Source: Phycisphaerae bacterium
Lineage (GTDB): Bacteria > Planctomycetota > Phycisphaerae > SM23-33
NCBI GenBank assembly: GCA_016931655.1
Contig: JAFGEJ010000200.1
Span: 6,015-70,014, forward strand
Reading direction: 5' to 3'
DNA: 64,000 nt
Part shown: positions 1 to 64,000 of the stretch, one piece after another
How the letters are laid out: each line of letters opens with the position of its first letter
Position numbering within the stretch: the first letter of the stretch is position 1
Program-made: the position numbers and the translations under genes
The notes under the pieces: generated by a model
The model's database searches: none
Told to the model about the DNA's origin: nothing
What the model saw: only the letters and a program-made list of their open reading frames with translations

Positions 1-58
1 CCCAACGACCGATATACGAATTGCCGAGGAAGAAGCGGCAAAGGAAAAACCCGACTGG

Positions 59-3000
59 TTGACGGTATTTCGTCACCTGGGTACGGCCATTCGGAATTCG
101 CAGGACCAGGCCGCCGCGGATCTTCTGTTCCGGGAGGCGGAACTGCGTTTTGAGAGGCTTCGTCGGGATCTCGATTTAAGTCGTCCCCAGCAGGACGAAC
201 TACGGCAACGAGGCTGGCAGGCGCTGGAACAGGCCGTTCGCAAGGACGGACGGCATCTCAAGGCGCGGAAAATGCTTGCCGATTTGCGCGGGACCGTCGC
301 CCAGTACAATCCGGACAGTTCCAAGGCCTGGCTGGAATACATCGAGGAACTCGACGGCGTACTTGCCGTTGACCCTCAGGACGCCGCGATCTATTTCCGT
401 CGCGGACAGGCGTATGCGCACCTGGCGATGACGGACCCCCAGCAGCAGAACAAAGCCGTGGAGGATTTTCGCAAAGCCGTCGAACTGGACAAGACCAAGG
501 TGGAATACTGGGATGCCCTGGCGAGATACCTTGTGTCCATCGACCGCATTTCAGAGGCGGAACAAACCTTCCGGGAGGCGATTCAGGCCAACCCCAACAA
601 GGCGATGCTGCGCGTCAGTTACGCCCGGCTTCTTCGCGGACAAAAACGTCTGGAGGAAGCGAATAAACTCACCCAGGAGGCCATTCAATGCGAGCCATCC
701 AGCCCGTTGGGATATCTCGATCAGGCCGGTGACCTGATCCGCGGGAGGAAATTCGACCCGGCGGAAGAGGTTCTGGAAAAAGCCCGGCAGATTGACAAAA
801 CCGACCCGCAGGTCTACGCGCAGTTCGTTACCCTCTACAGGCTCAAAAAAGATCTCCCCGCCGCGGATCGTATCGTGCGCGAGGGCATCGCGGCGCTGGA
901 TCAAAAAGACGCGGAAGCCGAACCGGACGACAAAATGGCCGCTTTGCGTCGCGGACAGACCCGCGCGATACTGAATTACCTGCTGGCGGAAGTCCTGCTG
1001 GATCAATACGCCTTAAGCAAGGATGAGAAGGAAAAGGAAAAACTTCTTCAGGAGTCGAAAGAGCGCCTCGAAGTTCTTGAGACGCTCAGTCCGAACCAGT
1101 TGCAACAACATCAAATCGCCGGGCGCATTTCCTACTACGAGCAGAAATGGCCCGAAGCGAGGGAATCCCTGGAAAAAGTGGTGGAATATGACACCACACC
1201 ACGCACGGCGATGCTGCTGCTGAACGTCTATCGCCGACTTGGCATTCCCGGGCAAAGTGAAAAACTGGCGGAGAACTTTTTGAAGCGTCGTATTTCTCCC
1301 AGGGTGCGGTTGTTGTTTTTGTTGGAATTGGCGCAACTGCAACTCGATTTGAGGGAATACGATAAAGCACAGGAACTGGTCCACCAGGCGGAGAAGATCG
1401 ATTCCAAGAACGAAAACATTAAGAGATTGCAACAGGCGCTGAACGTCTATCGCGGGAAAACAACGGAAGTTCTTTCCGAGGAAGGCGACGCCGGCCGGGT
1501 GGCGCGCGCCATGCTCTTTCGGCGCGTCCAGGACCTGATATTGAACGACCAGTATGATCAGGCTGAAACGGTTCTGGAAACAATGCTTCAGCACAATCCG
1601 CACGATTTACAGGCGCTGGCACAATTGCTTGCACTGCTGATGGAGAGTCAGAAGCGAGACAAGGCCCTGGAGTGGTTGTCCAAGTCCAGGGCATTGGACC
1701 CGGAAAACGAAGACCTGAAGCGCTTTGAGGACCTGTTAAAAGAATCCTCGATGGAAAAACGGTATGCAATTGAAATGGGGTATGTAGATCGGGCGCCGAC
1801 GGAAGACAAGCTGAACAAAGCCCTGCAGAAATGGAACATTGCAAGGCGATATCGCCGGGAGGAAGACGCTCGAAACTATCTGGATGAAGCCGAAGCGATC
1901 GATCCCAACAATAGTATCGTGGTCAACCTTCGTTTCCGCCAGGCCCTGGCGGGAGAGAACTGGACGGCGGCGGAGGAACTGATCGAACGCATCCCGGAAG
2001 GAGAATCGGGGTATCTTCGGAATCTGCGACGTGCGGAACTGGCGATGGCTCGCGGAGAGGCGGAAACTGCCGGCAGGAAGAAAGAACAGGCAGACGCACA
2101 GTACACCAAGGCGCTGTCTTATCTCCAAAACGTGGTCGAAGCCGCCCCGCATCTGCCCGCCCCCCGCCTGCTGATGGCGGAATCCTATCTCCGGTTGGGC
2201 AAGCGAGAAGACGCACGAAAGCAGTTTCGGGAATGTTACGAAAACAATCGTCAAAATCTTCAAGCCGTTGTGGGTCTGGCCCAACTTGCTCAGGACACCG
2301 GACGTTACGCCGAACGAAACCGCTGGATCGAAGAGGCGTATCAGATTCCTTCCGGAAAGGCGGATCCCTATGTGCGCGAACAATATCTCCAAATCCTGGA
2401 ATCCGACCCCAAAAATCTGGGCGAAGTGATTCACAAACGCGAACAGGTTCTTAAGCATGATCCGGACAACCTGATCAACGCCTTCCGATTGGCGGCGGCG
2501 TATGAGAAATCCGGGCAGATCAATCGCGCGCAGGAAATGATCGAGTACCTTTATCAGCGCACGCCGAACAAAATAACAATCGCTCCGATGTTGGCGGACC
2601 TGTATCTGCGCATGAAACAGCCCCTCAAGGCGGATGAAATGTTCTCCGACCTTCTCAAGGACGCCAAAACCGCGGTGGAGAAAGCCGATATTCGAATCGC
2701 CTACGGGGACTTTCTCGCCCGAAACGATGAAGACGCCGCGGTGCGTATGTACGAAAAGGCCGTCGCCGAGGAAGGGGAAGACGGAACTCACGGATTACGG
2801 GCATTGTCGAATTTCCGGGCGGCTCAGGCGCAGTTTCTGGCGTCCCGGGGAAAAACCACCGAAAGCCAGACAAGGTGGAAAGAATCCATCGACCTGCTGC
2901 AGACCGTCATCAAACGATTGCAGAAAAGCGTGGATTCCCTGCAAGCCAAAGCCGACGGCGACCCGTCCAATTCGGCGGCGCAACAAAATCTTACGCGGGC

Positions 3001-4513
3001 ACAACAGGAACTTCAGCAAATGCGACTGGCTCTCCTGGGGCGGTATATCGATTCCGATCAGTACGACAATGCCGTTGCGGGTTATCAGAAGATGATTCAG
3101 GCCGATCCGGAGGACGCCCAGGCCCGGCTGGGGCTGGGGTTGGCGTATCTGGAGAATGACCAGCTCAATCAGGCCGAGGAACAGTTTACCGAGGCGATCA
3201 AAATCCAGTCGGATCTGCCCAACGCCTATCTACTTCGATCCCGCGTGTACCAGTCCAAAATGGAACTTTCCAGAGCCGCCGCGGATATTGCCGCCTGCGC
3301 GGACTTAACGGGGAACGTCGAACAAAAAATGGATTTGGCGAGAATTTACGAAGCCATGAACGATTTCCAGCAGGCCGGCCGAATCTATGACACGATTATT
3401 GCCGACAACCCCGAGTATTTTAACGCATATGAAAAACTGCTGAATCTGTTCCGCCAGCAGAAGCGATGGAGCGCCCTGGAAGCTCTGGCGAACAAGGGAA
3501 TGGACGTTTTTCCCGAAATTCCCGCGTTTGCCCTGCAACTGGCCGCCGCCGCGGAAGAACAAGGCGACAAGGATTCGCAGCGGCATTGGCTGGAGCGAGC
3601 GGCGGAAACAGCGCCCGATGCCATAAGTGTGGTGCGACGCTATTGGGTGCATCTTCTGGAGAACCGGGACTACATTCGGCTGCAGCGGGAGGCGCAGAAA
3701 TACGGCCGGCGACCGGCGCAGACCTTCGGCGCCCAGGCGGTTCTGGCCGCCGCCCAGGCCAAACAAAATCCCGGCGACGCCAAATCCTTCCAGGCGCTTC
3801 TGTCTCTCCTCCAGTCCGCGAAAAATTCCACGGATGTGTATTTTGTGGGACATCTGTTTGAAGAAGCTTACGGCTCGGCAAAGATCGCTTCGGCGTCTTC
3901 CGACATATTGAAGGCGAGACCCGAAGACTGGAATCTCCATGCTTTTCTTGGGGACGTATGCCTTCAGGAAAAACAGTACCGCCAGGCGGAGCGTTATTAT
4001 CAAGAGGCGTTGAAATTATGTAAAAACACGTCCGGCCAGATTACTCTGAATCTGCGTTTGGCACAATTGTATAGCAGCGAAGGCGCGTATCCCAAGGTTG
4101 AAGAGCAATACCTTGCCGTGTTGAAAAACAACCCCAACCACAGAATGGCACTGAACAATCTTGCGTATACATACATTGATCAGTTGAATCGTCCCGAAGA
4201 GGGGCTCAAACTGATCCAGCGGGTAATGAAAGCCACTCCCGGTGATCCGAACCTGGTGGACACCTATGCCTGGGCGCTGGTGAAACTGGAGCGGTTTGAA
4301 GAAGCCCGCGCGATGTTCGAAAAGGTGGTGGAAATCGGCGGCGCCGGCGGCGCCGAGCGGTTGTATCACATGGGATACGTTCTGGAAAAAACCGATTCCC
4401 CACGGGAAGCGGAAAGATATTACCGGCAGGCGCTGGAAGTCGCCCGCGCCCAGAAAAACGTGGAACTTCAGGCGACGATTGAAACCGCCATGGCGAGAGT
4501 CGAGCGGAAATGA
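59..4513 (+). CDS. Very large TPR-repeat protein (over 1480 aa). First in-window start is TTG at 59, but the frame stays open back to nt 2, so the gene may be 5'-partial.
   Basis: Single 4.4-kb ORF whose translation is a long run of TPR-like helical repeats (the track sequence reads like many ~34-aa A/L/Y-rich helical repeats, which I did not enumerate). There is no in-frame stop upstream of 59. Its stop is 17 nt before the next gene, which has AAGGAG ahead of it. Confidence 0.75.
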   Translation: MTVFRHLGTAIRNSQDQAAADLLFREAELRFERLRRDLDLSRPQQDELRQRGWQALEQAVRKDGRHLKARKMLADLRGTVAQYNPDSSKAWLEYIEELDGVLAVDPQDAAIYFRRGQAYAHLAMTDPQQQNKAVEDFRKAVELDKTKVEYWDALARYLVSIDRISEAEQTFREAIQANPNKAMLRVSYARLLRGQKRLEEANKLTQEAIQCEPSSPLGYLDQAGDLIRGRKFDPAEEVLEKARQIDKTDPQVYAQFVTLYRLKKDLPAADRIVREGIAALDQKDAEAEPDDKMAALRRGQTRAILNYLLAEVLLDQYALSKDEKEKEKLLQESKERLEVLETLSPNQLQQHQIAGRISYYEQKWPEARESLEKVVEYDTTPRTAMLLLNVYRRLGIPGQSEKLAENFLKRRISPRVRLLFLLELAQLQLDLREYDKAQELVHQAEKIDSKNENIKRLQQALNVYRGKTTEVLSEEGDAGRVARAMLFRRVQDLILNDQYDQAETVLETMLQHNPHDLQALAQLLALLMESQKRDKALEWLSKSRALDPENEDLKRFEDLLKESSMEKRYAIEMGYVDRAPTEDKLNKALQKWNIARRYRREEDARNYLDEAEAIDPNNSIVVNLRFRQALAGENWTAAEELIERIPEGESGYLRNLRRAELAMARGEAETAGRKKEQADAQYTKALSYLQNVVEAAPHLPAPRLLMAESYLRLGKREDARKQFRECYENNRQNLQAVVGLAQLAQDTGRYAERNRWIEEAYQIPSGKADPYVREQYLQILESDPKNLGEVIHKREQVLKHDPDNLINAFRLAAAYEKSGQINRAQEMIEYLYQRTPNKITIAPMLADLYLRMKQPLKADEMFSDLLKDAKTAVEKADIRIAYGDFLARNDEDAAVRMYEKAVAEEGEDGTHGLRALSNFRAAQAQFLASRGKTTESQTRWKESIDLLQTVIKRLQKSVDSLQAKADGDPSNSAAQQNLTRAQQELQQMRLALLGRYIDSDQYDNAVAGYQKMIQADPEDAQARLGLGLAYLENDQLNQAEEQFTEAIKIQSDLPNAYLLRSRVYQSKMELSRAAADIAACADLTGNVEQKMDLARIYEAMNDFQQAGRIYDTIIADNPEYFNAYEKLLNLFRQQKRWSALEALANKGMDVFPEIPAFALQLAAAAEEQGDKDSQRHWLERAAETAPDAISVVRRYWVHLLENRDYIRLQREAQKYGRRPAQTFGAQAVLAAAQAKQNPGDAKSFQALLSLLQSAKNSTDVYFVGHLFEEAYGSAKIASASSDILKARPEDWNLHAFLGDVCLQEKQYRQAERYYQEALKLCKNTSGQITLNLRLAQLYSSEGAYPKVEEQYLAVLKNNPNHRMALNNLAYTYIDQLNRPEEGLKLIQRVMKATPGDPNLVDTYAWALVKLERFEEARAMFEKVVEIGGAGGAERLYHMGYVLEKTDSPREAERYYRQALEVARAQKNVELQATIETAMARVERK

Positions 4514-4529
4514 GGCAAGGAGTAGTCGT

Positions 4530-6791
4530 ATGAGTCTGGTGCCGACCCGAAAAGAGACGCCACAGATCGTTCCGGCCGGGCGGGGTGTGCCGCTTTCCGC
4601 GGGGCCCCGGGCGCCGGGTCCCTCCGCGCCGGCCGGCGGAGGCGCCGGGATCACCGGAAAAGACATTCTTCGAATGCTTCGCCGGCGCAAGTGGATGATC
4701 ATTCTCTCGGTGTTCATTTTTACCGTGGCGGCAGGCGTCTCAACGTGGTTGTGGCTGATGTATGCGCCGTTGTACACCTCCAGCGCGTTTTTAAAGGTCA
4801 ATCCCCCCAAGGCCTCGGAAATGCACGCGGGGAATCAGTTTTTGGGCGAGGACATCATGGAGCGTCTGATGATGACGTATGCCCAGGCGTCGGCATCGGA
4901 AAAGGTGCTTGGCGAGGCGGCCAAGGCGCTCATTCACACGCACTGGTACAGTGAAGCCAACCAGGCCGGGTCCGACCCCGTGCAGGTGCTGATGAAGGAA
5001 GTCAGCATCGGCATGGTACCCAAAACCAGTCTGCTTCGCGTATCCATGACCGGCCAGGATCGAAATGAAATTACGGAAATTGTCAACGCCGTTGCCACCG
5101 CGGCGGAAAAAGACTCCCAAACGGATGCCGGTGACGCGCATAACCAGGCGATCCTTCGAATACAAGCCGAAAGAAAGAGCATGGAAAATGTTCGCGACGA
5201 AAACGCGAATAAAATCCAGGCTCTGCAGGAACGAGGTCTGGGCGGCGAAGCCGTCGAATCCCGGGCGACCATTGCCTACAAACAAGGAGCATATGTATCA
5301 ACGCTCTCTCAACTGACGGAAGAATTCAAGCAGGTGGCGAAGGCCTGGGACAACATCAAAGGATTGACGGATGAAGAATTGGCCCAGCAGCCGGAAGTGC
5401 AGCAAATGCTGAACGCAGACCCGGAACTGCAACAGCTTCGCTATCGTGTTTTGGGTTTGAAAATTGATCTGGCCGCGATGAAAGATCGTTTCGGTCCGAA
5501 CCACAAATCCATCATCCGACTGGAAACAGCCTTAAGCAGTGCTCAGGAGTTACTGGAACAAAAGAAACAGGAATTGACTCAGCAGAATGTCCAACAACTC
5601 AAAATTCTGCGAGAAAACGATTTTCTGCAGAGGCAGGAAGCGATCATCGAGCTGGGCAACAAGATTAAAGACCTGGACGAGAAACTCAAAACCCTGGAAA
5701 AACAGGAAAATGAGTTACTCCGCGCCAAGGAAAACGAAGACGCCGCCGAGGAAAGCATCGCCGAAATGGATGCGCGCCTCATGGACCTGCGCATGTTGAT
5801 GCAGGGGGAACGACCACTGGTGCTGTATCGTCGCGCCATGCCCCCGCGGGAACCCTCCACGCCGAAATATATCATCATGATCCCCGCCGGTGTAATGCTG
5901 GGGCTGGTTCTGGGCGTTGGGTTGGCGTTTCTGCTGGAGTTCCTCGACACGTCCATCAAGGCTCCCTCGGACGTTTCGCGGCGGGTGGACCTGCCCCTGT
6001 TGGGCATGATCCCGCACCTGGACGACGTCGAGGAAGACATCGAGGACATGCGCCTGGCGTTCCTGACGAATCCCAAAGCCATCATTTCCGAAGCCTTTCG
6101 CCAGACCCGAACCACCCTGATGTTCAGTGGGACGGCCGAGCAGCGCAAAAGCATCCTGATCTCCAGCGCCATGCCCGAAGACGGGCGCACGACGGTGGCG
6201 CTGAATCTCGCTCACGCCATTGTCTCCGGCGGGAAAAAGGTGCTCGTGGTGGACGCCAATTTCCGCCAGCCCATGATCCGAACGCTGTTTCCCCAGTGTC
6301 CTGACGGCGGCCTTTCCACCGCCCTGGTCGGACAGGCCGACTGGCGCAGTCTGGTGCACGAGGTGGAAGAGAACCTGTACGTGATGGCGTCGGGTCCTCA
6401 GCCGCCGAATCCCGCCGACCTGCTCGGATCCGGCCAGATGCGCAGGCAGATCGAGGAATTCTGCGAGGAATACGACCAGATCCTTTTTGACAGCAGCCCG
6501 TGTCTCGTTGTTTCCGACGCGGTGACTCTCAGTACCATGGTGGAAGGCGCGATCCTCGTGGTCCGGGCGGGCGTCAATACATATGGCATCGTCCAGCGGG
6601 CGCGCGACATGATTACCCGTCTGGGTACGCCGATTTTCGGCGTGATCTTGAACGGCGTGCGCGTCACCGCCGGCGGGTACCTGCGAAAGAACTACGAAAC
6701 GTTCTACGAGTATCGCGAGCAGCCCAAACTCGCCGCCGCGGAGGTTGGCGCCGATACGACGGCGACAGAGACCGCCGAGGAAGAGGAATAA
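4530..6791 (+). CDS. Polysaccharide co-polymerase / tyrosine autokinase (Wzc/GumC-like BY-kinase) with an N-terminal transmembrane domain and a C-terminal P-loop kinase
   Basis: ATG at 4530 is preceded by AAGGAG. The track ORF 4296..6791 overlaps the TPR gene and its real start is internal. TM helix WMIILSVFIFTVAAGVSTWLWLM, then long coiled-coil. Walker-A-like ISSAMPEDGRTTVALNLAHAIVSGGKKVLVVDANFRQP and a DxxP-like FDSSPCLVVSDAV motif. C-terminal Tyr cluster YLRKNYETFYEY. Confidence 0.75.
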   Translation: MSLVPTRKETPQIVPAGRGVPLSAGPRAPGPSAPAGGGAGITGKDILRMLRRRKWMIILSVFIFTVAAGVSTWLWLMYAPLYTSSAFLKVNPPKASEMHAGNQFLGEDIMERLMMTYAQASASEKVLGEAAKALIHTHWYSEANQAGSDPVQVLMKEVSIGMVPKTSLLRVSMTGQDRNEITEIVNAVATAAEKDSQTDAGDAHNQAILRIQAERKSMENVRDENANKIQALQERGLGGEAVESRATIAYKQGAYVSTLSQLTEEFKQVAKAWDNIKGLTDEELAQQPEVQQMLNADPELQQLRYRVLGLKIDLAAMKDRFGPNHKSIIRLETALSSAQELLEQKKQELTQQNVQQLKILRENDFLQRQEAIIELGNKIKDLDEKLKTLEKQENELLRAKENEDAAEESIAEMDARLMDLRMLMQGERPLVLYRRAMPPREPSTPKYIIMIPAGVMLGLVLGVGLAFLLEFLDTSIKAPSDVSRRVDLPLLGMIPHLDDVEEDIEDMRLAFLTNPKAIISEAFRQTRTTLMFSGTAEQRKSILISSAMPEDGRTTVALNLAHAIVSGGKKVLVVDANFRQPMIRTLFPQCPDGGLSTALVGQADWRSLVHEVEENLYVMASGPQPPNPADLLGSGQMRRQIEEFCEEYDQILFDSSPCLVVSDAVTLSTMVEGAILVVRAGVNTYGIVQRARDMITRLGTPIFGVILNGVRVTAGGYLRKNYETFYEYREQPKLAAAEVGADTTATETAEEEE

Positions 6792-6865
6792 ACCGAACGT
6801 CCGATGCTTCCACGCGATGCTATGGCGGGACAAAGCGGCGTTGCGTATAATCTCTTCTCCGAATC

Positions 6866-6937
6866 GCCGGCGTAGCTCAACGGTAGAGCACAGCTTTTGT
6901 AAAGCTGGGGTTGTGGGTTCGATTCCCTCCGCCGGCT
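6866..6937 (+). tRNA. tRNA-Thr (anticodon UGU)
   Basis: Manual fold. Acceptor GCCGGCG/CGCCGGC, D-arm GCTC-AACGGTA-GAGC, anticodon stem CAGCT/AGCTG with loop TTTGTAA (U33, UGU, A37), T-loop TTCGATT. One U-U mismatch in the T-stem. No encoded CCA. Confidence 0.8.
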
Positions 6938-6974
6938 ATTCCCCTTTTTTGCTTTTGGTTCCCCGCGTTTTGCC

Positions 6975-7904
6975 TTACCGCGCTGGTGCGGAGGCGGGCG
7001 CGGCGGCGCGAAGAGTCGGCAGTTGCAGGAAGTTTTCGGCAAACCAGTTTGCCCCCAGCAGGAGGATGGTGGAATGGCCGGCGGCGGGGAGGGAAATAAG
7101 CTTCTTCGGCCCGGGCGCCGCGGCGTGGAGGCTTTTGCCGTTTTCGTAGGGCACGATGGAATCCAGCATGCCGTGAACGAGGATGATCGGGCATTGCAAT
7201 TTTCGGGCGGCGGCCAGCACGTCCGTCTCGGCGGGATCGAACCCCGCGATTCGGCCGGCCTCTCGCCAGGCGGCCTGGAAAGCTTCCTCGTTGTCAAAGG
7301 GTAAAAGGGCGCGTGTGATCTCGCGTCCGTCGCGATAGGGCGCCACGGCAAAGACGCCCCGGCATCGCGGGTCCAGCGCGCCATACAGAATGGCGGTCGC
7401 CCCGCCCATCGAAACGCCCCAGACGTATATCGGCTCGGCGGAGAGCTTCTCCGCCAGCATCGCGTCCACAACGGCGATCACGTCGCGGGATTCCTTCGCG
7501 CCCCACGTGACGTATTGTCCCGTACTCGCGCCGTGGGCGCGGTGATCGGGCAGAATCACGTCAAAGCCCTTTTCCGCCAGCGCCTCGCCCACGCCGAGGT
7601 TCTGGGCCTTGCTGTTGAGCCAGCCGTGCAGGACGACCACCGTGCCCCGGGCCTTGGCCCGGCCTCGATGGCGAATCACCCACACGTCGATCTCCACGCC
7701 GTCGTCGGCCTTGACGCGACGGTGGGCGTCGATGCGACCCTTACGAACAAGATCCTCCGGCTTACCAAGCAGCGCCAGGGATATCCTGCCGCTGGAAGTG
7801 TTGTGTCGTAGAATTTTCTGCGCGTCGTGTTCCTTGCCGCAGCCGGTGCAGCCACACACCACCGTCAACAGACACACCCCAAAAATGTATCGCAACCCTT
7901 TCAC
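6975..7904 (-). CDS. Alpha/beta-hydrolase-fold lipoprotein
   Basis: Probable GTG start at 7904 giving VKGLRYIFGVCLLTVVCGC, a lipobox signal peptide. The long N-terminal extension of track ORF 6975..8213 was rejected. Motifs VVVLHGW, GVSMGG (nucleophile elbow GxSxG) and HGMLD. Paralogous to the next gene. Confidence 0.65.
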   Translation of the reverse strand: MKGLRYIFGVCLLTVVCGCTGCGKEHDAQKILRHNTSSGRISLALLGKPEDLVRKGRIDAHRRVKADDGVEIDVWVIRHRGRAKARGTVVVLHGWLNSKAQNLGVGEALAEKGFDVILPDHRAHGASTGQYVTWGAKESRDVIAVVDAMLAEKLSAEPIYVWGVSMGGATAILYGALDPRCRGVFAVAPYRDGREITRALLPFDNEEAFQAAWREAGRIAGFDPAETDVLAAARKLQCPIILVHGMLDSIVPYENGKSLHAAAPGPKKLISLPAAGHSTILLLGANWFAENFLQLPTLRAAAPASAPAR

Positions 7905-7972
7905 GCGAAAAAAGCGATAGGCTGAAAATGTGGCGAAGCGAGCGCTTCGCCACACAATTTTTTTGTGCGTCG

Positions 7973-8923
7973 TCACTTTGCCGGCTGGGTTGTCGGTGTG
8001 GCGGAGGCTTTGGGTTTGATTTTTCCCTTGGCCAGCATATCCGCCTGGTCCGCCAGCCACTGTTCCCAGATGAGCATCAGCGTTACCTGTTCCGGGCCGG
8101 GCGTGATAACGTGAAGGCGTTTGGGTTCGTTGGCGGCGTTGAACAGGGCCTGGCTTTCTTCCACGGGCACGCCGGAAAGGTCCAGCAGGCCGTGGATGAG
8201 ATACACGTCGCACCGGAGTTTGGGAATGTCCAGCAGGGCGCTGGTGGTCATCGGGTCGAAATCGGCAAGTTTGCCCGCTTCCTGGAGGGCCGATTCGAGT
8301 TTCTTTTTATCGGCCAGCAATCCCAGGTCGCGTTGGGCCTTGCTGACGGTATCCTTCCAGGCCGCCACCGCCAGCACGCCGCGGACCTTTGGCTCGACGG
8401 CGGCGTACTGGATGGCCGTCGCCCCGCCGAACGACACCCCGCAGACGTATAACGGTTCAGGCGTAATCGCCCCTTCCTTCGCCAGGGCGTCCACGACGGT
8501 CTTGACGTCCTGTTTTTCCTTCGCACCGCAGGTGATGTACTTGCCGGTACTTCGGCCGTGCATGCGCAGGTCGATCAGCACAACGTCGTAGCCCATTTTC
8601 GAGAGGTTTGTCGCGACGGTGAAATAGTTGGCCTTGCTCTCACCCAGCCCGTGCAGCACGATGATCGTGCCCAGGGGTTTGGGGGCGTCCGGGCCGGTTT
8701 TGGCTTTGAGAACCCACGCGTCGATCAGTGTTTCGTCGGGCATGGTAAACGCCCGGGCCTGGTCGATCTTCTTTCGCGCCGCGAGCTGCTCACCCGAGCC
8801 GACGAGTTCCATGGTGATCTGGTTCGGTCCGCTCGTGCCGCCGGTAACGATTTGTTTGCCCTCGCAGCCGATCCCAGCCGCCAGCAGGATGCATCCGCCC
8901 AGCAGAGAAATGATTCGTTTCAT
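7973..8923 (-). CDS. Alpha/beta-hydrolase-fold lipoprotein, tandem paralog of the previous gene
   Basis: Internal ATG at 8923 with GGAG upstream gives MKRIISLLGGCILLAAGIGC, a lipobox. Motifs IIVLHGL, GVSFGG and HGLLD are collinear with gene 6975..7904. Confidence 0.7.
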   Translation of the reverse strand: MKRIISLLGGCILLAAGIGCEGKQIVTGGTSGPNQITMELVGSGEQLAARKKIDQARAFTMPDETLIDAWVLKAKTGPDAPKPLGTIIVLHGLGESKANYFTVATNLSKMGYDVVLIDLRMHGRSTGKYITCGAKEKQDVKTVVDALAKEGAITPEPLYVCGVSFGGATAIQYAAVEPKVRGVLAVAAWKDTVSKAQRDLGLLADKKKLESALQEAGKLADFDPMTTSALLDIPKLRCDVYLIHGLLDLSGVPVEESQALFNAANEPKRLHVITPGPEQVTLMLIWEQWLADQADMLAKGKIKPKASATPTTQPAK

Positions 8924-9024
8924 GCTTCCTTCTCCATAAGGCCTTGCGGGATTTCCGTTCACTCCGGTAGTAAACGCCATTTCCCGCCGAAAAGAAAGCA
9001 TTTTTTCGGGACGCGGAGAGGTAA

Positions 9025-9165
9025 TGAGCGACCGGATTTTCTGTCACGACAATACGTCGAGAAAATCCGACACCCCTTGGGGGCAGGCTCCGTTCCTGAG
9101 AGACAGAGAAGATATAGAGGAGGGAAAAAATAAAAAATCTTCTCAGTTCCTCAGTTTCTCTGTGT
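9025..9165. repeat. About 140-bp intergenic repeat, copy 1 of 2 (second copy at 15054..15196)
   Basis: Shared sequence TGAGCGACCGGA(T/C)TTT...GAAAATCCGACACCCCTTGGGGGCAGGCTCCGTTCCTGAGAGACAGAGAAGATATAGA...AAATCTTCTCAGTTCCTCAGTTTCTCTGTGT, near-identical in both copies. Contains a short GAGAAGAT / ATCTTCTC inverted repeat. Confidence 0.8.
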
Positions 9166-9319
9166 AGGATTTTATCCGGCCATGGGGTTTGGGGCGATTA
9201 CGGAATTACCGCCAGAAAAAATGTCATATACAGGAATAGAAAAAGGGCGTCGCGGCCATGGATGCCTGGCGCGACGCCCCGGGCGGACCCTCCGTCCCAA
9301 CTGCACGTGTTCTGCATCC

Positions 9320-9850
9320 CTACGTTTGCCCCATTCCGAGGGACAGAAGAACCGTTTCCTCTTCCCTGGCAGATGGGGGCTTGGGCGGCTTGTCTTCCTT
9401 CTTTTTGGGCGGCGTGTCCGCTTCTTCCAATTCTTCGCTGATGTGCAGCCGCCACTGATTCAGCAGCACCGCCAGTTCGCGGGGTTTCATGCCGTAATTG
9501 TCCGGCAGGTAGTGCACCTGCATCACGCGGTTGCCGTTGAGCATGTAGTACACCCCCAATTGCCCCGTGATTCGCCGATCGGCCCAGAATTTCTGGATGT
9601 CGTCCCAGTGGTAGTGGGAGCTCTTGAACAGGTGGCGGATGGTCAGGGCGTCCTCGTCGAACTGGAGATAGGAAGAGCTGGGCAGCAGCCAGAGCAGGAG
9701 GATCATGACCAGCAGGATGCACGCCACCGTCAGGGGCCAGGCCGAGACGGTATGAAACTCCCGGATCGACCAGAGGCCGAAGGCGACAAACAGGAGGGCG
9801 AAGAGAATCAGGATCCAGGTGTAGGTCTTCTGCGGACGGAGGATTTTCAT
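9320..9850 (-). CDS. Small membrane protein with 2 TM helices and a PH-like C-terminal domain
   Basis: ATG at 9850 preceded by AAGGAG. MKILRPQKTYTWILILFALLFVAFGLW, then a second TM, then a soluble domain and a K/P-rich tail. The longer track ORF start at 10078 was rejected. Confidence 0.55.
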   Translation of the reverse strand: MKILRPQKTYTWILILFALLFVAFGLWSIREFHTVSAWPLTVACILLVMILLLWLLPSSSYLQFDEDALTIRHLFKSSHYHWDDIQKFWADRRITGQLGVYYMLNGNRVMQVHYLPDNYGMKPRELAVLLNQWRLHISEELEEADTPPKKKEDKPPKPPSAREEETVLLSLGMGQT

Positions 9851-10074
9851 AATACGTCTCCTTTGTGTGAGAGGGTCACGTGCAATTTCAGGCGCCCTCG
9901 TGTGTGTATGGCGTGGGCCGGCACATACAAAATACGCGGAGAGCCGTCGCCCCCGTTTCGGAGTCCCCCACGGCGGCTCCCCATAGTCTTTCATAGGATT
10001 TCTCGCCGCCGGGGAGAGGATTTTTGCGAAGTTTTTTTTGAGGGGGAGGCAGATTAATCCGAAATTTTCATTGA

Positions 10075-10154
<80 letters not shown>

Positions 10155-10161
10155 ATCCGGG

Positions 10162-11115
10162 TTAATGTCTCAGGCAGGCTTCGTCGTCGCATTCGGTGGC
10201 GGAGTCGATCAGTTCCTCCATGGTCGTCAAGGCCACGCAGATGGACGTGTCGGCGGCGCCGTAGTAGATCTTCACCTCGCCGTCGTCCTCGACGATCGCG
10301 CCGCAGGCGAAGCAGACGTTTCCCACGTCCCCCACGCGCTCGTAGTCGGTTCGCGGGCTGAGCAGCGGTTCCAGGCATCGGCCTATGACCTTCGAGGGAT
10401 CGTTCAGGTCGAGCATCACCGCCCCGATGCGGTAGATCGGCCCGGCGGAGGTCATTTTCACGCCGTGATAGATTTCCAGCCAGCCCTTGTCGGTTTTGAT
10501 CGGCGGCGCGGAGGCGCCGATACGATACTGATCCCAGAACCGCGGGCGCGGGCCGAGCACGTAGTCGCTTTTGCCCCAGTGTTTCAGGTCCGGCGAGTAG
10601 GAAATCCAGATCGCCCCCACGCCGTACCCGAAGGGCCGGTCCAGGCGGGCGTACAGGCCGTTGACCTTTTCGGGGAACAGCACGCCGTCCTTGTTGCCCG
10701 GTTCGGAGACGATGGCGATGCGCTCGTAATGGTGGAAGTCCTCGGTCTTTGCCAGAGCGATGTAATGTCCGTATCCGCTTACCGCCGTGTACATGATGTA
10801 GTATTCCCCCTCGATAACGGTCAGACGGGGGTCTTCGATGCCGTTTTCCTCCCACGAGCGCCAGGGTTCCTGACTGGCTGGGAGCATGCAGGGGCTTTTT
10901 TCCATCTCGAAGTGCAAGCCGTCGCCGCTGCGGGCCAGCGTGAAGAAGGAATACCCCTGCTGTCCCTCGATGCGGATGAGCAGATAATACTCGCCGTCCA
11001 CTTTCACGGGCGTTCCGTTGAAAACGGTGTTGCAGCGGAAGGGCACGTCCTGGAGCGTCAGGATCGGGTTGCGTTCCCATCGGTGCAGCCGGTCGGTTCC
11101 GTGTCGAATAATCAT
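10162..11115 (-). CDS. GH130-family glycoside phosphorylase-like protein (beta-mannoside phosphorylase superfamily)
   Basis: 317 aa, no signal peptide, five-bladed beta-propeller GH130/DUF377-like sequence (RNPILT...GEYYLLIRIEG...DPRLTVIEGEYYIMYTA...). Its start overlaps the upstream paralog's stop by 4 nt. Confidence 0.65.
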   Translation of the reverse strand: MIIRHGTDRLHRWERNPILTLQDVPFRCNTVFNGTPVKVDGEYYLLIRIEGQQGYSFFTLARSGDGLHFEMEKSPCMLPASQEPWRSWEENGIEDPRLTVIEGEYYIMYTAVSGYGHYIALAKTEDFHHYERIAIVSEPGNKDGVLFPEKVNGLYARLDRPFGYGVGAIWISYSPDLKHWGKSDYVLGPRPRFWDQYRIGASAPPIKTDKGWLEIYHGVKMTSAGPIYRIGAVMLDLNDPSKVIGRCLEPLLSPRTDYERVGDVGNVCFACGAIVEDDGEVKIYYGAADTSICVALTTMEELIDSATECDDEACLRH

Positions 11116-12104
11116 TCGTCTTCGTCCTCCGCGTCCCCGCTGAGGTAATCCTGCACGACGGCGCAGGCGAGGCAGAATTCCGCGATTTCATCAATGCGGG
11201 CCGTACCGAGGCAGATGCAGCTGTTGCTCGCGCCGTAGTAAATCCACAGTTCGTGTTCGTGGAGAATCGCCCCGCAGGAAAAGACCATGTTGGGTACGTC
11301 GCCGATGCGCTCGTAGACCTCGCGCGGGCCGATGATCGGGATGTTTGAACGGGCGATGACCTTGGAGGGATCGTCGCGGTCGAGGATGGCGGCTCCCAGT
11401 CGCACGAGCGGCCCGGCGGAGGTGTCCTTCGCGCCGTAGTAGATCAGCAGCCAGCCCTGTTCGATTTCAATGGGAATCGCCGCGGCGCCGATGCGGCTGG
11501 AGTCCCAGTGCCCGCCGCGCGTGGTCATCACGACTTTTTCGTCGCCCCAGTAGGCCAGGTCTTCGGAATAACTGATCCAGATATCCCCGCCGGCGGGTCG
11601 TTTCAGCAGGGCGTATCGGCCGTCGAATTTGCAGGGGAACAGCGCGCCGTTTTTCACGTCCGGCTGGGAGACGTATCCGAGGAACTCGATGGTGTCCCAG
11701 TCGGTGGTGGCGGCCAGCCCCAGCCGCAGGCCGAACTCGCTGTCGGCGAGGTAGGTGATGTAGTACTTTCCGTCCAGGGGCGTGATGCGCGGGTCGCGAA
11801 TGCCGAACGTTTCGTACTGGGCGCGCGGGCCTTCCTTCGGCGGCTGAAGGAACGGCGTGGGGTCCACGGTGAAATTGATGCCGTCCTGGCTGCGGGCGCG
11901 ATAAAACAGATTGTGCCCCTGAAGGCTCTCCACGTTCAGGAGCATCATCAGCTCGCCGTTCCGCCGCACCACGCCGGCGTTGTGGATGTCCGCCACGCGG
12001 AAAGACAGATCCTCCAGGGCAATCAACGGATTGCCCTTCCAGCGATGAATAATGTCAGGACCAGTGGACAGCGACATGTTCGATTTGCCTTTCCGTACCA
12101 ACAC
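11112..12104 (-). CDS. GH130-family glycoside phosphorylase-like protein, tandem paralog
   Basis: 330 aa, collinear with 10162..11115 (GNPLIALEDL...GIRDPRITPLDGKYYITYLA...). The start may be the internal MSLS at 12077. Confidence 0.65.
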   Translation of the reverse strand: MLVRKGKSNMSLSTGPDIIHRWKGNPLIALEDLSFRVADIHNAGVVRRNGELMMLLNVESLQGHNLFYRARSQDGINFTVDPTPFLQPPKEGPRAQYETFGIRDPRITPLDGKYYITYLADSEFGLRLGLAATTDWDTIEFLGYVSQPDVKNGALFPCKFDGRYALLKRPAGGDIWISYSEDLAYWGDEKVVMTTRGGHWDSSRIGAAAIPIEIEQGWLLIYYGAKDTSAGPLVRLGAAILDRDDPSKVIARSNIPIIGPREVYERIGDVPNMVFSCGAILHEHELWIYYGASNSCICLGTARIDEIAEFCLACAVVQDYLSGDAEDEDE

Positions 12105-12190
12105 AGACGGGATATACAGATTCCGTATCTTATTATCGGCAAATCCGGGCGGGGGGTTGACTTACGAATTTCTTGAGACAAAGATGTGGC

Positions 12191-12349
12191 GAAGAGAACA
12201 CGAATTACGCGAATAAAGACGAATTTCACGAATATTTTTTTAAATAGAAAATGTCGCCCTCTGGAACATTCCTTCCGTAGACGATTTGTTTTTTTTATCA
12301 GGAAAATTCGTAACTATTCGTCTTTATTCGCGTAATTCGTGTTCTCTTG
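12191..12349. repeat. Perfect 33-bp inverted repeat pair flanking a roughly 91-bp AT-rich spacer
   Basis: Left arm AAGAGAACACGAATTACGCGAATAAAGACGAAT (12192-12224) is the exact reverse complement of the right arm at 12316-12348. The spacer contains TTCACGAAT. The region ends 6 nt from the LolA-like gene's stop. Confidence 0.85.
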
Positions 12350-12354
12350 AAATG

Positions 12355-13188
12355 TTATTGTTCCAGCCGCTGGACGATCAGCTCAAAGCCGGCCGGTTTG
12401 GGCACGTTAAAAAGTTTCGGGTCGATTTTGGCGTCGGTTTTGGTGTTCGTGAAGGTAACGGTCTTGATGTTCTCGTTCTCGTCGCGGGCGATCAGTTTGA
12501 CCGGCAGGTCGGTTTTGCGGCTGATCCACATCTCCAGGCGGTTGAAGTTCACGTCCTTTTCCTTGCCCGGCAGGGGGGTGAGTTTCAGATAGTCGGTGTC
12601 GGGGGGATCGGACGGGTCGGGATTTCGCGTCCGGGCCTGCAGAAGGGCCAGCACGTCATTGGTCTTTTGGCCGAAGGGCACGGGGAAAGGCCCCTTGCCG
12701 ATCTTGAGCGGTTCTATTTTCTCGCCCTCCGCCGCCACCTGCCATTGCGTGCGGGTTTTGGTGTTGTATTGGTCCTTGGTGACGAATCGGCCGTCAAAAA
12801 CGTAGTCCACCTGGTTTCGTGTTTCCGGGCCTTCCTCCAGGCGGAGCGTCTGGAAATTCACGCGGAATTTGGCCGGCTGATCCTTCGTTTCCTTCTGATA
12901 CGCCGCCCAGCCGGTGCGCTGCTCCTTCTCGCCCGTCATGCGGTTGACGACTTCGTAGCGGATGTCTGTTCGCAGCGTGGTGAAGGCGTCGCCGGCCTTC
13001 TCCAGGCGATCCAGAATCGCCCGGGCCGGGGCGTCCGTGGGATTCGCGACGGGCGCCGCGGGCTTGTCCGCCTTTTTCGCCTCCGGCTGGGAAGCGTCCT
13101 TTTTGGCGTTGAGTTTCTCTTCCCCACAGGCCAGGTTGACCAGGCACAGCGATACCACCAACGCGTATGTCATCGACATTTTATTCAT
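12355..13188 (-). CDS. Secreted lipoprotein, LolA-like outer-membrane lipoprotein-sorting fold (tentative)
   Basis: MNKMSMTYALVVSLCLVNLACGEE signal peptide with lipobox. 277 aa, K/T-rich, predicted beta-rich. Confidence 0.45.
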   Translation of the reverse strand: MNKMSMTYALVVSLCLVNLACGEEKLNAKKDASQPEAKKADKPAAPVANPTDAPARAILDRLEKAGDAFTTLRTDIRYEVVNRMTGEKEQRTGWAAYQKETKDQPAKFRVNFQTLRLEEGPETRNQVDYVFDGRFVTKDQYNTKTRTQWQVAAEGEKIEPLKIGKGPFPVPFGQKTNDVLALLQARTRNPDPSDPPDTDYLKLTPLPGKEKDVNFNRLEMWISRKTDLPVKLIARDENENIKTVTFTNTKTDAKIDPKLFNVPKPAGFELIVQRLEQ

Positions 13189-13208
13189 ATCGAGTCCTTT
13201 CGCACTTT

Positions 13209-13318
13209 ATGTCATCCTGAGCGGAGCGAAGCGGAGTCGAAGGACCTCACGCCTAACTACCCGTAAGATCCTTCGACTTCGTGTCTCGCTTTGCTCGACA
13301 CTTCGCTCAGGATGACAA
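13209..13318. repeat. MITE/REP-like palindromic element, copy 1 of 3, with GTCATCCTGAGCG...CGCTCAGGATGACAA termini
   Basis: Termini ATGTCATCCTGAGCGGAGCGAAGCGGAGTCGAAGGA ... TCCTTCGACTTCG...CGCTCAGGATGACAA are internally palindromic. The same termini recur at 24098 and 40621. Confidence 0.8.
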
Positions 13319-13320
13319 TT

Positions 13321-14076
13321 TTAATTTGTCTTTTTCCGCGTTCGCCGGACGATTCCCACCGCCAGCCGGCCCAGGGCCATCACGAACGCCAGACCCAGCA
13401 GGACGAGGACGGCGATATATCCTTTATCCGCCAGGCGATAGGTCACGTAGGTGATCACGGCGTATCGGATCAGTCTGCCCAGAAAATTGGCAGCCGCGAA
13501 AGGCCAGCGACTGTAACGATGCGTCGCCGCCAGCATACGGGCGACATCCACCGGAATCGGCAAAAGATTGAAGATAAACGTCAGCGCGAACGGCGCCCGC
13601 TCGAACCATCCGACGGCCCGGCGGTACGTCCGCCAGTGGCGCACGCGAGCGACCCGATGATGCCGCAGCAGCAGCGTGAAAACGTGGTAATCATTGAGAT
13701 TCGCTATCGTCGAGCCCGTCGCCCCCACGACGCTGACCGCCAGCACCGTCGTCCACAGCTCGCCCGTGACGGCGTATTGCTCCATCGCGACGGCCGCGGT
13801 AATCCAACTGGTGTTCAGCGGCAGGAACGTGCAGGAGAGCGTCATGTACAGGCCGAAGACCAGCAGTTTCACCGCCGGGGAGGCCTGGCGCACCGAATCC
13901 TTGAAGGCCGACCAGCCAGCCAGCGAAATCGGCTCCCTCGGTAATAGCACCGCCAACGCCGCCCCAGCCGAGAGCAGAACGACGAGATAAAACGCGAACC
14001 AGATTCGCAGCGTGACCTTGCGATAGTCCGCCGTCAGGGCGGCTGCGTCGATAAGTTGTTCGGGGTGGGAGGTCAT
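13321..14076 (-). CDS. DedA/VTT-domain family inner-membrane protein (tentative)
   Basis: Multi-TM ORF with a DedA-like core (...FIFNLLPIPVDVARMLAATHRYSRWPFAAANFLGRLIRYAVITYV...). Start chosen at ATG 14076; the alternative ATG at 14157 lies inside a hairpin element. Confidence 0.5.
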   Translation of the reverse strand: MTSHPEQLIDAAALTADYRKVTLRIWFAFYLVVLLSAGAALAVLLPREPISLAGWSAFKDSVRQASPAVKLLVFGLYMTLSCTFLPLNTSWITAAVAMEQYAVTGELWTTVLAVSVVGATGSTIANLNDYHVFTLLLRHHRVARVRHWRTYRRAVGWFERAPFALTFIFNLLPIPVDVARMLAATHRYSRWPFAAANFLGRLIRYAVITYVTYRLADKGYIAVLVLLGLAFVMALGRLAVGIVRRTRKKTN

Positions 14077-14117
14077 CAGGTTTTTGGAGGCGTTATGCTT
14101 TGTTAAAAATTTTTTTT

Positions 14118-14203
14118 GCCACAAAGGACACAAAGGTCTCAAAGTAAAAAACAACAAAAGGGTTTTGTTTTTCTTCTTTGTGACCTTTGTGCTCTTTGTG
14201 GCG
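14118..14203. repeat. Long hairpin, CACAAAG variant of the CACAGAG family, in the divergent promoter region between the DedA-like and ferredoxin genes
   Basis: GCCACAAAGGACACAAAGGTCTCAAAG, AT-rich loop, CTTTGTGACCTTTGTGCTCTTTGTGGC. Confidence 0.75.
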
Positions 14204-14350
14204 GCTTTTCTTTATTTTGTTTTTTTGCGATTTCAATGGAGCAAAGGCGTTACACGTTTCGCCGCGGGAACATTGTATTGTCCCAGCCGACGTTTTGCGT
14301 TACGTTTTTCCTCGCGGGGCCGATTTTTCCCCCGGCCCGGGAACACCGCC

Positions 14351-14710
14351 ATGCCGAAATATCGCGTAACCTTCCAGCCGATGGGCAAAACCGTGGAAGC
14401 GGACCCGGCGGCGTATCCCTACGGCGACCACGGCCTGCCCGGAAGCCTGCTGGATATCGCCCTGGCGTTCGGCGTGCCCATCGAACACGCCTGCGGCGGC
14501 GTGGGCGCCTGCGCGACGTGCCACGTGATCGTGACAGCCGGCGAGGAGAATCTCTCCCCACCGAGCGAAGAGGAACTGGACCAGGTGGAACTCGCCCCCG
14601 AAAGTTCGCCCGATTCGCGTCTGGCCTGCCTGGCCGTCGTGCGGGGCGACGTGACGGTGAGAATCCCCGGCTGGAACCGAAACGCCGTTTCAGAAAACGC
14701 CTCCCCGTAA
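14351..14710 (+). CDS. fdx: 2Fe-2S ferredoxin (adrenodoxin/putidaredoxin type)
   Basis: Start at MPKYRVTF (ATG 14351). Cys ligands are ACGGVGACATCH (C-x5-C-x2-C) plus the downstream RLAC. 119 aa. Confidence 0.8.
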   Translation: MPKYRVTFQPMGKTVEADPAAYPYGDHGLPGSLLDIALAFGVPIEHACGGVGACATCHVIVTAGEENLSPPSEEELDQVELAPESSPDSRLACLAVVRGDVTVRIPGWNRNAVSENASP

Positions 14711-14789
14711 AAAACGACGAAAGCACCGCCAAGGCGCTTCCGTCGCCTGGTTTTCCTCGTAATTGCAATTGAGAATTCTAAAAGACCTA

Positions 14790-14863
14790 CCACAGAGACA
14801 CAGAGGTCACAGAGAAAAACATAAAAAATTAGGTCTTTCTCTTTGCTCTCTGTGTCTCTGTGG
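14790..14863. repeat. Long hairpin of the CACAGAG family, in bidirectional-terminator position between fdx (+) and tRNA-Leu (-)
   Basis: CCACAGAGACACAGAGGTCACAGAGAAA, loop, TTTCTCTTTGCTCTCTGTGTCTCTGTGG. Confidence 0.75.
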
Positions 14864-14904
14864 TAAAAATTCCTTTTTTTCAGAGGTCTCAATTCAAAAA
14901 CCAC

Positions 14905-14990
14905 TGCCCGGGACTGGATTTGAACCAGCATGAGGTATAAACCTCACCAGGCCCTCAACCTGGCGCGTCTGCCAATTCCGCCACCCGGGC
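14905..14990 (-). tRNA. tRNA-Leu (anticodon GAG), type II with long variable arm
   Basis: Reverse complement reads GCCCGGGTGGCGGAATTGGCAGACGCGCCAGGTTGAGGGCCTGG-TGAGGTTTATACCTCAT-GCTGGTTCAAATCCAGTCCCGGGCA. Acceptor 7 bp, anticodon loop UUGAGGG, long variable stem-loop, T-loop TTCAAAT. Confidence 0.85.
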
Positions 14991-15053
14991 GGGAATCCCC
15001 GTAGAATAATTCCGCCGGCGTGGTATGTCAATACGCGGCGGGGCGGGAAGACG

Positions 15054-15196
15054 TGAGCGACCGGACTTTCCGGCATAAAGAAAAAAACAGAAAATCCGAC
15101 ACCCCTTGGGGGCAGGCTCCGTTCCTGAGAGACAGAGAAGATATAGATGATGAAAAAAATTAAAAAAATCTTCTCAGTTCCTCAGTTTCTCTGTGT
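15054..15196. repeat. About 140-bp intergenic repeat, copy 2 of 2 (first copy at 9025..9165)
   Basis: Near-identical to 9025..9165, including TGAGCGACCGGA..., GAAAATCCGACACCCCTTGGGGGCAGGCTCCGTTCCTGAGAGACAGAGAAGATATAGA and ...ATCTTCTCAGTTCCTCAGTTTCTCTGTGT. Confidence 0.8.
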
Positions 15197-15272
15197 CGCG
15201 TTTTTTACGCGCCCACAGGGCTCAGGGCGATCAGAAAGTTGCCGCCGGGAAAAAGGTCGCTTACCGGGAAGA

Positions 15273-16538
15273 CTATTCCTGCACGCGGCGGATGTTCGCG
15301 CCGAGTTGATTGAGCTTCGTTTCGATGTGCTCGTATCCGCGGTCGATGTGATACACGCGGCGGACTTCCGTTTCGCCGCGGGCGACCAGCCCCGCCAGCA
15401 CCAGCGCCGCGGAGGCCCGCAAGTCGCTGGCCATCACCGGTGCGCCGATGAGTTCCCGCACGCCCGTGACGATGGCGGTGGGGCCTTCCTTGCGGATGTT
15501 CGCGCCCATGCGCAGCAGTTCCGCCACGTGCATGAAGCGGTCGGGGAAGATTTTCTCCGTGATCGCGCTGTTACCGTCGGCCAGGCACAGCAGCGTCATG
15601 AGCTGGGCCTGTAAGTCGGTGGGGAAGCCCGGATACGGCTGGGTGGTCACGTCGGCGGGGGCAAGTCGCCTGGCCGAGGCGACCACGGCGGCGCCGTTGT
15701 GTTTTTCGACCACCACGCCGACTTCGCGGAGCTTATCGACGACGGCCAGCAGGTGATCGAGGCGGCAGTTGTGGACGGTCACGTCGCCGTTGGTAACGGC
15801 GGCGGCGAAGATGAACGTGCCGGCTTCGATGCGGTCCGGAATGACCGTATGCTCCACGCCGCCGAGTTGCTTCACGCCCTCGACGGTCACGCGCGGCGTG
15901 CCCGCGCCGCGGATTTTCGCGCCCATGGCGTTGAGCATGTCGGCCAGGTCTTCGATTTCCGGCTCGCAGGCAGCCGACTCGATCATCGTGGTTCCCTCGG
16001 CCAGCACCGCCGCCGACATCACGTTGGCCGTCCCCAGTACGGTCGAACCGAACGGCCCGCCGAGGAAAATCTCCGCCCCTTTCAGGCGGTCGCAGGAAGC
16101 GACGATGTCGCCGCCGTCCAGTTCGATCTTCGCCCCCAAAGCCCGCAGGCCCCGCAGGTGCAGGTCCACGGGCCGGGCGCCGATGGCACAGCCGCCGGGC
16201 ATGGACACCCGCGCGTAGCGGCGTTTCGCCAGCAACGGTCCCAGCACGCAAATGCTCGCGCGCATCTTCCGCACGAGGTCGTATCGCGCGTGGCTGTGGG
16301 ATTCGTCCGTCACGCGGATGCGCAATGCGCCGTTTTCGTCGCGGTCGGCGGCGACGCCCAGTTCGCCCAGGATCTCCAGCATCGCGCGGATATCGGCCAG
16401 GTCGGGCACGGATCGCAGTGTGCAGGGCTCTTCCGTCAGCAGACATCCCGCCAGGATCGGCAGGGCGGCGTTCTTCGCGCCGCTGACGGTCACCTCGCCC
16501 TTCAATCGCACACCGCCGGGAATGATGAATTTGTCCAT
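15273..16538 (-). CDS. murA: UDP-N-acetylglucosamine 1-carboxyvinyltransferase
   Basis: 421 aa, MDKFIIPGGVRLKGEVTVSGAKNAALPILAGCLL..., full-length MurA/EPSP-synthase fold. Confidence 0.9.
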   Translation of the reverse strand: MDKFIIPGGVRLKGEVTVSGAKNAALPILAGCLLTEEPCTLRSVPDLADIRAMLEILGELGVAADRDENGALRIRVTDESHSHARYDLVRKMRASICVLGPLLAKRRYARVSMPGGCAIGARPVDLHLRGLRALGAKIELDGGDIVASCDRLKGAEIFLGGPFGSTVLGTANVMSAAVLAEGTTMIESAACEPEIEDLADMLNAMGAKIRGAGTPRVTVEGVKQLGGVEHTVIPDRIEAGTFIFAAAVTNGDVTVHNCRLDHLLAVVDKLREVGVVVEKHNGAAVVASARRLAPADVTTQPYPGFPTDLQAQLMTLLCLADGNSAITEKIFPDRFMHVAELLRMGANIRKEGPTAIVTGVRELIGAPVMASDLRASAALVLAGLVARGETEVRRVYHIDRGYEHIETKLNQLGANIRRVQE

Positions 16539-16783
16539 ACGTTACATAACCTTCGTTATACAGAATCCGTTTTTGGCCCCAAAGGGGCGACAGCAATTTT
16601 GTACTTCTGTTATATCGCTGCCGCCCCTTCGGGGCTACCGCCTTTTTATCATCTTTCCGGGGGTTCGCTGCGCTCACCCCCGGCTATGCGCTTACCAGCC
16701 CTTCGGGCTTCAAGAATACACACAAAAAGATCAACTCCGCTTTCATAGATTGTGCGTTTAATTGGAATTCCCAATACATAACG

Positions 16784-18568
16784 CTACTGAATTTTCGGGC
16801 GTTTGCGGGGATCGCTCCGCTGGAATCGCGCGTGCAGTTCGCGAAGGCTCTCGTCGTCCAGCGGGCCGGTTTTTAATTCCTGCACGCTGTGGGTTTCCTT
16901 TCGGTGCAGAATCCGGTCCACCGCCTCCTGAAGCGTGCGATGGTGATTTCCTCGCCGTTGGCCGGCCAGGGACAGTTCCGTCAGCGTCGGGGCGTAGCCG
17001 ACCATTTCCTCATCGGCCAGCAGTTCCTCCAGGGCGAGTCGGCCGTCCGTGCCCAGCGGCCAAATGCGTTCTGCAAGACGTTGCAGCATGGCGTCCTGAA
17101 AGTCAGCCGGGTCAATGCGTTCGGCGGCCTGGTCGAACAGTTCCGGTTCGTCCAGCAGCACCTCCAGCACCACGCGTTCGGGGTTCGTCGTCACGCCGAT
17201 CGCAGCCCGGCCGTCCGCGGCTGGGCGGGCGGACCGGTCGGGCCGAATTTTTCGCCCCAGGCGTCGCATCTGTTGCTGCACTTCCGCCGCCGGGGCGTTG
17301 AGCAGGTGGGCGATGTGCTGGGCCAGGCTCTGCCGGCGGATTTCGTCGATCGCGCCGTACGCGCCGCTGGCGACCACGAGCGTCAGGAATTCCTCCATCA
17401 GGCGGTTCCGCTCCGCGAGATTTCCCCCCGCCGACAGGCAGGCGGCGAACTGGCGATCCCAGACGTATTGCAGCGCGTCGGGCGCCTGGTCGATCAGCGC
17501 CTGGAAGGCTTCTCCGCCCTCGGCAAGGCTGAAGTCGCACGGGTCTTTCCCGGCTGGGATCGTCGCGACGCGCACGTGCATCCGCTGGGCGAGGAACAGC
17601 TCCAGCGCCCGCTGGGCAGCCGCGGCGCCGGCCTGGTCCGCGTCGAACACGAGCACCACCTCCGGGGCGTATCGTCCCAGCAGGCGCACGTGTCCTTCGG
17701 TTAAAGCCGTTCCGAGGGTCGCGACCACGTTCGTCACGCCCGTCTGGTGGGGCAGGATCACGTCGAGATAGCCTTCCACGACGACGGCCTGGCGGCGCTG
17801 CACGATACTCTCGCGCGCCTCAGCCAGGCCGTACAGAAGCGAGGATTTGTCGAACAGCGCCCCTTCCGGGCTGTTGAGGTACTTTGCCCGTTCGTCGGCC
17901 GCCAGCGCCCGCCCGCCGAAGGCGACCACGCGCCCCGTAACGTCGCGGATCGGAAACATCAGCCGCTGACGGAAATAATCGTAGCAGCCGCTCTTGCCCT
18001 CGCGCCGGCGCACCAGCCCCGCAGCCACCATCTGTTCCTCGGAGAATCCCTTTCGCCGCCCGGCGGACAGAAACGCCTCCCAGGAGTCGCAGGCATATCC
18101 GACGCCGAACCGTTCGATGGTCTCGTCACTCAGCCCCCGGCTGTGGGCGTAGCCCAGCGCGTCCCGCCCGGCCGGTTCGCGCAACTGGCGCTGAAAATAC
18201 CCACCCGCGAATTCCGTCACGGCGGCCAGGTCGTTTTTGCTCATTCCGTCGGCGACGGTCTCCGGCGCATAGTCTTTCGGCAAGGGAATGTTCACCCGCT
18301 CGGCAAGGCGGCGAATGGCTTCGGGAAAGCTGAGCTTTTCATAGCCCATCAGAAACTGCGCGGCGTTTCCTCCCGCGCCGCAGGCGAAGCATTTGTAAAT
18401 CTGCTTGCCCGGCGAGACGTACATGGAAGGGTTTTTGTCCTCGTGGAACGGACAAAGCCCCACGAACTCCCGGCCTTTGTGTTTCAGCGCGACGTATTGC
18501 CCGACCAGCTCGACGATGTCCGTCGCCTGGAGCACCTGCTGAATGAACATTTCGGGAAACCGGGCCAT
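16784..18568 (-). CDS. dnaG: DNA primase
   Basis: Zinc ribbon CPFHEDKNPSMYVSPGKQIYKCFACGAGGNA, then TOPRIM (VVVEGYLDV...VLVFDAD) and a C-terminal helicase-interaction region. ATG at 18568 with GAGGAA upstream; the track's upstream TTG at 18589 is less likely. Confidence 0.9.
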   Translation of the reverse strand: MARFPEMFIQQVLQATDIVELVGQYVALKHKGREFVGLCPFHEDKNPSMYVSPGKQIYKCFACGAGGNAAQFLMGYEKLSFPEAIRRLAERVNIPLPKDYAPETVADGMSKNDLAAVTEFAGGYFQRQLREPAGRDALGYAHSRGLSDETIERFGVGYACDSWEAFLSAGRRKGFSEEQMVAAGLVRRREGKSGCYDYFRQRLMFPIRDVTGRVVAFGGRALAADERAKYLNSPEGALFDKSSLLYGLAEARESIVQRRQAVVVEGYLDVILPHQTGVTNVVATLGTALTEGHVRLLGRYAPEVVLVFDADQAGAAAAQRALELFLAQRMHVRVATIPAGKDPCDFSLAEGGEAFQALIDQAPDALQYVWDRQFAACLSAGGNLAERNRLMEEFLTLVVASGAYGAIDEIRRQSLAQHIAHLLNAPAAEVQQQMRRLGRKIRPDRSARPAADGRAAIGVTTNPERVVLEVLLDEPELFDQAAERIDPADFQDAMLQRLAERIWPLGTDGRLALEELLADEEMVGYAPTLTELSLAGQRRGNHHRTLQEAVDRILHRKETHSVQELKTGPLDDESLRELHARFQRSDPRKRPKIQ

Positions 18569-18902
18569 GCAATCACGTTCCTCGCGCAAGAAAGGGCCTT
18601 CCGAACACTCGTTTCAGGGGATATTCTATCCTCCCAGCCGCGGCGTGTCCAAACAACTCCCCGCGAGTGGAATTTGTAAGCCGTCTGAGATCCTATTGTG
18701 AGGACTACGACCTTTTATCCCAAATCACACTGTTGAGAAATCATCCACGGATTACACTGATTTTTTAGAGATTTCACGGATTCCTTCTATAATTTTGTGA
18801 AAATATCTTTTCCGTGTAATCCGTTTTTTCATTCGTGAAACTTGCCTACCGGCAGGTAGGTCCGTGGACTCTTTTTACAGACAGCATAACCGCGAAAGAA
18901 AT

Positions 18903-20300
18903 ATGTATCGAACGGACGACACGATTGCCGCCATTTCTTCGGCGGCCGGCTCGGGCGCTCGGGCGCTGGTGCGCCTTTCCGGGCCGGAGGCTGTGGCGCT
19001 GGCGGAAAAGCTGTTTTTCCCCGCCGACGGGCGGCTGGCGGACCTGGGGGGATTTCGATTCGCCGACGGGCGCGTGCGGATTTCAGGCCTGCCGGGCGAA
19101 CCGCTGGAGACGCCCGCTCGAGCGTATGTCTTTCGCGCCCCGCAGAGCTATACGCGCCAGGACGTCGTGGAAGTGCATCTGCCCGGCTGTTCCGCCCTTG
19201 CGCGGGCGCTGCTGGAGGCGTTCCAGGCCGCCGGCGCACGGCAGGCGGAACCGGGCGAATTCACGCTGCGGGCCTTTCTCCACGGGCGGATCGATCTTTC
19301 GCGGGCCGAGGCCGTCGCCGACGTGATCCACGCCGCCGACGAGACTCGCTTGCGGGCGTCGCTGGCGGCGCTGGGGGGTGAAGTTCACCGCCGCACGGGT
19401 CGGTCCGCCGAGGCAATTGCCGAAGCCCTCGCGACGGTGGAGGCGTCCATCGACCTGGCGGAGGAGAATCTGCAACTGGCCCAGCCGGGCGAACTGGCGG
19501 GAATTCTGCACGCCGAGGCGAAGACGTTACGCGGCATCGCCGAGACGGCGCTGCATCTGCCCGACGCCGCGGAAACGCCCACCGTTGTTTTGGCGGGCCG
19601 GCCCAACGTGGGCAAAAGCTCCCTGCTCAACGCCCTGACCGGCTGCGATCGCGCGATTACTTCCGCGCTGGCCGGCACGACGCGCGACGTGCTCAGCGCC
19701 CCGCTGGAACTGCCCGGCGGCGCGACGGTGGACCTGCTCGACGCGGCTGGGTTCGGCGCGACGGACGACGAACTGGCGACTGTGGCGAACAACGCCGCCG
19801 ACGCCGCCGTCGCGCGGGCCGACGTGGTCTGCTTCGTTACCGACGCCGACGCGTCGCGCGACGACGACGAACTGCTGGAGCGCCTTGGTAGAGTCAATCC
19901 GTCCGCCCCTCTGCTGCGGCTGCGGAGCAAGTGCGACCGTCCGGCGACTTCGGTAAAGCAGCCGGCGGGCGATTCGGCGATCCTTCTGACTTCCGCTCAT
20001 ACCGGCGAGGGCTTACCGGCTGTCAAACAGCGGCTGGCGGAACTGCTGCACCTGGAGGCGCAGCGCTCCGGCGAGGCCCTGGGCCTGCACGACCGCCAGC
20101 GCCGCTGCCTGCACGCCGCCGCGGAGGCCTGCCGGGCCGCCGGCAATCTGCTTTCGCGGGCGATAACCGTCGCCGATACGGCTGAGCTGACGGCCCTCGA
20201 ACTGCGCGAAGCCCTGCGACACCTCGGAGGGATTTCCGGGCAGGTCGTTACCGAAGATATCCTCGGAAAAATCTTCGCCCGGTTCTGCGTGGGAAAGTAA
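18903..20300 (+). CDS. mnmE: tRNA modification GTPase MnmE (TrmE)
   Basis: Start at MYRTDDTIAAISSAAG. G-domain GRPNVGKSSLLNALTG. C-terminal ...ILGKIFARFCVGK, the conserved CxGK tail. Confidence 0.9.
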   Translation: MYRTDDTIAAISSAAGSGARALVRLSGPEAVALAEKLFFPADGRLADLGGFRFADGRVRISGLPGEPLETPARAYVFRAPQSYTRQDVVEVHLPGCSALARALLEAFQAAGARQAEPGEFTLRAFLHGRIDLSRAEAVADVIHAADETRLRASLAALGGEVHRRTGRSAEAIAEALATVEASIDLAEENLQLAQPGELAGILHAEAKTLRGIAETALHLPDAAETPTVVLAGRPNVGKSSLLNALTGCDRAITSALAGTTRDVLSAPLELPGGATVDLLDAAGFGATDDELATVANNAADAAVARADVVCFVTDADASRDDDELLERLGRVNPSAPLLRLRSKCDRPATSVKQPAGDSAILLTSAHTGEGLPAVKQRLAELLHLEAQRSGEALGLHDRQRRCLHAAAEACRAAGNLLSRAITVADTAELTALELREALRHLGGISGQVVTEDILGKIFARFCVGK

Positions 20301-20420
20301 GAATTGGGGACTAGGGACTAGGGACTGGGCAAGTCCCGTGCGAGGAGTATTTTCTTCTGGGAATACCTTTTGATGTCTTGCCAGTGGACATCTTTTGGGC
20401 GGGACGCTATATCCAAGGCC

Positions 20421-21872
20421 ATGAAGAAGCAGATGTATCGAGCGGTATGGATACTTTCGGCGGTTTTCGCCGTCCTGACGGCTGGGGCGCGGGCGCAAAA
20501 TTTACCCGAAAGCCGTCCGGCCGTCGCGGACAATCTCGCCCGGCTGGTCGAGGCGTTTGAGCGGGCAAACAAAGCTCGCGTGGGCGTTTCGGTGGTCGAT
20601 CTGCGGACGGGTCAGCCGATCTTCGCTCATCGGCAAGGCGAGGCGATGATCCCGGCCAGCAACCAGAAGATTCTGGCCGCCGCCTTCGCCCTGGATCGCC
20701 TGGGGCCACAGGGCGTGTTTGCCACGGCGGTATACGCAGCCGGGCGCGACATCGTCGTAACCGGCCAATACGATCCGCTGCTGGGCGATCCGATCCTGGC
20801 GCGACGCGAGGGAAAAAGCATCTACGCCGAACTCGATCGCTGGGCCGAGGCGGTCCGCGCCGCGTATGGCGAGGCGATTCCCGGCGACCTGATCCTGGCC
20901 AGCCGGTCCACGTCGGCGGGTCTTCATCCGCCGGCCTGGCCTGTGCGTCATCACGGCCGCTGGTACGGGGCGGCTGTGGCGGACCTGAACTTCCACGACA
21001 ACTGCTTCGACGTGACGTTCGTTGAACGGGACGGAACCATTCAGCCCGCCGTGGCGCCGGCGAGTCGATATATTCGCGTTCTCAGCGAGTTGAAGCTTCA
21101 GCCGAGGGGCCGGCACCTCTGGCGGCTGAGGGAATCGCCCGACGGCGCGACGTTGACACTCACGGGCCAAATCCGTGGCCCGGCTGCCGATCCGCTCAGC
21201 ACGCCGATGCGCGATCCCCGCATTACGCTGGGGCGCGTACTGGCGGGCCGACTGGCACAGGCGGGCGTTCGCGTCGGAGGGCAGTTGCGCATCCTGCCGG
21301 CGGACCGAGTGAATCTCGCCGGCGCTCGCCTGTTGGCCAAGAGCGAATCGACGCTCCGCGACGTTCTGCATCGCGCCAACAAGCGCAGCCTGAACCTGGC
21401 CGCCGAGTGCATGCTGCTCCGCGCCGGCGACGGCGCGTGGGCCGGCAGCGCACGGCAGATGCACGACGTGTTGGTGGAACGCTTCGGCCTGGACGCCCGA
21501 ACGCTGGCGATTCACGACGGGTCGGGGCTGGCGGAAGACAACCGCGTTACCAGCGGCGACCTGGCGAAGCTCCTGGCCGCCCTGAGCAATGGCCCATGGG
21601 CGGAGATGTTCCTGGCGAGCCTGCCCCGAAGCGGCGTGGACGGATCGCTGAAACGCCGGCTGAGGGAGGAACCGTATCGCGGGCGGATCGCCGCCAAGAC
21701 CGGAACCCTCGCCGGTGTCCGCACGCTCAGCGGATACGTCCTGGACGCGGGCGACGACAAAAAACCCGTTATCGCGTTTTCCATTCTCGCCAACGACCTG
21801 TCCAGCCGGGCGCAAGGCCTCGCCAAATCCCTCCAGGATCAACTCTGCCGGGAACTCGTGGACGCCAGATAA
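20421..21872 (+). CDS. dacB: D-Ala-D-Ala carboxypeptidase/endopeptidase, PBP4 / peptidase S13 family
   Basis: Signal peptide after MKKQMYRAVWILSAVFAVLTAGARA. SxxK motif ASNQK, KTG motif KTGTL. About 480 aa. The start could be the upstream ATG at 20370. Confidence 0.8.
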   Translation: MKKQMYRAVWILSAVFAVLTAGARAQNLPESRPAVADNLARLVEAFERANKARVGVSVVDLRTGQPIFAHRQGEAMIPASNQKILAAAFALDRLGPQGVFATAVYAAGRDIVVTGQYDPLLGDPILARREGKSIYAELDRWAEAVRAAYGEAIPGDLILASRSTSAGLHPPAWPVRHHGRWYGAAVADLNFHDNCFDVTFVERDGTIQPAVAPASRYIRVLSELKLQPRGRHLWRLRESPDGATLTLTGQIRGPAADPLSTPMRDPRITLGRVLAGRLAQAGVRVGGQLRILPADRVNLAGARLLAKSESTLRDVLHRANKRSLNLAAECMLLRAGDGAWAGSARQMHDVLVERFGLDARTLAIHDGSGLAEDNRVTSGDLAKLLAALSNGPWAEMFLASLPRSGVDGSLKRRLREEPYRGRIAAKTGTLAGVRTLSGYVLDAGDDKKPVIAFSILANDLSSRAQGLAKSLQDQLCRELVDAR

Positions 21873-21895
21873 ATTCTCAGAGCCTGTATGAAAAT

Positions 21896-21980
21896 GTGTC
21901 GCGGGCCTCTGGCCCGCGCGTATCGAGGGCGTCCCGCCCTCGGAAAGGTCCCATTTGCGCGGGTAAGATACCCGCGACAC
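21896..21980. terminator. Cluster of GC-rich hairpins between convergent dacB-like and secA-like genes, likely bidirectional terminators
   Basis: GCGGGCC-TCT-GGCCCGC, GAGGGCG-TC-CCGCCCTC and GCGCGGGTA-AGA-TACCCGCG stem-loops. Confidence 0.5.
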
Positions 21981-22007
21981 TTGAAAATGCACTTTTCATA
22001 CACGTTC

Positions 22008-23996
22008 TCAGTGCTCCCGGCCGGCGAAGCCGAGGTATTCGTCCAGCCAGTCGTCGTTTTTGAGCACGCCTTTTCGCTGACGCAGGGCCTGTCGCTCGGC
22101 CTTGCGCTGGGCGTGGTCGAAAAGGCGGCGATTCCACTTCGTGGAAATTTCTTCCATCGCCTGGCCGTGACGTTTGCGCAGCACGCCGGAAAAGTACGGC
22201 GTGTGTCGTTCGACGAGTTCGTCTTCCAGGCAGACGATCGCTTCGGCGCTGCCCGGATCGCCCTGGCGGGCGCAGCGGCCGAAGAGTTGCCGGTCGATGC
22301 GCCCGGCTTCGTGCCGTTCCGTGGCGATCACGTGCAGCCCGCCGAGTTCCGCCACGCCGCGCCCGAGTTTGATGTCCGTTCCACGCCCGGCCATGTTCGT
22401 CGCGACGGTAATTCGGCCGGACTGGCCGGCCTGGGCGACGATTTCCGCCTCTTCCTTGTGGCGCACGGCGTTGAGGATCTGGCAATCCAGTCCGCGGGCC
22501 TCCAGCAGTCGGCCGAGGTGCTCGCTGGCGCGCACGCTCCGCGTGCCGATCAGCACGGGCCGGCCCCGCCGGTGCATCGCCTCGATGCTCTCGACGATGG
22601 CGGTGAACTTGGCCTGTTCCGTCGCGAACACGCGGTCGGGCGCCTTGGTGCGAATGCAGGGGCGGTTCGTCGGGATCACCACGACGGGCATGTGATAGAT
22701 CTGCCAGAATTCCGCCCGGGCCTCAGCGGCGGTTCCCGTCATGCCGCACAGCCGGCGGTACAGCCGAAAGAACCGCTGGAAGCTGATCCGGGCGTAGGTG
22801 TCCTTCGGCGCCTGTACTTCCAGGTTTTCCTTGGCGCTGACGGCCTGGTGAAGTCCGTCGCGCCATTCGCGGTCGGGCATCAGTCGGCCGGTGAACTCAT
22901 CCACGATAACGACCTTTTCCTCCTGGATGACGTACTGCTTTTCGAGCTGGTAGAACACGCGGGCGGTCAGGGCCTGGTTGACGAGCTCCTCCCGCCGCCG
23001 CGCGCCGGCCCACACGCCGCCTAAGGGTCTGGCAAGCTCCGCGAGTTTTCGCCGCCCAGCCGGTGTGAATTCGACCTCCCGATAGCGCGGGTTGACCTTG
23101 TAGTGTTCCTTCGGTTCCAGTTGCGCCGCCAGTTTGGCCGCTTCGGTGAAGGCCTCCACCTGTTCGGCGTTGGGCGCTTCGCCGGAGATAATCAGGGGCG
23201 TGACGGCTTCGTCAATGAGAATCGAATCGACCTCGTCGACGATGGCGTAAAACAGGCTCCGCTGCACGAGGCGGTCCGTGCCCGATCCGGCGCCTTTGGC
23301 GATCTTCGCCAGCAGCGCCTCGGGCAGTGATTTGACCCGTCCCAGCGCCAGGCGGTCGCGGAGGTAGTCGGCGGAGACTTCCTTGTTCGTGCAGTAGGTG
23401 ATGTCGGCCTGGTAGGCCAGCTTGCGCTGCGGCGGGGGCGTTTCCTGCTCGAGGAAGTCGCACCGCAGCCCGCAGGTGCGATAGATGTTCCGCATGGTCT
23501 CCGCGTCGCGCTTGGCGAGGTAGTCGTTGGCGGTCACGACGTGGCAGCCCTGGCCTCGCCAGCCGGCGATGGTCGCCGGGAGGGTGGCGGTGAGGGTTTT
23601 GCCCTCGCCGGTGGCCATTTCAGCGATGCCGCCGTCGGCCATCACCAGCGCGCCGGCCACCTGCACGGGGAAGGGCTTCATGCCCACCTGGCGCTGGGCC
23701 GCCTCGCGGATCATCGCGTAGGCGTGGTCAAGGTGCTCGGCGGTGTCGCGTCCGCGGCGGAAGGCGACCCGCAAATCCTGGAGCTTTCCCCGCAAGGCCG
23801 CGTCGGCGAGGCTTTTGTATTGGTCTTCCAGGGCGACGATTCGCCGGGCTCGCGCGAGATACGACCTGGTGTGCAGCGTCAATCGCCGCGCCAGGCCGGC
23901 TGCGTGATCCCAGGTTGCATCCAGGCCCTTGGGCAATTCCTTGCCCCGGGGACTCCGCGAAAGCATCTGCCAGGTTGTACTTGCCGCGGTGGACAT
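22008..23996 (-). CDS. SecA-family ATPase paralog with NBD1, PPXD and NBD2 but a truncated helical scaffold and no wing domain or C-terminal tail
   Basis: 662 aa. N-terminus and motor motifs align to SecA (MKPFPVQVAGALVMADGGIAEMATGEGKTLTATLP...VVTANDYLAKRDAE...TNMAGRGTDIKLG...). Ends at ...HAQRKAERQALRQRKGVLKNDDWLDEYLG, which is where the HSD begins in E. coli SecA. Followed by terminator hairpins, not by a shifted continuation. Confidence 0.75.
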   Translation of the reverse strand: MSTAASTTWQMLSRSPRGKELPKGLDATWDHAAGLARRLTLHTRSYLARARRIVALEDQYKSLADAALRGKLQDLRVAFRRGRDTAEHLDHAYAMIREAAQRQVGMKPFPVQVAGALVMADGGIAEMATGEGKTLTATLPATIAGWRGQGCHVVTANDYLAKRDAETMRNIYRTCGLRCDFLEQETPPPQRKLAYQADITYCTNKEVSADYLRDRLALGRVKSLPEALLAKIAKGAGSGTDRLVQRSLFYAIVDEVDSILIDEAVTPLIISGEAPNAEQVEAFTEAAKLAAQLEPKEHYKVNPRYREVEFTPAGRRKLAELARPLGGVWAGARRREELVNQALTARVFYQLEKQYVIQEEKVVIVDEFTGRLMPDREWRDGLHQAVSAKENLEVQAPKDTYARISFQRFFRLYRRLCGMTGTAAEARAEFWQIYHMPVVVIPTNRPCIRTKAPDRVFATEQAKFTAIVESIEAMHRRGRPVLIGTRSVRASEHLGRLLEARGLDCQILNAVRHKEEAEIVAQAGQSGRITVATNMAGRGTDIKLGRGVAELGGLHVIATERHEAGRIDRQLFGRCARQGDPGSAEAIVCLEDELVERHTPYFSGVLRKRHGQAMEEISTKWNRRLFDHAQRKAERQALRQRKGVLKNDDWLDEYLGFAGREH

Positions 23997-24097
23997 GAAA
24001 AAGGGATTCTACCATACAGACACGGCGAGCACAGAGAGGATGTGAAAAAAGAATCGGCGAGGTGTGCGAAGATTTTATCTGGCATTTCACCCCGAAC

Positions 24098-24219
24098 TGT
24101 CATCCTGAGCGAAGGCCCGAACGAAGTGAGGGCCGCAGTCGAAGGATCTAAAGCCTCAAAAGCATCAGGTCCTTCGACTGCGGGGCTCGCTCTGCTCGCC
24201 CCTCCGCTCAGGATGACAA
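24098..24219. repeat. MITE/REP-like palindromic element, copy 2 of 3
   Basis: TGTCATCCTGAGCGAAGGCCCGAACGAAGTGAGG...GTCGAAGGATC ... GGTCCTTCGAC...CCGCTCAGGATGACAAT. Confidence 0.8.
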
Positions 24220-24280
24220 TCTATAGTATGGCCGCCAGATAAAATCCTCGCATACTTGGTGAATCGGCGAGATTTGTATA

Positions 24281-25801
24281 TCAGGGAGTTTGTTTTTCCC
24301 AATCCACCATCGCCCTGACCAATGCATCAATGGTGTGCGGCTGGGCGATGACGGTGGGTTCCACGTCCGCGGCGCGGAGCGCGTCGGCCGTCACGGGTCC
24401 GATAGCGGCGATCTTGCAGCCGGCTGGTTTTCCCGCCAGTGTGACGAAATTTTCCACCGTCGAGGACGACGTGAACGTGATCCAATCGACGCGCCCGGTC
24501 TGGAGGGCTTCCTGCGCGGCGGCGGGAAGACCGGCGGGGCGGCGAGTGCAATAGGCGATCACGTTTGTAACGTCGGCCCCGGCGGCGGAGAGAGTTTCAA
24601 CCAGTTCGCGCGGTGCGATGTCCGAGCGGGCAAGCAAAATCCGTTTTTTTGCCATGCCCTGCTCGATCATCGCCCGGCTGAGGGCGGCGGAGGTAAATTC
24701 TTCGGGTACAAGGTCCGCCCGCAGGCCGCCCGCCCGCAGCGCCCGGGCCGTCGCGTCGCCCAATGCGGCGATTCTCACGCCCGCCAGCGCGCGGGCGTCT
24801 CGCCCTGTCGCCGCCAGTCGCTCTAAAACCGCCTCCGCGCCGTTGGGACTGCTCAGCGCCAGCCAGTCGAATTCCGACAGCCGCCCCAAGGCCGCGTCCA
24901 GGTCGCCCCAGTCGTCCGGCGGTGTGATTTCGATGGCCGGCGCCTCGATGACTTCCGCGCCGTACTCCGCCAGAGCAGCCGACAACCGCGACGCCTGCCG
25001 GCGTGACCGCGTCACGAGCACGCATTTGCCCGCCAGCGGCAGGCGCTCGAACCAGCCCCATCGCCGCGACGTTTCCGTGGTCTTTCCGATGATCACAACC
25101 GCCGGGGCCTGGAGCGCCTCGGCTCGGGCGATCTCCGGCAGGGTCGCGAGCGTCGCGCGGATGGTCCGCTGATGCGGCGTTGTGGCGTTTTCCACCGCGA
25201 CGGCCGGCGTGTCGGGCGCCCTGCCGGCCTCCAGGAGACTTCGACAAATTTCCCCCAGCCGTCCCACGCCCATGTAGAACACCACCGTGTCAATGCCCGC
25301 CAGGGCTTTGTAGTTGACGGAGGAGGCTTCCTTCTCCGGGTCCTCGTGGCCGGTGACGAACGCCACGGTGGAGGCGAATCGACGGTCCGTCAGACTCACG
25401 CCCGCGTACGCGCCGGCTGCCAGGGCCGCCGTTACGCCCGGGACGATCCGAAACGCCAGTCCCGCTTCGCACAGGGCGTCGAGTTCTTCTCCGCCGCGGC
25501 CGAAGAGTAACGGATCGCCGCCCTTGAGCCGAACCGTAAGTTTCCCCTCGCGCACCTTCGCCGTCAGCAGGTCGTTGATCTGCTCCTGCGGAATGCTGTT
25601 GCGCGAGGGCGATTTGCCCACGTCGATTTTCTCCGCACTTTCCGGTGCGAGACTCAGCAGGGTCGGGTTCGCCAGGCGGTCGTAGATAACGCACTGGCAA
25701 CGCCTTAGCCACGCCTCGCCCTCGCGCGTGAGCAACCCTTCCGCCCCGGGGCCCGCCCCCAGGAGCACCGCCAGGCCGGTATTGTTCGGCGTGTTCGACA
25801 T
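24281..25801 (-). CDS. cobA-hemD: Bifunctional uroporphyrinogen-III C-methyltransferase / uroporphyrinogen-III synthase (CobA-HemD fusion)
   Basis: N-terminal SUMT domain (LGAGPGAEGLLT...GGDPLLFGRGGEE...), C-terminal HemD-like half. 506 aa. Confidence 0.8.
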   Translation of the reverse strand: MSNTPNNTGLAVLLGAGPGAEGLLTREGEAWLRRCQCVIYDRLANPTLLSLAPESAEKIDVGKSPSRNSIPQEQINDLLTAKVREGKLTVRLKGGDPLLFGRGGEELDALCEAGLAFRIVPGVTAALAAGAYAGVSLTDRRFASTVAFVTGHEDPEKEASSVNYKALAGIDTVVFYMGVGRLGEICRSLLEAGRAPDTPAVAVENATTPHQRTIRATLATLPEIARAEALQAPAVVIIGKTTETSRRWGWFERLPLAGKCVLVTRSRRQASRLSAALAEYGAEVIEAPAIEITPPDDWGDLDAALGRLSEFDWLALSSPNGAEAVLERLAATGRDARALAGVRIAALGDATARALRAGGLRADLVPEEFTSAALSRAMIEQGMAKKRILLARSDIAPRELVETLSAAGADVTNVIAYCTRRPAGLPAAAQEALQTGRVDWITFTSSSTVENFVTLAGKPAGCKIAAIGPVTADALRAADVEPTVIAQPHTIDALVRAMVDWEKQTP

Positions 25802-25961
25802 GGGGGCATTGTAGTGCTTCTCGCGGGCGGGGGCAAAAAATTCCCTTCGTACTTAAGTAATCCCTTTCCGACTCGACAATACGTATGACGGGTCGAAGAC
25901 GGCGTATCACGCTTACCGCCGCCGCGTTGCCGGCGGCGAGCCTGGATGGGACGGTTTTGAT

Positions 25962-26315
25962 ATGGAAACGCAAACAATGGTACAAACGGACGTGAAGGAA
26001 CGCCGACGGTATCCGCGACGGAGCTGGGACGCTCAACTGCAAAGCATTTACATCAATTCCGAGGGGCGGCGAATCATTGAAATGATCCATGTCGTGGACA
26101 TTTCCCGCGGCGGCCTGGGCGCCGTAACCCGCGATGAACACGAAGTGGGGGAGCATTTCGTACTCGGCCTGCCGGAACCCAGCGGCCGAACGCGCTACGT
26201 GCACGCCAAGGTCGTGCGATGCTGGAACGACAACGCCGGCCCGCACATCGGCATGCAGTTTACGGATATTCCCGCGGACCTGGGCTTCTGGCTCAACGTC
26301 TGCCTGGCCGCCTGA
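25962..26315 (+). CDS. PilZ-domain (c-di-GMP receptor) protein
   Basis: RRRYPRR ... DISRGGLG, the RxxxR / DxSxxG PilZ signature. 117 aa. Confidence 0.7.
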   Translation: METQTMVQTDVKERRRYPRRSWDAQLQSIYINSEGRRIIEMIHVVDISRGGLGAVTRDEHEVGEHFVLGLPEPSGRTRYVHAKVVRCWNDNAGPHIGMQFTDIPADLGFWLNVCLAA

Positions 26316-26977
26316 GGCCGGTGCGCGAACTTCCCTCCCGGACCCTCCGAGGCCCGACGCTCTTTGGATGATCTTTCCGGAGCACGTTCACTTCGACTTC
26401 GGATTTGCTTTCCCCTCCGGCACGTGTTTTTGGTCCGCGCCGTTCCCCGCGGACAGGGGTAACGGGATGTATGCGCATCGGAGGGAGCGCCACGGGGCTC
26501 CGATCCACGGAGCCCCGATGTTTTTTGGCTCATCCGGTTTTCGCGTGCGCGGTAGTGGGAGCATGGCGGGGTGAAAATCTCGGCGAGGCCCTTCCGCCCG
26601 CAAAATTTTTTAAAAAGTCCCCACCCGCCTGGTTCGCGGACTCACCCGATTTTCCGGTCTACCCGCCGAGATTTTCACCATCCCGCAACGAGCAAAACGC
26701 ATGGGTCTTGACTGAAAATTGGGGGCCGTCTTCGGCAACACAGGGGCTTTTGGTAAAAACATTTTCAGACAAAAGGGCCCCATGCGTTTTGCGACCAGGG
26801 GGAAATCATGCTGAACAATACACACCTCCGCGCACGCGAAAACCGGATAAGCCTGAAAAACCCCTTCTTTGCGCAAAGTTTTCCCCCGCCCATGCCGATG
26901 TACCATGTGGAATCGGCTAGGCGGCGTTCACGTATCCACGCGGGGTCCCGTTGGCGGACCCCAGAGGAAATCCGCAC

Positions 26978-27388
26978 ATGGCGACAGTGGAAGACATTCT
27001 AATGAGCAAGGGCCCGGACATTATCGTGGCGGATCCCTCCACCACGGTGCACGAGGCTACGGTTTTGATGTGCGAAGCCAACGTCGGGGCGGTGGTCATC
27101 AAGGAGCAAAACGAAGCGCGCGGCATTTTTACCGAACGCGACCTGCTTCGGCGGGTCGTCGTTCCCGGGCGCAACCCGGACCAGATTGAACTGCGCGAGG
27201 TAATGACCTCGCCCGTCCGCAGCGTCTCTTTGGGCGCCGACGTGCGGGAATGCAGGGAAATCTTCACAAGGGAACATCTCCGTCACCTGGCGGTCGTCGA
27301 AGAAGGCGCCCTATTGGGCATGATCAGCCTGCGCGACGTACTGGCGGTGGAAGTGGCGGAAGACGAGCAACTGCTCCAAGACCGATAA
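26978..27388 (+). CDS. CBS-pair domain protein
   Basis: Two CBS motifs (TVEDILMSKGPDIIVADPSTTVHEATVLMCEANVGAVVI.. and ..LREVMTSPVRSVSLGADVRECREIFTREHLRHLAVV). Start at MATVED chosen; the alternative is ATG 26951. Confidence 0.7.
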   Translation: MATVEDILMSKGPDIIVADPSTTVHEATVLMCEANVGAVVIKEQNEARGIFTERDLLRRVVVPGRNPDQIELREVMTSPVRSVSLGADVRECREIFTREHLRHLAVVEEGALLGMISLRDVLAVEVAEDEQLLQDR

Positions 27389-27645
27389 GCAGGCGGGATT
27401 CCGGTAATCGGAACCCCTTGCCACATCTTTGGATACCGCCTCGGGGGTGTCGGGGTGACATCCCCGCCGCGCCGCGCGAGACGTTCGGAACAGAAAAATC
27501 CCGTTTCGCGGGAATTACAAGAAATATGGAATTCTCGGACTATTCCTGCTTGACATAAAAAGGAATAACGCGATATCTTAAGTTTGCAGCCGTATCTTCA
27601 GCCAGCCCGAGTAAAATTCCGTTTCTGGTTTAAGGAGTGTGTCCA

Positions 27646-28215
27646 TTGGCGGCGAAAGCAACGAATTTATCGACCTTCGCGATCGCGGAGTTGCTGCACG
27701 TGGACCCGGGGTCCGTGGCGAACTGGATTGATCAGGGGTTACTCAAGGCGCATCGCACTCCCGGCGGGCACCGGCGCGTGCAGGTGGACGACCTGGTCAA
27801 GTTTCTTCGTGAGCACAAGATGCCCATCCCCGCGGAGCTGGACACGACGCCCATTCGTGTTCTGGTCGTGGACGACGAGGAAGGCGTCGCCAAGCTCATC
27901 GCACGGGCTCTCCGGGCGCAGTTTCCCAATTTCGAGGTCGTCGAAGCCAACGACGGATTCCGCGCCGGCACAACGATCGCCACCATTCATCCGGACGTGG
28001 TGATTCTCGATCTGCGCATGCCCGGCATGGACGGCTACGAGGTCTGCCGCATGATCAAGGCCCAGGACGCCACGCGCCACGCCGAGGTCATCGCGATGAC
28101 GGCCTTCCCTTCGCCCGAAAGCGAGCAGCGCATTCTCGACTGCGGCGCACGGGTGTGCCTCTCCAAGCCTCTGGACCTGGACAGCCTGCTGAAGGAAGTC
28201 GAAAAGTCGCTGTAG
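27646..28215 (+). CDS. Response regulator with N-terminal excisionase/MerR-type HTH and C-terminal receiver domain
   Basis: LSTFAIAELLHVDPGSVANWIDQGLLKAHRTPGGHRRVQVDDL is an HTH_17-like motif. It is followed by RVLVVDDEEG...ILDLRMPGMDGYEV...IAMTA, a receiver domain. Start probably TTG 27646, 8 nt after AAGGAG; GTG 27637 overlaps the SD. Confidence 0.65.
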   Translation: MAAKATNLSTFAIAELLHVDPGSVANWIDQGLLKAHRTPGGHRRVQVDDLVKFLREHKMPIPAELDTTPIRVLVVDDEEGVAKLIARALRAQFPNFEVVEANDGFRAGTTIATIHPDVVILDLRMPGMDGYEVCRMIKAQDATRHAEVIAMTAFPSPESEQRILDCGARVCLSKPLDLDSLLKEVEKSL

Positions 28216-28237
28216 GCGCCTCCGCCAGGCTCGCGTT

Positions 28238-28909
28238 TCAGGCGGCGCAGTTTTCCCTCGACCATTGGATCGCGAACTGGCGCAGCCGGGCGGTATTGGC
28301 CAGGTTAAGCTTTTCCTTGATGCGGCCGTAGTACGTCTCCACGGTTCGAACGCTCAGACAGCACTGCTCGGCGATTTCGGGATTCGTCAGGCCCTCTCCC
28401 AGTCGCTCAAAGACCTGAAATTCCCGCTCGCTGAGACGTTCCACCCCCGGCGGGGGGGCGTTGCGGACGGGAACCAGCCGGGACAGCAGCACACTGGTCG
28501 TATCCTCCGAGAGATAAATTTTCCCCTCGGCGCATTGCCGAATCGCCTCGATGAGCTTCGCGGGGGCGTGGATTTTGGCCAGGTATCCGTTCGCACCGGC
28601 GCGAAGGGCCCGCTCGGCGAACACGCGATCTTCGCATATCGAGAGAACCAGCACGCGCGTTTCGCTCAGGCGGGAGCGAATGGTCTCCGTCAGGTCGATG
28701 CCGTTTCCGTCCGGCAGGTGCACGTCCACGACGCACACGTCAGGGCGGGCTTCGCACACCCGCGCCAGTCCCTCCGCGGCGCTCGTCGCGCCGCCGCAAA
28801 ATCGCATGTCCGCCTCCCGCTCGAGAATCCCCCGAATTCCCTCCACGAGCAGGGGATGATCGTCGATCACGAACACGCGCACGGATTTTGATTCTCCGCT
28901 GGACGTCAT
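28238..28909 (-). CDS. NarL/FixJ-family response regulator (receiver + LuxR-type HTH)
   Basis: Start at MTSSGESKSVRVFVIDDHPLL. LuxR HTH LSEREFQVFERLGEGLTNPEIAEQCCLSVRTVETY. Confidence 0.8.
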   Translation of the reverse strand: MTSSGESKSVRVFVIDDHPLLVEGIRGILEREADMRFCGGATSAAEGLARVCEARPDVCVVDVHLPDGNGIDLTETIRSRLSETRVLVLSICEDRVFAERALRAGANGYLAKIHAPAKLIEAIRQCAEGKIYLSEDTTSVLLSRLVPVRNAPPPGVERLSEREFQVFERLGEGLTNPEIAEQCCLSVRTVETYYGRIKEKLNLANTARLRQFAIQWSRENCAA

Positions 28910-28939
28910 GATGCAACCTCCCACAGTCAGTCTGCCCCC

Positions 28940-29650
28940 TCAAAACGGCACGACACAGCGTACTGCGGTTCCGCGTCCAGGCAGGCTTCGAATCTCCAGT
29001 TGCGCGCCGAGAGCCTCGGCCCGGGCGGACATACCCCCCAGCCCCAGGCCTCCCTCGCCGCGCGCCTCGACGGACATTCCCTTGCCGTCGTCCCGAACCA
29101 CCAAACAAATGGATTGTTCCTCAGTTTTGAGAATCACGCAAAGACGGCTCGCCTCGGCGTGTCGAATGACGTTATGCACCGCTTCCTGTACGATCCGATA
29201 CAAATGCTCCGCCGTCGCGTCACTCGGCAGGGACGTCTCGGAAAGCATCACAATGGTATGCAGCCCCGTCGCCCGACGGACGTTCTCCAGCAGGTCGCGA
29301 ACGGCGCGAGTGAACGTCCGGGCGGTGACCGTCGCGCACTTCGCGCGGCGGGAAAGGCTTTGCACCTCCCGGCTGATGTTCAGCAGGTGCTCCTGAATGC
29401 GATGAATCTCGTCGGTCTGGGATGGGTTCTTGCCGGCCTGGTTCCGAGCCACTCGCCCCAACAACAGCGAAACGGCGGTCAACTGCTGGCCTACGCTGTC
29501 ATGCAATTCCCGGGCAATGTCGAAATCCGTCAGCCACAACGAACCGCCGGGAAACACCGAACCCCGGCGAAACGAATGAACGCGAAGAGAAATATTCTCC
29601 GACAACGCGACATCACCCGTCCCCGTCATTTTCCTGGCATACTGTGCCAT
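28940..29650 (-). CDS. Soluble sensor histidine kinase (HisKA_3 + HATPase only), partner of the preceding response regulator
   Basis: ARELHDSVGQQLT is an H-box of the NarX/DegS type. The ATPase domain carries ...HNVIRHA... and ...DDGKGM... motifs. No TM or sensor domain. 236 aa. Confidence 0.75.
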   Translation of the reverse strand: MAQYARKMTGTGDVALSENISLRVHSFRRGSVFPGGSLWLTDFDIARELHDSVGQQLTAVSLLLGRVARNQAGKNPSQTDEIHRIQEHLLNISREVQSLSRRAKCATVTARTFTRAVRDLLENVRRATGLHTIVMLSETSLPSDATAEHLYRIVQEAVHNVIRHAEASRLCVILKTEEQSICLVVRDDGKGMSVEARGEGGLGLGGMSARAEALGAQLEIRSLPGRGTAVRCVVPF

Positions 29651-30132
29651 GACTTTCCCCTCGATAGAGTTTTGACCCCAATGGATTCAAACCTCTACGC
29701 TCGTTTGGATGTCCTGGCGAGGCCTTTGAACAAAATCCGTTTGGCGAATCTGTCTTCCGAACGGCAACGTTTCCCAACCAATGCGGCTGGGCGGATCAGG
29801 AAGACGCAACAGCGGTTTCCGGTTTTGATTCGCCGCCGCACCAGCTATCCGCCGGCTCGGCTGTTTGAATTCGTTGGTCCGTTCCTTTCAAAACCCTCAG
29901 GCTCTGAAACCCCGCGGAAAACGGACAACAACGGTTCCGAAACGGAGTCTTGTCAAAAGATTCTCGCTTCCCGGATATCCCCAAACCCCGTGGGACGCCT
30001 TGTGAGTACAGCCCAGACATCACAACTTTCTATCGGAATCCCCTACGCCAAACTTTGTATGAAATTTTTCTGTTTTTAAGATTTTTCAGATTATTTGAAT
30101 CTGGGTGAATTTATCAAGAGGCTCGTCATATC

Positions 30133-33100
30133 TCAGGCGTCCTGGCCGCGCAGAGCGCGGGTCACGGAACGGCAGAGATCTTCAGGAGAAAAGGGTTTCT
30201 GGAGGAAGTTCACCTTGGCGAAGTGGATTTCGCGGCGGAGGGTTTTTTCGTCGGTGAATCCGGAGATGAACAGAACGCGCAGGTGCTTGTATTGTTGTTG
30301 AAGCATTTTCGCCAGCGTCGGCCCGCTGGTTCCGGGCATCACGACGTCGGAGACCAGCAGATCGATGGTTCGGCCGGCCTGTTCGACAAGGCAGGGCGCA
30401 TCTTCGGGCACACCGGTTTCGAGCACCGTGTAGCCGTGTTCCCGCAGAACGCGAACCACCAGTTGTCGGACGGTGGCGTCGTCTTCGACGACGAGAATGG
30501 TTTCGTCGCCTCTTTCGGCGGGTGTGGTTTCGCCCAGGGGCGTTTCGACGTCCAGGGGCGCCGAGACCCGCGGCAAGTACATGCGGAACGACGTTCCGCG
30601 GCCGGGGTAACTTTCCACGTGGATGTGTCCGTCGCTCTGCTGCACGAAGCCGTACACCATCGAGAGTCCCAGGCCGGTGCCTTTGCCTTTCTTTTTCGTG
30701 GAAAAGAACGGCTCAAAGATCTGTTCGGTGGTTTCGGCGTCCATACCCAGGCCGGTGTCTTTCACTTCGATCATCACCATCGGCTGGGTCAGCCCCAGGG
30801 CCCGCAAGTCCGGGACGTCCTCGGCGTTTTCGATGTTGGCCGTGCGAATCACCAGGTCGCCACCGTTGGGCATGGCGTCGCGGGCGTTGATGGCAAGGTT
30901 CATCACCGCCTGTTCGAGGCGGTTGGGGTCCACGCGGATATGCCCCGCGTCTTTCTGCAGCTCCAGTTGCAGGCGAATGTCTTCTCCCACCAGGCCCAGC
31001 GACTTGCGGATGTCTTCGAGGATTCGGTTGGGATTGACGACCTGGGGCTTGAGGATCTGTTTACGGCTGAAGGACAGCAGTTCGCTGGTGAGCGTGGAGG
31101 CCTGGCGCGTGGCGTGGTCCACCTGCTCGATGCATTCCCGCACGGGGCTGGCTGCGTCCAGGTCGCGCAGCAGCAGGTCGCAGTATCCGCGAACGACGGT
31201 CAGTTGGTTGTTGAAGTCGTGCGCGATGCCGCCGGCCAGTCGGCCGATGGCTTCCATTTTGGCGGCCTGGCGCAACTGGGCCTCCAGGTGCGCCTCCTTG
31301 GAAACGTCCCGCAGGATGTGCACGAAATGGGTGATGTCTCCGCCCTCCTCGTTTCGGACGGGGGAAAGGTTTACCTCCACCTCCAGCGCCTCCCCGCCTT
31401 TGCGGCGGACCGCCATGCGCTTCAGCCAGGCGCGGCCGTCGAGCATGGCCTGGTACATGTTTCGGAGGGAATCCGGCTCGTTCGGATCGTTGTAAAACAG
31501 GCTCATGTTATGATCGAGCACGTCTTCGGTTTCGTATCCGAGCATTTTCGCGACGCCCTGGTTGACGTATTCGACGGTTCCGTCGCTGCCGGTGATGACG
31601 ACGGCTTCGGAGGCCTGTTCGATCGCCGAAGCAAGGCGCACCCGCTCCCGCTCGGTGTTCACGCCGGTGATCAGGTTCGCCAGGGTGGCGGCCAGGAGCG
31701 TCAACACCCGCTGCTGCACGGGGGAGATTTCCTTTCCGGATATGAGGGAATCGGCGGAGAGGTATCCGATGACTTCATGTCCGTTCCAGAGCGTCGCCAC
31801 GGCGTTGGGGCCTTCGCCGACCCGTTTTGCCCTGTGGTCAAACAGGTTGTGAACTCGATAGTACGTCTTGGGCGACGATTCCTGCAGCGCCTGACGAACC
31901 AGCGCATCGCCCGCAATGGACAACTGATTTCCCCGCTCATCGCGAAGAATGCCGTTTTCATCCACGCCGTAGGACCCGTACACGATGTTCGGATCGTCGC
32001 TCTTGAACCAGATTCCCAGGCGTTCGAATCCCAGGCGCTCGTGGGCCAGTTCCACTGCCCGTCGGCAGAGTCCTTCCCAGTCGCGCTGGGTTGTCAAATC
32101 CACGATGACCTCGTGCAGGGTGGTGAGTTTTTCGCGCGACAGTCTTTCGGTTTCCTCGGATTTCCGTAGGGACTCCTCGGCCTGTTTGCGGGCGGTGATG
32201 TCCTGGAAGTTCACGATAATGACGTTTCGATCTCCCAGGGAAATTTTCCGAAAACTTCGGAGCACCGGAACGTCACGCCCGTCTTTGGTGCGAATTTGTC
32301 CCTCTACGTTCACAAATTGTTCTTCGTCGGATTCCTGCAGAAGGTGGAGTTCCGGAGATTCCACGCTGAACAACTGGCACGGCCGGCCGAGCAGTTCGTC
32401 CCGCGCGTATCCCGTCAACTGGCAGAGGACTTCGTTAACGTCTTCGACGCACCCCTTTTCGTTAACGATGTAGCTGTAACCGGGCAATCCTTCATACAAC
32501 ATGTGCCAATGGGCCTCGCGCTGCCGGAGCAATTTCTCGCGTCGACGGCGGCGTAGCATGCTGGCCAGCAAAAGCAGGATCAGGAGCGTCAGCCCACACA
32601 AGGTTGCCCCGGCAGCCAGCAGAACGTTCCGATGGCGCTGATAAAACGACGGATGCGGAAACAGAATTTCCGCGCCGGCCGGCAGACGGGAGACGTCCAC
32701 GCCGAAGCGGCGCAGGGCCCGGCCGTCAAAGACGTAGCGGTTGGGGCTTTGGATGTGGACGGGGATCGCGTCAGCGGATTCGCCGTTCAGGATGCGCCGG
32801 GCGAGTTTGCCTGCTTCCTCGCCCTGCCGTCGGCCACTGACGACCTTCCCGCCCAGAACGCCCGTGTTCATCGTGTATTCCCAGCACGTAAAAATCGGCG
32901 CCCGGGATCGTTCCGCCAGGCGGGTAATCCCGGCGATTTCGTCCACGGAGTACCCGTGTTTATCGCGGTTCAGCGCCAGGCGCAACACAAGGGCGTCGGA
33001 AGGCAACTGCTCCACTTCTCGCAGAAGCTCTTCCATATCCCAGTCTTCCCGGATCGTGCAGGGAATCTGCAGCGGCGCCTGCTGGGCGGCCTGGAGAAAC

Positions 33101-33729
33101 AACTGCTTGTTCACCTGTCCCGTCGTGGTTTTGTCGGTGATGACGAACAGGCTCCGGGCCCTGGGAAACAACGCCTGGGCCGTCTGGAGCGTCTCGCCGA
33201 CCTCGATCGTCTCGACGACACCGGTATACCCCGTTTTCCCCTCGAGCATGTCGGGCGTGTAATTGTTGATGCCGCAAAATACCACCGGAACGTTCGGAAA
33301 CAGCCTCTCCCGATACCGGAAAAGAAAATCCAGGGCATTGTTGTCCGAAGCAATAATGACGGCAAAGGAGGTGTTTTTGTACTTTTTCTCGTAGAAGTCC
33401 GCCAGTTCCGCGAAATACTCCGGGCTGGAGAGAAACTTCGTGTCCATGTGTTCCGTGTAAATGTCCACGTTTTTATCTTTGCCCAGAATGTCCAGGATGC
33501 CTTTATGCAGGCTGGAAGACCAGGGCGAATCGTGATGGTACGAATCCAGGTGCAGGACGCGCAGCGCCTCCGCCGCCGGGCGCGACTGCGCCAGGATGGG
33601 CCCGGAGATCATCGCAAGGGCAAAAAACACGAGTCCCCACCGGAAGACGGCGCCGCCTCGCGGAACCATCGCGAATTCCCTCCGTCCCAACATGCCGTTT
33701 CCTGTAGCCATGAGTTCAAATCCGCCCAC
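30133..33729 (-). CDS. Large hybrid sensor histidine kinase: periplasmic ABC-substrate-binding-like domain, TM, PAS/GAF modules, HisKA, HATPase, C-terminal receiver
   Basis: About 1190 aa. N-terminal signal/TM FRWGLVFFALAMISGPILAQS, then a solute-binding-like domain and the TM LLAAGATLCGLTLLILLLLASML. H-box IAHDFNNQL. ATPase GLGLSMVYGFV. Receiver TILVVEDDATVRQL. The start could be ATG 33669. Confidence 0.8.
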   Translation of the reverse strand: MGGFELMATGNGMLGRREFAMVPRGGAVFRWGLVFFALAMISGPILAQSRPAAEALRVLHLDSYHHDSPWSSSLHKGILDILGKDKNVDIYTEHMDTKFLSSPEYFAELADFYEKKYKNTSFAVIIASDNNALDFLFRYRERLFPNVPVVFCGINNYTPDMLEGKTGYTGVVETIEVGETLQTAQALFPRARSLFVITDKTTTGQVNKQLFLQAAQQAPLQIPCTIREDWDMEELLREVEQLPSDALVLRLALNRDKHGYSVDEIAGITRLAERSRAPIFTCWEYTMNTGVLGGKVVSGRRQGEEAGKLARRILNGESADAIPVHIQSPNRYVFDGRALRRFGVDVSRLPAGAEILFPHPSFYQRHRNVLLAAGATLCGLTLLILLLLASMLRRRRREKLLRQREAHWHMLYEGLPGYSYIVNEKGCVEDVNEVLCQLTGYARDELLGRPCQLFSVESPELHLLQESDEEQFVNVEGQIRTKDGRDVPVLRSFRKISLGDRNVIIVNFQDITARKQAEESLRKSEETERLSREKLTTLHEVIVDLTTQRDWEGLCRRAVELAHERLGFERLGIWFKSDDPNIVYGSYGVDENGILRDERGNQLSIAGDALVRQALQESSPKTYYRVHNLFDHRAKRVGEGPNAVATLWNGHEVIGYLSADSLISGKEISPVQQRVLTLLAATLANLITGVNTERERVRLASAIEQASEAVVITGSDGTVEYVNQGVAKMLGYETEDVLDHNMSLFYNDPNEPDSLRNMYQAMLDGRAWLKRMAVRRKGGEALEVEVNLSPVRNEEGGDITHFVHILRDVSKEAHLEAQLRQAAKMEAIGRLAGGIAHDFNNQLTVVRGYCDLLLRDLDAASPVRECIEQVDHATRQASTLTSELLSFSRKQILKPQVVNPNRILEDIRKSLGLVGEDIRLQLELQKDAGHIRVDPNRLEQAVMNLAINARDAMPNGGDLVIRTANIENAEDVPDLRALGLTQPMVMIEVKDTGLGMDAETTEQIFEPFFSTKKKGKGTGLGLSMVYGFVQQSDGHIHVESYPGRGTSFRMYLPRVSAPLDVETPLGETTPAERGDETILVVEDDATVRQLVVRVLREHGYTVLETGVPEDAPCLVEQAGRTIDLLVSDVVMPGTSGPTLAKMLQQQYKHLRVLFISGFTDEKTLRREIHFAKVNFLQKPFSPEDLCRSVTRALRGQDA

Positions 33730-33825
33730 AGAATACGTTACATTATGAATTTGGCATACTGTACTATTATTACACTACATTACTTCGCTTTTTATTATCC
33801 GAGTATTCCGAGTAATTTGTGTAGT

Positions 33826-34656
33826 TTAATTGTTTTTTTCTCGGACAATTTGAAAAATTGCCAGGCATTGGCGAAGAACGCCTTCCATGTCCTCCAGTGC
33901 GATTTGGCTGGCCGCGTCGGACAGCGCCTTTTCCGGCGTGGGGTGGGTTTCGATGAACAGGCCGTCCGCCCCGGCCGCCATGGCGGCCCGCGCGAGCAGG
34001 GGTGCGTATTCCCGCTGGCCTCCCGAAGCCGACCCCAGGCCGCCGGGTTGCTGGACCGAGTGGGTCGCGTCAAAGACCACCGGGGCATATTCCTGCATCT
34101 GCGGAATCGACCGCATGTCCGTCACCAGGCGGTTGTATCCGAAAAACGTGCCCCGTTCGGTCAGCAGTACGCCGTGGTTGATATAGGCGTTGACTTTCGC
34201 CACGGCGTTTTTCATATCCCACGGGGCCATGAACTGGCCTTTTTTGATGTTGACGGCCTTGCCGGTCTTGCCCGCGGCGATGAGCAGATCGGTCTGGCGG
34301 CACAGAAAGGCGGGGATTTGCAGGCAGTCGACGACCTCGGCTACCGGCTCGGCTTGGGACGGCTCGTGGATGTCCGTCAGGACGGGCACGTGCACCTCGC
34401 GGGCGACCCTCGCCAGCCAATCCAGTCCTTCCTTCATGCCCGGCCCGCGATAGCTCTCGGCGCTGGAACGGTTGGCTTTGTCGAAGCTGGCCTTGAATAC
34501 GTATCCCACGTCCAGCCGGTCGCAGAGTGTCTTCATGTGCCTGGCCACGGCGAGGCACAGGTCGAGACTCTCGGCCATGCAGGGCCCGGCGATCAGGGCC
34601 AGTCGCCCCTCGCCGAACGTCACGTCGCCGACGGCGCACAGATCGGGTTTCGTCAT
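33826..34656 (-). CDS. kdsA: 3-deoxy-8-phosphooctulonate (KDO-8-P) synthase
   Basis: ATG at 34656 preceded by [16 protein letters not shown]...[12 protein letters not shown]... 276 aa. The N-terminal extension of track ORF 33826..34917 was rejected. Confidence 0.88.
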
Positions 34657-35591
34657 ACGGGGGCTCCTTTCCAGGGCCAAAACGGCCCGGGCCAGCCGGG
34701 AGGACTGCCCGGTACGATCAACTTGATTTTGCGGGGCGAGATCGAGATGTCCAGCGGTGTGGTGGGGCCCAGGTCGCCGTCGAGCTGGCAGTGGACGGGT
34801 TTGTCGGACTCCACGCGAATCCGCCGGGCCTGCCGGTAGATCACGTTGCCCTTGAGCGGATGGAGGCGCAGGAGCGTCCAGGCGGCGTGCAGCAGCAGGC
34901 GGGCCTGCTGGTCGCACTCAAAGACGACCAGGTCCAGCAGGCCGTCGTCGAAGCGGGCGTCGCGGCAGATGCGCAGGCCGGAGGAATAGCGGGAGATGTT
35001 ACCCACGAACACCAGACCCTGCCCCTGGAAGATCGTTTCGCCGTCGGCCTGCACGAGCAATCGTGGAAAATTGTGTTCCCAGAACGTCCGCCAGATCGGC
35101 CAAAAGTAGCTCAGGTGGGAGATGTGCCCCGTTCGGGTCCGGCTGACGCGACGGACGACTTCGGCGTCGAATCCCACGCCGAGGATCGAGTGGAAGCTCA
35201 GGCCGTTAATCATGCCGATGTCACAGGCCATGATCTCGCCCGATTTGAGCAGCCCGACCAGATCGGCTGGTCGTTTGGGGATGGACAGTTCCTTGGCCAG
35301 CAGGTTTTCCGTGCCTGCCCGGACGGCCAGCAGCGGAACGTTCGTGTCGGCCAGCCCGTTGGCGACCTCGTTGACCGTGCCGTCCCCGCCCCAGGCGATC
35401 ACCGCCGAGGCCTGCGGCGCAATGGACTTCGCGTACCGGGTGGCGTCGGCGACGGCCTGGGTGACGTATTCCACGACCTCCCAGCCCGCCTGGCGGATTT
35501 CCCGGCGCAGCTCGCCCAGCAGGCGCTTCTGCCCGCCGTATCCGCTCCGCGGGTTGATCACGACGTGAACGGGTTTTCCGGTTTCAATCAT
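34653..35591 (-). CDS. Diacylglycerol-kinase-catalytic-domain lipid kinase (YegS/BmrU-like)
   Basis: [11 protein letters not shown]...[11 protein letters not shown] is a DAGK_cat signature. Its stop overlaps the kdsA start (ATGA). ATG 35591 chosen; GTG 35612 would extend into a hairpin element. Confidence 0.7.
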
Positions 35592-35606
35592 ATTGGTAAT
35601 AAGGCT

Positions 35607-35691
35607 CGACACAGAGTTCCTGAGAAACAGAGAAAAGAAGAGAAACGTTCTTTTCTAAAGGTATTCTCTGTTCCTCTGGAACTCTGTGTCG
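35607..35691. repeat. Long hairpin of the CACAGAG family in a divergent promoter region
   Basis: CGACACAGAGTTCCTGAGAAACAGAGAA, loop, TTCTCTGTTCCTCTGGAACTCTGTGTCG. Confidence 0.75.
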
Positions 35692-35883
35692 GATTTGTTG
35701 TTTTTCTTCCTGCCTGGAATCCGTTTTTCGTTCAGCCCGTCCAGACGCTCAATTGGGATTGCAGCGGCGGGCAGAGTGACTATAATACCGAATTCCGCGG
35801 TGAAGGCAATCCGCCTTCCGTTTCCCCGTCGGACGGCCACGACGCGAAAAAGAAACCATTAGCATAACGAGGAGATACGAGAC

Positions 35884-37215
35884 ATGGAACCGGCAATTTC
35901 CGACGCCCTGGACGCGATCCTCTCCCGGGACGCCTGGACGATCAACGATTATCAGGACCTCATGACGGCTCTCTCGACCGCCCCCGGCGCTTCCAACCGC
36001 TGCCGGCAGATTCTGGCGGACCTGGAGGCGAAAAACCCCTCGCCCCGGGGCGCCAAGGCGCTGATGATCGGCATCCTGCGATACATGCTCTGCCGCTTCG
36101 AGGAAGCGATCTCGGTTCTGGCCGACGCGACGGACAACCGGGATCGTCACTTCTTCGCCGGCCAGTGTTATCGCGCCTGCCGCCGGTTCGACCAGGCCGT
36201 CGAGGAATTCGAGCGGGCCAAGGCCCGCGGCTGGGAGGGGCCGGACGGCGACGTGCTGATCGTCGAAGCCCTGGCGATGGGCGGGAAACCCGACCAGGCC
36301 GCTAAAACCCTCAAGGGAATCGCCAGACAGGTCGACGGTACGGCAACGGGATTGTACCTCCAGGGTCTGCTGACGGAACTGGACGGCCGCGGCGAAGAGG
36401 CGGCGGAACTCTACGAACAGGCTCGCGATCTGAACCCGGCACACGGGGAAGCCACGTTTCGCCTGGCCTACTACCTCGACCTGCACGGCCAGGAGGAAGA
36501 GGCGGTCGAACTGTACCGCCAGTGCCTTTCTCATCCCCCCATCCACGCCAGCGCGCTGCTGAACCTGGCCGTCCTGCACGAGGATATGGGACAGTATGAC
36601 AAGGCCATCTCGTGTCTGAAGCGCCTGTTGGCGGTCAATCCGAATCATCCCCGCGCCCGGCTGTTTCTGCGCGACGCCCAGGCGTCACGCCACATGTACT
36701 ACGACGAAGACCAGGCCCGGCGCATCGCCAAGCGCAACGCCGTGCTGGATATCCCCGTAACGGACTTCGAGTTGTCCGTCCGGGCCCGAAACTGCCTCAA
36801 GAAAATGAACATTATGACCCTCGGAGACCTGGTACGCACCACGGAAACCGAACTGCTGGGATACAAAAACTTCGGGGAAACCTCGTTGAAGGAAATCAAG
36901 GACATGCTGGCCGCCAAGGGTCTGCGCCTGGGACAGGACAGTGAAGGCGCCGGCGGGGAATTGGGCGAACTGCTCGAGGAGATCGAGTCGGACGAGCCGG
37001 GCGCCGACCATGGCGCGGCGGCTTTGACCATCGAACAGGTGGAGTTTTCCGTTCGCGCCCGGCGCGTCCTGGAACAACTCAACGTCCGAACCCTCGGCGA
37101 CCTGGCCGCCAAGACCGAAGCCGAACTGCTCAGCCAGAAAAACTTCGGACAAACCAGCCTCGCCGAAATGCGCCAGCGCCTCTCGGAAAACGGATTGCAT
37201 TTCCGGGAAATGTAA
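35884..37215 (+). CDS. TPR-repeat protein with two C-terminal RNA-polymerase alpha-subunit CTD-like domains
   Basis: N-terminal about 280 aa of TPR. Two repeats follow: FELSVRARNCLKKMNIMTLGDLVRTTETELLGYKNFGETSLKEIKDMLAAKGLRLG and VEFSVRARRVLEQLNVRTLGDLAAKTEAELLSQKNFGQTSLAEMRQRLSENGLHF. Both closely match the RpoA alpha-CTD consensus (LTVRSANCLK...IGDLVQRTE.ELL...NLGKKSLTEIKDVL). Confidence 0.8.
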   Translation: MEPAISDALDAILSRDAWTINDYQDLMTALSTAPGASNRCRQILADLEAKNPSPRGAKALMIGILRYMLCRFEEAISVLADATDNRDRHFFAGQCYRACRRFDQAVEEFERAKARGWEGPDGDVLIVEALAMGGKPDQAAKTLKGIARQVDGTATGLYLQGLLTELDGRGEEAAELYEQARDLNPAHGEATFRLAYYLDLHGQEEEAVELYRQCLSHPPIHASALLNLAVLHEDMGQYDKAISCLKRLLAVNPNHPRARLFLRDAQASRHMYYDEDQARRIAKRNAVLDIPVTDFELSVRARNCLKKMNIMTLGDLVRTTETELLGYKNFGETSLKEIKDMLAAKGLRLGQDSEGAGGELGELLEEIESDEPGADHGAAALTIEQVEFSVRARRVLEQLNVRTLGDLAAKTEAELLSQKNFGQTSLAEMRQRLSENGLHFREM

Positions 37216-37254
37216 TGGCTGCACGCTGAACAATTCCATGCCTTTCGCTATCGG

Positions 37255-37920
37255 ATGGACACGAAAATGATTCGCGCCCTACTTTTCGACAGCGACGGAG
37301 TGTTGGTGGACACGGAGCCATTGTTCTTTGACGCGACCCGAATCGCTTTTGCCTCCGCCGGCGCAAACCTTTCCCGCGAACAGTGGGCGCGATGGTATCT
37401 GGCGGAGGCAAAGCACTCCGGAGAAATCGCGGACCAGCTCGGCCTGGGCGAATCCCGCCGACAAACCGCACTGGCGGAAAGAGACAGGCTCTTTTGGACG
37501 CGAATGGACGAGGGCGTTCCAATCTTTCCCGGCGTCGTGGAAACCCTTCAGACCCTTGCCCGCCGGTTTCGCCTGGCTGTTGTGACCGGCGCGCCCCGAA
37601 AACGCTTCGAGCGGATTCACGCGTCCACGAATCTTTGCCCGTTCTTTGAAACCATTGTCGCGTGTGACGAACACGAATACGCCAAGCCGCATCCGTGGGG
37701 CTATCGGACCGTCCTGGAACGGCTGGGTCTGAAACCCGAGGAATGCCTGGCCGTGGAAGACTCCCCCCGCGGCGCGGTCGCCGCCGTTTCGGCGGGAATC
37801 GCCTGCTGCGTGATTCCGACCCCCTTGACCCTTCGGACGCTCTGCCCCCCCGAATGTGCGATCCTGAACGATTTCACACAACTGATTCCCTTCCTGGACG
37901 AGGAGAACCGAAATCCATGA
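37255..37920 (+). CDS. HAD-superfamily hydrolase, subfamily IA (phosphatase / beta-PGM-like)
   Basis: IRALLFDSDGVLVDTE is HAD motif I. ...AVVTGAPR... and ...AVEDSPRG... are motifs II to IV. Confidence 0.75.
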   Translation: MDTKMIRALLFDSDGVLVDTEPLFFDATRIAFASAGANLSREQWARWYLAEAKHSGEIADQLGLGESRRQTALAERDRLFWTRMDEGVPIFPGVVETLQTLARRFRLAVVTGAPRKRFERIHASTNLCPFFETIVACDEHEYAKPHPWGYRTVLERLGLKPEECLAVEDSPRGAVAAVSAGIACCVIPTPLTLRTLCPPECAILNDFTQLIPFLDEENRNP

Positions 37921-38549
37921 GAACCTTGCCCCAATTGTTTGAAAACAATCGTCAATGGGCCGAAACCATCACGAAAAACCAGCCGGACTTTTTCCCGACG
38001 CTCTCACGACAGCAGTCGCCGAACCTGCTCTGGATCGGCTGCTCGGACAGTCGCGTCCCGGCCAATGAAATCGTGGGACTTCTGCCCGGAGAACTGTTCG
38101 TGCATCGCAACGTCGCCAATCTCGTCGTTCCTTCCGATATGAATGGTCTTTCGGTGATCCAGTATGCCGTGGACGTGCTGAAGGTGCGGCACATCATCGT
38201 GTGCGGCCATTACGGCTGCGGCGGCGTCAGGGCGGCGATGGAAGCCCCGCGGCACGGACTGATCGACAATTGGCTGGGGCATATACGCGCCCTGTATCAT
38301 CGGCAACGGGAGGAATTGGCGTGTATCGCGGAGGAAAAAGCGAGGGTGGATCGTCTCTGCGAGATCAACGTCATGGAGCAGGTGAAAAACACCGGCAACA
38401 CGACCATCGTGCAGGACGCCTGGCAAAGAAGACAGCCTCTGGTGATTCACGGATGGATGTACAGCATCTCGAACGGTCTTCTGAAGGATCTCGGTCTGTC
38501 CATCGCTTCGTCCGAAGAACTGGAAGAATCCCGGGATCGCGGAAAATAA
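37917..38549 (+). CDS. can: Beta-class carbonic anhydrase
   Basis: ATG 37917 overlaps the HAD stop (ATGA). CSDSRV ... HYGCGG are the beta-CA zinc-ligand motifs. 210 aa. Confidence 0.85.
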   Translation: MRTLPQLFENNRQWAETITKNQPDFFPTLSRQQSPNLLWIGCSDSRVPANEIVGLLPGELFVHRNVANLVVPSDMNGLSVIQYAVDVLKVRHIIVCGHYGCGGVRAAMEAPRHGLIDNWLGHIRALYHRQREELACIAEEKARVDRLCEINVMEQVKNTGNTTIVQDAWQRRQPLVIHGWMYSISNGLLKDLGLSIASSEELEESRDRGK

Positions 38550-38584
38550 CAGCCGGCGGAAATTCCATGAATCGCAAGGCCGGG

Positions 38585-39247
38585 TTATGTTTCCCGTCCC
38601 GCGGCGCTGAGGGTGCGGAAGACCGGCCCGGGCGGGGCCAGGCGGTGCGGTTGGGTGATCTCGCGCGTTTTGAGGAACCGCACGCCCTTGGCGTTCATTC
38701 GGCTGTAGGCCATTCCCGCGGCCGGATCGTCCAATCCCAGCACCGCGTCGGTCGCCAGCGTCACACGAAAACCGCGCGCCCGCAGCCCCACCGCCGCCTG
38801 GACAATCCCGTGGGCCACGCCCGCACCGCAGAGAACAAATTCCACGGAGGGCAGTTCGCTCAGCAGACGCTCCGCGCGGGCGTGCAGAAAAATATCCGTG
38901 TTGCGCTTCTCGAAGATCACCTGCCGGTACTGCTCGAACAGGTCGTCCGGCAGGTCCGTGGTGTTCAGCAGGCCGAGGTTCAGGTACGGCCTGACAATGG
39001 TCTTGAAGAGCTTCCTCTCGCCGGGCGTGCCTTCCACACAGTGCGGCTTATCCGCCAGCGGACCGATGCGTCCGTCCGGCACGCGCAGAACGGTGCTCAG
39101 GATCGGATGATCGTTCCGCTTCGCCCAGTCGAACAGGCTGTAGATGTTAGATCGGGCCGCGTCCGCCTCGTGGGTGTAGCAGCGCCCCTGGGAGAGAAAG
39201 AAATCCCGTTGCACTTCAATGTCGAGCAGAATCAAATCATACGTCAT
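38585..39247 (-). CDS. Isochorismatase-family (cysteine hydrolase) protein
   Basis: MTYDLILLDIEVQRDFF ... FVLCGAGVAHGIVQAAVGLRARGFRVTLATDAV. Typical D/K/C arrangement. 220 aa. Confidence 0.6.
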   Translation of the reverse strand: MTYDLILLDIEVQRDFFLSQGRCYTHEADAARSNIYSLFDWAKRNDHPILSTVLRVPDGRIGPLADKPHCVEGTPGERKLFKTIVRPYLNLGLLNTTDLPDDLFEQYRQVIFEKRNTDIFLHARAERLLSELPSVEFVLCGAGVAHGIVQAAVGLRARGFRVTLATDAVLGLDDPAAGMAYSRMNAKGVRFLKTREITQPHRLAPPGPVFRTLSAAGRET

Positions 39248-39411
39248 GGCCCACCTCCCTTCCCGGGCCTGGGCTTTCCCCTAACCTCCAGATCATTGTA
39301 GGCGCACAACAGACGGGGCGGGGCAAAGGCCCCTTTATATTTAGACGAACGTTTCTCCCGGAGGGTTCGGGGAAAATGGAACTTTTTTGCCCGTTCGAGC
39401 TTTGAGCCTCG

Positions 39412-40599
39412 CTATCGAACGGTCAGGAAAAATTCCATGAGATTCGCGCCGGCGTCGATGTGCAGGTCGCTTTGGCGTGCATTTGCCTCGGTGAACGAAC
39501 CGGTCAGGACGTGCTCCATGCGTTTTCCGGCGATGGCAAACGGCACGGCTTCGGACGTATGCGTGCGAAGCCGGCAGGGCGTGGGGTGGTCCGGCAGGAC
39601 GAGGATGCGCCACTCGTCGCCCTCGGCCTGGAGGCGCTCCAGCAGCGGTGCGATGATTTTCTCGTCGATTCGCTCCAGGCCGACGAGTTTCGCCTTGCCG
39701 TCGGCGTTGTGCCCGGCTTCGTCCGGGCCTTCCAGGTGCACGAGCACCAGGTCGTGGGTGTCGAGGGCTTCGACGGCGGCGGCGGCTTTGCCTTCGTAGT
39801 TCGTGTCCACCAGTCCGGTCGCGCCGGGCACGTCGATCACGTCCCAGCCGATCAGCCGCGAAAGCCCGCGAACCAGATCGACGGCGGTGATCGCGGCGCC
39901 CCGTACGCCGAATCGCTCCTCGAAGCCGGGCAGTTGGGGCATCTTGCCCTGCCCCCACAGCCAGATGTTCGTGGCGGGATTTTCGCCCAGTTCCCGGCGG
40001 ACGGCGTTGATTTCCTCTCCCGCCAGGAGCGTTTCCGCCGCGGCCATGAGCTTGCGCAGCCGTTCGGCGCCCCGGCCGGTCGGAAGGTGATCGTCGGCCT
40101 TTCGGCCGAGAATGTCATGCGGCGGGATCGTCTGAACGTCGAAGTCGGCGTCTATGGTTGTCAGGTGGCGGTAGCTCACGCCGGGATAAAAATGCACGCC
40201 GATTTCGCCAAGAGCGGCCTGGAGCTTCCGAAGGATCTCCCCGCCTTCCTCGGTCGTGATATGCCCCGCGGAGTGATCCTCCATCACGCCGTCGATAATC
40301 GTCACGAGATTGCAGCGGAAAATCCACGCCTCCGGCGGGACGGTCAGTCCCTGTGCGGCGGCCTCCAGCGGCGCCCGGCCGGTGTAGAACTCGACAGGGC
40401 TGTAGCCCAGGACCGAAAGAATCGCCACGTCCGAACCGGGGGCCATATCGGCGGGGATATTCCGCACCGTACCGATTCGTCCATGCTTGGCGATCCAGTC
40501 CATGTTCGGCGTGCGGGCCGCCTCCAGGGGCGTCTTGCCGCCGAGTTCCTCCAGCGGTTCGTCGGCCGCCCCGTCCGGTATGATGATGGCGTATTTCAT
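39412..40599 (-). CDS. Archaeal-type cofactor-independent phosphoglycerate mutase homolog (ApgM family). Family members next to hom have been proposed as non-canonical homoserine kinases.
   Basis: Start at MKYAIIIPDGAADEP (ATG 40599). Alkaline-phosphatase-superfamily metal ligands (...VLPDHPTP..., ...HLEGPDEAGH...). 395 aa. Immediately downstream of hom. Confidence 0.75.
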   Translation of the reverse strand: MKYAIIIPDGAADEPLEELGGKTPLEAARTPNMDWIAKHGRIGTVRNIPADMAPGSDVAILSVLGYSPVEFYTGRAPLEAAAQGLTVPPEAWIFRCNLVTIIDGVMEDHSAGHITTEEGGEILRKLQAALGEIGVHFYPGVSYRHLTTIDADFDVQTIPPHDILGRKADDHLPTGRGAERLRKLMAAAETLLAGEEINAVRRELGENPATNIWLWGQGKMPQLPGFEERFGVRGAAITAVDLVRGLSRLIGWDVIDVPGATGLVDTNYEGKAAAAVEALDTHDLVLVHLEGPDEAGHNADGKAKLVGLERIDEKIIAPLLERLQAEGDEWRILVLPDHPTPCRLRTHTSEAVPFAIAGKRMEHVLTGSFTEANARQSDLHIDAGANLMEFFLTVR

Positions 40600-40620
40600 T
40601 TTTGTTACCCAGCTATCTTT

Positions 40621-40754
40621 GTTGTCATCCTGAGCGAAGTCGCGTGTGAGCGAAGCGAACATCGCGACGAAGTCGAAGGACCTTATGGGATTGAGGAGGC
40701 GAGGTCCTTCGGCTTCGACTCTCGCTACGCTCGAGTCTTCGCTCAGGATGACAA
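40621..40754. repeat. MITE/REP-like palindromic element, copy 3 of 3, inserted between hom and the apgM-like gene
   Basis: GTTGTCATCCTGAGCGAAGTCGCG...GAAGTCGAAGGACC ... GGTCCTTCGGCTTCGAC...GTCTTCGCTCAGGATGACAA. Confidence 0.8.
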
Positions 40755-40780
40755 TGGATGTTATTTTGTTTAATGAACCG

Positions 40781-42106
40781 TTACAACTCCTCCGGGTACT
40801 CCTCCACAATCCCAATGCACACGCTTTTGCCTTTCACGACGTTCAGGGCGTCGATTTCGGCCACGGCGTTGCGGACGTTGCCCTCGCGGGCGTGGTGGGT
40901 CGTGATGATCACGGGCACGCCCCCAGCCGAGGCGCTGTGGGGTTCCTGCTGAAGGACGGAGGTGATGCTGATTTCGTGCTTACCCAGAATCGCGGCGATC
41001 TGTCCGAAGACGCCGGGTGCGTCCTGGCAGGTGATGCGGAGATAGTAGCGACTCTGGACGGCCTCGATGGGCAACTGCTCCGCCTTCTCGGACAGGTCGG
41101 GCCAGAGCTTCAACTGGGCGAACTGATTCTGCCACGCCCCCATCGCCAGGGAGAGAATGTCCGCCGCCACCGCCGAGGCCGTCGGTTTTCCGCCCGCGCC
41201 GCGTCCGTAGTACATCGTATGGCCGGTGGCGTGGCCGTACACACTCACCGCGTTGAACGGCCCGGAAACCCACGCCAGCGGATGCTCTTTCGAGATGAAC
41301 GCCGGGCGGACGCGCAGGGATAAGCCATCGTCCTGGCGAGAGGCGATCGCAAGCAGCTTCACGACGTATCCGAGCTGCTGGCCGAAGGCCACGTCGCACA
41401 ACTCCAGCGTGTCGATGCCCTCGACGGGAATCGCGTCGTAGTCGATTTTCCGCCCGAACGCCAGCGAGGCCAGAATGGCCAGCTTGTGGGCCGAGTCCTC
41501 GCCGGAGACGTCCAGTGTGGGGTCGGCCTCGGCAAGGCCCGCCTTCTGTGCCTCGGCCAGTACGTCGGCGTAGCTTCGGCCGGCAGTGGTCATCTCCGTG
41601 AGAATGAAATTGCACGTACCGTTGACAATGCCATACAGCGCGTCGAGACGATTGGCAATCAACCCGCCCGTCAGCGCGCGGATGATCGGAATCCCTCCGG
41701 CACAACTGGCCTCGAACGCGATGCTCACATTCTGCCGCCGCGCAAGGGCGTACAGTTCCGCCCCGGCGTGGGCGAGCAGGGCCTTGTTCGCCGTCACCAC
41801 GTGCTTGCCGGCACGGAGGGCTTTTTCCATCACGTCCCGCGCGATGGTTTGCCCGCCGATCAGTTCCACGACGACGTGCACGTCCTTGTCGTCGAGAACC
41901 TTTTGGATATCCGTACAAAACAGAGCCTCGTCCAGGCCGAGGCTGCGGGCGTGGTCGAAGTTCACGTCCACGACGTAGCGCAGAACCACAGCCGGGGCAC
42001 ATCGGCCGGCGAGAACCTCCCGGTCGCGAGTCAAAAGCTGCGCCGCCGCGCCACCTACCGTACCGCAGCCGACAATCGCCACTCCAAACTGAACGGATTC
42101 AGACAT
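40781..42106 (-). CDS. hom: Homoserine dehydrogenase (with C-terminal ACT domain)
   Basis: ATG 42106 preceded by AAGGAG. VAIVGCGTVGG is an NAD-binding motif. Catalytic region and ACT tail follow. 441 aa. Confidence 0.88.
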   Translation of the reverse strand: MSESVQFGVAIVGCGTVGGAAAQLLTRDREVLAGRCAPAVVLRYVVDVNFDHARSLGLDEALFCTDIQKVLDDKDVHVVVELIGGQTIARDVMEKALRAGKHVVTANKALLAHAGAELYALARRQNVSIAFEASCAGGIPIIRALTGGLIANRLDALYGIVNGTCNFILTEMTTAGRSYADVLAEAQKAGLAEADPTLDVSGEDSAHKLAILASLAFGRKIDYDAIPVEGIDTLELCDVAFGQQLGYVVKLLAIASRQDDGLSLRVRPAFISKEHPLAWVSGPFNAVSVYGHATGHTMYYGRGAGGKPTASAVAADILSLAMGAWQNQFAQLKLWPDLSEKAEQLPIEAVQSRYYLRITCQDAPGVFGQIAAILGKHEISITSVLQQEPHSASAGGVPVIITTHHAREGNVRNAVAEIDALNVVKGKSVCIGIVEEYPEEL

Positions 42107-42383
42107 TATCTCGTGTCTCCTTGCAACCACAAATCATGGTATGCGCCCCAACGAAAAAACGCAAGAACGTGTCACCTTCAAGCGAGTTTTTCAAAAAACG
42201 AGCTTGTGGGTGCCTGGGGAAGCGGGAAGCCGGGAGCAGGCAGCAGAGAAAATGAAGCACCCACAAAAATAGCGAGTTTCGATGAAACGTTCGATTTTTG
42301 AAGGCGCCACATTTCAGGCAAGAACATGACACTCTTGCCGAGGAAAGGAATGGACAGTACGATACCCCCCAAAGGGATTCCCC

Positions 42384-43556
42384 ATGAGCGAGACAAAACC
42401 GATCGACGCGAAACGAACGCTGGCGGCCATCGTCTTTACGGACATCGTGGACTACAGCGCCCGGATGCAGAAAAACGAAGACCAGACGCTCCAACTCGCC
42501 AAGCGCGACATGGCGGCGATCGACGAAATCTGCCGCCAGTGTGAAGGACGCGTGCTCAAGAACACGGGCGACGGGCTGTTGATGTACTTCGAGAGCGCCA
42601 CGCAGGCGGTGGCTTGTGCCATGCGGGCCCAGGCGCATTTCGTGTCGGTGGCCAAAAAGGTCCCCGCCGAAGAGCAGTTGCAGCATCGAATCGGCATTCA
42701 CCTGGGCGACGTGTTCGTCAGCGACGACGACGTGATGGGCGACGGTGTGAACGTCGCCGCCCGACTGCAGGCCGAGGCCCCGCCGGGAGGCATCTGCGTC
42801 TCGCAGACCGTCTACGACGTGGTGAAGAACCGCCTGGGCGTGAAGGTGACGTACCTGGGTCCGCGGGAACTGAAGAATATCCGCGAGGCCGTCCCGGTGT
42901 ACCAGATTCTGCTGGACGCAGCCGGGTTCGGCGAAAAACCCATCCGCGCGGACAACCGGGCCGGCTGGAAGTGGATCCTCGCCGGCGCCCTAGGCGCCGT
43001 CGTGTTGGCCGGCGGAATCGTGGCAACCTGGCTGGCGACGCGGGAATCCCCTTCCTCCGCTTCGCCGTCGGCCTCGAATCGCTCCTCAACCACCCAGCCG
43101 CACCGCCGTCTGCCGGGCCTGCGCTCCAGCCGGGAACAGCCCGACGAGCAGCGCCAGGCCGTCGAGGAAGCGCGCAGACGATATCTGCCGGGCGGCGATT
43201 TTCAGGGCTTCGTCGACTGGCTGGAGAAGCAGAATATGGGGCAAGCCCCGCTGGCGGAGCAATATCGCCAGGCGGTCCGCCTGAAAAAGCTGGCCATGAT
43301 TCGCCTGCAAAGCACCCGCCGGGATGAACCCATCGATATCGAATTCCGCACGCCGCGCGGGCCTCGCCGCGCGCAGATCTGGGCCGACGAGGACGGCGGG
43401 TTTCGGCTTCGCAGCCAGGACGGCCCGGAGCGAACCCTCCGCCGCATTCCGCCGAGAATGATGCTGGAAGTGTACCAGGCTGTGGCGGTCTCCCCCGAAC
43501 AGCGGCGCACCGTCGGCTTCCTTCTGTCGGAATACCGACGCCTCGGTCCGGAATAG
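42384..43556 (+). CDS. Class III adenylate/guanylate cyclase with one TM helix and an uncharacterised C-terminal domain
   Basis: N-terminal CHD (AIVFTDIVDYSARM...NTGDGLLMYF...GIHLGDV...). TM helix WKWILAGALGAVVLAGGIVATWLA. Confidence 0.8.
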   Translation: MSETKPIDAKRTLAAIVFTDIVDYSARMQKNEDQTLQLAKRDMAAIDEICRQCEGRVLKNTGDGLLMYFESATQAVACAMRAQAHFVSVAKKVPAEEQLQHRIGIHLGDVFVSDDDVMGDGVNVAARLQAEAPPGGICVSQTVYDVVKNRLGVKVTYLGPRELKNIREAVPVYQILLDAAGFGEKPIRADNRAGWKWILAGALGAVVLAGGIVATWLATRESPSSASPSASNRSSTTQPHRRLPGLRSSREQPDEQRQAVEEARRRYLPGGDFQGFVDWLEKQNMGQAPLAEQYRQAVRLKKLAMIRLQSTRRDEPIDIEFRTPRGPRRAQIWADEDGGFRLRSQDGPERTLRRIPPRMMLEVYQAVAVSPEQRRTVGFLLSEYRRLGPE

Positions 43557-43753
43557 GCAATTCTCTACCGCGGCGTCCGAAGAAGAAGGCCGAAAACTAC
43601 CATTTTTCCGATAAAAATCGGCGGGGCGCCTTCCGATATCTTTTTTGATGGGGAAGGGGTGTGTCCACCGGGCCGGACGTACCACCGGGAGGAATCCTGT
43701 GTATTTCGGACCACGTAGGGCCTGCGAACATTCGGGGAACGGGGAAAAACTTC

Positions 43754-46192
43754 ATGCAAGATCCTGTGCAGAACACTGAAAATCCGCGTACGGCGGACAC
43801 GGTAGAGACGCTATCGCCTCCCCAAACCGGCACAACTCCACCGCCGAAAAAACGTTTCCGATTCCGATTGACGTCGCTGCTGGCGATGGGAGCGGGCGTT
43901 GCGATGTGCCTGACGACGTTCCAGGCCATCCGCGAAACACAATTGCGAATGACGCACCCGACGTGGTACGCCTGGGGCATGCTGATTTCCGGCCTGATTC
44001 TCACGACATTCCTGGCGATTTCTCTCCATCTGCTCTTCTCGCAACCGGCACGCTTCGGGCAAACCCTGAGCCCCCGGGCCGAAAAACGCCTGCAAAAAAC
44101 ACTGCACTATTCCGTCGGCATCCTGGAAGCCCTGCCGTTCGGTGTGTTCGTCGTCGGGCCGGATCGGCGCATTCGAATGATCAATCAGACCGCCCTGGCG
44201 ATGATGGGGCGAAATCGCCGGGACGTTCTCGGAAGCGTCTGTCAAACCCATGTTTGTTTTTCCGGCCTGGACGGCTGCCCGATATTGGATCACGGCGAAA
44301 TCGTCGACCAGGCCGAATGCACGCTCCTGCGCGCCGACGGGGAACAGATTCCGGTCCTTAAAACCGTCATTCCCGTCCGGCTGGACGACGAAGAAGTCCT
44401 GCTGGAATCGTTCATCGACATCACCAAACGCAAGCAGGTGGAGGAAAACCTCCGCGAGGCGAAAGAACAGACCGAATCGCTGAACGAGGAACTGCGTCAG
44501 CAGACGCTTCTGGCTCGCCAGATGGCGATGGAGGCAAAAGTCGCCGCGGAAGCGAAAGACCGGTTCCTGACCAATATGAGCCACGAAATCCGCACGCCGC
44601 TGAACGGCGTGATGGGAATGAACCAACTGCTGCTGGGCACGTCTCTCGATCCGGATCAACGCTATTACTCTGAAACCATCCATACCTGCGCCGGGCAACT
44701 CCTCAAATTCATCGAGGACGTGCTGGATTACGAAAAGCTGGAAACCGGCGAACTGCAGCTCCAGAAGGTGGAGTTTGATTTACGCAGCCTGGTGGAGGAA
44801 ACCGCCGAGACCCTGGCCTTAAAAGCACATCAGCAGGAACTGGCGTTTTCCGTGTACGTTGATCCCGCGGCGCCCCGGTTCCTGCGTGGAGACGCGAATC
44901 GGCTGCATCGGGTCCTGGTCAATCTGATCGGCAACGCCGTCAAATTCACCGAAACCGGCGAAGTAGCCATGTCCGTCACGCTGTGCGAAGAACCCCCCGC
45001 CCACGCCGTGTTGCGGTTTTCCGTGCGGGACACGGGAGTCGGGATTCCCCCGGATCAGCAGGAACGGATTTTTGACCTGTTCGCCCAACTGGACGATTCC
45101 ATGTCGCGCCGTCACGAGGGAATGGGGCTGGGACTGACCCTCGCGCGACAATTTGTCCTGTTGATGGGCGGAGACATCCACGTTCACAGCGACGTGGGAC
45201 AAGGCTCGGAATTCTGGTTCGTCATCACGCTGGAGAAGCAACTCGACGCGGAGCAGACGCTCCCCGTTCCGTCGGAGCTGAACGGCCTGGACGTTCTGGT
45301 GGTAAACGAAGACGCCGCCGGTCGGCGCGTGCTGCGTCGTTACCTGGAAAGCTGGGGCTGCCGCGTTCGGGACGCCCTGGACACTCGGGAAGCCCAAAGG
45401 TTCCTCGAAGCCGCCCGCGACGAAGCTCCCTGTGTTCCGGTTGTGCTCATCAGTCGCTCTTTGCCCGACAACGGGGCCGAAGTATTGGCCCGGTGGATTC
45501 GTCGGTCGGAGACACTGCATGGAACGACGATGATTTTGTTGACGCCCCGGGTGCAGCGCGGAGACGCACGACGGATTCGGGAATTGGGATACCTCGGATA
45601 TCTGCCACAACCGATCAAGTATCAAAACCTGCTGGACGTCCTTCAGGCGGCGGTGGAATTTCAGAAAGGGGAAACACCACCGGACGAAGAGGAATCGTTT
45701 GAGGAACCGGCGTCTGTTTTGTCTTCTTCCGCCTTCCGCGCGAACGGATCTTCCCTGTTTTCCGCCCGCATCCTCCTGGTGGAGGACAACCACGCCAATC
45801 AGGTCATTGCAATGGAAATTCTCAAGTCGCTGGGATTTACCTCACGGGCGGTTCGTAACGGACGCCAGGCCGTCGATCTGCTCAGCCGGGAGGATTTCGA
45901 CCTGGTTCTGATGGACTGCCAGATGCCCGTAATGGACGGATACGAAGCCGCGCAGATTATCCGCGACCCTTCCTCGCCGGTTCGCCGCCATGACATGCCG
46001 ATCATCGCAATGACCGCCCACGCCCGCGACGGCGACCGGGAAAAATGCCTTTCCGCCGGCATGAACGACTACCTGGCCAAACCCGTCATGCCCGAAGCGT
46101 TGTCCGTCGCCCTGGCGCGCCATCTTCCACCGCCGGCTCCTCCCGACGAGTCGTCGCTTCCGCTTACCTCTCCCTTTCCCCGTTCGGAATAA
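43754..46192 (+). CDS. Hybrid sensor histidine kinase (2 TM, PAS, HisKA, HATPase, two receiver domains)
   Basis: Start at MQDPVQN. H-box MSHEIRTPLNGV. ATPase GMGLGLTLARQFV. Receivers VLVVNEDAAG... and ILLVEDNHANQ...LMDCQMPVMDGYE. The C-terminal receiver of this protein ends at 46192. Confidence 0.85.
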   Translation: MQDPVQNTENPRTADTVETLSPPQTGTTPPPKKRFRFRLTSLLAMGAGVAMCLTTFQAIRETQLRMTHPTWYAWGMLISGLILTTFLAISLHLLFSQPARFGQTLSPRAEKRLQKTLHYSVGILEALPFGVFVVGPDRRIRMINQTALAMMGRNRRDVLGSVCQTHVCFSGLDGCPILDHGEIVDQAECTLLRADGEQIPVLKTVIPVRLDDEEVLLESFIDITKRKQVEENLREAKEQTESLNEELRQQTLLARQMAMEAKVAAEAKDRFLTNMSHEIRTPLNGVMGMNQLLLGTSLDPDQRYYSETIHTCAGQLLKFIEDVLDYEKLETGELQLQKVEFDLRSLVEETAETLALKAHQQELAFSVYVDPAAPRFLRGDANRLHRVLVNLIGNAVKFTETGEVAMSVTLCEEPPAHAVLRFSVRDTGVGIPPDQQERIFDLFAQLDDSMSRRHEGMGLGLTLARQFVLLMGGDIHVHSDVGQGSEFWFVITLEKQLDAEQTLPVPSELNGLDVLVVNEDAAGRRVLRRYLESWGCRVRDALDTREAQRFLEAARDEAPCVPVVLISRSLPDNGAEVLARWIRRSETLHGTTMILLTPRVQRGDARRIRELGYLGYLPQPIKYQNLLDVLQAAVEFQKGETPPDEEESFEEPASVLSSSAFRANGSSLFSARILLVEDNHANQVIAMEILKSLGFTSRAVRNGRQAVDLLSREDFDLVLMDCQMPVMDGYEAAQIIRDPSSPVRRHDMPIIAMTAHARDGDREKCLSAGMNDYLAKPVMPEALSVALARHLPPPAPPDESSLPLTSPFPRSE

Positions 46193-46223
46193 CATGGAAC
46201 CGCGCATAGAGGCGCAGAAAAAA

Positions 46224-46257
46224 GCGGCGGATGCCGCCGTGGCTGGGCATCCGCCGC
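46224..46257 (-). terminator. Intrinsic terminator for the small basic-protein gene; also closes the convergent hybrid HK gene
   Basis: Perfect 12-bp stem GCGGCGGATGCC / GGCATCCGCCGC with a 10-nt loop. On the minus strand it is followed by TTTTTT (AAAAAA at 46218-46223 on the plus strand). Confidence 0.65.
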
Positions 46258-46355
46258 ACATTCGAGTCACCCCCGCCGGTTTCAGCGAGGGCCGTCGTCG
46301 AAAAATCTCTGACGACAATTGCAAAGTTTTAGGGCTGTCTACCTTTTCTTCGCAA

Positions 46356-46469
46356 CTTACCTTCTTTTCTTCGCTACTTTTTTCTTCTTCGCCACTTTCT
46401 TCTTCTTCGCTACTTTCTTCTTGGCGACTTTTTTCTTGGCCGCCTTCTTCGCTGCTTTCTTCTTGGCCA
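46356..46469 (-). CDS. 37-aa Lys/Ala-rich highly basic small protein (histone-H1-like tail / nucleoid-associated-like), absent from the ORF track
   Basis: Reverse complement reads ATG GCC AAG AAG AAA GCA GCG ... AGA AGG TAA, giving MAKKKAAKKAAKKKVAKKKVAKKKKVAKKKKVAKKRR. The ATG is preceded by AAGGAGGTGAAAAGAC, a perfect SD with 7-nt spacing. An intrinsic terminator lies downstream and a sigma70-like TTGCAT-18-TATAAG sits upstream. Confidence 0.6.
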
Positions 46470-46527
46470 TGTCTTTTCACCTCCTTCCGTGAGTAAAGGA
46501 GACATTCCAGAAGAAAAAACTTTTTCT

Positions 46528-46557
46528 TCTTATATCGTTGTTTCGGCAATCAATGCA
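46528..46557 (-). promoter_or_regulatory. Putative sigma70-type promoter for the small basic-protein gene
   Basis: Minus-strand TTGCAT (46557-46552), 18-nt spacer, TATAAG (46533-46528), about 55 nt upstream of the ATG. AT-rich context. Confidence 0.3.
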
Positions 46558-46965
46558 AGTGGTTGACGAAATTTTTTTTTGCATTTTTCATTCTCTTACA
46601 TTTCGACATATCGTCGGCCGATCCTTAAAAAAACTTCGCGCCGGGCGCAACAAAACGCCGGCCAACGCAAATGGCAAGGCGCCGGATTTCACCAAGAGAA
46701 TTTTATGCCCATTTTACGGCCTTTTTTTGACCAATTACAATTATATCATTATATGTCAATATATAATATTGTTGAAGACGGGCGCCCGTGGGCAAAAAAT
46801 TTTGTCCTCCGCGCCCGTTTTTCCGCCCCCGGGTGCCCCCAAAAAAATTTTTCGCCGAAAAAGAAACTCTTGCTCTGTGCGCGGGAAATCGTTCTTCATT
46901 TTTCCCCGGCGCGCGGGTATAAAACGACGTGGTTTTATCGGCGGGCTTCTACGAGGACGCTCCGT

Positions 46966-47877
46966 ATGCGGAAGACAACGTGGATGAAAAATATCGGACT
47001 GCTTCTCCTGGCCTTTGCGCCGGCGGGCTGTCCTTCCGAACCCACGGGCGAGACGCCCGTGGGCAAATGGCTGCTTCGGGAACCGGTCACGGGACAGAAC
47101 TATTACATCTACGTCCCGAACCGCTATCGGCACGAGACCCCCGCGCCGGTCATTATCAGTTGCCACGGCACGGTTCCGTTCGACGTGTCGAATTCGCATA
47201 TCGAAACATGGAAGGGATTCGGCGAGCGATACGGATTCATCATCGTCTGCCCGGACCTGGTGGGCACGGACGGCATCCTCGGCGACGGACCCGTCTCGGC
47301 CATGCTGGAATGCGAACGGCGTATCCTGAGCATCCTCAGCACGTTGAGCCACAAATACAACCTCGACCGCGCCAATGTTTTCCTGACGGGATTCTCCGGC
47401 GGCGGGTTCCCCACCTATTTCGTCGGGCTGCGCCATACGGACATCTTTCGCGCCGTTGCGCCGCGCAACAGCAATTTCAACGAGCGAAACCTTGACGGCT
47501 GGTATCCTCCCGAAGCCCGGTCCATGCCCATGTTTATCGTCTGGGGAGACAGCGACCCGGCTACGATCAAAGCGCAGGCGGAAAACGCCGTGAATTACCT
47601 CCGTCGGAAGGGATTTCGCCCGACGACCAAAATTCTCCCCAGCACCGGCCACGAGCGAAAACCCCGGTATTCGATGGATTTCTTCCTGGCGCATCGCAAT
47701 CCAACGCCGCAGGGAACGATGACCTTCTCCTCTTCCCCCGCCAGTGCACGTCCAAGGCCGTCTCCTGCAACCCCGGTTCGCCCGTCGGCCAGTCCGCGAA
47801 CGCCGGCGCCGCCGCGCAGAACCGCACCCCCAAGGCCGTCGCCTCGCGAAAGAACCTACGACGCCCCGCCGCCGTAA
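46966..47877 (+). CDS. Esterase / PHB-depolymerase-like alpha/beta-hydrolase lipoprotein with Pro/Ser/Arg-rich C-terminal tail
   Basis: MRKTTWMKNIGLLLLAFAPAGC is a lipobox. GFSGGG is the nucleophile elbow. The tail is PRPSPATPVRPSASPRTPAPPRRTAPPRPSPRE. The start could be MKN at 46984. Confidence 0.65.
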   Translation: MRKTTWMKNIGLLLLAFAPAGCPSEPTGETPVGKWLLREPVTGQNYYIYVPNRYRHETPAPVIISCHGTVPFDVSNSHIETWKGFGERYGFIIVCPDLVGTDGILGDGPVSAMLECERRILSILSTLSHKYNLDRANVFLTGFSGGGFPTYFVGLRHTDIFRAVAPRNSNFNERNLDGWYPPEARSMPMFIVWGDSDPATIKAQAENAVNYLRRKGFRPTTKILPSTGHERKPRYSMDFFLAHRNPTPQGTMTFSSSPASARPRPSPATPVRPSASPRTPAPPRRTAPPRPSPRERTYDAPPP

Positions 47878-47889
47878 TGCTCCCGCCGC

Positions 47890-48660
47890 CTACGACGCCA
47901 ACAGGTCGCGGAGCGTCTCGGCGTCGGAGAGAAATTGATCCGTCGAATCATCCCGAACGGATTCGATCAGCGCGAAGTGGTCCCGTCCCGTCCCGTATAT
48001 GATATCCATGTACTCCCGCCAGAGCTCTTTTCCATCCGCCAGCGGAAGACGACGGGTTTTTCCGTCCGTCATCTCACTGTGGAACACATGGACATAGCTG
48101 AGATAGGGCAGGAACCGCCCCAGGGATTCCTCGCGCGTAGCCGGGTCGGCTTCGGGCGCCGGCTGCCAGTACAGGCGGAGATTTCCCGCGTCGACGGCCT
48201 GGACGAGTTCGACAGCCGAGACGGCCTGGTCCGTCAGTGTGTTTTTGTGATGCTCCAGGGCGATATCGATTTCTGCGCCCTCGGCCAGGGCGGTGATCCG
48301 CTGCAGGTCGTCCGTCACGGCGGCGCGATGCTGTTCATCGACTTCGGCGGCGCTCATTCCGCCCGCCCAGACGCGAATGATCGGCGCGCCCAGCGCCTGA
48401 GTGGTATCCAGAACGGACTGAAACGACAACCCCTGAGGCTCGCTTAGCCCGGCTTTGTAATACGATCCGTAGGACGCCACCGCCAGGCCCGCCTCGCGGG
48501 TGGCGGTTCCGACCCGAAAGGCCTTCTCCAGATCGCCGTGCGGTACGTGAACGTCCCCGCCCCATTCCACGCCCTCCAGTTCGGCGTGACTCGCCAGAAC
48601 GACGATCTGCTCCGCCGTCAAGGATCGAAACGCAACCGACGCCAAACCGCTTCGAATCAT
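47890..48660 (-). CDS. Sugar-phosphate isomerase/epimerase (xylose-isomerase-like TIM barrel)
   Basis: Start at MIRSGLASVAFR. AP-endonuclease-2/TIM-barrel pattern (...RVWAGG..., ...IALEHH...). 256 aa. Confidence 0.6.
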   Translation of the reverse strand: MIRSGLASVAFRSLTAEQIVVLASHAELEGVEWGGDVHVPHGDLEKAFRVGTATREAGLAVASYGSYYKAGLSEPQGLSFQSVLDTTQALGAPIIRVWAGGMSAAEVDEQHRAAVTDDLQRITALAEGAEIDIALEHHKNTLTDQAVSAVELVQAVDAGNLRLYWQPAPEADPATREESLGRFLPYLSYVHVFHSEMTDGKTRRLPLADGKELWREYMDIIYGTGRDHFALIESVRDDSTDQFLSDAETLRDLLAS

Positions 48661-48720
48661 GGTGTTCTCCCTGTTCCCGACGCCGGGGAGTCTATCGCGC
48701 GGTTCCCCGGATTGCAACGA

Positions 48721-49704
48721 TCAGAATGCCAGAACGCCTCGCACAGCCGGGTGGGCGCCAAAACGGAGGATCGCGGCACTGAGCGCCACATACAGCAGCA
48801 CAACCCCCCAAAGCACCTTGTCGGCAAATAAAACCGCGGCAATGTCGCCTTTGTGAATGCGCCTTCCAACGCGAATAAACCGAAATATGCCGTACATCAC
48901 CAGCGGGATCGTCCAGACCATGTGCGCCGAGCCGATGCGATGGATCGTCGACGGTGCAAGGCAATACAGGGCGTAGGACGTCACCGCCAGGGCCGTGGTG
49001 ACCGTGACCATGAAGTCCAGGTTTTCCATGCGATACCCCAAACTGGCGCGACGGGCGCCGCGGGCCTGTTCTTCGGACAATTCCGTCATCTCCGCGCGGC
49101 GCTTCGCCAGCGCCAGGAACAGGCACAGCGTGAACGTGCAGATCACCAGCCAGGGGCTGGTCGGAACGGCGATGGCGGCCGCTCCGGCCATCGCGCGAAG
49201 CACGAATCCCAGCGCCACCAGGATCACGTCGATCACCGCGTATCGCTTCAGCCAGAAGGAATACAGCAGGTTCAGCAAAAGGTATGCACCCGCCCAGACG
49301 GCGGTTCCCATGCCGCCTAAGGGTTGATTCGGATGCAATGGCTGCACGCCCGGAAGGACGGAAACCACAAGCCCGGCAGGCAGGAGTATCGCCGCGGCCA
49401 TCACCGCCAGTGCGGGCGAAAGACGCCCGGACGCCACGGGTCGATTGCATTTGTCGGGATGGGCGCGGTCGGCGGCGCGATCGGCAACGTCGTTGAGAAG
49501 ATACACTCCGCTGGACAGCAGATTAAAGGCGCCCACCGCCAGCAAACACCGCCACCAGGCGTCCCACTGCAAAAACGCGCCGGCAAAAAGAATCGGCGCC
49601 ATGACAAAGGCGTTTTTGACCCAATGTGTCGGACGCATGGCTTCGATCAGCGCATGGAAGCTTCGGCCGACCGAAGAGAAGGGCGATATGGATGGTTCCG
49701 TCAT
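48721..49704 (-). CDS. UbiA-family prenyltransferase, decaprenyl-phosphate phosphoribosyltransferase-like
   Basis: RPTHWVKNAFV and LNDVADRAADRAHP (NDxxDxxxD). 8-9 TM helices. Confidence 0.7.
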   Translation of the reverse strand: MTEPSISPFSSVGRSFHALIEAMRPTHWVKNAFVMAPILFAGAFLQWDAWWRCLLAVGAFNLLSSGVYLLNDVADRAADRAHPDKCNRPVASGRLSPALAVMAAAILLPAGLVVSVLPGVQPLHPNQPLGGMGTAVWAGAYLLLNLLYSFWLKRYAVIDVILVALGFVLRAMAGAAAIAVPTSPWLVICTFTLCLFLALAKRRAEMTELSEEQARGARRASLGYRMENLDFMVTVTTALAVTSYALYCLAPSTIHRIGSAHMVWTIPLVMYGIFRFIRVGRRIHKGDIAAVLFADKVLWGVVLLYVALSAAILRFGAHPAVRGVLAF

Positions 49705-49787
49705 CTCTGTAAAGCTCCCGCGCCGCCGGCGCGTTTTGTGTCACAGCCGTTTCAAGAGAATATCATTCTACCCGATCAACTCGCGGG

Positions 49788-51359
49788 GTGGAATCGTCAA
49801 TTCATATCTGTACAATATGTCGCATGGAATCCAATAAAACGTTAGAACGTCCGGCGACGAAAGAATGTCGTCTCGGCGTACCCGGCTGGCTGGGAATCGT
49901 GGTGGTCTTTGCCGTGCTCTACGGTGCAACGGCACAGCGCAGTGTCAACTGGCAGGACAGTGGTTCCTTCCAGTATCGCGCGCTGGTGGGCAACTATGAA
50001 AGATCCCTGGGTCTGGCACTGTCGCATCCCCTGTATATCGCCCTGGAGCAAGCCGTACTGTGGGTCGGCGGACACGAGCATTTTCCCCTGCTGACGAATT
50101 TACTCAGCGCAATGGGAATGGCGGTGGCCTTGGCAAACGTGGCTGTCCTTGCAACGTGGCTGAGCGGGCGCCGATGGATCGGGGTGCTGGTGACAGGGGT
50201 CCTCGGCCTGGGACACACCGTCTGGTGGCTGGCGACGATTTGCGAGACGTATTCCTGGAGCCTGGTCGGGCTGACGGGAGAATTGCTGCTGTTTACGGCG
50301 TTTCTGCGTCGGCCTCGCGCAATAACGCTGGCGGGTCTGGCGCTTCTCAGCGGCCTGGGGTTGTGCATCCATAACTTCGCACTGTTGCCCCTGCCGGTGT
50401 ATGGAATTGCCGCATTGGTGCTTGTTATTCGACGGCGCCTGCCGGCCTGGTCGCTGGCGACGGCGTTGGGCGCCTATCTCCTCGGCGCGGGGCTGTTTCT
50501 GACAATGATCGCCATGCAGGCTGTCCGGGAAGGCAACTTTCCGGGGGCAATCGCCTCGGCGCTGGTGGGCGAATTCGGCGGGGAAGTTACCAACCTCGTG
50601 AGCATTTCGAAATACTGGAAGGAAAACGCCCTGTTGTCAGGCATGAATTTTTTCAACCCCATGCTGCCATTGGCTGTGGTGGGCTGGATTCGGTTCCGCC
50701 GCCGCCTGGGTGGCCCCCTGGCCGCGGCGCTGGGGGCAATCACGCTGATCGAAATCCTCTTCTTCATTCGTTACCCCGTGCCCGATCAGTTCATGTTCAT
50801 TCTGCCCAGCCTGGTGATGATTGCCCTCGGGGCAGCAGTCGGACTGGCGGTCATCGCGGAGGCAAATCGCAACCTCCGACGGGCGGTGGTGGGTCTTTGC
50901 CTGCTCTCGCTGGCGGCCCAGCCGGTGTTCTACGCCTTCGCGCCGGACCTCGCCCGGCGCTTTCGCGGCAAACCACCTTCCCGCCGCGCGTTCCGCGACG
51001 AATGGCGCTACTGGCTGACGCCCTGGAAGCAGAACGAAACCTCCGCGGAGCAATTCAGCCGGGCGGTTTGCCACATCGTGAAACCCGACGCCGTCGTGCT
51101 GCTGGACACCACCGCCTTGCCGCCGCTGCAGGCTTATCTGGCAACTTCGCAACAGCGTCAGGATATCTCGGCAATGAGTCTGAAACAATTCGGTGCACTG
51201 AAACACGACGATCCCGCAATGTATCGGGAATGGGTGGAGCGAAGACCCATCTACATTCAGCCCGCCCCTTCAGAGAAAACGGCGAAGAAGCTTTTCGAGC
51301 GAGCAACGTTTTCACTTTGTCCCGAAGGTCTACTTTATCGCGTCGAACCCCAGCCGTAG
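49788..51359 (+). CDS. DUF2723-family polytopic membrane protein (GT-C-fold glycosyl/mannosyltransferase-like)
   Basis: Multi-TM N-terminal half plus a soluble C-terminal domain. Family resemblance only. The start may be MESNKT at 49824. Confidence 0.45.
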   Translation: MESSIHICTICRMESNKTLERPATKECRLGVPGWLGIVVVFAVLYGATAQRSVNWQDSGSFQYRALVGNYERSLGLALSHPLYIALEQAVLWVGGHEHFPLLTNLLSAMGMAVALANVAVLATWLSGRRWIGVLVTGVLGLGHTVWWLATICETYSWSLVGLTGELLLFTAFLRRPRAITLAGLALLSGLGLCIHNFALLPLPVYGIAALVLVIRRRLPAWSLATALGAYLLGAGLFLTMIAMQAVREGNFPGAIASALVGEFGGEVTNLVSISKYWKENALLSGMNFFNPMLPLAVVGWIRFRRRLGGPLAAALGAITLIEILFFIRYPVPDQFMFILPSLVMIALGAAVGLAVIAEANRNLRRAVVGLCLLSLAAQPVFYAFAPDLARRFRGKPPSRRAFRDEWRYWLTPWKQNETSAEQFSRAVCHIVKPDAVVLLDTTALPPLQAYLATSQQRQDISAMSLKQFGALKHDDPAMYREWVERRPIYIQPAPSEKTAKKLFERATFSLCPEGLLYRVEPQP

Positions 51360-51378
51360 TCGCTCGCGGAAGGGTTTG

Positions 51379-52299
51379 TTATTGCGCGTCAAGGAAGGAC
51401 CAGAGCATTTCGGCCTGTTCGTAGTAGGGCGCCCGGCCGGTGGGCGCTTGGCCGGGAGGAATGGCTGCGCTTTGTATCGTACCGTCGTCCGTGATTGTCG
51501 TTACCCCGCCATGGCCGAAGAGTACGTTGTATTTTTTCTCGTGACAACGGCCTCGCCATACGCGCTTTGCGCCGGGGTCTGACGATGTGGCGCTGTATTC
51601 CCGCGTCCAGAACGTATCGGCCAGCAGGGCGCTGAGGGCAGGATCGTACACCCCGCCGTCGGTGTCGTATGTATACTCCGTGTGCACGTAGGGAACCATC
51701 TGCCGTGTCGCGCCCCCACCGGAACCGCCGGGGATGTACTCCCAATGTCCGCTGGCGGCGAACCGATAGATCGCCAGAACGTCCGGGCCTCCCTTGGGAC
51801 TGGCGCGAAGTTCTTGCGCCCCGCGGAACAGGTCTTCGCTGTGCGGGAAACGAAGGCAATACGTGCTGAACTGGTCGGAGTAGGGGAAGTAGCTCGCTTT
51901 TCCGTCGCGCAAGGCGCCGTCGGCGCCGGGGCAGATCAATCCCTCCGCCGTAATGTAATGGGTATGCACAAGCGTCTGGAGGTTCACGCGGGCCATCTCG
52001 TCGGGGAATCGGCCGAACAGATCGGGATCGGCGGGATTTTGCGATCCGCCCCAATGGCCTGACAACAGCAGGTCCGGCTGGGCGGCGCTGCTGAAGGCGA
52101 ACGGCGGAAAGAGGCTTTGGTACTCGGCGGTGTACAACCAAAGCCCGGCGCTGAGATTTTTCAGTCCGGCCTGGCAGGCGGCCAGGCGGGCGCTGTTCCG
52201 GGCGGAGCGGACGGCTGGCACGAGAATCGAAACCAGAAGACTGATGATGGCAATAACAATCATCACCTCCAGTAACGTGAAACCCCGGCTCCTGTGCAT
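51379..52299 (-). CDS. Prepilin-type N-terminal cleavage/methylation domain protein with a DUF1559 C-terminal domain (planctomycete pseudopilin family)
   Basis: MHRSRGFTLLEVMIVIAIISLLVSILVPAV is a class III signal peptide. The C-terminus carries KYNVLFGHGGV, the DUF1559 NVLF-DG-V signature. Confidence 0.85.
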   Translation of the reverse strand: MHRSRGFTLLEVMIVIAIISLLVSILVPAVRSARNSARLAACQAGLKNLSAGLWLYTAEYQSLFPPFAFSSAAQPDLLLSGHWGGSQNPADPDLFGRFPDEMARVNLQTLVHTHYITAEGLICPGADGALRDGKASYFPYSDQFSTYCLRFPHSEDLFRGAQELRASPKGGPDVLAIYRFAASGHWEYIPGGSGGGATRQMVPYVHTEYTYDTDGGVYDPALSALLADTFWTREYSATSSDPGAKRVWRGRCHEKKYNVLFGHGGVTTITDDGTIQSAAIPPGQAPTGRAPYYEQAEMLWSFLDAQ

Positions 52300-52508
52300 C
52301 GCGCGAATACCTCCCGACGCCTTTTTTCAAAGGCAAGAAACCATTATCCACGACCCGGTCCGGGGTGTCAACTGTGCGGCACGTGAAATACACCGCGTTT
52401 GGGCGAAAAAGGACGTTTTTCAGCAATGGCTTGCAATTCGGCGGGGGGGATTTCATAATCCCGTGTAATGAAATCCCCATTCGTTGTATCTCCCGCGAGG
52501 ACGTTCCC

Positions 52509-53384
52509 ATGGCCGCCACGCTAGCCTGCATCGCCGAGGAGGAAATCCACCGCCAATGGGACGCCGGCCTGCTGAAGGGCCAGGCGCTGGGCCGTCGCGC
52601 CACGCCCTACGGCGACAGCGGCGATATCTTCCGCGCGGGGAATGACGAGACGGCGTTCTACCTCCTGGCCCGCTGTGGTTCCGGAATGGACCGAATCGCC
52701 CCGCATCGCGTCAACGCGCGGGCGAATCTGTACGCACTGAAGGACCTGGGCGTGCATTGCATTCTCGGCTGGGGGCCCGGGGCCGCCATCACGCACAACA
52801 TCGCCGAGGGCGACCTGGTGATTCTCAGCGACCTGATCGACCAGACGCATCTGCGCCCGCGGACGTTCTTTGAAGATTCGCCGCTGGGGGAGCTGCGCCA
52901 GTTTCCGGTGTTCTGCGAGGAACTACGCCGCCGGCTGGCCGGGGCGCTGGAAGGCCTGAAACTGGTGTACCACGCCACCGGCACGGCGGCGGTGCGGGAA
53001 GGGCCGCGTTTGGAAACGCCCGCGGAGGTCCGCATGCTCTCGATGCTCGGCGCGGAGATCGTCACGCACACGTTCGCGCCGGAGGCGTTTCTCGCCCGCG
53101 AACTGCAGATGGGCTACGCGGCCGTCTGCTACGTCACAAGCTACGCCGAAAGGGGCAGCCGCCATCAACCCTTCGCGGCTGGGGAATTGTTCAAGGACCT
53201 GGGCTACGCCGCCGAAGCGGACCGCCGCGGCGCCGCCGAGGCCCTGGGACGCATCGCCGCGCAACTGGCGGGCGGCCTGGCGGAGCTGGACCTGAAGACC
53301 TACCCCCCAGCCGCCTCCCAGACCGACCACGTCGGGCAGTACAACCTCCCCGCCGACTGGCGCGAATGGTTCGAACATCGATAA
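52509..53384 (+). CDS. Purine-nucleoside / 5'-methylthioadenosine phosphorylase family protein (PNP/MTAP fold)
   Basis: ATG 52509 preceded by GAGGACG. GDLVILSDLIDQTHLRPRTFFED and THTFAPEAFLARELQMGYAAVCYVTSYAE resemble MtnP motifs. Confidence 0.6.
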   Translation: MAATLACIAEEEIHRQWDAGLLKGQALGRRATPYGDSGDIFRAGNDETAFYLLARCGSGMDRIAPHRVNARANLYALKDLGVHCILGWGPGAAITHNIAEGDLVILSDLIDQTHLRPRTFFEDSPLGELRQFPVFCEELRRRLAGALEGLKLVYHATGTAAVREGPRLETPAEVRMLSMLGAEIVTHTFAPEAFLARELQMGYAAVCYVTSYAERGSRHQPFAAGELFKDLGYAAEADRRGAAEALGRIAAQLAGGLAELDLKTYPPAASQTDHVGQYNLPADWREWFEHR

Positions 53385-53418
53385 AACGCGGGGCGTGCAA
53401 TCTTATGGGGATAGGCTC

Positions 53419-54459
53419 TTACTTCCCGATGTTCAGAAGCTCATCGGAGAACTCCGCCAGACCGATGCCCTGGGACGGGTTCGGGAGCGGTTCATCGCCG
53501 TAACGCGGTTTTCCATCGTGCACGGCGGCCAGGCCGGTGTAGAACAGCAGAACTTTACCCCGCCACCGGACGGGCTGAGCCACAGCGATCACGCTGCCGC
53601 AATCGAATCCACCCCGCGGACCGAGCGGAAGAATGGGTGTTCTGTCATTCTCGCGTTTCCACACCCAGCCGTTCGGACTGCTCAGAAGCTGCACGTCCAT
53701 TGTCTGATCTTCGGTATGGTGACAGTTCAGCAGTCCGCCGAAACCGCCCGCTGTCGTCCGGAAAGGCGTCAGCCAATAAAACTGCACGTCGGGAACGTCC
53801 TGCTCGTCGGGTTCGAAAATCGTGATCGGCCCCCGCCAGCCGCCCGCGAAATCCTCCGCCACCCAGAGCGAAATCCGCCGGTGCATGTACTTCAGGTTGT
53901 CCCGATCGGCGGGCAGGAGCGGATTGTACTTCCAGGTCTGCTGGTAGATGAGGGTTGTGGCCTTTTTGCGGGTCGGGTCCAGGTTTGGTTCGGTGGTAAT
54001 CATGGACATGGCGTCGTTGTGGTTGATAATCACCGGCCGCGTGTGCACGGGCTGCCAGTCCAGGCCGTCAGCGCTTTGGGCGAGGCAGATTCCCGCCTTC
54101 ATCGACTCGTCAGGCCGATCCCAATACACCATTTTCCACCGGCGGGCCGGATCGGTTTCTTGCGGGTTTCGGAGAATCGTCGCGGGCATGAATTCGCCCC
54201 AGCCGCACTGGTTGCCGCAGCCGCGCATGACGATATTGGTTCCGTCGCCGCAATCCGGTTTTGTCCAGGCACAGCCGTCCCGCGATCGGGCAAGGCAAAG
54301 CACATTGTTCAGCGACTTGTCCTCGAACCGAACCAGGTAATACAAAAGAAGATCGTCGGTTTCCTCGTCCGGAATCGCGGCGACGGCGAGAAACGACGAA
54401 TCCTTTTCCCATTCCTGATCGGCGGGGAAAATCGGCTGGGAAGATCGGTTCAAAAGCAT
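53419..54459 (-). CDS. Hypothetical beta-propeller glycoside-hydrolase-like protein (GH43/GH32/GH117-like fold, tentative)
   Basis: 346 aa, Trp/Gly-rich repeats (WGEFMPATI..WKMVYWD..WQPVHTRPVIINHND..). No signal peptide. Confidence 0.35.
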   Translation of the reverse strand: MLLNRSSQPIFPADQEWEKDSSFLAVAAIPDEETDDLLLYYLVRFEDKSLNNVLCLARSRDGCAWTKPDCGDGTNIVMRGCGNQCGWGEFMPATILRNPQETDPARRWKMVYWDRPDESMKAGICLAQSADGLDWQPVHTRPVIINHNDAMSMITTEPNLDPTRKKATTLIYQQTWKYNPLLPADRDNLKYMHRRISLWVAEDFAGGWRGPITIFEPDEQDVPDVQFYWLTPFRTTAGGFGGLLNCHHTEDQTMDVQLLSSPNGWVWKRENDRTPILPLGPRGGFDCGSVIAVAQPVRWRGKVLLFYTGLAAVHDGKPRYGDEPLPNPSQGIGLAEFSDELLNIGK

Positions 54460-54759
54460 GCTCTATCCTCTTGTTGAGTTTCAATCCTTCCACTTCTTGG
54501 AAAATTTCAGGACAAGCGAATGGACTCTCTAGGAATTTCTCTGATATACTTACAAGACGAGAAGACTATCCGGATATTTTGACGGCTGCAAGAATACATT
54601 TTCCCGTATCGGATAGATTGACCAAGTCCGCTGGATAAGCCGTTTGTGGGTACATATGCATAAATATCGCCTGTATCTTACGAATCGTTTTTTTCGCGAT
54701 AAACTTTACTATCGAATAGAAGTTAGCGATCTTGGAAAACAAATTTCCCTGCAACAAAA

Positions 54760-55701
54760 TTGCATCAGAGAGAAAGGCCTGGCGACGTGCGAGTAAATAA
54801 TATTCCACAAGCTTTTCCCTACCAAGGAAGCAAGCGAAAGCTAGCGTCAGTGATTCTCGCCTGTATTCCGAAAAACACACGCCGACTGGTGGAACCATTT
54901 GCGGGTTCCGCTGCCATATCGGTGGCGGCTGCCTGGAATGAAAGGGTAGATTCGTTTTGGCTCAATGATGCACATTCGCCTCTCATGGCACTATGGAATG
55001 CCATTCTCAACGCTCCCCTTGCTCTTGCCGACGACTATGAGAAAATCTGGACGGCGCAGCAGGGACGCGAAAAAGAGTATTACAATGCTGTCCGGGACAG
55101 ATTTAATCGGGATTCCCAGCCGGCGGATTTCCTTTTTCTCCTAGCACGATGCGTAAAAGCGGCGATTCGATATAACAGGAGTGGAGAATTCAATAACAGT
55201 CCGGATCACCGCCGTCTCGGAATGAAACCGGAGACAATGCGCAAAAATATCCTGATGGTTCACGAGGTATTGCGAGACCAGACAATGCTCACAACAGGGG
55301 ACTTCAGGGCGGTTCTTCGAAAGACGCGAAAAACAGATTTTGTCTATATGGACCCGCCATATCAAGGGGTCTGTAAAAATAGGGATAACCGATACGCGAA
55401 AAGCGTGGTATTCGAGGAATTTGTTAAGGAATTGAACGCTTTGAACGAGAGACAAATTCCCTTCATTGTCAGCTATGACGGCCGCACGGGAAACACGATA
55501 TACGGGGAGAAATTGCCTGAGTCCCTTGATTTGTTTCACAGTGAAATTTTTGTCGGAAGATCCACGCAGGCGACATTACTTGGCCGAAGTCACGATACAT
55601 ATGAATCGCTGTACCTGTCTCCGTTAGCGGTAAGAAGACTTGGTGATATTCCGAGAGTTCTTCGGGAAAACGAATCGACGGTTCAACTGTTGTTCGATTA
55701 A
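54760..55701 (+). CDS. Dam-family (D12 class, alpha group) N6-adenine DNA methyltransferase
   Basis: AFPYQGSKRKL...LVEPFAGSAAIS is the AdoMet-binding motif I region and VYMDPPYQG is the DPPY motif IV. Collinear with E. coli Dam. TTG 54760, or GTG 54787 with AGAAAGG upstream. AT-richer than the flanks. Confidence 0.8.
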   Translation: MHQRERPGDVRVNNIPQAFPYQGSKRKLASVILACIPKNTRRLVEPFAGSAAISVAAAWNERVDSFWLNDAHSPLMALWNAILNAPLALADDYEKIWTAQQGREKEYYNAVRDRFNRDSQPADFLFLLARCVKAAIRYNRSGEFNNSPDHRRLGMKPETMRKNILMVHEVLRDQTMLTTGDFRAVLRKTRKTDFVYMDPPYQGVCKNRDNRYAKSVVFEEFVKELNALNERQIPFIVSYDGRTGNTIYGEKLPESLDLFHSEIFVGRSTQATLLGRSHDTYESLYLSPLAVRRLGDIPRVLRENESTVQLLFD

Positions 55702-56435
55702 TGGGTTCTTTTCATCGTGTTTTTAATGAATACAACCAGGGAGACGCCGGTTTGTTCGCACCGTTTCCGCAATCGCTCATATTCCGCCACTTCCTCCGGT
55801 CCTATCCAGACAATCTCAACTCTGCGTCTCTCCTCCATTGCTATATGCTCATATTTTTCCGGGGAAGCCCAATAACATCGTTTACACGTTGCCGATCGTT
55901 TGAACTCCATCCAATTCCTGCAATGTTCACAAGACCAGCTTTTTTGTCGTTGCGCCGCCGTTGAAATCAACATAAATGCTGAAGGGTTCTCTTCGCCTGA
56001 AATTTGATCGCCCGCCACTTCATATGGAATTCGATGGTCTATGGAAAGATATCGCGGATGAAACGGTTCGCCCGTGATCGCGCAAACGGCCCCTCGTTGT
56101 TCAACGAGTAGTTTCTTGAATGCTTTTGAAAATACTTTTCGTCCTCCAAGTTTATGATGTTCAATTTTTGAAGGATCGCCGAAAATATATGCCGCGATAA
56201 GACGTCCGTCAGAATTACGAACTCGGATCGTATCTAGGGGAATTCCCTGTTCCCGAACATCGCGCGCGGCACGCGGAGCGTGGTTGTAACCGTATATATT
56301 TTTGAGATCCTCCGTTGTAATTTTACCGTGTTTTAGAATGTGGTTTATGACAGCCAGTGGTCGTTTGCCTGTAACTCTTCTGATCTGTGCTCGTATTTTC
56401 GGATGAACTTTCGCCATACTATTCTCATTCAACAC
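55698..56435 (-). CDS. HNH-family endonuclease, putative restriction endonuclease partner of the methyltransferase
   Basis: SIDHRIPYEVAGD ... CEHCRNW ... CKRCYW form an HNH core with Cys pairs. Convergent with the MTase and overlapping it by 4 nt. Same AT-richer composition. The start could be MAK at 56417. Confidence 0.6.
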   Translation of the reverse strand: MLNENSMAKVHPKIRAQIRRVTGKRPLAVINHILKHGKITTEDLKNIYGYNHAPRAARDVREQGIPLDTIRVRNSDGRLIAAYIFGDPSKIEHHKLGGRKVFSKAFKKLLVEQRGAVCAITGEPFHPRYLSIDHRIPYEVAGDQISGEENPSAFMLISTAAQRQKSWSCEHCRNWMEFKRSATCKRCYWASPEKYEHIAMEERRRVEIVWIGPEEVAEYERLRKRCEQTGVSLVVFIKNTMKRTH

Positions 56436-56657
56436 GTTGAAAATTTACTTCGTAACGCGGATGCGCGGAACTATGTGGCCTTCCCGTCGTAAAAGGATGA
56501 AATCACAGAACATATTTTATTTTCTGAAATTTGCGCATGTTATAACCGCCAAGAGGGAACCCGGCAATTTTAATTTGACGCCAGGCATTGGCGAAAAGGA
56601 TTTCATTACTGAGTACGGTTTCTCAAAACGCGCGAAACATCATTCTGGTGGAACAGA

Positions 56658-57512
56658 TCATCCCATGGGAATGGTTCCGACGGCGCGGAAGCGGCCTGGC
56701 GTCATGCCCAGGATGTGCTTGAAGGTGCGCGTGAAATGCGCGGGCGCGTCGTAGCCGAGGCGCACGGCGATTTCCTTGTGCGTCAGTTGGGTGGTTTTGA
56801 GCAGCCGGCAGGCCAGCAGCATCTTTTGCCGCAGCATATACCGCCGCGGCGTCCGGGAGGTCTGCTCCTTGAAGATGCGCGTCAGGTGCTCGCGCGAGAC
56901 CCTCAGCCGCTCCGCCAGCTCCGATACGTTCATGTTTTCGTGCAGGGTCTCGCGGATGATCTCGACGGCCCGGGCGGCCAGGCGGTTGCCCATATTGTCC
57001 TGACGGGGTTGTTCTTTGCTCTCGGCCAGCTCCGTCAGAAGACGTATCGCCAGCCGGCTGGCGAAGGCGGGGGAAATCCGAGGCCGGGCGTCATGGTAAT
57101 CGGCGAAAGACAGCATCTCCGCCACGACGCCGTCCTCACGCGGCAATTCATACACCGGCCCGTAGCGATGCAGCAGTTCACGCACCATCTCGAAGGCCGG
57201 CGCACCGGTAATGCTCATGTACACGAACGACCAGGGCTTGCTCGCGGCGGCGGGATAATAGTAGGCCGTCGCGGGATCGCGGATTTCACACAGAAACCCG
57301 CACCCGGCTGGGATTCGATGCTCGCCCGCGGCGTCGCGGAACACACCCTCCCCAGCCAGCGTGTATTTGAACAGGCAGGTCTCCTCCCTTCGCCGATATC
57401 GGCCTTCATGATGATACGACGGCTTGGAAACCGTCTCGCTGGCGACGGTGATTGCCCGCGGCAATGACGCCATCGGACGAAAGATCTGAAAATTCACGGC
57501 CCAGTGAATCAT
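56658..57512 (-). CDS. AraC/XylS-family transcriptional regulator (cupin + dual HTH)
   Basis: C-terminal ...MNVSELAERLRVSREHLTRIFKEQT...LTHKEIAVRLGYDAPAHFTRTFK... Divergent from the GH4 glycosidase gene. Confidence 0.8.
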   Translation of the reverse strand: MIHWAVNFQIFRPMASLPRAITVASETVSKPSYHHEGRYRRREETCLFKYTLAGEGVFRDAAGEHRIPAGCGFLCEIRDPATAYYYPAAASKPWSFVYMSITGAPAFEMVRELLHRYGPVYELPREDGVVAEMLSFADYHDARPRISPAFASRLAIRLLTELAESKEQPRQDNMGNRLAARAVEIIRETLHENMNVSELAERLRVSREHLTRIFKEQTSRTPRRYMLRQKMLLACRLLKTTQLTHKEIAVRLGYDAPAHFTRTFKHILGMTPGRFRAVGTIPMG

Positions 57513-57704
57513 GATATCACAAATTGGATAGTAATATCATTATTATACCCTTGCAACTTATATTTTGTGAGATATTCTTGATATTGAGGATGTGCACAAA
57601 ATGGTAAATTCATTGGTTGGTTGACCGGCGAATTGGCAACTCGGCCTATCGAGATGAGAGACAAACAGATGGAGTATTCCATCCGTCGAAGGAGTTGAAG
57701 AGAC

Positions 57705-59102
57705 ATGCCGAAAATTACGTTTCTTGGTGCGGGCAGCATGGTGTTTGCCAAGAATATTCTGGGCGATTCCATGCTCAAGCCGGCCTTGCGGGACAGCCAC
57801 ATCGCGCTGTATGACATTGACCCCGAGCGATTGAGCGACTCGAAGTTGATGCTCGAGAACCTGAACGCCAACATCAACGAAAATCGCTCGAAGATCACCA
57901 CCCACCTGGGCGTGGAAAACCGCAAAAAAGCACTCGACGGCGCGGATTACGTCATCAACGCCATCCAGGTCGGCGGATACAAACCCTCGACGGTGATCGA
58001 CTTTGAAATCCCGAAGAAATACGGCCTGCGGCAGACCATCGCCGATACGCTGGGCATCGGCGGCATCTTCCGGGCGCTGCGGACGATTCCGGTGATGTTC
58101 GATTTCGCGCGGGAGATGGAAACGGTCTGCCCGAACGCCTGGCTGCTGAATTACACCAACCCGGCCTCCATGAACGCCGGGGCCATGCTGCGCGGCACGG
58201 GCGTCAAGACCGTGGCCCTTTGCCATTCCGTACAAAATTGCGCAAGGAAACTTCTCCAAATCCTTCAGATGCTCGATGACGTGAAAGACCTGCGTTGGCG
58301 GATCGCGGGGATCAATCACCAGGCCTGGCTGCTGGACATCCGCGACGGGAACAGGGATTTGTACCCGGAGGTCCGCCGGCGCGGCGCCGAGGCGCTGAAA
58401 AAGCTCCGCAAACTCGGCGGCGCGAAGGTCGAGGCAGACGCCAGAAAACGCCTGGGCGACAAATGGCGGGACGATCCCGACGCGTGCATCGCCCATAATA
58501 TGGTCCGCCTGGAGATCATGAACCAGTTCGGATATTACCATACCGAGTCGTCCGAACACGCCAGCGAATACGTCCCCTGGTTCATCAAGGCCGGGCATCC
58601 CGAACTGATCGACGAATATAACATCCCGCTGGATGAATACATCACCCGCTGCATCGACCAGATTGAGAACTGGAAAAAGCAGCGAAAGGAATTGGTGGGC
58701 AAGGCCCTGACGCATGAACAAACGCAGGAGTTCGGTTCGGGGATCATGAACGCCATGGAAACCGACGTGCCGTTCCGCATTCACGGTAACGTGTTGAATA
58801 ACGGCCTAATCACCAACCTGCCGTCTAAAGCCGTCGTGGAAGTACCCTGCCTTGTGGACAAGAACGGCGTGCAGGGATGCTACGTCGGCGATCTGCCGGA
58901 AGTCTGCGCCGCGATCAATCGCCTCAGCATCAACGTGCAGTTGCTGACGCTCGAAGCGTTGCTGACGGGAAAGAAGGACCCGGTCTACCAGGCCGCGATG
59001 CTCGATTCACACGCGGCGGCGGAACTGACCCTCGATGAAATCCGAAACATGTGCGACGACCTCTTCGAGGCCCACGGCGACATGCTGCCGAAATTGACGT
59101 AA
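57705..59102 (+). CDS. GH4-family NAD/Mn-dependent glycosidase (alpha-galactosidase/alpha-glucosidase, MelA/AglA-like)
   Basis: MPKITFLGAGSMVFA is the Rossmann motif. ...LNYTNP... and ...ALCHSV... are GH4 signatures. 465 aa. Confidence 0.8.
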   Translation: MPKITFLGAGSMVFAKNILGDSMLKPALRDSHIALYDIDPERLSDSKLMLENLNANINENRSKITTHLGVENRKKALDGADYVINAIQVGGYKPSTVIDFEIPKKYGLRQTIADTLGIGGIFRALRTIPVMFDFAREMETVCPNAWLLNYTNPASMNAGAMLRGTGVKTVALCHSVQNCARKLLQILQMLDDVKDLRWRIAGINHQAWLLDIRDGNRDLYPEVRRRGAEALKKLRKLGGAKVEADARKRLGDKWRDDPDACIAHNMVRLEIMNQFGYYHTESSEHASEYVPWFIKAGHPELIDEYNIPLDEYITRCIDQIENWKKQRKELVGKALTHEQTQEFGSGIMNAMETDVPFRIHGNVLNNGLITNLPSKAVVEVPCLVDKNGVQGCYVGDLPEVCAAINRLSINVQLLTLEALLTGKKDPVYQAAMLDSHAAAELTLDEIRNMCDDLFEAHGDMLPKLT

Positions 59103-59269
59103 CACGAACGCAGCAAAACCGCTGGAAAATTAAACCTTCCTCGAAAACCGCGGGAACCCTGCCAATTCCGCCTTGTGCGGATCGAGGCGAACCCGCAAAT
59201 GCGCTTGACCGATGCCAAGGAAATCCGTAGGCTGTATGGACTTGGGTAAAACTCCCAGGCCGGCCGTTC

Positions 59270-61033
59270 ATGCGGCGGGCCGGGATGTATCGGCCCCGTT
59301 GCAGAAAAACGATCATGTGCGCACGAAAGCAGAAAAAGCGGCTGGGGGACATTCTGAAGGAATGGGGGGTAGTTACGGAAACGGGGCTGAAGGAGGCGGT
59401 CGAATACAGCCGCAATGAGGGCGTCCGCATCGGCGAGGCGATGATCTCGCTGGGATTGTCCGACGAGGAAGACGTCACCAAGGCCCTGGCCGTCCAGTAC
59501 GACATGGAGTACGTGGACCTGGACCGGAACATTATCAGCGCCTCGGAGGCGACCCTGCTGCCGGAAGATCGGGTCAAGCGTCACCAGGTCATACCGATGG
59601 CCCGGGACGAGAAAGGCCGGCTGAAGGTCATCATCACCGACCCGCTGGACCTCGAAACGCTCGACATGCTCCGGTTCATGCTCAACGAAGACCCCATCCC
59701 CTGCCTGGCGTCGAAATCCAAGGTGCGGGCGTACATTGACACGAACATCGGCACGAAGATGTCCGTCGACCAGCAGGTGAAGGAATTCCAGGCCGCCAAC
59801 GCCGCCAACGGCGAAATCCCCTCGGAACTGGCCGGCGAAGACATGGACAACGCCGCCCCCGTCGTGCGCCTGGTCTCGATGATTATCACCGAGGCCGTCA
59901 ACATGCGCGCCAGTGACATCCACGTCGAGCCGATGGCCAACCGCGTCCGCGTGCGCTACCGCATCGACGGAATGTGCATCGAGCGGGACAACATCCCAAA
60001 ACGAATGCAAGGGCCTGTGGTTAACCGATTTAAGATCCTTTCCGGCATGGACCTTGCCGAGAAGCGCGTCCCGCTGGACGGGCGTATCAAGATGCATATC
60101 GCCGGAACGGACATCGACTTCCGCGTCTCGGCCCTGCCGGCGTATCACGGCGAGAGCGTGGTGCTGCGTATTTTGCGCCCCGACGCCGCCAAGATCGGAA
60201 TCACGGCGTTGGGATTCGAGGAGGAAGATAACCAGCGGTTCCATCGGATCATCAAAAGGCCTAACGGGATATTCCTGGTGACCGGGCCGACCGGATCAGG
60301 GAAAACCACGACCCTCTATTCCGCCCTGAACGAGCTGAATCGCCCGGACAGGAAAATCATCACCGCCGAGGACCCGGTGGAGTATAATTTCACCGGAATT
60401 AACCAATGTCAGGTACGGGACGACATCGGATTGACATTCGCTTCCATTCTCCGATCCATGCTTCGCCAGGCGCCAAACATCATACTTGTTGGCGAAATCC
60501 GCGATTTAGACGTAGCGGAAGTGGCAATTCAAGCCGCTTTAACTGGACACTTGGTTTTCAGTACACTTCACACGAACGACGCGCCCTCCGCAATTACCCG
60601 CCTGATCGACATGGGAGTCAAGCCATTCCTCGTGGCCAGCAGTATCCAGGCAATCATGGCCCAGAGACTGGTCCGAAAAATCTGCCCGAACTGCAAGGAC
60701 ATCGACCCCGATCCTGATCCAAGGACGCTCAAACTTCTTGGATTTACAGAGGAGGAAGTGGCAAACTCAACCTTCTTTGTCGGAAGGGGTTGCAATCAAT
60801 GTAATGGAACGGGATATCATGGGCGGCAGGGAATTTTTGAACTGCTGGAAATGAACACCGCCCTGCGTCAACTGGCCTTCGACCGGGCGCCGCTTTCGGA
60901 AATCCGAAAAACCGCCATCGCCGCCGGCATGAAAACGCTCCTGGAAGATGGAAAACGAAAGATCCGAAACGGCATTACCACGACCGAAGAGCTTGTTCGC
61001 ATCACGCAGAGCCTCGATAACCTCGACGCATAA
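59270..61033 (+). CDS. GspE/PilB-family secretion/pilus-assembly ATPase
   Basis: N-terminal GSPII_E_N domain. Walker A VTGPTGSGKTT, Asp box, Walker B and His box. Tetracysteine CPNC...CNQC. The start could be ATG 59315. Confidence 0.8.
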   Translation: MRRAGMYRPRCRKTIMCARKQKKRLGDILKEWGVVTETGLKEAVEYSRNEGVRIGEAMISLGLSDEEDVTKALAVQYDMEYVDLDRNIISASEATLLPEDRVKRHQVIPMARDEKGRLKVIITDPLDLETLDMLRFMLNEDPIPCLASKSKVRAYIDTNIGTKMSVDQQVKEFQAANAANGEIPSELAGEDMDNAAPVVRLVSMIITEAVNMRASDIHVEPMANRVRVRYRIDGMCIERDNIPKRMQGPVVNRFKILSGMDLAEKRVPLDGRIKMHIAGTDIDFRVSALPAYHGESVVLRILRPDAAKIGITALGFEEEDNQRFHRIIKRPNGIFLVTGPTGSGKTTTLYSALNELNRPDRKIITAEDPVEYNFTGINQCQVRDDIGLTFASILRSMLRQAPNIILVGEIRDLDVAEVAIQAALTGHLVFSTLHTNDAPSAITRLIDMGVKPFLVASSIQAIMAQRLVRKICPNCKDIDPDPDPRTLKLLGFTEEEVANSTFFVGRGCNQCNGTGYHGRQGIFELLEMNTALRQLAFDRAPLSEIRKTAIAAGMKTLLEDGKRKIRNGITTTEELVRITQSLDNLDA

Positions 61034-61170
61034 GCAATTTCTTTGATATTCCCGTAAGACATTCTCATGGAAGCAATTATGTAATTATTGCGGCCTGAAT
61101 CCATCGGGGAGCACTACCCGGCGGTGGAGGGAAACTCCAATAATTCAGTGACAGAAAGCGAAAGGTTCTC

Positions 61171-62328
61171 ATGGCCTCCATTCACATCGACAGGCTGTTG
61201 GAAACATGTATCCGACGGGGTGCAAGCGACTTGCATCTCCACGTGGGTCGGCCTCCCACGCTTCGGCTTCGGGGAAGGCTCCGCCCGCTGGAGACGAAGG
61301 TTCTCGAGCCGGAGGACACGGTGGCGCTGATGAAGGCCATCACGCCCGACCGGAATCAGCAGGAGCTCCAGGAGCAGGGCGGCACGGACTTCGGCTTTGA
61401 GTTCAACGAAGAGGGGCGATTTCGAACAGCGGTTTATCAGCAGCGGGGGCATATCTCACTGACGTTGCGTTTGATTCCCACCCGCCTGTTCACGCTGGAA
61501 GAGATCGGCCTGCCCAAACAGATTCCCTCCCTGCTGCGTCGCCCGCGCGGGTTGTTTCTCGTGACCGGGCCGACCGGCTCGGGCAAAACCACCACGCTGG
61601 CGTCGATGATCAACTACATCAACGAGAATCTCGACCGGCATATCATTACCGTCGAGGATCCGATCGAATACTACCACCAGCACAAGAAGTCGCTGCTCTC
61701 TCAGCGCGAGGTCGGCGTGGACGTGCCGAGTTTTGCCGAGGCCCTCCGCCGGGCGCTGCGTATGGACCCGGACGTGATCCTCGTGGGCGAGCTTCGAGAC
61801 CTCGAGACGGTGGAGGCTGCTTTGGCGGCGGCGGAAACCGGCCACCTCGTGTTCGGCACGCTTCACACCACCACCGCCCACCGGACGGTCACGCGTATCG
61901 TGGACATTTTCCCGACCGACGAGCAGGAGCGAATTCGCGTGATGCTTTCCGAGGCTTTGATCGGCGTGTTGTGTCAGGCGTTGCTGCCCCGCGCGGATAT
62001 CCGCAACATGATCGCCGCCTACGAGTTTCTCGTCGTGACCAACGCCGTGGCGAACCTCATCCGCGAAAACAAGGTCTTCCGCATCCCCTCGGCCATCCAA
62101 ACGGGAAGGGGTCTGGGCATGCAGATGCTGGACGATCACCTCTTCGGCATGTTCAGCGAGGGGAAAATCTCCGAGGAGGACGCCATTGACCGTTCGCAGA
62201 GTCCCGCGGAGATGCAGGAGAGAATTGCCGCCTTGCGCACCGGCGCCGCCGCGGCGCAGGGCAGGGGCGGAAAGGCCGGAACGCCCCCGTCGGCCGGGCC
62301 GCAACAGGTCGGCGCCAAGACGCCCTAA
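61171..62328 (+). CDS. pilT: Twitching-motility (pilus retraction) ATPase PilT
   Basis: MASIHIDRLLETCIRRGASDLHL, Walker A VTGPTGSGKTTT, then ...ITVEDPIEY..., ...VILVGELRD... and ...GHLVFGTLHT... No tetracysteine, as expected for PilT. 385 aa. Confidence 0.88.
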   Translation: MASIHIDRLLETCIRRGASDLHLHVGRPPTLRLRGRLRPLETKVLEPEDTVALMKAITPDRNQQELQEQGGTDFGFEFNEEGRFRTAVYQQRGHISLTLRLIPTRLFTLEEIGLPKQIPSLLRRPRGLFLVTGPTGSGKTTTLASMINYINENLDRHIITVEDPIEYYHQHKKSLLSQREVGVDVPSFAEALRRALRMDPDVILVGELRDLETVEAALAAAETGHLVFGTLHTTTAHRTVTRIVDIFPTDEQERIRVMLSEALIGVLCQALLPRADIRNMIAAYEFLVVTNAVANLIRENKVFRIPSAIQTGRGLGMQMLDDHLFGMFSEGKISEEDAIDRSQSPAEMQERIAALRTGAAAAQGRGGKAGTPPSAGPQQVGAKTP

Positions 62329-62358
62329 TCCAGTAAAACACATTCCGGAACGGAAATC

Positions 62359-64000
62359 ATGGCCCCAACAGCACAACAAAACATCGACTCACTGCGGGGA
62401 CGGCCGCTCGGACGCGTTCTGGTCAAGATGGGCAAACTCACCCGCGAACAGGTCCACCAGGCCCTGGACGTGCAGAAGCAGCGCGGCGGGCCCCTGGGGG
62501 AAATCCTCGTCGACACGGGAATGATCGACAATGACACGCGAAGCCTCGCCCTGGCCTATCAGGCGGGTATGGAATTCGTCGATCTCAACTCCGTCAACAT
62601 CGCCGACGAGGTTATTCGTCAAATCCCCGCCCAGATGGCCAATTCCTACAAGATCATCCCCATCGAATACGACCCAGCCGCCAACCATCTGGTCATCGCG
62701 ATGGCTTCCCCGGACAACTTCCGCGCCACCGACGACCTGCGCACGCTGATGGGGTATACCGTCACCGCCAAAATCGCCGACGCCGACGCCATCGAGACGG
62801 CCCTGCTGAAGCATTACGACGTGGAACCCGAGAGCATTTCCGACCTGATCAACGAAGTGGCAGGCGACGACACCTTAGCGGCCCTGGAGAATCGCGGCGA
62901 GAGCATCGACCTGGACACCATCAAGGAGATGGCCGACTCCAACCCCGTCAAGCGCCTCGTGAACATGGTCCTGCTGGAGGCCATCCGCAATCGCGCCAGC
63001 GATATTCACTTTGAGCCGTTTGAAGACGAGTTCAAAATGCGCTACCGCATCGACGGCGTGCTGTACGAAATGCTCCCCCCGCCGCGGTCCATCGCCGTGG
63101 CGCTGGCGTCGCGCATCAAGGTCATGTCCAACCTCGACATCGCCGAGCGCCGCCTGCCCCAGGACGGCCGAATCGAACTGGTCGTCAACGGAAACCCCGT
63201 GGACCTGCGCGTCGCGGTCCTGCCGACCATGTTCGGCGAGAGCGTGGTCCTGCGCGTGCTGGACCGATCGAACGTCCAGCTCGACCTGGAGCGCCTCGGC
63301 CTGCGGGAGGACGACCTGCGCCTCTTCCGCCAACTGATCCGAAAACCGCACGGGATTATCCTCGTGACCGGGCCGACCGGGTCGGGCAAGACCACCACGC
63401 TCTACGCCGCCCTCAATGAACTCAACAGCGTCGAAACGAAAATTCTCACCAGTGAGGACCCCGTCGAGTACGATATCGACGGCCTGGTTCAGTGCCAGAT
63501 CAACGAAGACGTCGGCCTGACCTTTGCCCGCTGTCTTCGCAGTTTCCTGCGTCAGGACCCGGACATCGTGCTGGTGGGCGAAATGCGCGACCTGGAGACC
63601 GCCCAGATTTCCGTGCAGGCGTCCCTGACGGGCCACCTGGTCTTCAGCACGCTGCACACGAACGACGCGCCGTCGTCCATTGCGCGGCTGCTGGACCTGG
63701 GCCTGGAGCCGTTCCTTGTGACGGCGACCCTGGAGGCCATCGTCGCCCAGCGACTCGTGCGAAAAATCTGCCCGCATTGCAAAATCGAGTTCACGCCCAC
63801 GGAAGAAATGCTCATGGAGCTGAGCCTCAGCAGCGACGACATCGCCGGGCGCGTGCTGTACTCGGGCAAAGGCTGCGACTACTGCCGCGGAACGGGATAC
63901 AGCGGGCGGGTGGCCATTTACGAAATCATGCTGATCGACGATGAAGTCCGCGACCTGATCATGAAGCACGCCAGCAGCGGCGCCCTGCGCGAAGCCGCCC
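62359..64000 (+). CDS. PilB/GspE-family assembly ATPase with duplicated N-terminal GSPII_E_N domains; 3' end beyond the window
   Basis: ATG 62359. The frame is open to the end of the window, and the track lists no plus-strand ORF here because no stop falls inside. Walker A VTGPTGSGKTTT. Tetracysteine CPHC...CDYC. Confidence 0.8.
   Translation, partial: MAPTAQQNIDSLRGRPLGRVLVKMGKLTREQVHQALDVQKQRGGPLGEILVDTGMIDNDTRSLALAYQAGMEFVDLNSVNIADEVIRQIPAQMANSYKIIPIEYDPAANHLVIAMASPDNFRATDDLRTLMGYTVTAKIADADAIETALLKHYDVEPESISDLINEVAGDDTLAALENRGESIDLDTIKEMADSNPVKRLVNMVLLEAIRNRASDIHFEPFEDEFKMRYRIDGVLYEMLPPPRSIAVALASRIKVMSNLDIAERRLPQDGRIELVVNGNPVDLRVAVLPTMFGESVVLRVLDRSNVQLDLERLGLREDDLRLFRQLIRKPHGIILVTGPTGSGKTTTLYAALNELNSVETKILTSEDPVEYDIDGLVQCQINEDVGLTFARCLRSFLRQDPDIVLVGEMRDLETAQISVQASLTGHLVFSTLHTNDAPSSIARLLDLGLEPFLVTATLEAIVAQRLVRKICPHCKIEFTPTEEMLMELSLSSDDIAGRVLYSGKGCDYCRGTGYSGRVAIYEIMLIDDEVRDLIMKHASSGALREAA

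Follow-up and report, generated by a model that had tools for sequence, protein, structure and literature searches.

A palindrome of helically phased heptamers downstream of a LolA-like gene as a candidate gene-less relative of GxxExxY-bearing cassettes

The 64-kb stretch of DNA analysed here (the window) contains, between a LolA-like gene and a GH130 gene, an inverted repeat of 157 bp in total, at 12192-12348, with arms of 33 bp. With moderate confidence, we regard this element as a non-autonomous, REPIN-like member of a family of palindromic cassettes that carry a nuclease gene in their full-length form. Comparisons at the sequence level demonstrate its membership of the family, the copying of such elements as whole units, the termini that it has in common with gene-bearing copies, and its presence or absence between relatives.

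Results

The inverted repeat consists of phased heptamer arrays

In a repeat search of the window, the arms at 12192-12224 and 12316-12348 were complementary at 33 of 33 positions and 91 nt apart. A perfect 33-bp inverted repeat with a 91-nt spacer had been described in a first-pass annotation and is borne out, whereas the span given there, 12191-12349, includes one base too many at either end, since the g/g at 12191 and 12349 is not paired. The left arm, on the plus strand, begins with the terminus AAGAGAAC, followed by the heptamers CACGAAT, CGCGAAT and GACGAAT, spaced 9 and 10 bp apart, and the right arm, on the minus strand, is its exact reverse complement.

Each array continues inward with a fourth unit. 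In the left array this is CACGAAT at 12227-12233 (plus strand), followed by a T-run at 12235-12241, and in the right array it is TACGAAT at 12306-12312 (minus strand), the partner of which is one base out of register and which forms an 8-bp inner helix in the predicted fold. The CGAAT cores of the left array start at 12201, 12210, 12220 and 12229, giving spacings of 9, 10 and 9 bp, whereas those of the right array are 9, 10 and 10 bp, so that the fourth unit extends the repeat slightly out of register. The unit consensus over the four units of each arm, 9-10 bp apart, is C(A/G)CGAAT. The AT-rich centre at 12234-12305, which has no strand, is gene-less, and the equivalent position in full-length relatives is occupied by a GxxExxY gene. 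A solitary ACGAAT on the plus strand at 12164-12169 is located beyond the element, 36 bp away from the unit that opens the left array, and 7 of the 38 ACGAAT sites of the window sit inside 177 bp at the element. The GC content of the element region (0.35-0.39, compared to 0.60 for the window) agrees with its earlier description as AT-rich.

Within the window, a search with the 33-mer allowing up to three mismatches retrieved only the two arms, and matches were obtained in 0 of 100 shuffles, in line with the earlier judgement that an exact repeat of this length is improbable by chance. These shuffles, the occurrence of the family in independent assemblies numbering in the hundreds, isolate and long-read chromosomes among them, and the orthologous copies in other metagenome-assembled genomes (MAGs) reduce a chance palindrome or an assembly artefact to a negligible probability; the origin of the sequence from a MAG is the one point that would favour it.

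The predicted folding energy of the single strand is -74 kcal/mol for RNA (z -9.7) and -43.9 kcal/mol for DNA (z -10.3). The cruciform or hairpin potential noted earlier is thus real, while the arms exhibit no covariation beyond the family consensus. No Rfam family matched the element at the gathering threshold, and the relaxed matches were spurious long-hairpin miRNA models (40 bits vs 211). A promoter and terminator scan identified neither a sigma-70-like site nor an intrinsic terminator at the element, the stem of which is AT-rich and is followed by GAAATG / CGCCAC, not by a U-run.

Gene-less copies of the same subtype occupy operon gaps

A metagenome scan with the pattern AGAGAACRCGAAT-N4-CGAAT-N5-CGAAT retrieved 82 contigs with the subtype of the window element, mostly with a GC content of 0.55-0.68. 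In related genomes resembling Phycisphaerae, the subtype is dispersed in multiple copies. The termini of this subtype are AAGAGAAC[A/G]CGAAT...ATTCG[C/T]GTTCTCTT, and they are shared by 21 complete gene-less copies of 99-192 bp, namely the window copy and 20 others. In the gene-less copies, four units are followed by a T-run, as in the window copy, which has the subtype's termini, three to four units per arm at 9-10 bp, polarity, intergenic position, AT-rich centre and proximity to a stop codon.

The gene-less copies often occupy successive intergenic gaps in operons. Three copies lie between fliP/Q/R-like genes on one contig (L195), a yidD-like gene is flanked by two copies on another (L174), and the ATP synthase operon of a Phycisphaerae MAG contains two (L114). 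The atp sites before atpD and atpA recur across lineages (L008, ~3541-4100; L114, 3839-3970 and 6820-6956). Alignment of the copies in L195 extends from AAGAGAAC to GTTCTCTT only, loops included, and the flanks of the three are unrelated, indicating that the element is copied as a whole unit of arms and loop.

The first-pass annotation had suggested looking for direct-repeat target duplications. None was found on reading the flanks by eye, either at the window element, which lies between ...GTGGCG and GAAATG..., or at the 20 other copies. The 33-mer itself, for which a search had likewise been suggested, is unique in the window and its exact form is absent from all loci retrieved in the genome and metagenome scans, yet the family to which it belongs is dispersed elsewhere.

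In some CGAAT elements, the loop contains small GC-rich hairpins, GGCGGGGCTCCGTCCCGCC / GTGGCGGAG...CTCCGCCAC (L126, ~730-775; L182, ~1480-1560; L202, ~2470-2550; L203, ~1770-1900). They have the appearance of an independent second family of repeats that either targets these loops or is tolerant of them.

The element is retained at the LolA-GH130 locus of several lineages

On the minus strand, the LolA-like gene (12355-13188) is followed by 6 nt, the element, a spacer of about 90-110 nt, a GH130 gene (11112-12104) and a probable second GH130 gene. The repeat accordingly lies directly downstream of the LolA-like gene, 6 nt past its stop codon, as had been noted. The Pfam LolA match of this gene is weak, and its product is 100% identical to an NCBI Phycisphaerae MAG protein named LolA (P0001). 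The first GH130 gene is on the minus strand, and the probable second one (10162-11115) is proposed by its likeness to the relatives L203 and L204. Were the element transcribed as part of the lolA-like mRNA, the boundary between the lolA-like operon and the GH130 genes would carry a 3' hairpin of very high stability.

A comparison of orthologous loci, also suggested in the first-pass annotation, covered MAG or metagenome contigs and a few isolates, and it revealed the element at the same site in three relatives and an element-free site in others. Elements of the same subtype occupy the LolA-GH130 spacer in L203, where LolA is 68% identical and the element measures about 300 bp and encloses nested GC-rich hairpins, and in L204 (67%; about 110 bp), whereas the spacer of L202 (78%) contains a decayed element. 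In L220/L221 (48%), the order MacB-ABC-VTT-LolA-GH130-GH130 is kept and the spacer of 102 nt contains no element; the element is absent from L219 (64%) too, but synteny is broken there. As traced through these alignments, the element was present at the LolA-GH130 locus in the common ancestor of several lineages. Its presence in L202, L203 and L204 and absence in L220/L221 imply that it was gained, or lost, within the clade and then long kept.

The same comparison bears on the earlier proposal that the repeat serves as a dedicated operator or attenuator of the downstream GH130 genes. The position upstream of GH130 and its conservation in three relatives fit this proposal, but elements of the identical type stand at unrelated atp, fliPQR-like, yidD and mla loci, L220/L221 have the same gene order with a 102-nt gap and no element, and Rfam yields no match, which together make such a role very improbable. 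Furthermore, a separate conserved block on the minus strand, …GATTTGCCGATAA.A.TA.GGA…GTATATACC, was recognised by eye between the element and the GH130 start codon (12105-12160; L203, ~1945-2030; L204, ~4965-5050). This block, which lies outside the element, is probably the GH130 promoter or leader, and it gave no match in the sigma-70 consensus scan. A 33-mer found only here and conserved in synteny had been named as what would mark a regulatory structure rather than mobile DNA, and on this point the outcome is mixed: the 33-mer is unique and three relatives have the element in a syntenic position, but the family is dispersed.

Motif and phasing, rather than pairing, are conserved

In an alignment of 18 family copies, the AAGAGAAC terminus and the CGAA cores were invariant. 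The arms were 92.3% paired, compared to 91.9 ± 0.5 after the partners had been shuffled among the copies, with 147 of 500 shuffles at or above the observed value. The covariation score of the arms in these 18 copies equalled the shuffled mean, and a permutation test on the ten variable arm positions gave p = 0.49. A conserved RNA structure was therefore rejected as the primary explanation, since arm pairing is no higher than with shuffled partners. With pairing at the shuffled level and the termini and cores invariant, it is motif and phasing, not pairing, that selection or copying has preserved, which points to recognition at the DNA level.

The window copy is the extreme of arm pairing (33/33). 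Both of its arms contain a TACG spacer variant that no other copy has, which suggests a recent arm-to-arm homogenisation.

Phased CGAAT arrays are widespread and have a fixed polarity

In a scan of 185,579 species, each represented by a single genome, the pattern of four CGAAT units spaced 9/10/9-10 bp (20 specified bases) was found at no fewer than 119 loci, compared to about 2 expected by chance in our estimate, which assumes equal base frequencies. Among the matches listed, the phyla include Planctomycetota, Bacteroidota, Chloroflexota, Beta-/Deltaproteobacteria, Spirochaetota, Acidobacteriota, Gemmatimonadota, Elusimicrobiota, WOR-3 and others, and unspecified flanking bases are conserved, CGAAT being preceded by (C)AC and the first unit by AAC. 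In several genomes, among them Sulfuricella MAGs and an Anaerolineae MAG, copies are numerous.

The polarity of the arrays is constant. Among the matches listed, all 55 array pairs no more than 400 bp apart, the window included, consist of a CGAAT array followed by an ATTCG array; in the metagenome set, 32 pairs have this '+ then -' order and 4 the opposite, the latter lying between neighbouring elements. The purine-rich reading is always on the 5' arm, with three to four heptamers per arm, about one per helical turn. Clustering of the ORFs near the 119 loci listed disclosed no recurring transposase or regulator; GxxExxY ORFs surfaced instead.

Two variations on this architecture were observed. 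In the Anaerolineae MAG TC202112 (L019, L024, L032, L033 and L112), a larger multi-copy element has the CGAAT palindrome as its core and an outer inverted repeat of its own, GGTGTATTTCAGTTTGGGGGCGAG..., and is found on at least five contigs. Expanded arrays of 8-17 units (ATTCGCAAMG, GGAAAGTC or CGAAT) occur at L128 582-911, L013 6721-7119, L086 3784-3933 and L031 3-161, so that the number of units is highly variable, as slippage would predict.

Gene-bearing cassettes enclose a GxxExxY gene

Wherever two CGAAT arrays stand 366-388 bp apart, the gap is filled by an ORF of about 125 amino acids that encodes a GxxExxY protein (TIGR04256 at E values of 1e-35 to 1e-43; PF13366, PDDEXK_3, at 1e-38). 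In four loci (L169, L188, L187 and L205), the GxxExxY gene lies between arms of the window's subtype with the same termini. The L205 cassette is inserted between mlaE and mlaF in the MAG GCA_016929245.1, which also contains gene-less copies (two in L114, and L204). The mlaE-mlaF site is occupied by a GxxExxY cassette in three relatives; the array unit is CGAAT in two of them (L205 and L187) and CACGGAT in the third (L228). The loops of gene-less copies might be remnants left by deletion of the gene; T/A-runs are all that they have in common with the inner flanks in L205 or L169. The 64-kb window contains no GxxExxY-like ORF.

In the GxxExxY alignment, E41, D80, E90 and K92 are invariant, and the AlphaFold model is confident (pLDDT 92.5). 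From profile matches and a fold search, GxxExxY is predicted to have a Cas4/RecB-like PD-(D/E)XK fold. A sequence search of the PDB with GxxExxY returned no match, nor did a DNA search of a phage database with a viral-contig cassette. In a survey of PD-(D/E)XK families, the function of PF13366 is listed as 'Unknown' (PMC3424549). In the part of the literature that was searchable, GxxExxY was mentioned only in passing, in three papers, and no description was found under the unit sequences, GxxExxY, PF13366 or Planctomycetes palindromes. The widespread intergenic palindrome family of phased heptamers has apparently not been described before.

Other contents of the cassettes were also seen. At L161 (696-1213), arms of the window's subtype enclose a 135-residue ORF (MKPLSGIEINKLPLHDAG...) without a Pfam match in place of GxxExxY, and this cassette is flanked in turn by CACAAAG / ATCTGTG units; the cargo is therefore not always a nuclease. 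The cassettes in L129, L144 and L013 contain non-coding inserts only.

The architecture, and not the heptamer, accompanies the nuclease gene

The generality of this arrangement was assessed with 11 GxxExxY genes picked regardless of CGAAT (three from exact-protein look-ups, six from viral-contig loci and two from additional look-ups), a small sample that includes an archaeon and viral contigs. Ten of the 11 genes are bracketed by inverted arrays of two to four phased units, and the heptamer differs among them: CGAAT in L205, CACCGAT in L206, CACGGAG in L212 (the archaeon Methanorbis), CACGAA in L213, CGCAGAA in L214, CCAGATGAA in L215, CGGAAT in L217, CACGGAT in both L218 and L228, and C(A/G)AATGAA in L226. 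The remaining gene, from Labilibacter sediminis (L227), has a palindrome on one side only. Two further GxxExxY genes, far from a CGAAT match, are flanked by CAGGAT and CGCAAAG arrays.

The protein sequence does not follow the unit sequence. Mean protein identity is 41.6% within the CGAAT-linked GxxExxY proteins and 41.1% between these and the others, and proteins that are 74-76% identical, at the same fimbrial-operon site of related contigs, are bracketed by CACGAA, CGCAGAA, CCAGATGAA or CGGAAT arrays. Simple sequence-specific recognition of the heptamer by the nuclease was rejected on both grounds. Since close nucleases are associated with different heptamers, the enzyme probably reads the architecture and not the unit sequence.

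The units of an element agree throughout, on one arm as on the other, which is the signature of concerted evolution, most simply by slippage in the arrays together with arm-to-arm conversion. Alternatively, palindromes of differing types could have been nested stepwise around a resident gene, and nested elements do occur (L161, L129, L215 and L217). At a given site, the rate of divergence of GxxExxY genes is about that of the neighbouring genes. Taken together with the retention of the element in relatives with 67-78% LolA identity, this divergence gives the residence of the elements the appearance of being long-term and largely vertical.

Discussion

A proposed non-autonomous partner of a nuclease-bearing cassette

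The reading that we favour for the window element is that gene-less copies would be non-autonomous relatives of the nuclease-bearing cassette, as REPINs are to RAYT genes. The nuclease may create, copy or maintain them in trans, with host repair or replication, and it may read the architecture, whether as a phased array, a palindrome or a cruciform, while slippage and arm-to-arm conversion would keep the units of one element alike. An action of GxxExxY on the arrays, and any chemistry of homing or transposition, are inferred.

On a wider scale, we tentatively propose, as a possibility somewhat short of even, a so far unrecognised class of element found across prokaryotes, in which a minimal Cas4-like GxxExxY gene sits at the dyad of a helically phased palindrome, gene-less copies colonise the gaps of operons, and units are alike within an element and differ between orthologous elements. 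If this is true, the class would involve a structure-reading nuclease and a mechanism regenerating or homogenising the repeats that has not been seen in REP/RAYT, MITE or homing systems. The proposal links a large protein family with a function listed as unknown, a phased-heptamer architecture and gene-less copies in the spacers of housekeeping operons, the last ranging over Phycisphaerae, Bacteroidota, Chloroflexota, Proteobacteria, a methanogen and viral contigs. A functional link would give GxxExxY/PF13366 a testable role, would represent a second, independent REPIN-like relationship between a genome and a nuclease, and would explain many AT-rich hairpins left blank by annotation pipelines. 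The homogeneity of units within an element, against their divergence between orthologues, in itself constitutes a testable case of concerted evolution on a 10-bp scale.

Comparison with known systems

Among interspersed bacterial palindromes, to our knowledge, only REP/RAYT has a known enzyme partner. The REP/REPIN-RAYT system is the closest known in logic, with differences in size, tag, class of enzyme and internal structure. Both comprise many short intergenic palindromes and one small nuclease-type gene flanked by the same repeats that are scattered without the gene, and both combine a long-term, largely vertical residence with hairpins in transcripts. REP/REPIN sequences are palindromes of 20-40 bp with a GTAG or CGTC tag (PMC3733652), whereas the window element has the ends AAGAGAAC/GTTCTCTT and a length of 157 bp; in the present family, the arms are arrays of phased heptamers of 33-45 bp, the unit sequence of which changes between lineages. 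RAYT, which cleaves REP DNA in single-stranded form, is a tyrosine transposase of the HUH class (PMC3733652, PMC3116915), whereas the gene flanked in the relatives studied here is a PF13366/TIGR04256 PD-(D/E)XK gene.

Of the options raised in the first-pass annotation, a miniature mobile element has come closest, given the dispersed multi-copy family, the sharp shared termini and the gene-bearing relatives. The part of that option which does not hold is the classical MITE, a deletion derivative of an insertion sequence that would be moved by a DDE or other known transposase recognising the 33-bp terminal inverted repeats. The elements resemble MITEs in their terminal inverted repeats, small size (100-200 bp), AT-rich, non-coding interior, dispersed multi-copy intergenic distribution and longer gene-bearing form with the same ends. 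A classical MITE is nevertheless improbable, because target-site duplications were found in 0 of 21 copies, no recurring transposase was detected near the 119 loci listed, the longer forms contain GxxExxY or an ORF without a Pfam match, the sole recurring enclosed gene encodes the 125-residue PD-(D/E)XK protein and no known transposase, and the arms are internally repetitive heptamer arrays with a unit sequence that differs between lineages.

Three further systems share single features with the elements. Free-standing homing endonuclease genes include PD-(D/E)XK types such as I-Ssp6803I, and they have in common with the cassettes a small nuclease gene located between conserved operon genes and present or absent among relatives. 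We know of no bracketing repeat arrays and no gene-less multi-copy partner for homing genes, both of which are found here, and no cleavage site is known for the cassettes. The parC arrays bound by ParR are plasmid partition sites composed of direct repeats with a known binding protein. Iterons and parC resemble the elements in having short units once per helical turn, in two sets around a centre, but the sets described here are inverted, chromosomal and multi-copy and have no known binder. Intervening sequences of 23S rRNA, for example that of Coxiella with S23p, contain a small ORF in an inverted repeat (PMC4990558). Common to both systems is a small selfish gene that is tolerated in essential transcription units and lies between inverted repeats which can pair in the RNA. 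The intervening sequences, in contrast, reside in rRNA helices and encode another protein family, and phased repeats have not been described for them, whereas the present elements lie between protein-coding genes.

Further palindromes in the window and the possibility of a host function

Five further gene-less palindromes, each with three phased units per arm, an A/T-run and a short loop, were identified in the window: two with CACAGAG units (10071-10152 and 14788-14865), one with CACAAAG units (14118-14202) and two with CAGAG-like units (35607-35691 and ~15118-15207). Palindromes of phased units appeared in 0 of 20 shuffles of the window. One of the five abuts the tRNA gene at 14905-14990.

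The presence of several heptamer types together in one 64-kb window is among the observations that would fit an element serving the host. Phased heptamers may bind a host DNA-binding or nucleoid protein, or the hairpin may act as an mRNA 3'-end stabiliser, an RNase III site or an insulator, as proposed for REP/BIME, in which case the GxxExxY genes would be opportunistic inserts into palindromes. The location of copies directly past stop codons and between operon genes, the very stable hairpin and the retention of the element at the LolA-GH130 site across lineages are consistent with such a function, as are the one-turn phasing, which turns all units to the same side of the duplex, a feature of protein-binding arrays, and the failure of the nuclease sequence to follow the heptamer. 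However, the same architecture is found in Bacteria, an archaeon and viral contigs, for which no common host factor is known, and GxxExxY is the only protein that travels with the arrays. In addition, the arms lack pairing covariation, a terminator with a U-run is absent, and the element is missing from a relative that has kept the operon order. We consider a host-serving element the main alternative, though rather unlikely.

The first-pass annotation had also pointed to a related motif set at 18740-18830. The set is real but loose: in the divergent intergenic region at 18740-18836, CACGGAT occurs twice in direct orientation at a distance of 29 nt, and AATCCGT (inverted) and ATTCGTG occur once each. 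As CACGGAT brackets GxxExxY in L218 and L228, this set may be a decayed member of the family.

A separate palindrome family, with arms starting TGTCATCCTGAGCGAAG, is represented in the window at 24098-24218 and 40622-40754, with arms of 57 nt at 79% complementarity and 23 nt at 91%, respectively; a related string, gtcattccgaccgaggg..., is nested inside the L013 cassette. Finally, a 37-nt inverted repeat (TTTTTTGGCTCATCCGGTTTTCGCGTGCGCGGTAGTG) at 26521-26557 and 26823-26859, 86% complementary and with 265 nt between its arms, is unrelated to the heptamer family.

Follow-up and report, generated by a model that had tools for sequence, protein, structure and literature searches.

A hairpin-repeat system built around Ssn enzymes was described in 2025 (Chenal et al. 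2025, Nat Commun 16:2388, PMC11893778). In Neisseria, SsnA is a hairpin-specific single-strand DNA endonuclease whose gene is flanked by NTS/SRM repeats, and Ssn-related motifs (SRM) flank genes for single-domain GIY-YIG proteins of ~94 aa (cd10448, Ssn) (PMC11893778). Binding of the hairpin by these enzymes requires single-stranded DNA, which they nick a few nucleotides away on the 5' side of the GTC; they have no action on double-stranded DNA or on RNA, the latter not being bound by SsnA; the cytosine that follows the palindrome is a critical base for SsnA binding (PMC11893778). The demonstrated role of SsnA in Neisseria is to lower transformation by NTS-carrying DNA, the SRM search pattern was assembled by hand on the basis of 29 genomes belonging to four phyla, and it was left open whether the NTS-ssnA-NTS arrangement behaves as a mobile element (PMC11893778).

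Inverted pairs of hairpin repeats are also found in the NIMEs (dRS3-RS-dRS3) of Neisseria, reported to be specific to that genus (Bentley et al. 2007, PMC1797815), and in the REPINs associated with RAYTs (Bertels and Rainey; RAREFAN preprint 10.1101/2022.05.22.493013). The elements analyzed here resemble NIMEs in that two inverted short hairpin repeats enclose a variable segment (20–200 bp in NIMEs) and in that isolated units and tandem arrays occur, the latter represented here by the array of units at locus L041, but the flanking repeat has another type of sequence and most of the elements stand alone. With REPINs and RAYTs they share the inverted, non-autonomous hairpin doublet without target duplication and the single small nuclease gene flanked by the repeat; there, however, the enzyme is an HUH Y1 transposase and the motif is GTAG, whereas here the gene encodes a GIY-YIG nuclease and GTAG is lacking.

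Three palindromes of ~110–130 bp in a 64-kb stretch of a Phycisphaerae MAG (hereafter the window, with positions counted from its first nucleotide) were confirmed as genuine gene-less insertions, each containing two inverted copies of an Ssn-type hairpin motif. Our verdict is that they are REPIN/NIME-like, ORF-less doublets of Ssn-related motifs, and a conspicuous repeat of one Phycisphaerae genome is thereby placed in the recently described Ssn/SRM system; this kind of repeat was already known, and the example is new. Like NTS/SRM, the window units have a 5' edge that reads GTCAT, a hairpin at least ~20 nt long and a palindrome directly followed by C; the elements are likewise multi-copy and intergenic with a loop that tolerates insertions, and the unit type flanks a gene for a ~94-aa single-domain GIY-YIG protein on both sides. 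Stem and loop differ, being ATCCT/AGGAT with GAGCGNAGCGA in the window unit and ATTCCCGC/GCGGGAAT with GMAV in NTS. Also unlike NTS/SRM, the window copies form inverted doublets that enclose no gene and contain nested hairpins, they belong to a Phycisphaerae MAG, and no ssn gene lies in the window.

Structure and position of the three elements

All three elements end in exactly the same sequences, GTCATCCTGAGCG and CGCTCAGGATGAC. The window contains six exact occurrences of the former, which face each other in three pairs (13211/13316, 24099/24217 and 40624/40752), whereas shuffled windows (n = 100) gave a mean of 1.8 matches at up to two mismatches and none of them reached six. The first-pass annotation, which had described three copies with shared inverted termini, is thus borne out, and its coordinates proved correct to within 1–3 nt; with the conserved T...A included, the boundaries lie at 13210–13317, 24098–24218 and 40623–40753. 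The internally palindromic core that it had pointed out, AGTCGAAGGAYC...GRTCCTTCGAC, was found in every copy.

The architecture common to the three consists of one stem-loop unit present twice, in inverted orientation, around an unrelated centre of 17–18 nt. In its short form the unit reads GTC-ATCCT-GAGCGNAGCGA-AGGAT-C, with a 5-bp stem closing the GAGCGNAGCGA loop (in degenerate form, TGTCATCCTGAGCG...AGGAYCT), and the window units have additional hairpins nested inside this loop. Element 1 (13210–13317) comprises a left unit at 13210–13247, which is without a nested hairpin, a centre at 13248–13265 and a right unit at 13266–13317, in which a nested stem, GTGTC/GACAC, surrounds GAGCAAAGCGA (minus strand). 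In element 2 (24098–24218), the left unit (24098–24149) and the right unit (24167–24218) enclose the centre at 24150–24166 and hold different nested stems, GGCCC/GGGCC and GGGGC/GCCCC, respectively, each self-complementary by itself. Element 3 (40623–40753) is formed by a left unit at 40623–40683 with the nested stem TCGCGTGT/ACATCGCGA around GAGCGAAGCGA, a centre at 40684–40701 and a right unit at 40702–40753 with the nested stem GACTC/GAGTC. All six window units start with TGTCATCCT, which gives the orientation of the motif (GTC(A/T)(C/T) 5' of, and into, the palindrome), and end with AGGATC or AGGACC, so that a cytosine directly follows the palindrome.

Every flanking gene, identified by Pfam, lies on the minus strand, and the co-directional gene pairs listed in the first-pass annotation hold for all three copies. 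Upstream of element 1 is a VTT/DedA-family gene (13321–14157 as listed, although the true start may be further in), whose TAA stop (13321–13323) is 3 nt outside the element boundary, and downstream is a LolA-like gene (12355–13188), whose Shine-Dalgarno sequence (GAAAGGA) and ATG are intact 21 nt past the element. Element 2 is preceded by a cobA-hemD fusion (TP_methylase + HEM4; 24281–25801) and followed by a SecA-like gene of 662 aa (22008–23996), which starts ~100 nt past the element. Element 3 separates a homoserine dehydrogenase gene (40781–42130) from a downstream apgM-like gene of the cofactor-independent phosphoglycerate mutase family (PhosphMutase/Metalloenzyme; 39412–40599, ATG at 40599).

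Dispersal and insertion sites

The same termini recurred in more than 15 phyla, at more than 118 genome loci. Outside the window, 141 copies also begin with TGTCATCCT, their loci having been retrieved by matching this very motif. Closer to the window, elements were present in two related MAGs and absent from ~54 kb of four other relatives. The site of copy 1 is empty in the relatives L208 and L210, in which, precisely at the position of copy 1, the VTT gene shares 4 nt (ATGA) with the LolA-like gene; alignment of the filled and empty sites places the insertion junction approximately rather than to the single nucleotide, and no target duplication is visible. The centre of copy 1 was found again at non-orthologous loci of a related MAG. 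The spacer that holds copy 3 also contains an element in the relative L122, with identical termini and diverged flanks and interior, and element 2 sits at a synteny breakpoint, the gene order after cobA-hemD not being conserved in three relatives. Units nested within unit loops and tandem partial duplications at the ends were seen as well. The recurring centre, the empty copy 1 sites and the more than 118 loci support the first-pass proposal of a dispersed, non-autonomous family inserted in operon-like gene pairs.

No target-site duplication of at least 3 nt was found among the 141 copies at offsets of 0–3 and lengths of 3–8 nt, with counts at or below the chance expectation, and the window copies are shown to be insertions without target duplication. 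Since complementarity of the flanks reached at least 4 nt further in only 16% of the copies, the element boundary is discrete; on the same figure, the idea that the elements lie inside pre-existing hairpins was dropped.

Bacterial MITEs such as Correia, ERIC and RUP are elements of 100–150 bp with terminal inverted repeats that occupy intergenic or operon spacers and are co-transcribed as hairpins. The first-pass annotation had read the window copies as MITE/REP-like, and their small size, terminal inverted repeats and insertion into spacers would suit classical MITEs, that is, deletion derivatives of insertion sequences moved by a DDE transposase. Unlike those families, however, they have neither target-site duplications nor a DDE-transposase parent: no recurrent transposase was found within 1.5 kb among the ORFs of 118 loci, and the gene that has the same termini encodes a 93-aa GIY-YIG nuclease. 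The MITE reading is right only in part, and in its classical form it is disfavoured as very improbable. Service by a RAYT (an IS200-like Y1 transposase), for which an inverted hairpin doublet without target duplication is the very architecture of a REPIN, is given next to no chance, as the 5' motif is GTCAT and not GTAG, and the associated gene is again the GIY-YIG nuclease. All-against-all clustering of the neighbouring ORFs returned this nuclease as the only small-family gene recurring beside the elements and hence, at the level of clustering, no RAYT-like family. The top cluster of neighbours, generic ABC ATPases, was judged to reflect no real association.

Association with Ssn-family genes

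A GIY-YIG gene lies 15–47 nt from the elements at three loci (L006, L026 and L115). In the reverse direction, 80 metagenome loci were picked solely by protein similarity to the ~93-aa GIY-YIG protein, and in 53 of them a unit was located within 250 nt of the gene. The typical layout is one inward-facing unit on each side, and correctly oriented units on both sides (forward upstream, reverse downstream) were present in 21 of the 80. Unit density was 3.55 per kb near the GIY-YIG gene compared with 0.18 per kb further off, a 20-fold local enrichment. The encoded proteins are 35–45% identical to Neisseria SsnA (45% for the ~93-aa query protein), with Y6, Y17 and E64 conserved, and the Neisseria SsnA locus taken for comparison (L205) is surrounded by canonical NTS. 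By these sequence comparisons, the units flank genes of the Ssn family, homologous to Neisseria SsnA. NCBIfam holds no specific model for these GIY-YIG proteins and the PDB only the UPF0213 structural-genomics entries 1zg2 and 1ywl; literature searches on YhbQ/COG2827 gave nothing useful, and those with sequence strings of the element gave nothing relevant, only unrelated shRNA work.

Among the units at Ssn loci, the variable triplet was exactly complementary in 111 of 157, with 10 Watson-Crick types represented, whereas shuffling of the partners gave 19 on average and never more than 36. The variable stem bases thus co-vary at the sequence level, and the local hairpin of the unit appears to have been kept in evolution. 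Single units, evaluated with a nearest-neighbour DNA model, have the same shape as NTS and are weak (-1.8 to -9.9 kcal/mol, z about 0); as these energies are no better than those of shuffled sequences, the support for the hairpin is only comparative. The published SRM pattern, HGTCWYN(0-2)YYVSBRHN(0-5)WNVSBRGN(0-2)RNCYNB, matches canonical NTS but neither the window elements nor any of the 80 Ssn loci; it serves as an operational search string and not as a functional criterion. A unit type, GTCATCCTGAGCG..., that is found in more than 15 phyla thus escapes the published pattern, even though the exact 13-mer of the window is the commonest unit type around the 80 Ssn genes sampled.

We therefore regard it as probable that each window element is a gene-less inverted pair of Ssn-related-motif hairpins around an unrelated centre, i.e., a unit-ssn-unit arrangement minus the gene. 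Given that the partner is a ~93-aa Ssn-family GIY-YIG nuclease, the proper analogy is with REP/REPIN or NIME rather than with MITEs defined by terminal inverted repeats. As neither the 64-kb window nor ~104 kb of the relatives' loci yielded a GIY-YIG ORF, a cognate enzyme in this genome is assumed. When a spacer became single-stranded during replication, repair or DNA uptake, the 5' end of the element on either strand would display a single unit in the correct orientation, and nicks at the boundary of the element would be made by a cognate Ssn whose gene lies elsewhere in the genome. Many rounds of nicking and of repair or template switching might then spread and homogenise the elements in a manner similar to REPINs and RAYTs, and the window copies would represent tolerated insertions in operon spacers. 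Counting against an Ssn-based explanation are the lack of a match to the published SRM pattern and the weak folding of single units; the whole doublet would instead be predicted to fold as one long hairpin in which GTCAT is paired, and Ssn does not accept double-stranded DNA as a substrate (PMC11893778).

A broader proposition, which we put forward tentatively, is that doublets and unit-ssn-unit cassettes belong together as one genuine family of transposable elements, present in more than 15 phyla and with 13-nt ends that hardly vary. Its sole enzyme would be the ~93-aa GIY-YIG single-strand DNA nuclease, and it would move via single-stranded DNA without target duplication. Consistent with this proposition, though not proof of it, are the filled and empty sites, the presence of entire copies at loci that are not orthologous, the nested units and the tandem partial end duplications; against mobility, no Ssn has ever been demonstrated to mobilise DNA. 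If true, it would amount to a prokaryotic transposition mechanism outside the DDE, HUH, serine and tyrosine enzymes. In any case, the filled and empty sites, the lack of target duplication and the gene-less doublets bear on the question of NTS-ssnA-NTS mobility raised by Chenal et al.

It is unlikely, in our judgement, that the elements are instead domesticated host sites, where a resident Ssn would cut marked single strands, incoming or exposed, and modulate recombination or horizontal transfer without any transposition. Such a function is the sole role shown experimentally for an Ssn/NTS pair (PMC11893778), and it would fit the perfect conservation of the termini in the spacer shared by the window and L122, where the flanks have diverged. 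The genes flanked here are, however, housekeeping genes, and an empty site in relatives combined with the same centre at unrelated loci points to recent copying. The lineage is not known to be naturally competent, which also counts against domestication.

RNA-level effects

The folding of both strands that had been suggested for the copies yielded a long, stable hairpin in each case (-59 to -86 kcal/mol, z = -7.6 to -10.3), with predicted energies of -64 to -86 kcal/mol for the coding-strand RNA. Together with the location of all three copies between co-directional genes, this high stability would accord with a cis-acting RNA in a polycistronic mRNA that sets the expression ratio of the flanking genes by attenuation, by stabilisation or as a site of processing by RNase III. 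We consider this improbable. The hairpins are comparably stable on both strands, the neighbouring genes are unrelated across many phyla, the two arms of one element carry separate local stems without pairing between the arms, and RNA is not bound by SsnA (PMC11893778). Moreover, as the site of copy 1 is absent in relatives whose genes overlap, its hairpin is not an ancestral regulator.

In a search of the window against Rfam 15, only two tRNAs passed the gathering score; neither this cut-off nor an E-value threshold gave anything relevant for the three elements, at which there were nothing but sub-threshold, generic miRNA-hairpin matches. No intrinsic terminator, in the sense of a T-run behind a G+C-rich stem on the transcribed strand, was found at any of them. 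The idea of a structured RNA or attenuator thus received no positive support, and an incidental hairpin effect on mRNA is possible. Under the preferred reading as gene-less Ssn-related doublets, any influence on the mRNA, be it through an inter-cistron hairpin or through lost VTT-LolA translational coupling, would be a side effect, and an insertion of this type is able to split a translationally coupled gene pair.

Matches to RF02901 and to Acido-Lenti-1 were obtained at other loci only. The first of these, which would speak for a regulatory RNA, concerns a Hymenobacter glaciei variant (GTCATGCTGAGCG...AGCATC doublet, L006 3498–3721) that aligns on both strands over the full model of AaHKsRNA41 (Aggregatibacter sRNA 41), a partial match that scored 52 bits where the gathering score is 97, is not shared by the window copies and serves as a lead only. 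ORFs overlapping or neighbouring other repeats had no Pfam match and, with regard to annotation, the elements account for spurious ORFs.

Three palindromic elements between co-directional genes

The terminus GTCATCCTGAGCG was found exactly six times in the window, arranged as three inward-facing pairs (13211/13316, 24099/24217 and 40624/40752), while dinucleotide-preserving shuffles of the window gave a mean of 1.8 matches with up to two mismatches and none of 100 shuffles reached six. The three-copy palindromic family reported in the first-pass annotation was thus correctly observed and is a real feature. Alignment of the copies revealed a conserved T...A directly outside the termini, and together these therefore set the element limits at 13210–13317, 24098–24218 and 40623–40753. 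An inner palindrome, AGTCGAAGGAYC...GRTCCTTCGAC, was seen both on reading the sequence and in this alignment. Element 1 lies between VTT/DedA and LolA-like genes, element 2 between the TP_methylase+HEM4 (cobA-hemD) and SecA-like genes, and element 3 between the genes for homoserine dehydrogenase (hom) and an apgM-like metalloenzyme; these Pfam assignments agree with the initial annotation, and the six genes all lie on the minus strand.

For each element, a single long hairpin was predicted on both strands (−59 to −86 kcal/mol, z = −7.6 to −10.3). A role as RNA attenuator or processing site, suggested earlier for the copy behind hom, received no positive support, given that neither an Rfam family nor a terminator-like site was found at the elements and that the structure is not ancestral, as judged from the copy 1 site in relatives. 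An incidental side effect of the hairpin on mRNA is possible.

Every element consists of two inverted copies of a single unit (hereafter TGTCATCCTGAGCG units) around an unrelated centre of 17–18 nt. Read 5' to 3' on the strand starting with TGTCATCCT, the window unit is TGTCATCCT-GAGCG...AGTCGA-AGGAYCT. The commonest and also shortest form among 141 copies from other genomes is GTC-ATCCT-GAGCGNAGCGA-AGGAT-C, in which a 5-bp stem closes an 11-nt loop. In five of the six window units, an extra hairpin is nested in this loop, with a common GAGCRNAGCGA motif and five differing stems (GTGTC/GACAC, GGCCC/GGGCC, GGGGC/GCCCC, TCGCGTGT/ACATCGCGA and GACTC/GAGTC). Copy 1 carries a nested stem in its right arm only; in copies 2 and 3, the left and right nested stems are each self-complementary but mutually non-complementary, and local folding of the arms is therefore maintained without reliance on the long hairpin. 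Perfect nested stems of at least 4 bp were present in 66% of 88 units with a nested insert (shuffled inserts: 25%), and GNA triloops were frequent among these 88 units. For single units, a nearest-neighbour model predicted a weak fold, a rating that may arise because the GCGAAGC core is a classic, unusually stable DNA mini-hairpin.

Insertion and dispersal of the elements

At the copy 1 site, the VTT and LolA-like genes of two relatives (L208 and L210, with 78% and 70% amino acid identity, respectively) overlap by ATGA without any spacer, and approximately 125 nt including element 1 separate the aligned flanks in the window, where a TAA located 3 nt from the element boundary terminates the VTT gene, and both the Shine-Dalgarno sequence and the ATG of the LolA-like gene are retained. 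A 68% relative (L209) harbors a different palindromic spacer of 79 nt, ATGCCCACCCGCC...GGCGTGAGGGCAT, at this junction (760–838), which therefore seems to have been struck repeatedly. Copy 2 is located at a synteny breakpoint: none of three relatives (L211, L212 and L213) has secA after cobA-hemD, the next gene being either convergent or missing. With regard to copy 3, an element with identical termini also occupies the hom-apgM spacer of the related MAG GCA_016929245.1 (L122), with indels in its interior and diverged flanks, whereas the spacer in L123 is unrelated. In an 82% relative (L124), this spacer (1016–1524) contains a gene for a 127-aa 23S_rRNA_IVP protein (PF05635) with inverted repeats of its own on either side, GGAAGCGGG.../...CCCGCTTCC, which makes it the second instance at this site in which hairpin arms enclose a small gene. 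Three non-orthologous loci of GCA_016929245.1 share the centre of copy 1, so whole elements get copied. The window copies are insertions, and the initial description of a dispersed, non-autonomous element inside operons was borne out by this reuse of the centre and by the spacer-free relatives at copy 1.

Exact elements occur about once per 8–20 kb in the window and in GCA_016929245.1, and none was found in approximately 54 kb from four other relatives. In a scan with one genome per species, both termini with a 75–105-nt gap were present at at least 118 loci of Bacteroidota, Chloroflexota, Planctomycetota, Actinomycetota, Acidobacteriota, Gemmatimonadota, Bacillota, Alpha- and Gammaproteobacteria, Verrucomicrobiota, Spirochaetota, Nitrospirota, Patescibacteria, Eremiobacterota and others; the same terminal pattern was seen on three viral contigs. 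The palindrome typically ends 0–3 nt outside TGTCATCC...GGATGACA and extends 4 nt or more in only 16% of copies (1.7% in controls). Direct target duplications were looked for among 141 copies at boundary offsets of 0–3 and lengths of 3–8 nt, and none was detected, counts being at or below chance expectation. The model of a classical terminal-inverted-repeat MITE, mobilized by a DDE transposase, consequently fails its defining test, and neither this model nor that of a REPIN served by a RAYT was accompanied by a recurrent transposase family near the elements.

An Eremiobacterota MAG (L041, 6309–7224) carries a tandem array of six near-identical elements with a 136-bp period and one 272-bp gap, which resembles a NIME or BIME array. 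Terminal segments of 20–26 nt are partly duplicated in tandem in L040 (5900–6047), L035 (2612–2764), L023 (4010–4116) and L206 (298–356 and 939–997), GTCATCCTGAGCGCAGCGGT repeated five times being one example, and at the right ends in L021, L024 and L073, GCTCAGGATGAC is duplicated together with about 12 nt of flank. In Hymenobacter glaciei (L006, 3498–3721), a variant doublet of two inverted units has a compensated stem GTCATGCTGAGCG...AGCATC and matched the Aggregatibacter sRNA 41 family (RF02901) on both strands, scoring 52 bits against a gathering threshold of 97; repeats of this type may also underlie that sRNA family. An Acido-Lenti-1 RNA match (RF01687; 36.3 bits, threshold 37) in a related Phycisphaerae MAG (L007, 7396–7440) is unrelated to the elements.

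A GIY-YIG partner gene and the relation to Ssn motifs

All ORFs within 1.5 kb of elements were compared with each other. The largest cluster comprised generic ABC ATPases and was discarded. The sole recurrent small family was a protein of about 93 aa with a GIY-YIG domain (PF01541), encoded 15–47 nt from elements in L006 (Hymenobacter), L026 and L115. As an unbiased reverse test, a metagenome scan by protein alignment alone selected 80 loci. In 53 of them, the GIY-YIG gene had a GTCATNNTGAGCG unit (up to one mismatch allowed) no farther than 250 nt away, with a forward unit upstream in 38, a reverse unit downstream in 30 and both in 21. Unit density was 3.55 per kb near the gene versus 0.18 per kb farther off, and the commonest unit type was the exact 13-mer of the window. 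The three variable stem bases co-vary, being exact complements in 111 of 157 units from these loci (shuffled partners: mean 19, maximum 36), with ten Watson-Crick types such as CCT/AGG, GCT/AGC, TCT/AGA, CCC/GGG and TCC/GGA. On Planktothrix agardhii plasmid p1 (L206, record 18847–19131), an ssn-type GIY-YIG gene flanked by units has a type IIL MmeI restriction-modification gene on one side and DISARM drmA on the other, a defence-island context.

SsnA of Neisseria meningitidis, a 94-aa single-domain GIY-YIG protein (cd10448), binds the hairpin repeat NTS (CGTCATTCCCGCGMAVGCGGGAATCYRG, a subset of dRS3) as single-stranded DNA only and cuts a few nucleotides upstream, being inactive on the reverse strand, on RNA and on double-stranded DNA; the three bases 5' of the palindrome are important for cutting and the C right after it for binding, and the loop tolerates extension (Chenal et al. 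2025, PMC11893778). The window-type unit likewise comprises GTCAT, a hairpin of about 20 nt and then C. A tblastn search of a plasmid collection with the L115 protein matched a mislabelled N. gonorrhoeae chromosome (44.7% identity, E = 4e-13), encoding a 94-aa product with canonical NTS copies all around. Y6, Y17 and E64, whose mutation abolished SsnA activity (PMC11893778), were invariant between this product and five unit-flanked proteins. From the shared unit layout, this homology and these residues, the proteins adjoining GTCATCCTGAGCG therefore belong to the Ssn family, and on these sequence grounds GTCATCCTGAGCG units are best regarded as Ssn-related motifs (SRMs) in the functional sense. 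Such motifs were reported beside 71% of homologues in several phyla, on both sides in 42%, and the NTS-ssnA-NTS layout was called IS-like, with an analogy to REP/RAYT (Chenal et al. 2025, PMC11893778). This kind of repeat was already described in 2025 and the window elements are a further example. The published degenerate SRM pattern, which matches canonical NTS, misses the window-type unit and gave no match in the 80 GIY-YIG loci, so that, as a by-product, a very widespread unit type overlooked by that search pattern was uncovered. The doublet-with-centre layout equals the dRS3-RS-dRS3 unit of NIMEs, once thought Neisseria-specific (PMC1797815). Of the first interpretation, dispersal, non-autonomy and insertion into operons stood; the elements are REPIN/NIME-like Ssn motifs, not terminal-inverted-repeat MITEs or RNA elements.

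For their mobilization, a scheme can be proposed in which unit structure, gene association and insertion status were established here and the Ssn chemistry comes from the literature. In single-stranded form, each strand would expose a single unit in the right orientation, located at the element's 5' end, where a cognate Ssn would be expected to nick the boundary; repair of such nicks, or template switching, would then copy elements and hold their ends uniform. The nested units and the tandem terminal duplications in L040, L035, L023 and L206 resemble the traces that these events would leave, and the right-end duplications may also stem from repeated cutting and repair. Against this scheme, no ssn gene was present in the window or the sampled loci of relatives, single units were predicted to fold weakly, the long hairpin of a doublet would pair GTCAT, and no Ssn is known to move DNA. 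For function, the leading alternative is a domesticated, Neisseria-like role in which the elements would restrict recombination with marked single-stranded DNA.

Other repeats and genes in the window

A second palindromic family of about 80 bp, based on CACAGAGACACAGAG...CTCTGTGTCTCTGTG, was found at 10071–10152, 14788–14865 and 35607–35691, with related half-sites at 9150 and 15181 (eight motif matches against a chance expectation of 0.16), and the 10071 and 14788 copies share 84% identity. Two direct copies of a sequence of about 120 nt (9060–9178 and 15089–15209; two blocks of 95% and 85% identity) adjoin CACAGAG palindromes, the second copy lying about 100 nt from tRNA-Leu (14905–14990), and the adjoining ORFs had no Pfam match. 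Another palindromic insertion may be present in the spacer immediately after the LolA-like gene, where the arms of a perfect inverted repeat of 33 nt, AAGAGAACACGAATTACGCGAATAAAGACGAAT (12192–12224/12316–12348), surround 91 A+T-rich nt. The SecA-like ORF (22008–23996) encodes just 662 aa with only DEAD-like, preprotein-binding and P-loop domains in Pfam and is followed by a 496-aa ORF (20502–21992) with no Pfam match, which may point to a gene split in two or to a SecA paralogue that is unusually short.

Follow-up and report, generated by a model that had tools for sequence, protein, structure and literature searches.

The window analyzed here, a 64-kb stretch of Phycisphaerae DNA, encodes a short SecA at 22008..23996 on the minus strand. 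The open reading frame runs from ATG to TGA (662 aa plus the stop codon), and its product is identical to GenBank MBN1943331.1 from a Phycisphaerae bacterium MAG. Its neighbors are cobA/hemD and an S13 peptidase gene. The region upstream of the short secA, up to cobA/hemD, spans 284 bp (23997..24280, minus strand) and, judging from its sequence, inverted repeats and fold, contains a ~120-nt palindromic repeat element at 24098-24218. Downstream, a convergent gene for an S13 D-Ala-D-Ala carboxypeptidase ends at 21872, 135 bp from the short secA, and the spacer between the two genes (21873..22007, 135 nt) holds a nested GC-rich hairpin with an MFE of -68 kcal/mol (z = -7.35; 0 of 200 shuffles were equally stable). 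A preliminary description of this DNA stated that terminator hairpins follow the gene; the very stable nested hairpin bears this out in part, but a simple consensus scan called no classical intrinsic terminator on the short secA strand. From its sequence, the hairpin is probably a bidirectional terminator.

No canonical secA was found in the 64-kb window. A 1198-aa ORF at 30133..33729, considered as a candidate, encodes a hybrid histidine kinase and not a SecA. A search with a planctomycete full-length SecA returned mostly Brocadiia-like matches, none of which shares a contig with a short SecA; one pair of contigs of equal length (21122 bp) is coincidental, since the genes at the short-SecA locus leave no space for an 873-aa product.

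Gene boundaries and domain architecture

The short SecA is ~43% identical to canonical SecA across NBD1, the preprotein cross-linking domain (PPXD), NBD2 and the first scaffold helix. In the comparison with B. subtilis SecA, residues 22-607 align (E 1e-146), and the short SecA ends there. Full-length SecAs from 13 organisms match the window solely at 22038..23867, with the matches stopping at residue ~606-761 of their own sequences. Within the last 330 residues of these 13 SecAs, the parts beyond the scaffold helix have no significant match in any frame of the 64 kb, and the wing, two-helix finger and zinc tail were found nowhere in the window. The convergent S13 gene has its end 135 bp downstream, and therefore ~200 further SecA codons would not fit. 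A frameshift or hidden continuation is thus ruled out, in agreement with the preliminary description, which had argued that this is not a frameshifted full-length gene. Its further statement that the wing domain, two-helix finger and zinc-binding tail are missing is supported alike by Pfam, the B. subtilis alignment and the 13-SecA search.

All protein segments described below are encoded on the minus strand. The first ~45 residues (aa 1-45; 23862..23996) form a family-specific region, defined by alignments and bearing a conserved LPxG-LD motif (aa 21-26), that stands in place of the canonical amphipathic SecA N-terminus; the intact SecA N-terminus described earlier is therefore not what the protein has. 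NBD1 (22704..23870) is covered by SecA_DEAD at aa 43-431 (Pfam; E 2e-103, 346 bits) and contains the PPXD (22839..23162), which matches SecA_PP_bind at aa 279-386 (Pfam; E 1.3e-26, 93.7 bits). Within NBD1, after 'DYLRDRL', lies an insertion of ~26 residues (aa ~216-241; 23274..23351; alignment columns 265-290) that occurs in 21 of the 21 short-family members aligned and in none of the three canonical SecAs aligned alongside. NBD2 (aa ~446-619; 22140..22661) matches P-loop_SecA from aa 446 (Pfam; E 7e-57). The motor motifs of the DEAD type are all present: Walker A (G130-E-G-K133) and Walker B (D254-E-x-D257) are invariant in the aligned short SecAs, as are TNMAGRGTD (533-541) and R566/Q570/G573-R574/R577-Q-G579/G582 in NBD2, which comprise motifs V and VI with the arginine fingers R566, R574 and R577. 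The domain scan and these invariant columns confirm the earlier view that the DEAD motor and preprotein cross-linking region are intact.

The remainder of the protein is a single long scaffold helix (aa ~620-662; 22011..22139), the sole remnant of SecA_SW. The Pfam match to this model spans 36 residues only (617-652, SecA_SW positions 2-37) and scores 18.8 bits (E 0.0018) against a gathering cut-off of 26.7. The protein had been described as stopping where the scaffold begins, at a NAQRKAE-like sequence; in fact 'HAQRKAE' occupies aa 628-634, 28 residues follow it, and the first scaffold helix is nearly complete. The end point coincides with the expected start of the wing, based on alignment and on the corresponding helix of C. 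difficile SecA2 (K578-N625). The helix ends in a family C-terminal motif, R641...D648-x-W-L...L655-G-F657-x-G659.

The preliminary description had raised the question of whether a clamp can form. In an AlphaFold model of the short SecA (pLDDT 76.6), which has a TM of 0.66-0.79 to canonical SecA folds, the PPXD is folded and the overall conformation is nearest to closed-clamp SecA, with the best fits to SecY-engaged, closed-clamp structures (TM 0.77-0.79, rmsd 4 A). Three segments are modeled with low confidence: aa 1-30 (pLDDT 41-55), the insertion at aa ~216-241 (pLDDT ~52-55), and aa 647-662, which follow a modeled helix at 620-646 and are disordered in the model (pLDDT below 50) though these last 16 residues are conserved. 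The N-terminal region (aa 1-45) is a possible docking segment, and a docking role for both terminal motifs is suggested by their conservation together with the low model confidence.

Conservation of the short family

The short form is kept across relatives, as a conservation check shows. Among the 150 best representative relatives (50% identity clusters), 140 are 627-721 aa long, and all 120 of the closest clusters are 650-679 aa. Aligned relatives share the end point and a C-terminal motif of their own, and the family N-terminus, the insertion, the C-terminal motif and intact ATPase motifs are common to the 21-37 members aligned. A scan of the genome collection with universal SecA motifs gave mostly canonical matches and at least 15 short-form loci, which provide no frequency estimate. 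Annotation of these genes is misleading: they are usually named 'preprotein translocase subunit SecA', and sometimes 'prepilin peptidase' or 'hypothetical protein'.

In a neighbor-joining distance tree (622 columns, without support values), the window SecA nests among module-linked Phycisphaerae short SecAs (see below), next to Opitutaceae and proteobacterial members, and canonical SecAs form a separate group. The Planctomycetia-type short SecAs, with a C-terminus of ...MGQDPYLD..., belong to a different clade; their gene neighborhoods are not conserved and contain no partner gene within 10 kb.

This family has been described before. Kamneva, Poudel & Ward 2015 (PMC4452313) named its members "secondary SecA_DEAD domain proteins", and that paper defines them by SecA_DEAD and PP_bind with SecA_SW absent or present as a fragment, places the clade as sister to actinobacterial SecA2, and reports that complete genomes with a short family SecA also carry a canonical SecA. 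The window SecA has the same domain content (DEAD and PP_bind, with SecA_SW below the cut-off), and we conclude that it is a further member of this published family, from a Phycisphaerae MAG. In domain make-up, partner set and taxa, nothing essential differs from the clade as published.

Partner genes in relatives and a split module in the window's sub-clade

In relatives, the short secA is part of a module that we re-found at 16 independent loci in four phyla (Phycisphaerae, Tepidisphaerales, Opitutaceae, Gammaproteobacteria, Burkholderiales and Achromobacter piechaudii). The module encodes an HlyD adaptor, a GAF–HlyD protein, an M50 protease–HlyD protein and the short SecA, matching the partner set of GAF-HlyD, Peptidase_M50 membrane protein and HlyD/Biotin_lipoyl given in PMC4452313. 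At all 16 loci the M50-HlyD gene is directly upstream of the short secA (≤ ~170 bp, often abutting or overlapping its start), an arrangement absent from all 60 canonical loci at which secA is clearly full-length. Profile searches identified HlyD_3/HlyD_D23, GAF, PqqD and Peptidase_M50 domains in the partners, and each module has three separate HlyD-type periplasmic adaptor domains; none of these adaptor domains is encoded in the window. The M50 partner has ~6 TM segments, and its HExxH and N-x-N-P-L-x-x-D-x-Y-Y motifs are invariant in 10 of 10 sequences. It resembles the daptide intramembrane metalloprotease model (E 1e-44 to 1e-46), with a score below the curated cut-off, and its PqqD match is likewise below the curated cut-off.

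Phycisphaerae modules include in addition a small, soluble DUF3467 protein. The possibility that it is a SecB-like chaperone was unsupported (hhalign against E. coli SecB gave a probability of 0.15%); DUF3467 has no sequence relative in the PDB, and its AlphaFold model is poor (pLDDT 51). No ABC domain occurs in any module gene or listed neighbor, and at the module loci of relatives we saw no SecY2 or accessory Sec genes and identified neither a channel-forming transporter nor a cargo gene. The genes flanking the modules vary and include PEP-CTERM proteins, giant proteins and unrelated genes; OEP/TolC-type genes adjoin some modules according to PMC4452313. Neither the short SecA nor any partner has a PADLOC match, and a defense system was rejected on this basis. 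Relative to what is accessible of the 2015 paper, our analysis adds the PqqD-like domain, the daptide-type similarity and the invariant catalytic motifs of the M50 partner, DUF3467 in Phycisphaerae modules, the terminal motifs and insertion, and a module split over two contigs.

In the window, the short secA is encoded apart from GAF-HlyD, Peptidase_M50 and HlyD genes: the four module partners gave 0 HMM matches and an empty tblastn result across the 64 kb. The sister MAG GCA_016929245.1 has a solitary short secA on contig 27, 86% identical to the window's, and the four partners on contig 209, where there is no secA. The four genes on contig 209 are intact and the catalytic motif is kept. The short secA is unlinked in both the window and this closest relative, and its neighbors differ between them. 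Both proteins keep the family terminal motifs and end ...NDDWLDEYLGFAGREH. The two unlinked copies are under purifying selection, with a dN/dS of 0.13 at dS 0.68 that equals that of linked copies. In the window's own MAG, the DUF3467 partner also seems to be located on another contig, based on the accession proximity of a single gene: the module-type DUF3467 protein MBN1943400.1 is 69 numbers after the window's MBN1943331.1. As judged from these sequences, the module is split in the window's sub-clade, and the short secA in the window is a detached component of it. Consistent with this, unlinked family copies have partners elsewhere in the genome according to PMC4452313.

Comparison with known systems

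The short SecA scores below the cut-offs of canonical SecA models (632.8 vs 800 bits for TIGR00963 and 656.9 vs 814 bits for NF009538). It has the ATPase motifs in common with canonical SecA of the B. subtilis/E. coli type, but lacks the wing, the two-helix finger (IRA1) and the CPCGSGKKYK zinc tail of the latter, and it differs in its N-terminus and in the ~26-residue NBD1 insertion. Accessory SecA2 proteins (C. difficile, 6SXH; M. tuberculosis, 4UAQ) are likewise second SecA paralogs without the C-terminal tail. However, C. difficile SecA2 has a two-helix finger at G706-N781, whereas the short SecA ends at the equivalent of ~620, and the wing of M. tuberculosis SecA2 is merely shortened, whereas the short SecA has neither finger nor wing; in addition, relatives of the short SecA are linked to HlyD/M50 genes. 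Scores against SecA2 models are well below cut-off: 529.9 vs 930 (TIGR03714), 466.4 vs 725 (TIGR04221), 581.9 vs 1085 (TIGR04397) and 444.4 vs 1100 bits (NF012136).

The engineered truncation SecA-N68 of E. coli (PDB 5K9T), which is among the structural matches of the model, has nearly the same boundaries, with motor and PPXD but without the C-terminal third. SecA-N68 is said, in work attributed to Karamanou et al. 1999, to be a deregulated ATPase that is unable to translocate. SecA-N68 is a laboratory fragment, whereas members of the short family occur naturally, are under purifying selection, and have in addition one scaffold helix and terminal motifs of their own. Giant proteins of Omnitrophota/Actinobacteria (West-Roberts et al., bioRxiv 10.1101/2023.11.21.568195) also contain SecA DEAD and preprotein-binding domains, but no scaffold or wing; they co-exist with a normal SecA, and a function apart from canonical Sec export has been proposed for them. 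Those proteins have tens of thousands of residues and their SecA domains form a fast-evolving clade of their own; the short SecA, in contrast, is a free-standing protein of 662 aa. Type I secretion systems and tripartite pumps (HlyB-HlyD-TolC) share with the short-SecA module HlyD-family adaptors and a co-encoded ATPase. They differ in having an ABC transporter and one adaptor, compared to a soluble SecA-derived ATPase and three adaptor paralogs, and the only polytopic membrane protein of the short-SecA module is the M50-type protease.

Discussion

The short SecA retains a motor with two lobes, the PPXD as a polypeptide clamp, and a single scaffold helix. The elements that connect canonical SecA with SecY, SecB, lipids and ribosomes have all been lost, namely the wing, the two-helix finger, the zinc tail and the amphipathic N-terminus. 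This architecture is sensibly read as that of an accessory ATPase. We consider it probable that the short SecA is the ATPase of a SecY-independent, type-I-like machine for processing and export. As the cytoplasmic, energy-supplying subunit of an envelope machine, it would act with a membrane protein that fuses a PqqD-like domain, the ~6-TM M50/HExxH intramembrane protease and a periplasmic HlyD domain, with the GAF-TM-HlyD protein and the small HlyD adaptor, and, in Phycisphaerae only, with the small soluble DUF3467 protein. The PqqD-like domain may recognize a leader-bearing peptide or protein, which the clamp of the short SecA would grip and push by ATP hydrolysis. The M50 site would cut off the leader, and the product would exit through the conduit formed by HlyD together with an outer-membrane factor. 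Docking of the short SecA to cytoplasmic partner domains may depend on its N- and C-terminal motifs, which are conserved but unstructured. In the window's genome, the gene for the ATPase would be transcribed alone, apart from the other four genes, which would lie on another contig. M50 proteins are known as proteases and not as translocation channels, which leaves the inner-membrane path unexplained if the machine exports.

Several alternatives must be weighed. The short length of the protein by itself could suggest that a full-length secA was cut by a sequencing or assembly error, or that the gene is the pseudogene remnant of a duplicate, as in the decaying duplicate considered in the preliminary description. 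The chance of this is negligible, and the reading is refuted by the absence of a C-terminal remnant in all frames of the window, the convergent gene only 135 bp downstream, the identical C-terminal motif and end point shared by hundreds of independent assemblies, the conservation of length, end point and ATPase motifs across a deep family, and the dN/dS of 0.13. The short secA is a genuine, non-frameshifted motor-plus-PPXD SecA paralog. A SecA2-like accessory motor, also raised earlier, would export selected proteins through the housekeeping SecYEG, as happens in 'SecA2-only' systems of Actinobacteria/Firmicutes. The sister position to actinobacterial SecA2 in the published phylogeny (PMC4452313), the superposition of the model on SecY-bound SecA conformations, and the solitary gene in the window are in its favor. 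We regard it as improbable, because the protein lacks the SecY-contacting two-helix finger and wing, both kept by C. difficile SecA2, scores 444-582 bits against four NCBIfam SecA2 cut-offs of 725-1100, has a replaced N-terminus, and is linked to HlyD/M50 genes at 16 loci where neither SecY2 nor accessory Sec genes appeared; a SecA2-like export factor in the Gram-positive sense is not what these data describe.

The detached copy in the window's sub-clade could instead act independently of the module, as a lone ATP-dependent cytoplasmic chaperone or holdase. Its PPXD clamp and motor are intact and, both in the window and in the closest relative, the gene is unlinked and has different neighbors. 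Yet all four module genes, with the catalytic motif, are intact in the sister MAG, and at least DUF3467 appears to persist in the window's MAG. The unlinked copies also show no change in the family terminal motifs and have the same dN/dS as linked copies, and we give this role very little credence. The module might also be a device for regulated intramembrane proteolysis, in which the short SecA would be an unfoldase that feeds substrate to the M50 site-2-type protease, with GAF as the sensor and no cargo exported, in signaling or quality control. The invariant M50 catalytic motifs, the GAF sensor domain, and the lack of an identified channel-forming transporter or cargo gene at the module loci are consistent with it. 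Low expression in standard growth would also be expected of a conditional regulator: in the Methylobacterium extorquens AM1 operon (META1p2399-2402, with META1p2400 as the short secA), the one source of expression data, secA, M50 and HlyD are barely expressed in exponential growth (PMC4452313), which also counts against the export reading. On the other hand, three HlyD-type adaptor domains per module are hard to explain without a periplasm-spanning conduit, and OEP/TolC-type genes adjoin some modules in the same paper. We consider the unfoldase reading unlikely, and continue to favor the processing and export machine.

It is possible, and we suggest it tentatively, that the module is a distinct secretion system, with a SecA motor, leader selection by PqqD, leader removal by M50 in passage and a hetero-oligomeric HlyD tunnel over the outer membrane. 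The core idea, a SecA-type ATPase in place of an ABC transporter, was already proposed in 2015 (PMC4452313); leader recognition and processing are added here. If true, one system, widespread in Planctomycetota, Verrucomicrobiota and Proteobacteria, would combine a Sec motor with a leader peptidase of the RiPP type and a type-I conduit. Prediction of a SecA/HlyD/M50 machine dates back a decade, and our search of the searchable literature found no experimental study of it. The family is present in bacteria that can be cultured and genetically manipulated (Methylobacterium extorquens AM1 and Achromobacter piechaudii), which makes these proposals directly testable. For the Phycisphaerae bacterium studied here, the lone gene in the window would be explained as a detached subunit and not as a relic. 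SecA is usually regarded as a partner of SecYEG only; the linkage of a large, old and strongly conserved family of short SecAs to HlyD adaptors and an intramembrane protease implies that its motor may have been reused for another envelope machine.

A conserved SecA motor that ends before the wing domain

The short secA gene occupies 22008..23996 on the minus strand, reads from ATG to TGA and encodes 662 aa (MBN1943331.1), as the preliminary description stated. Pfam searches place SecA_DEAD at aa 43-431 (E 2e-103), SecA_PP_bind at aa 279-386 and P-loop_SecA from aa 446, and the wing/scaffold model SecA_SW gives only a sub-threshold match of 36 residues (aa 617-652). Among solved structures, the alignment covers residues 22-607 of Bacillus subtilis SecA (E 1e-146) before the protein ends, consistent with the earlier description of a motor that lacks the wing, two-helix finger and zinc tail. 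NCBIfam SecA and SecA2 models match strongly, all far under their curated cut-offs, because short SecA lacks any equivalent of approximately a quarter of each model. Two details of the preliminary description require correction. The N-terminus, described as intact, proves non-canonical over its first ~45 residues when 21 diverse short forms are aligned with three full-length SecAs. The product was also said to stop where the scaffold domain starts; alignment with Clostridioides difficile SecA2 (helix K578-N625) identifies residues ~620-662 as the long scaffold helix, and the end coincides with the point where the wing domain would begin.

In line with the preliminary description, the gene is not a frameshifted full-length secA. 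Alignments of full-length SecAs from 13 organisms are confined to 22038..23867, and nowhere in the 64 kb is there a significant match to those parts of their last 330 residues that come after the scaffold helix. Just 135 bp from short secA, at 21872, is the end of a convergent gene for an S13 D-Ala-D-Ala carboxypeptidase. A nested hairpin (-68 kcal/mol, z = -7.35) can form in the spacer beyond the stop codon, so the remark that hairpins follow the gene was correct.

The truncated form is retained in relatives. All 120 closest protein clusters, from Phycisphaerae and Planctomycetota MAGs, are 650-679 aa long (67-87% identity). In an exhaustive search of 50%-identity representatives, the 150 best matches include 140 with lengths of 627-721 aa, and most align through to the last residues of short SecA; full-length SecAs (831-1079 aa) appear only at ~45% identity, level with the most distant short forms. 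The aligned short forms end at the same point in a motif of their own (R641 ... D648-x-W-L ... L-x-F-x-G), carry an insertion of ~26 residues behind "DYLRDRL" and have a distinct N-terminus bearing an LPxG-LD motif; their Walker A and Walker B residues, and those of motifs V and VI, are invariant. Between short secA and its closest relative, dN/dS is 0.13 at dS 0.68, in the same range as other family pairs. Purifying selection acts on the family, detached copies included. The conserved length, end-point motif, invariant ATPase motifs and dN/dS value together exclude the suggestion that the gene is a decaying duplicate.

Annotation of the family is inconsistent (database proteins P0035, P0088 and P0256): the usual name is "preprotein translocase subunit SecA", NCBI lists two members as "prepilin peptidase", and the RefSeq entry from Parendozoicomonas (WP_281648033.1) carries the label "hypothetical protein". 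Planctomycetia have another group of short SecAs (~650-730 aa) with a different conserved C-terminus, ...MGQDPYLD..., at loci L030, L055, L061 (Pirellulaceae SH467 chromosome CP197412.1), L070 and L085. In a distance tree this lineage lies apart from the module-linked clade and nearer canonical SecAs, and its loci lack HlyD/M50 partners within 10 kb and share no conserved neighboring genes. It may represent an independent truncation of SecA.

Predicted structure

In an AlphaFold2 model based on 37 members of the family (pLDDT 76.6, pTM 0.72), the motor, the preprotein cross-linking domain (PPXD) and a C-terminal helix (620-646) are folded. The first ~23 residues, the insertion at 216-241 and the last 16 residues are modeled with low confidence and are strongly conserved, a combination that would fit segments ordered only upon binding a partner. 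The best superpositions are with SecY-engaged, closed-clamp SecA (6ITC 0.79, 5EUL 0.78, 3DL8 0.77; rmsd ~4 A), compared to ~0.66 for free SecA forms. To the extent that a model can show it, the PPXD and the second nucleotide-binding domain (NBD2) can therefore close into a polypeptide clamp. The closest artificial analogue is the engineered E. coli fragment SecA-N68 (5K9T).

A secretion-like module accompanies short secA in relatives

In relatives on longer contigs, a conserved cluster lies directly upstream of short secA, and in some loci the stop codon overlaps the start codon. It encodes, in order, an HlyD-type adaptor (~290-320 aa), a DUF3467 protein (~120 aa), a GAF-TM-HlyD protein (~630 aa) and a PqqD-M50-HlyD protein (~725 aa), with short SecA last. 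The ~725-aa partner has a PqqD-like domain at its N-terminus and an HlyD domain at its C-terminus, together with approximately six TM segments that resemble Peptidase_M50. It matches the NCBIfam daptide intramembrane metalloprotease model under the cut-off (E 1e-44 to 1e-46), and ten sequences from four phyla all preserve its HExxH and N-x-N-P-L-x-x-D-x-Y-Y motifs without change. Profile HMMs built from the four clusters and run on all fetched loci placed the M50-HlyD gene immediately upstream of short secA in every module-clade locus with flanking sequence, in Phycisphaerae, Tepidisphaerales, Opitutaceae, two Gammaproteobacteria MAGs, a Burkholderiales MAG and Achromobacter piechaudii NBRC 102461. 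Sixteen independent loci were linked to this gene and two were not; among the matches listed by the same scan, it occurred at none of 60 clearly full-length canonical secA loci. The short-SecA family has an obligate genomic association with three HlyD-domain proteins, one of them an apparently active PqqD-bearing intramembrane metalloprotease.

Phycisphaerae modules consistently include the small, soluble DUF3467 protein (L005 5508-5861, L002 5481-5861, L001 5369-5761, L009 5031-5399, L091 4339-4737, L093 10001-10360), which is better conserved than short SecA (72-94% identity over 120 clusters). Its fold was not predictable (pLDDT 51), and it has no sequence similarity to SecB. In an Isosphaeraceae MAG, a DUF3467-domain ORF (L042 14656-15615) lies ~2.7 kb downstream of a canonical 1227-aa secA, which hints that DUF3467 may be tied to SecA-type motors more generally. 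Candidate cargo genes flank some modules (L001 1-4296 and 12341-22037; L002 3638-4330 and 12372-13022; L003 8278-9033; L091 11308-12573). On a 2.4-Mb contig these flanks include two giant ORFs (>3531 aa, with a faint Beta_helix match, and >7198 aa), and elsewhere PEP-CTERM-domain proteins, one with a dockerin-like match; the pattern is not conserved across the module loci.

The window copy is detached from its partners

None of the four partners is encoded in the 64-kb window, where the gene upstream of short secA is cobA/hemD. The closest relative, P0002 (86% identity), is also solitary, among different neighbors (amt, P-II and type III glutamine synthetase). Linkage to the module persists in relatives at 77% and 73% identity, and short SecA nests inside the linked clade in a distance tree; the separation is therefore a recent event limited to a small sub-clade of the window copy and P0002. 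The sister MAG that is the source of P0002 (GCA_016929245.1) carries an intact HlyD / DUF3467 / GAF-HlyD / PqqD-M50-HlyD operon on contig JAFGJE010000209.1, with HEFGH in place; no secA closes this operon, and the next gene encodes a convergent sugar kinase. The DUF3467 protein of the sister MAG has a counterpart of at least 90% identity (MBN1943400.1, on a 4.2-kb contig) whose accession comes 69 numbers after that of short SecA and which, by this closeness, almost certainly belongs to the window's own MAG. The partners have thus been kept in the sister MAG, and the window's MAG appears to keep at least DUF3467. A search for a canonical SecA of the window's MAG, with a planctomycete full-length SecA as query, returned matches from other lineages.

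A ~120-nt palindromic element with inverted GTCATCCTGAGCG termini, which may be REP/MITE-like, has three copies in the window (24098-24218, ~13211-13316 and ~40624-40752; 6 termini observed versus 0.14 expected). For the copy at 24098-24218, just upstream of short secA, the folding energy is -88.9 kcal/mol (z = -10.5), and a second inverted repeat, of 22 nt, encloses it (24062-24083 / 24234-24255). In the sister MAG, long GC-rich inverted repeats, for example with CCCGGGGTGTGAACGGAGTGAACCCCCGG-type arms, come after the final gene of the module without secA (L093 14610-14900), in the exact place of secA in intact modules. The window looks like ordinary chromosomal sequence. It encodes a 1484-aa TPR-repeat protein (59-4513), dnaG (16784-18589), mnmE (18864-20300), tRNA-Thr and tRNA-Leu, and two large hybrid sensor kinases with PAS / HisKA / HATPase_c / receiver domains (30133-33729, minus strand, and 43661-46192, plus strand), the first with an N-terminal ABC-type substrate-binding-protein-like domain.

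Probable role and relation to the published family

Short SecA retains the motor and clamp and lacks any SecY-, SecB-, lipid- or ribosome-contacting element, in agreement with the earlier view of an accessory, motor-only ATPase. We infer that it serves a SecY-independent, type-I-like machine as the soluble ATPase. A leader on the cargo would be recognized by the PqqD-like domain, the short SecA clamp would drive the unfolded chain, the M50 site would cut off the leader, and the HlyD assembly with an outer-membrane factor would finish export; the terminal motifs of short SecA may dock the ATPase onto its partners. The main rival is that the same components form an unfoldase-protease signaling device without secretion, but three periplasmic adaptor domains argue against it. 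The preliminary description had also offered a SecA2-like export factor. A SecYEG-dependent role of that kind is unlikely because the two-helix finger and wing are missing and because of the gene linkage.

That description overlooked the published family and its module. According to Kamneva, Poudel & Ward (PLoS One 2015; PMC4452313), "secondary SecA_DEAD domain proteins" that have wholly or partly lost SecA_SW form a clade separate from canonical SecA and adjoining actinobacterial SecA2. Their genes lie in a conserved module with GAF-HlyD, Peptidase_M50 and HlyD/Biotin_lipoyl genes, and sometimes an OEP gene; where copies are apart from their partners, the partners are elsewhere in the same genome. 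The authors propose that the SecA_DEAD protein provides the ATPase activity that an ABC transporter supplies in type I systems, with the M50 membrane protein as a possible pore, and report from reanalyzed data that the Methylobacterium extorquens AM1 operon is nearly silent in exponential growth. DUF3467 was not found in the sections consulted, and a full-text literature search for "DUF3467" did not return the paper. Our literature search found no follow-up study and no reported experiments on the family; a 2023 preprint (bioRxiv 10.1101/2023.11.21.568195) describes a different scaffold-less SecA motor within giant Omnitrophota proteins. The short-SecA family and its probable role are already known, and the window gene is a further member. 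Relative to those sections of the 2015 paper, the present analysis adds the leader-peptidase-like nature of the M50 protein, the DUF3467 component, the motifs of the family and a documented case of a split module.
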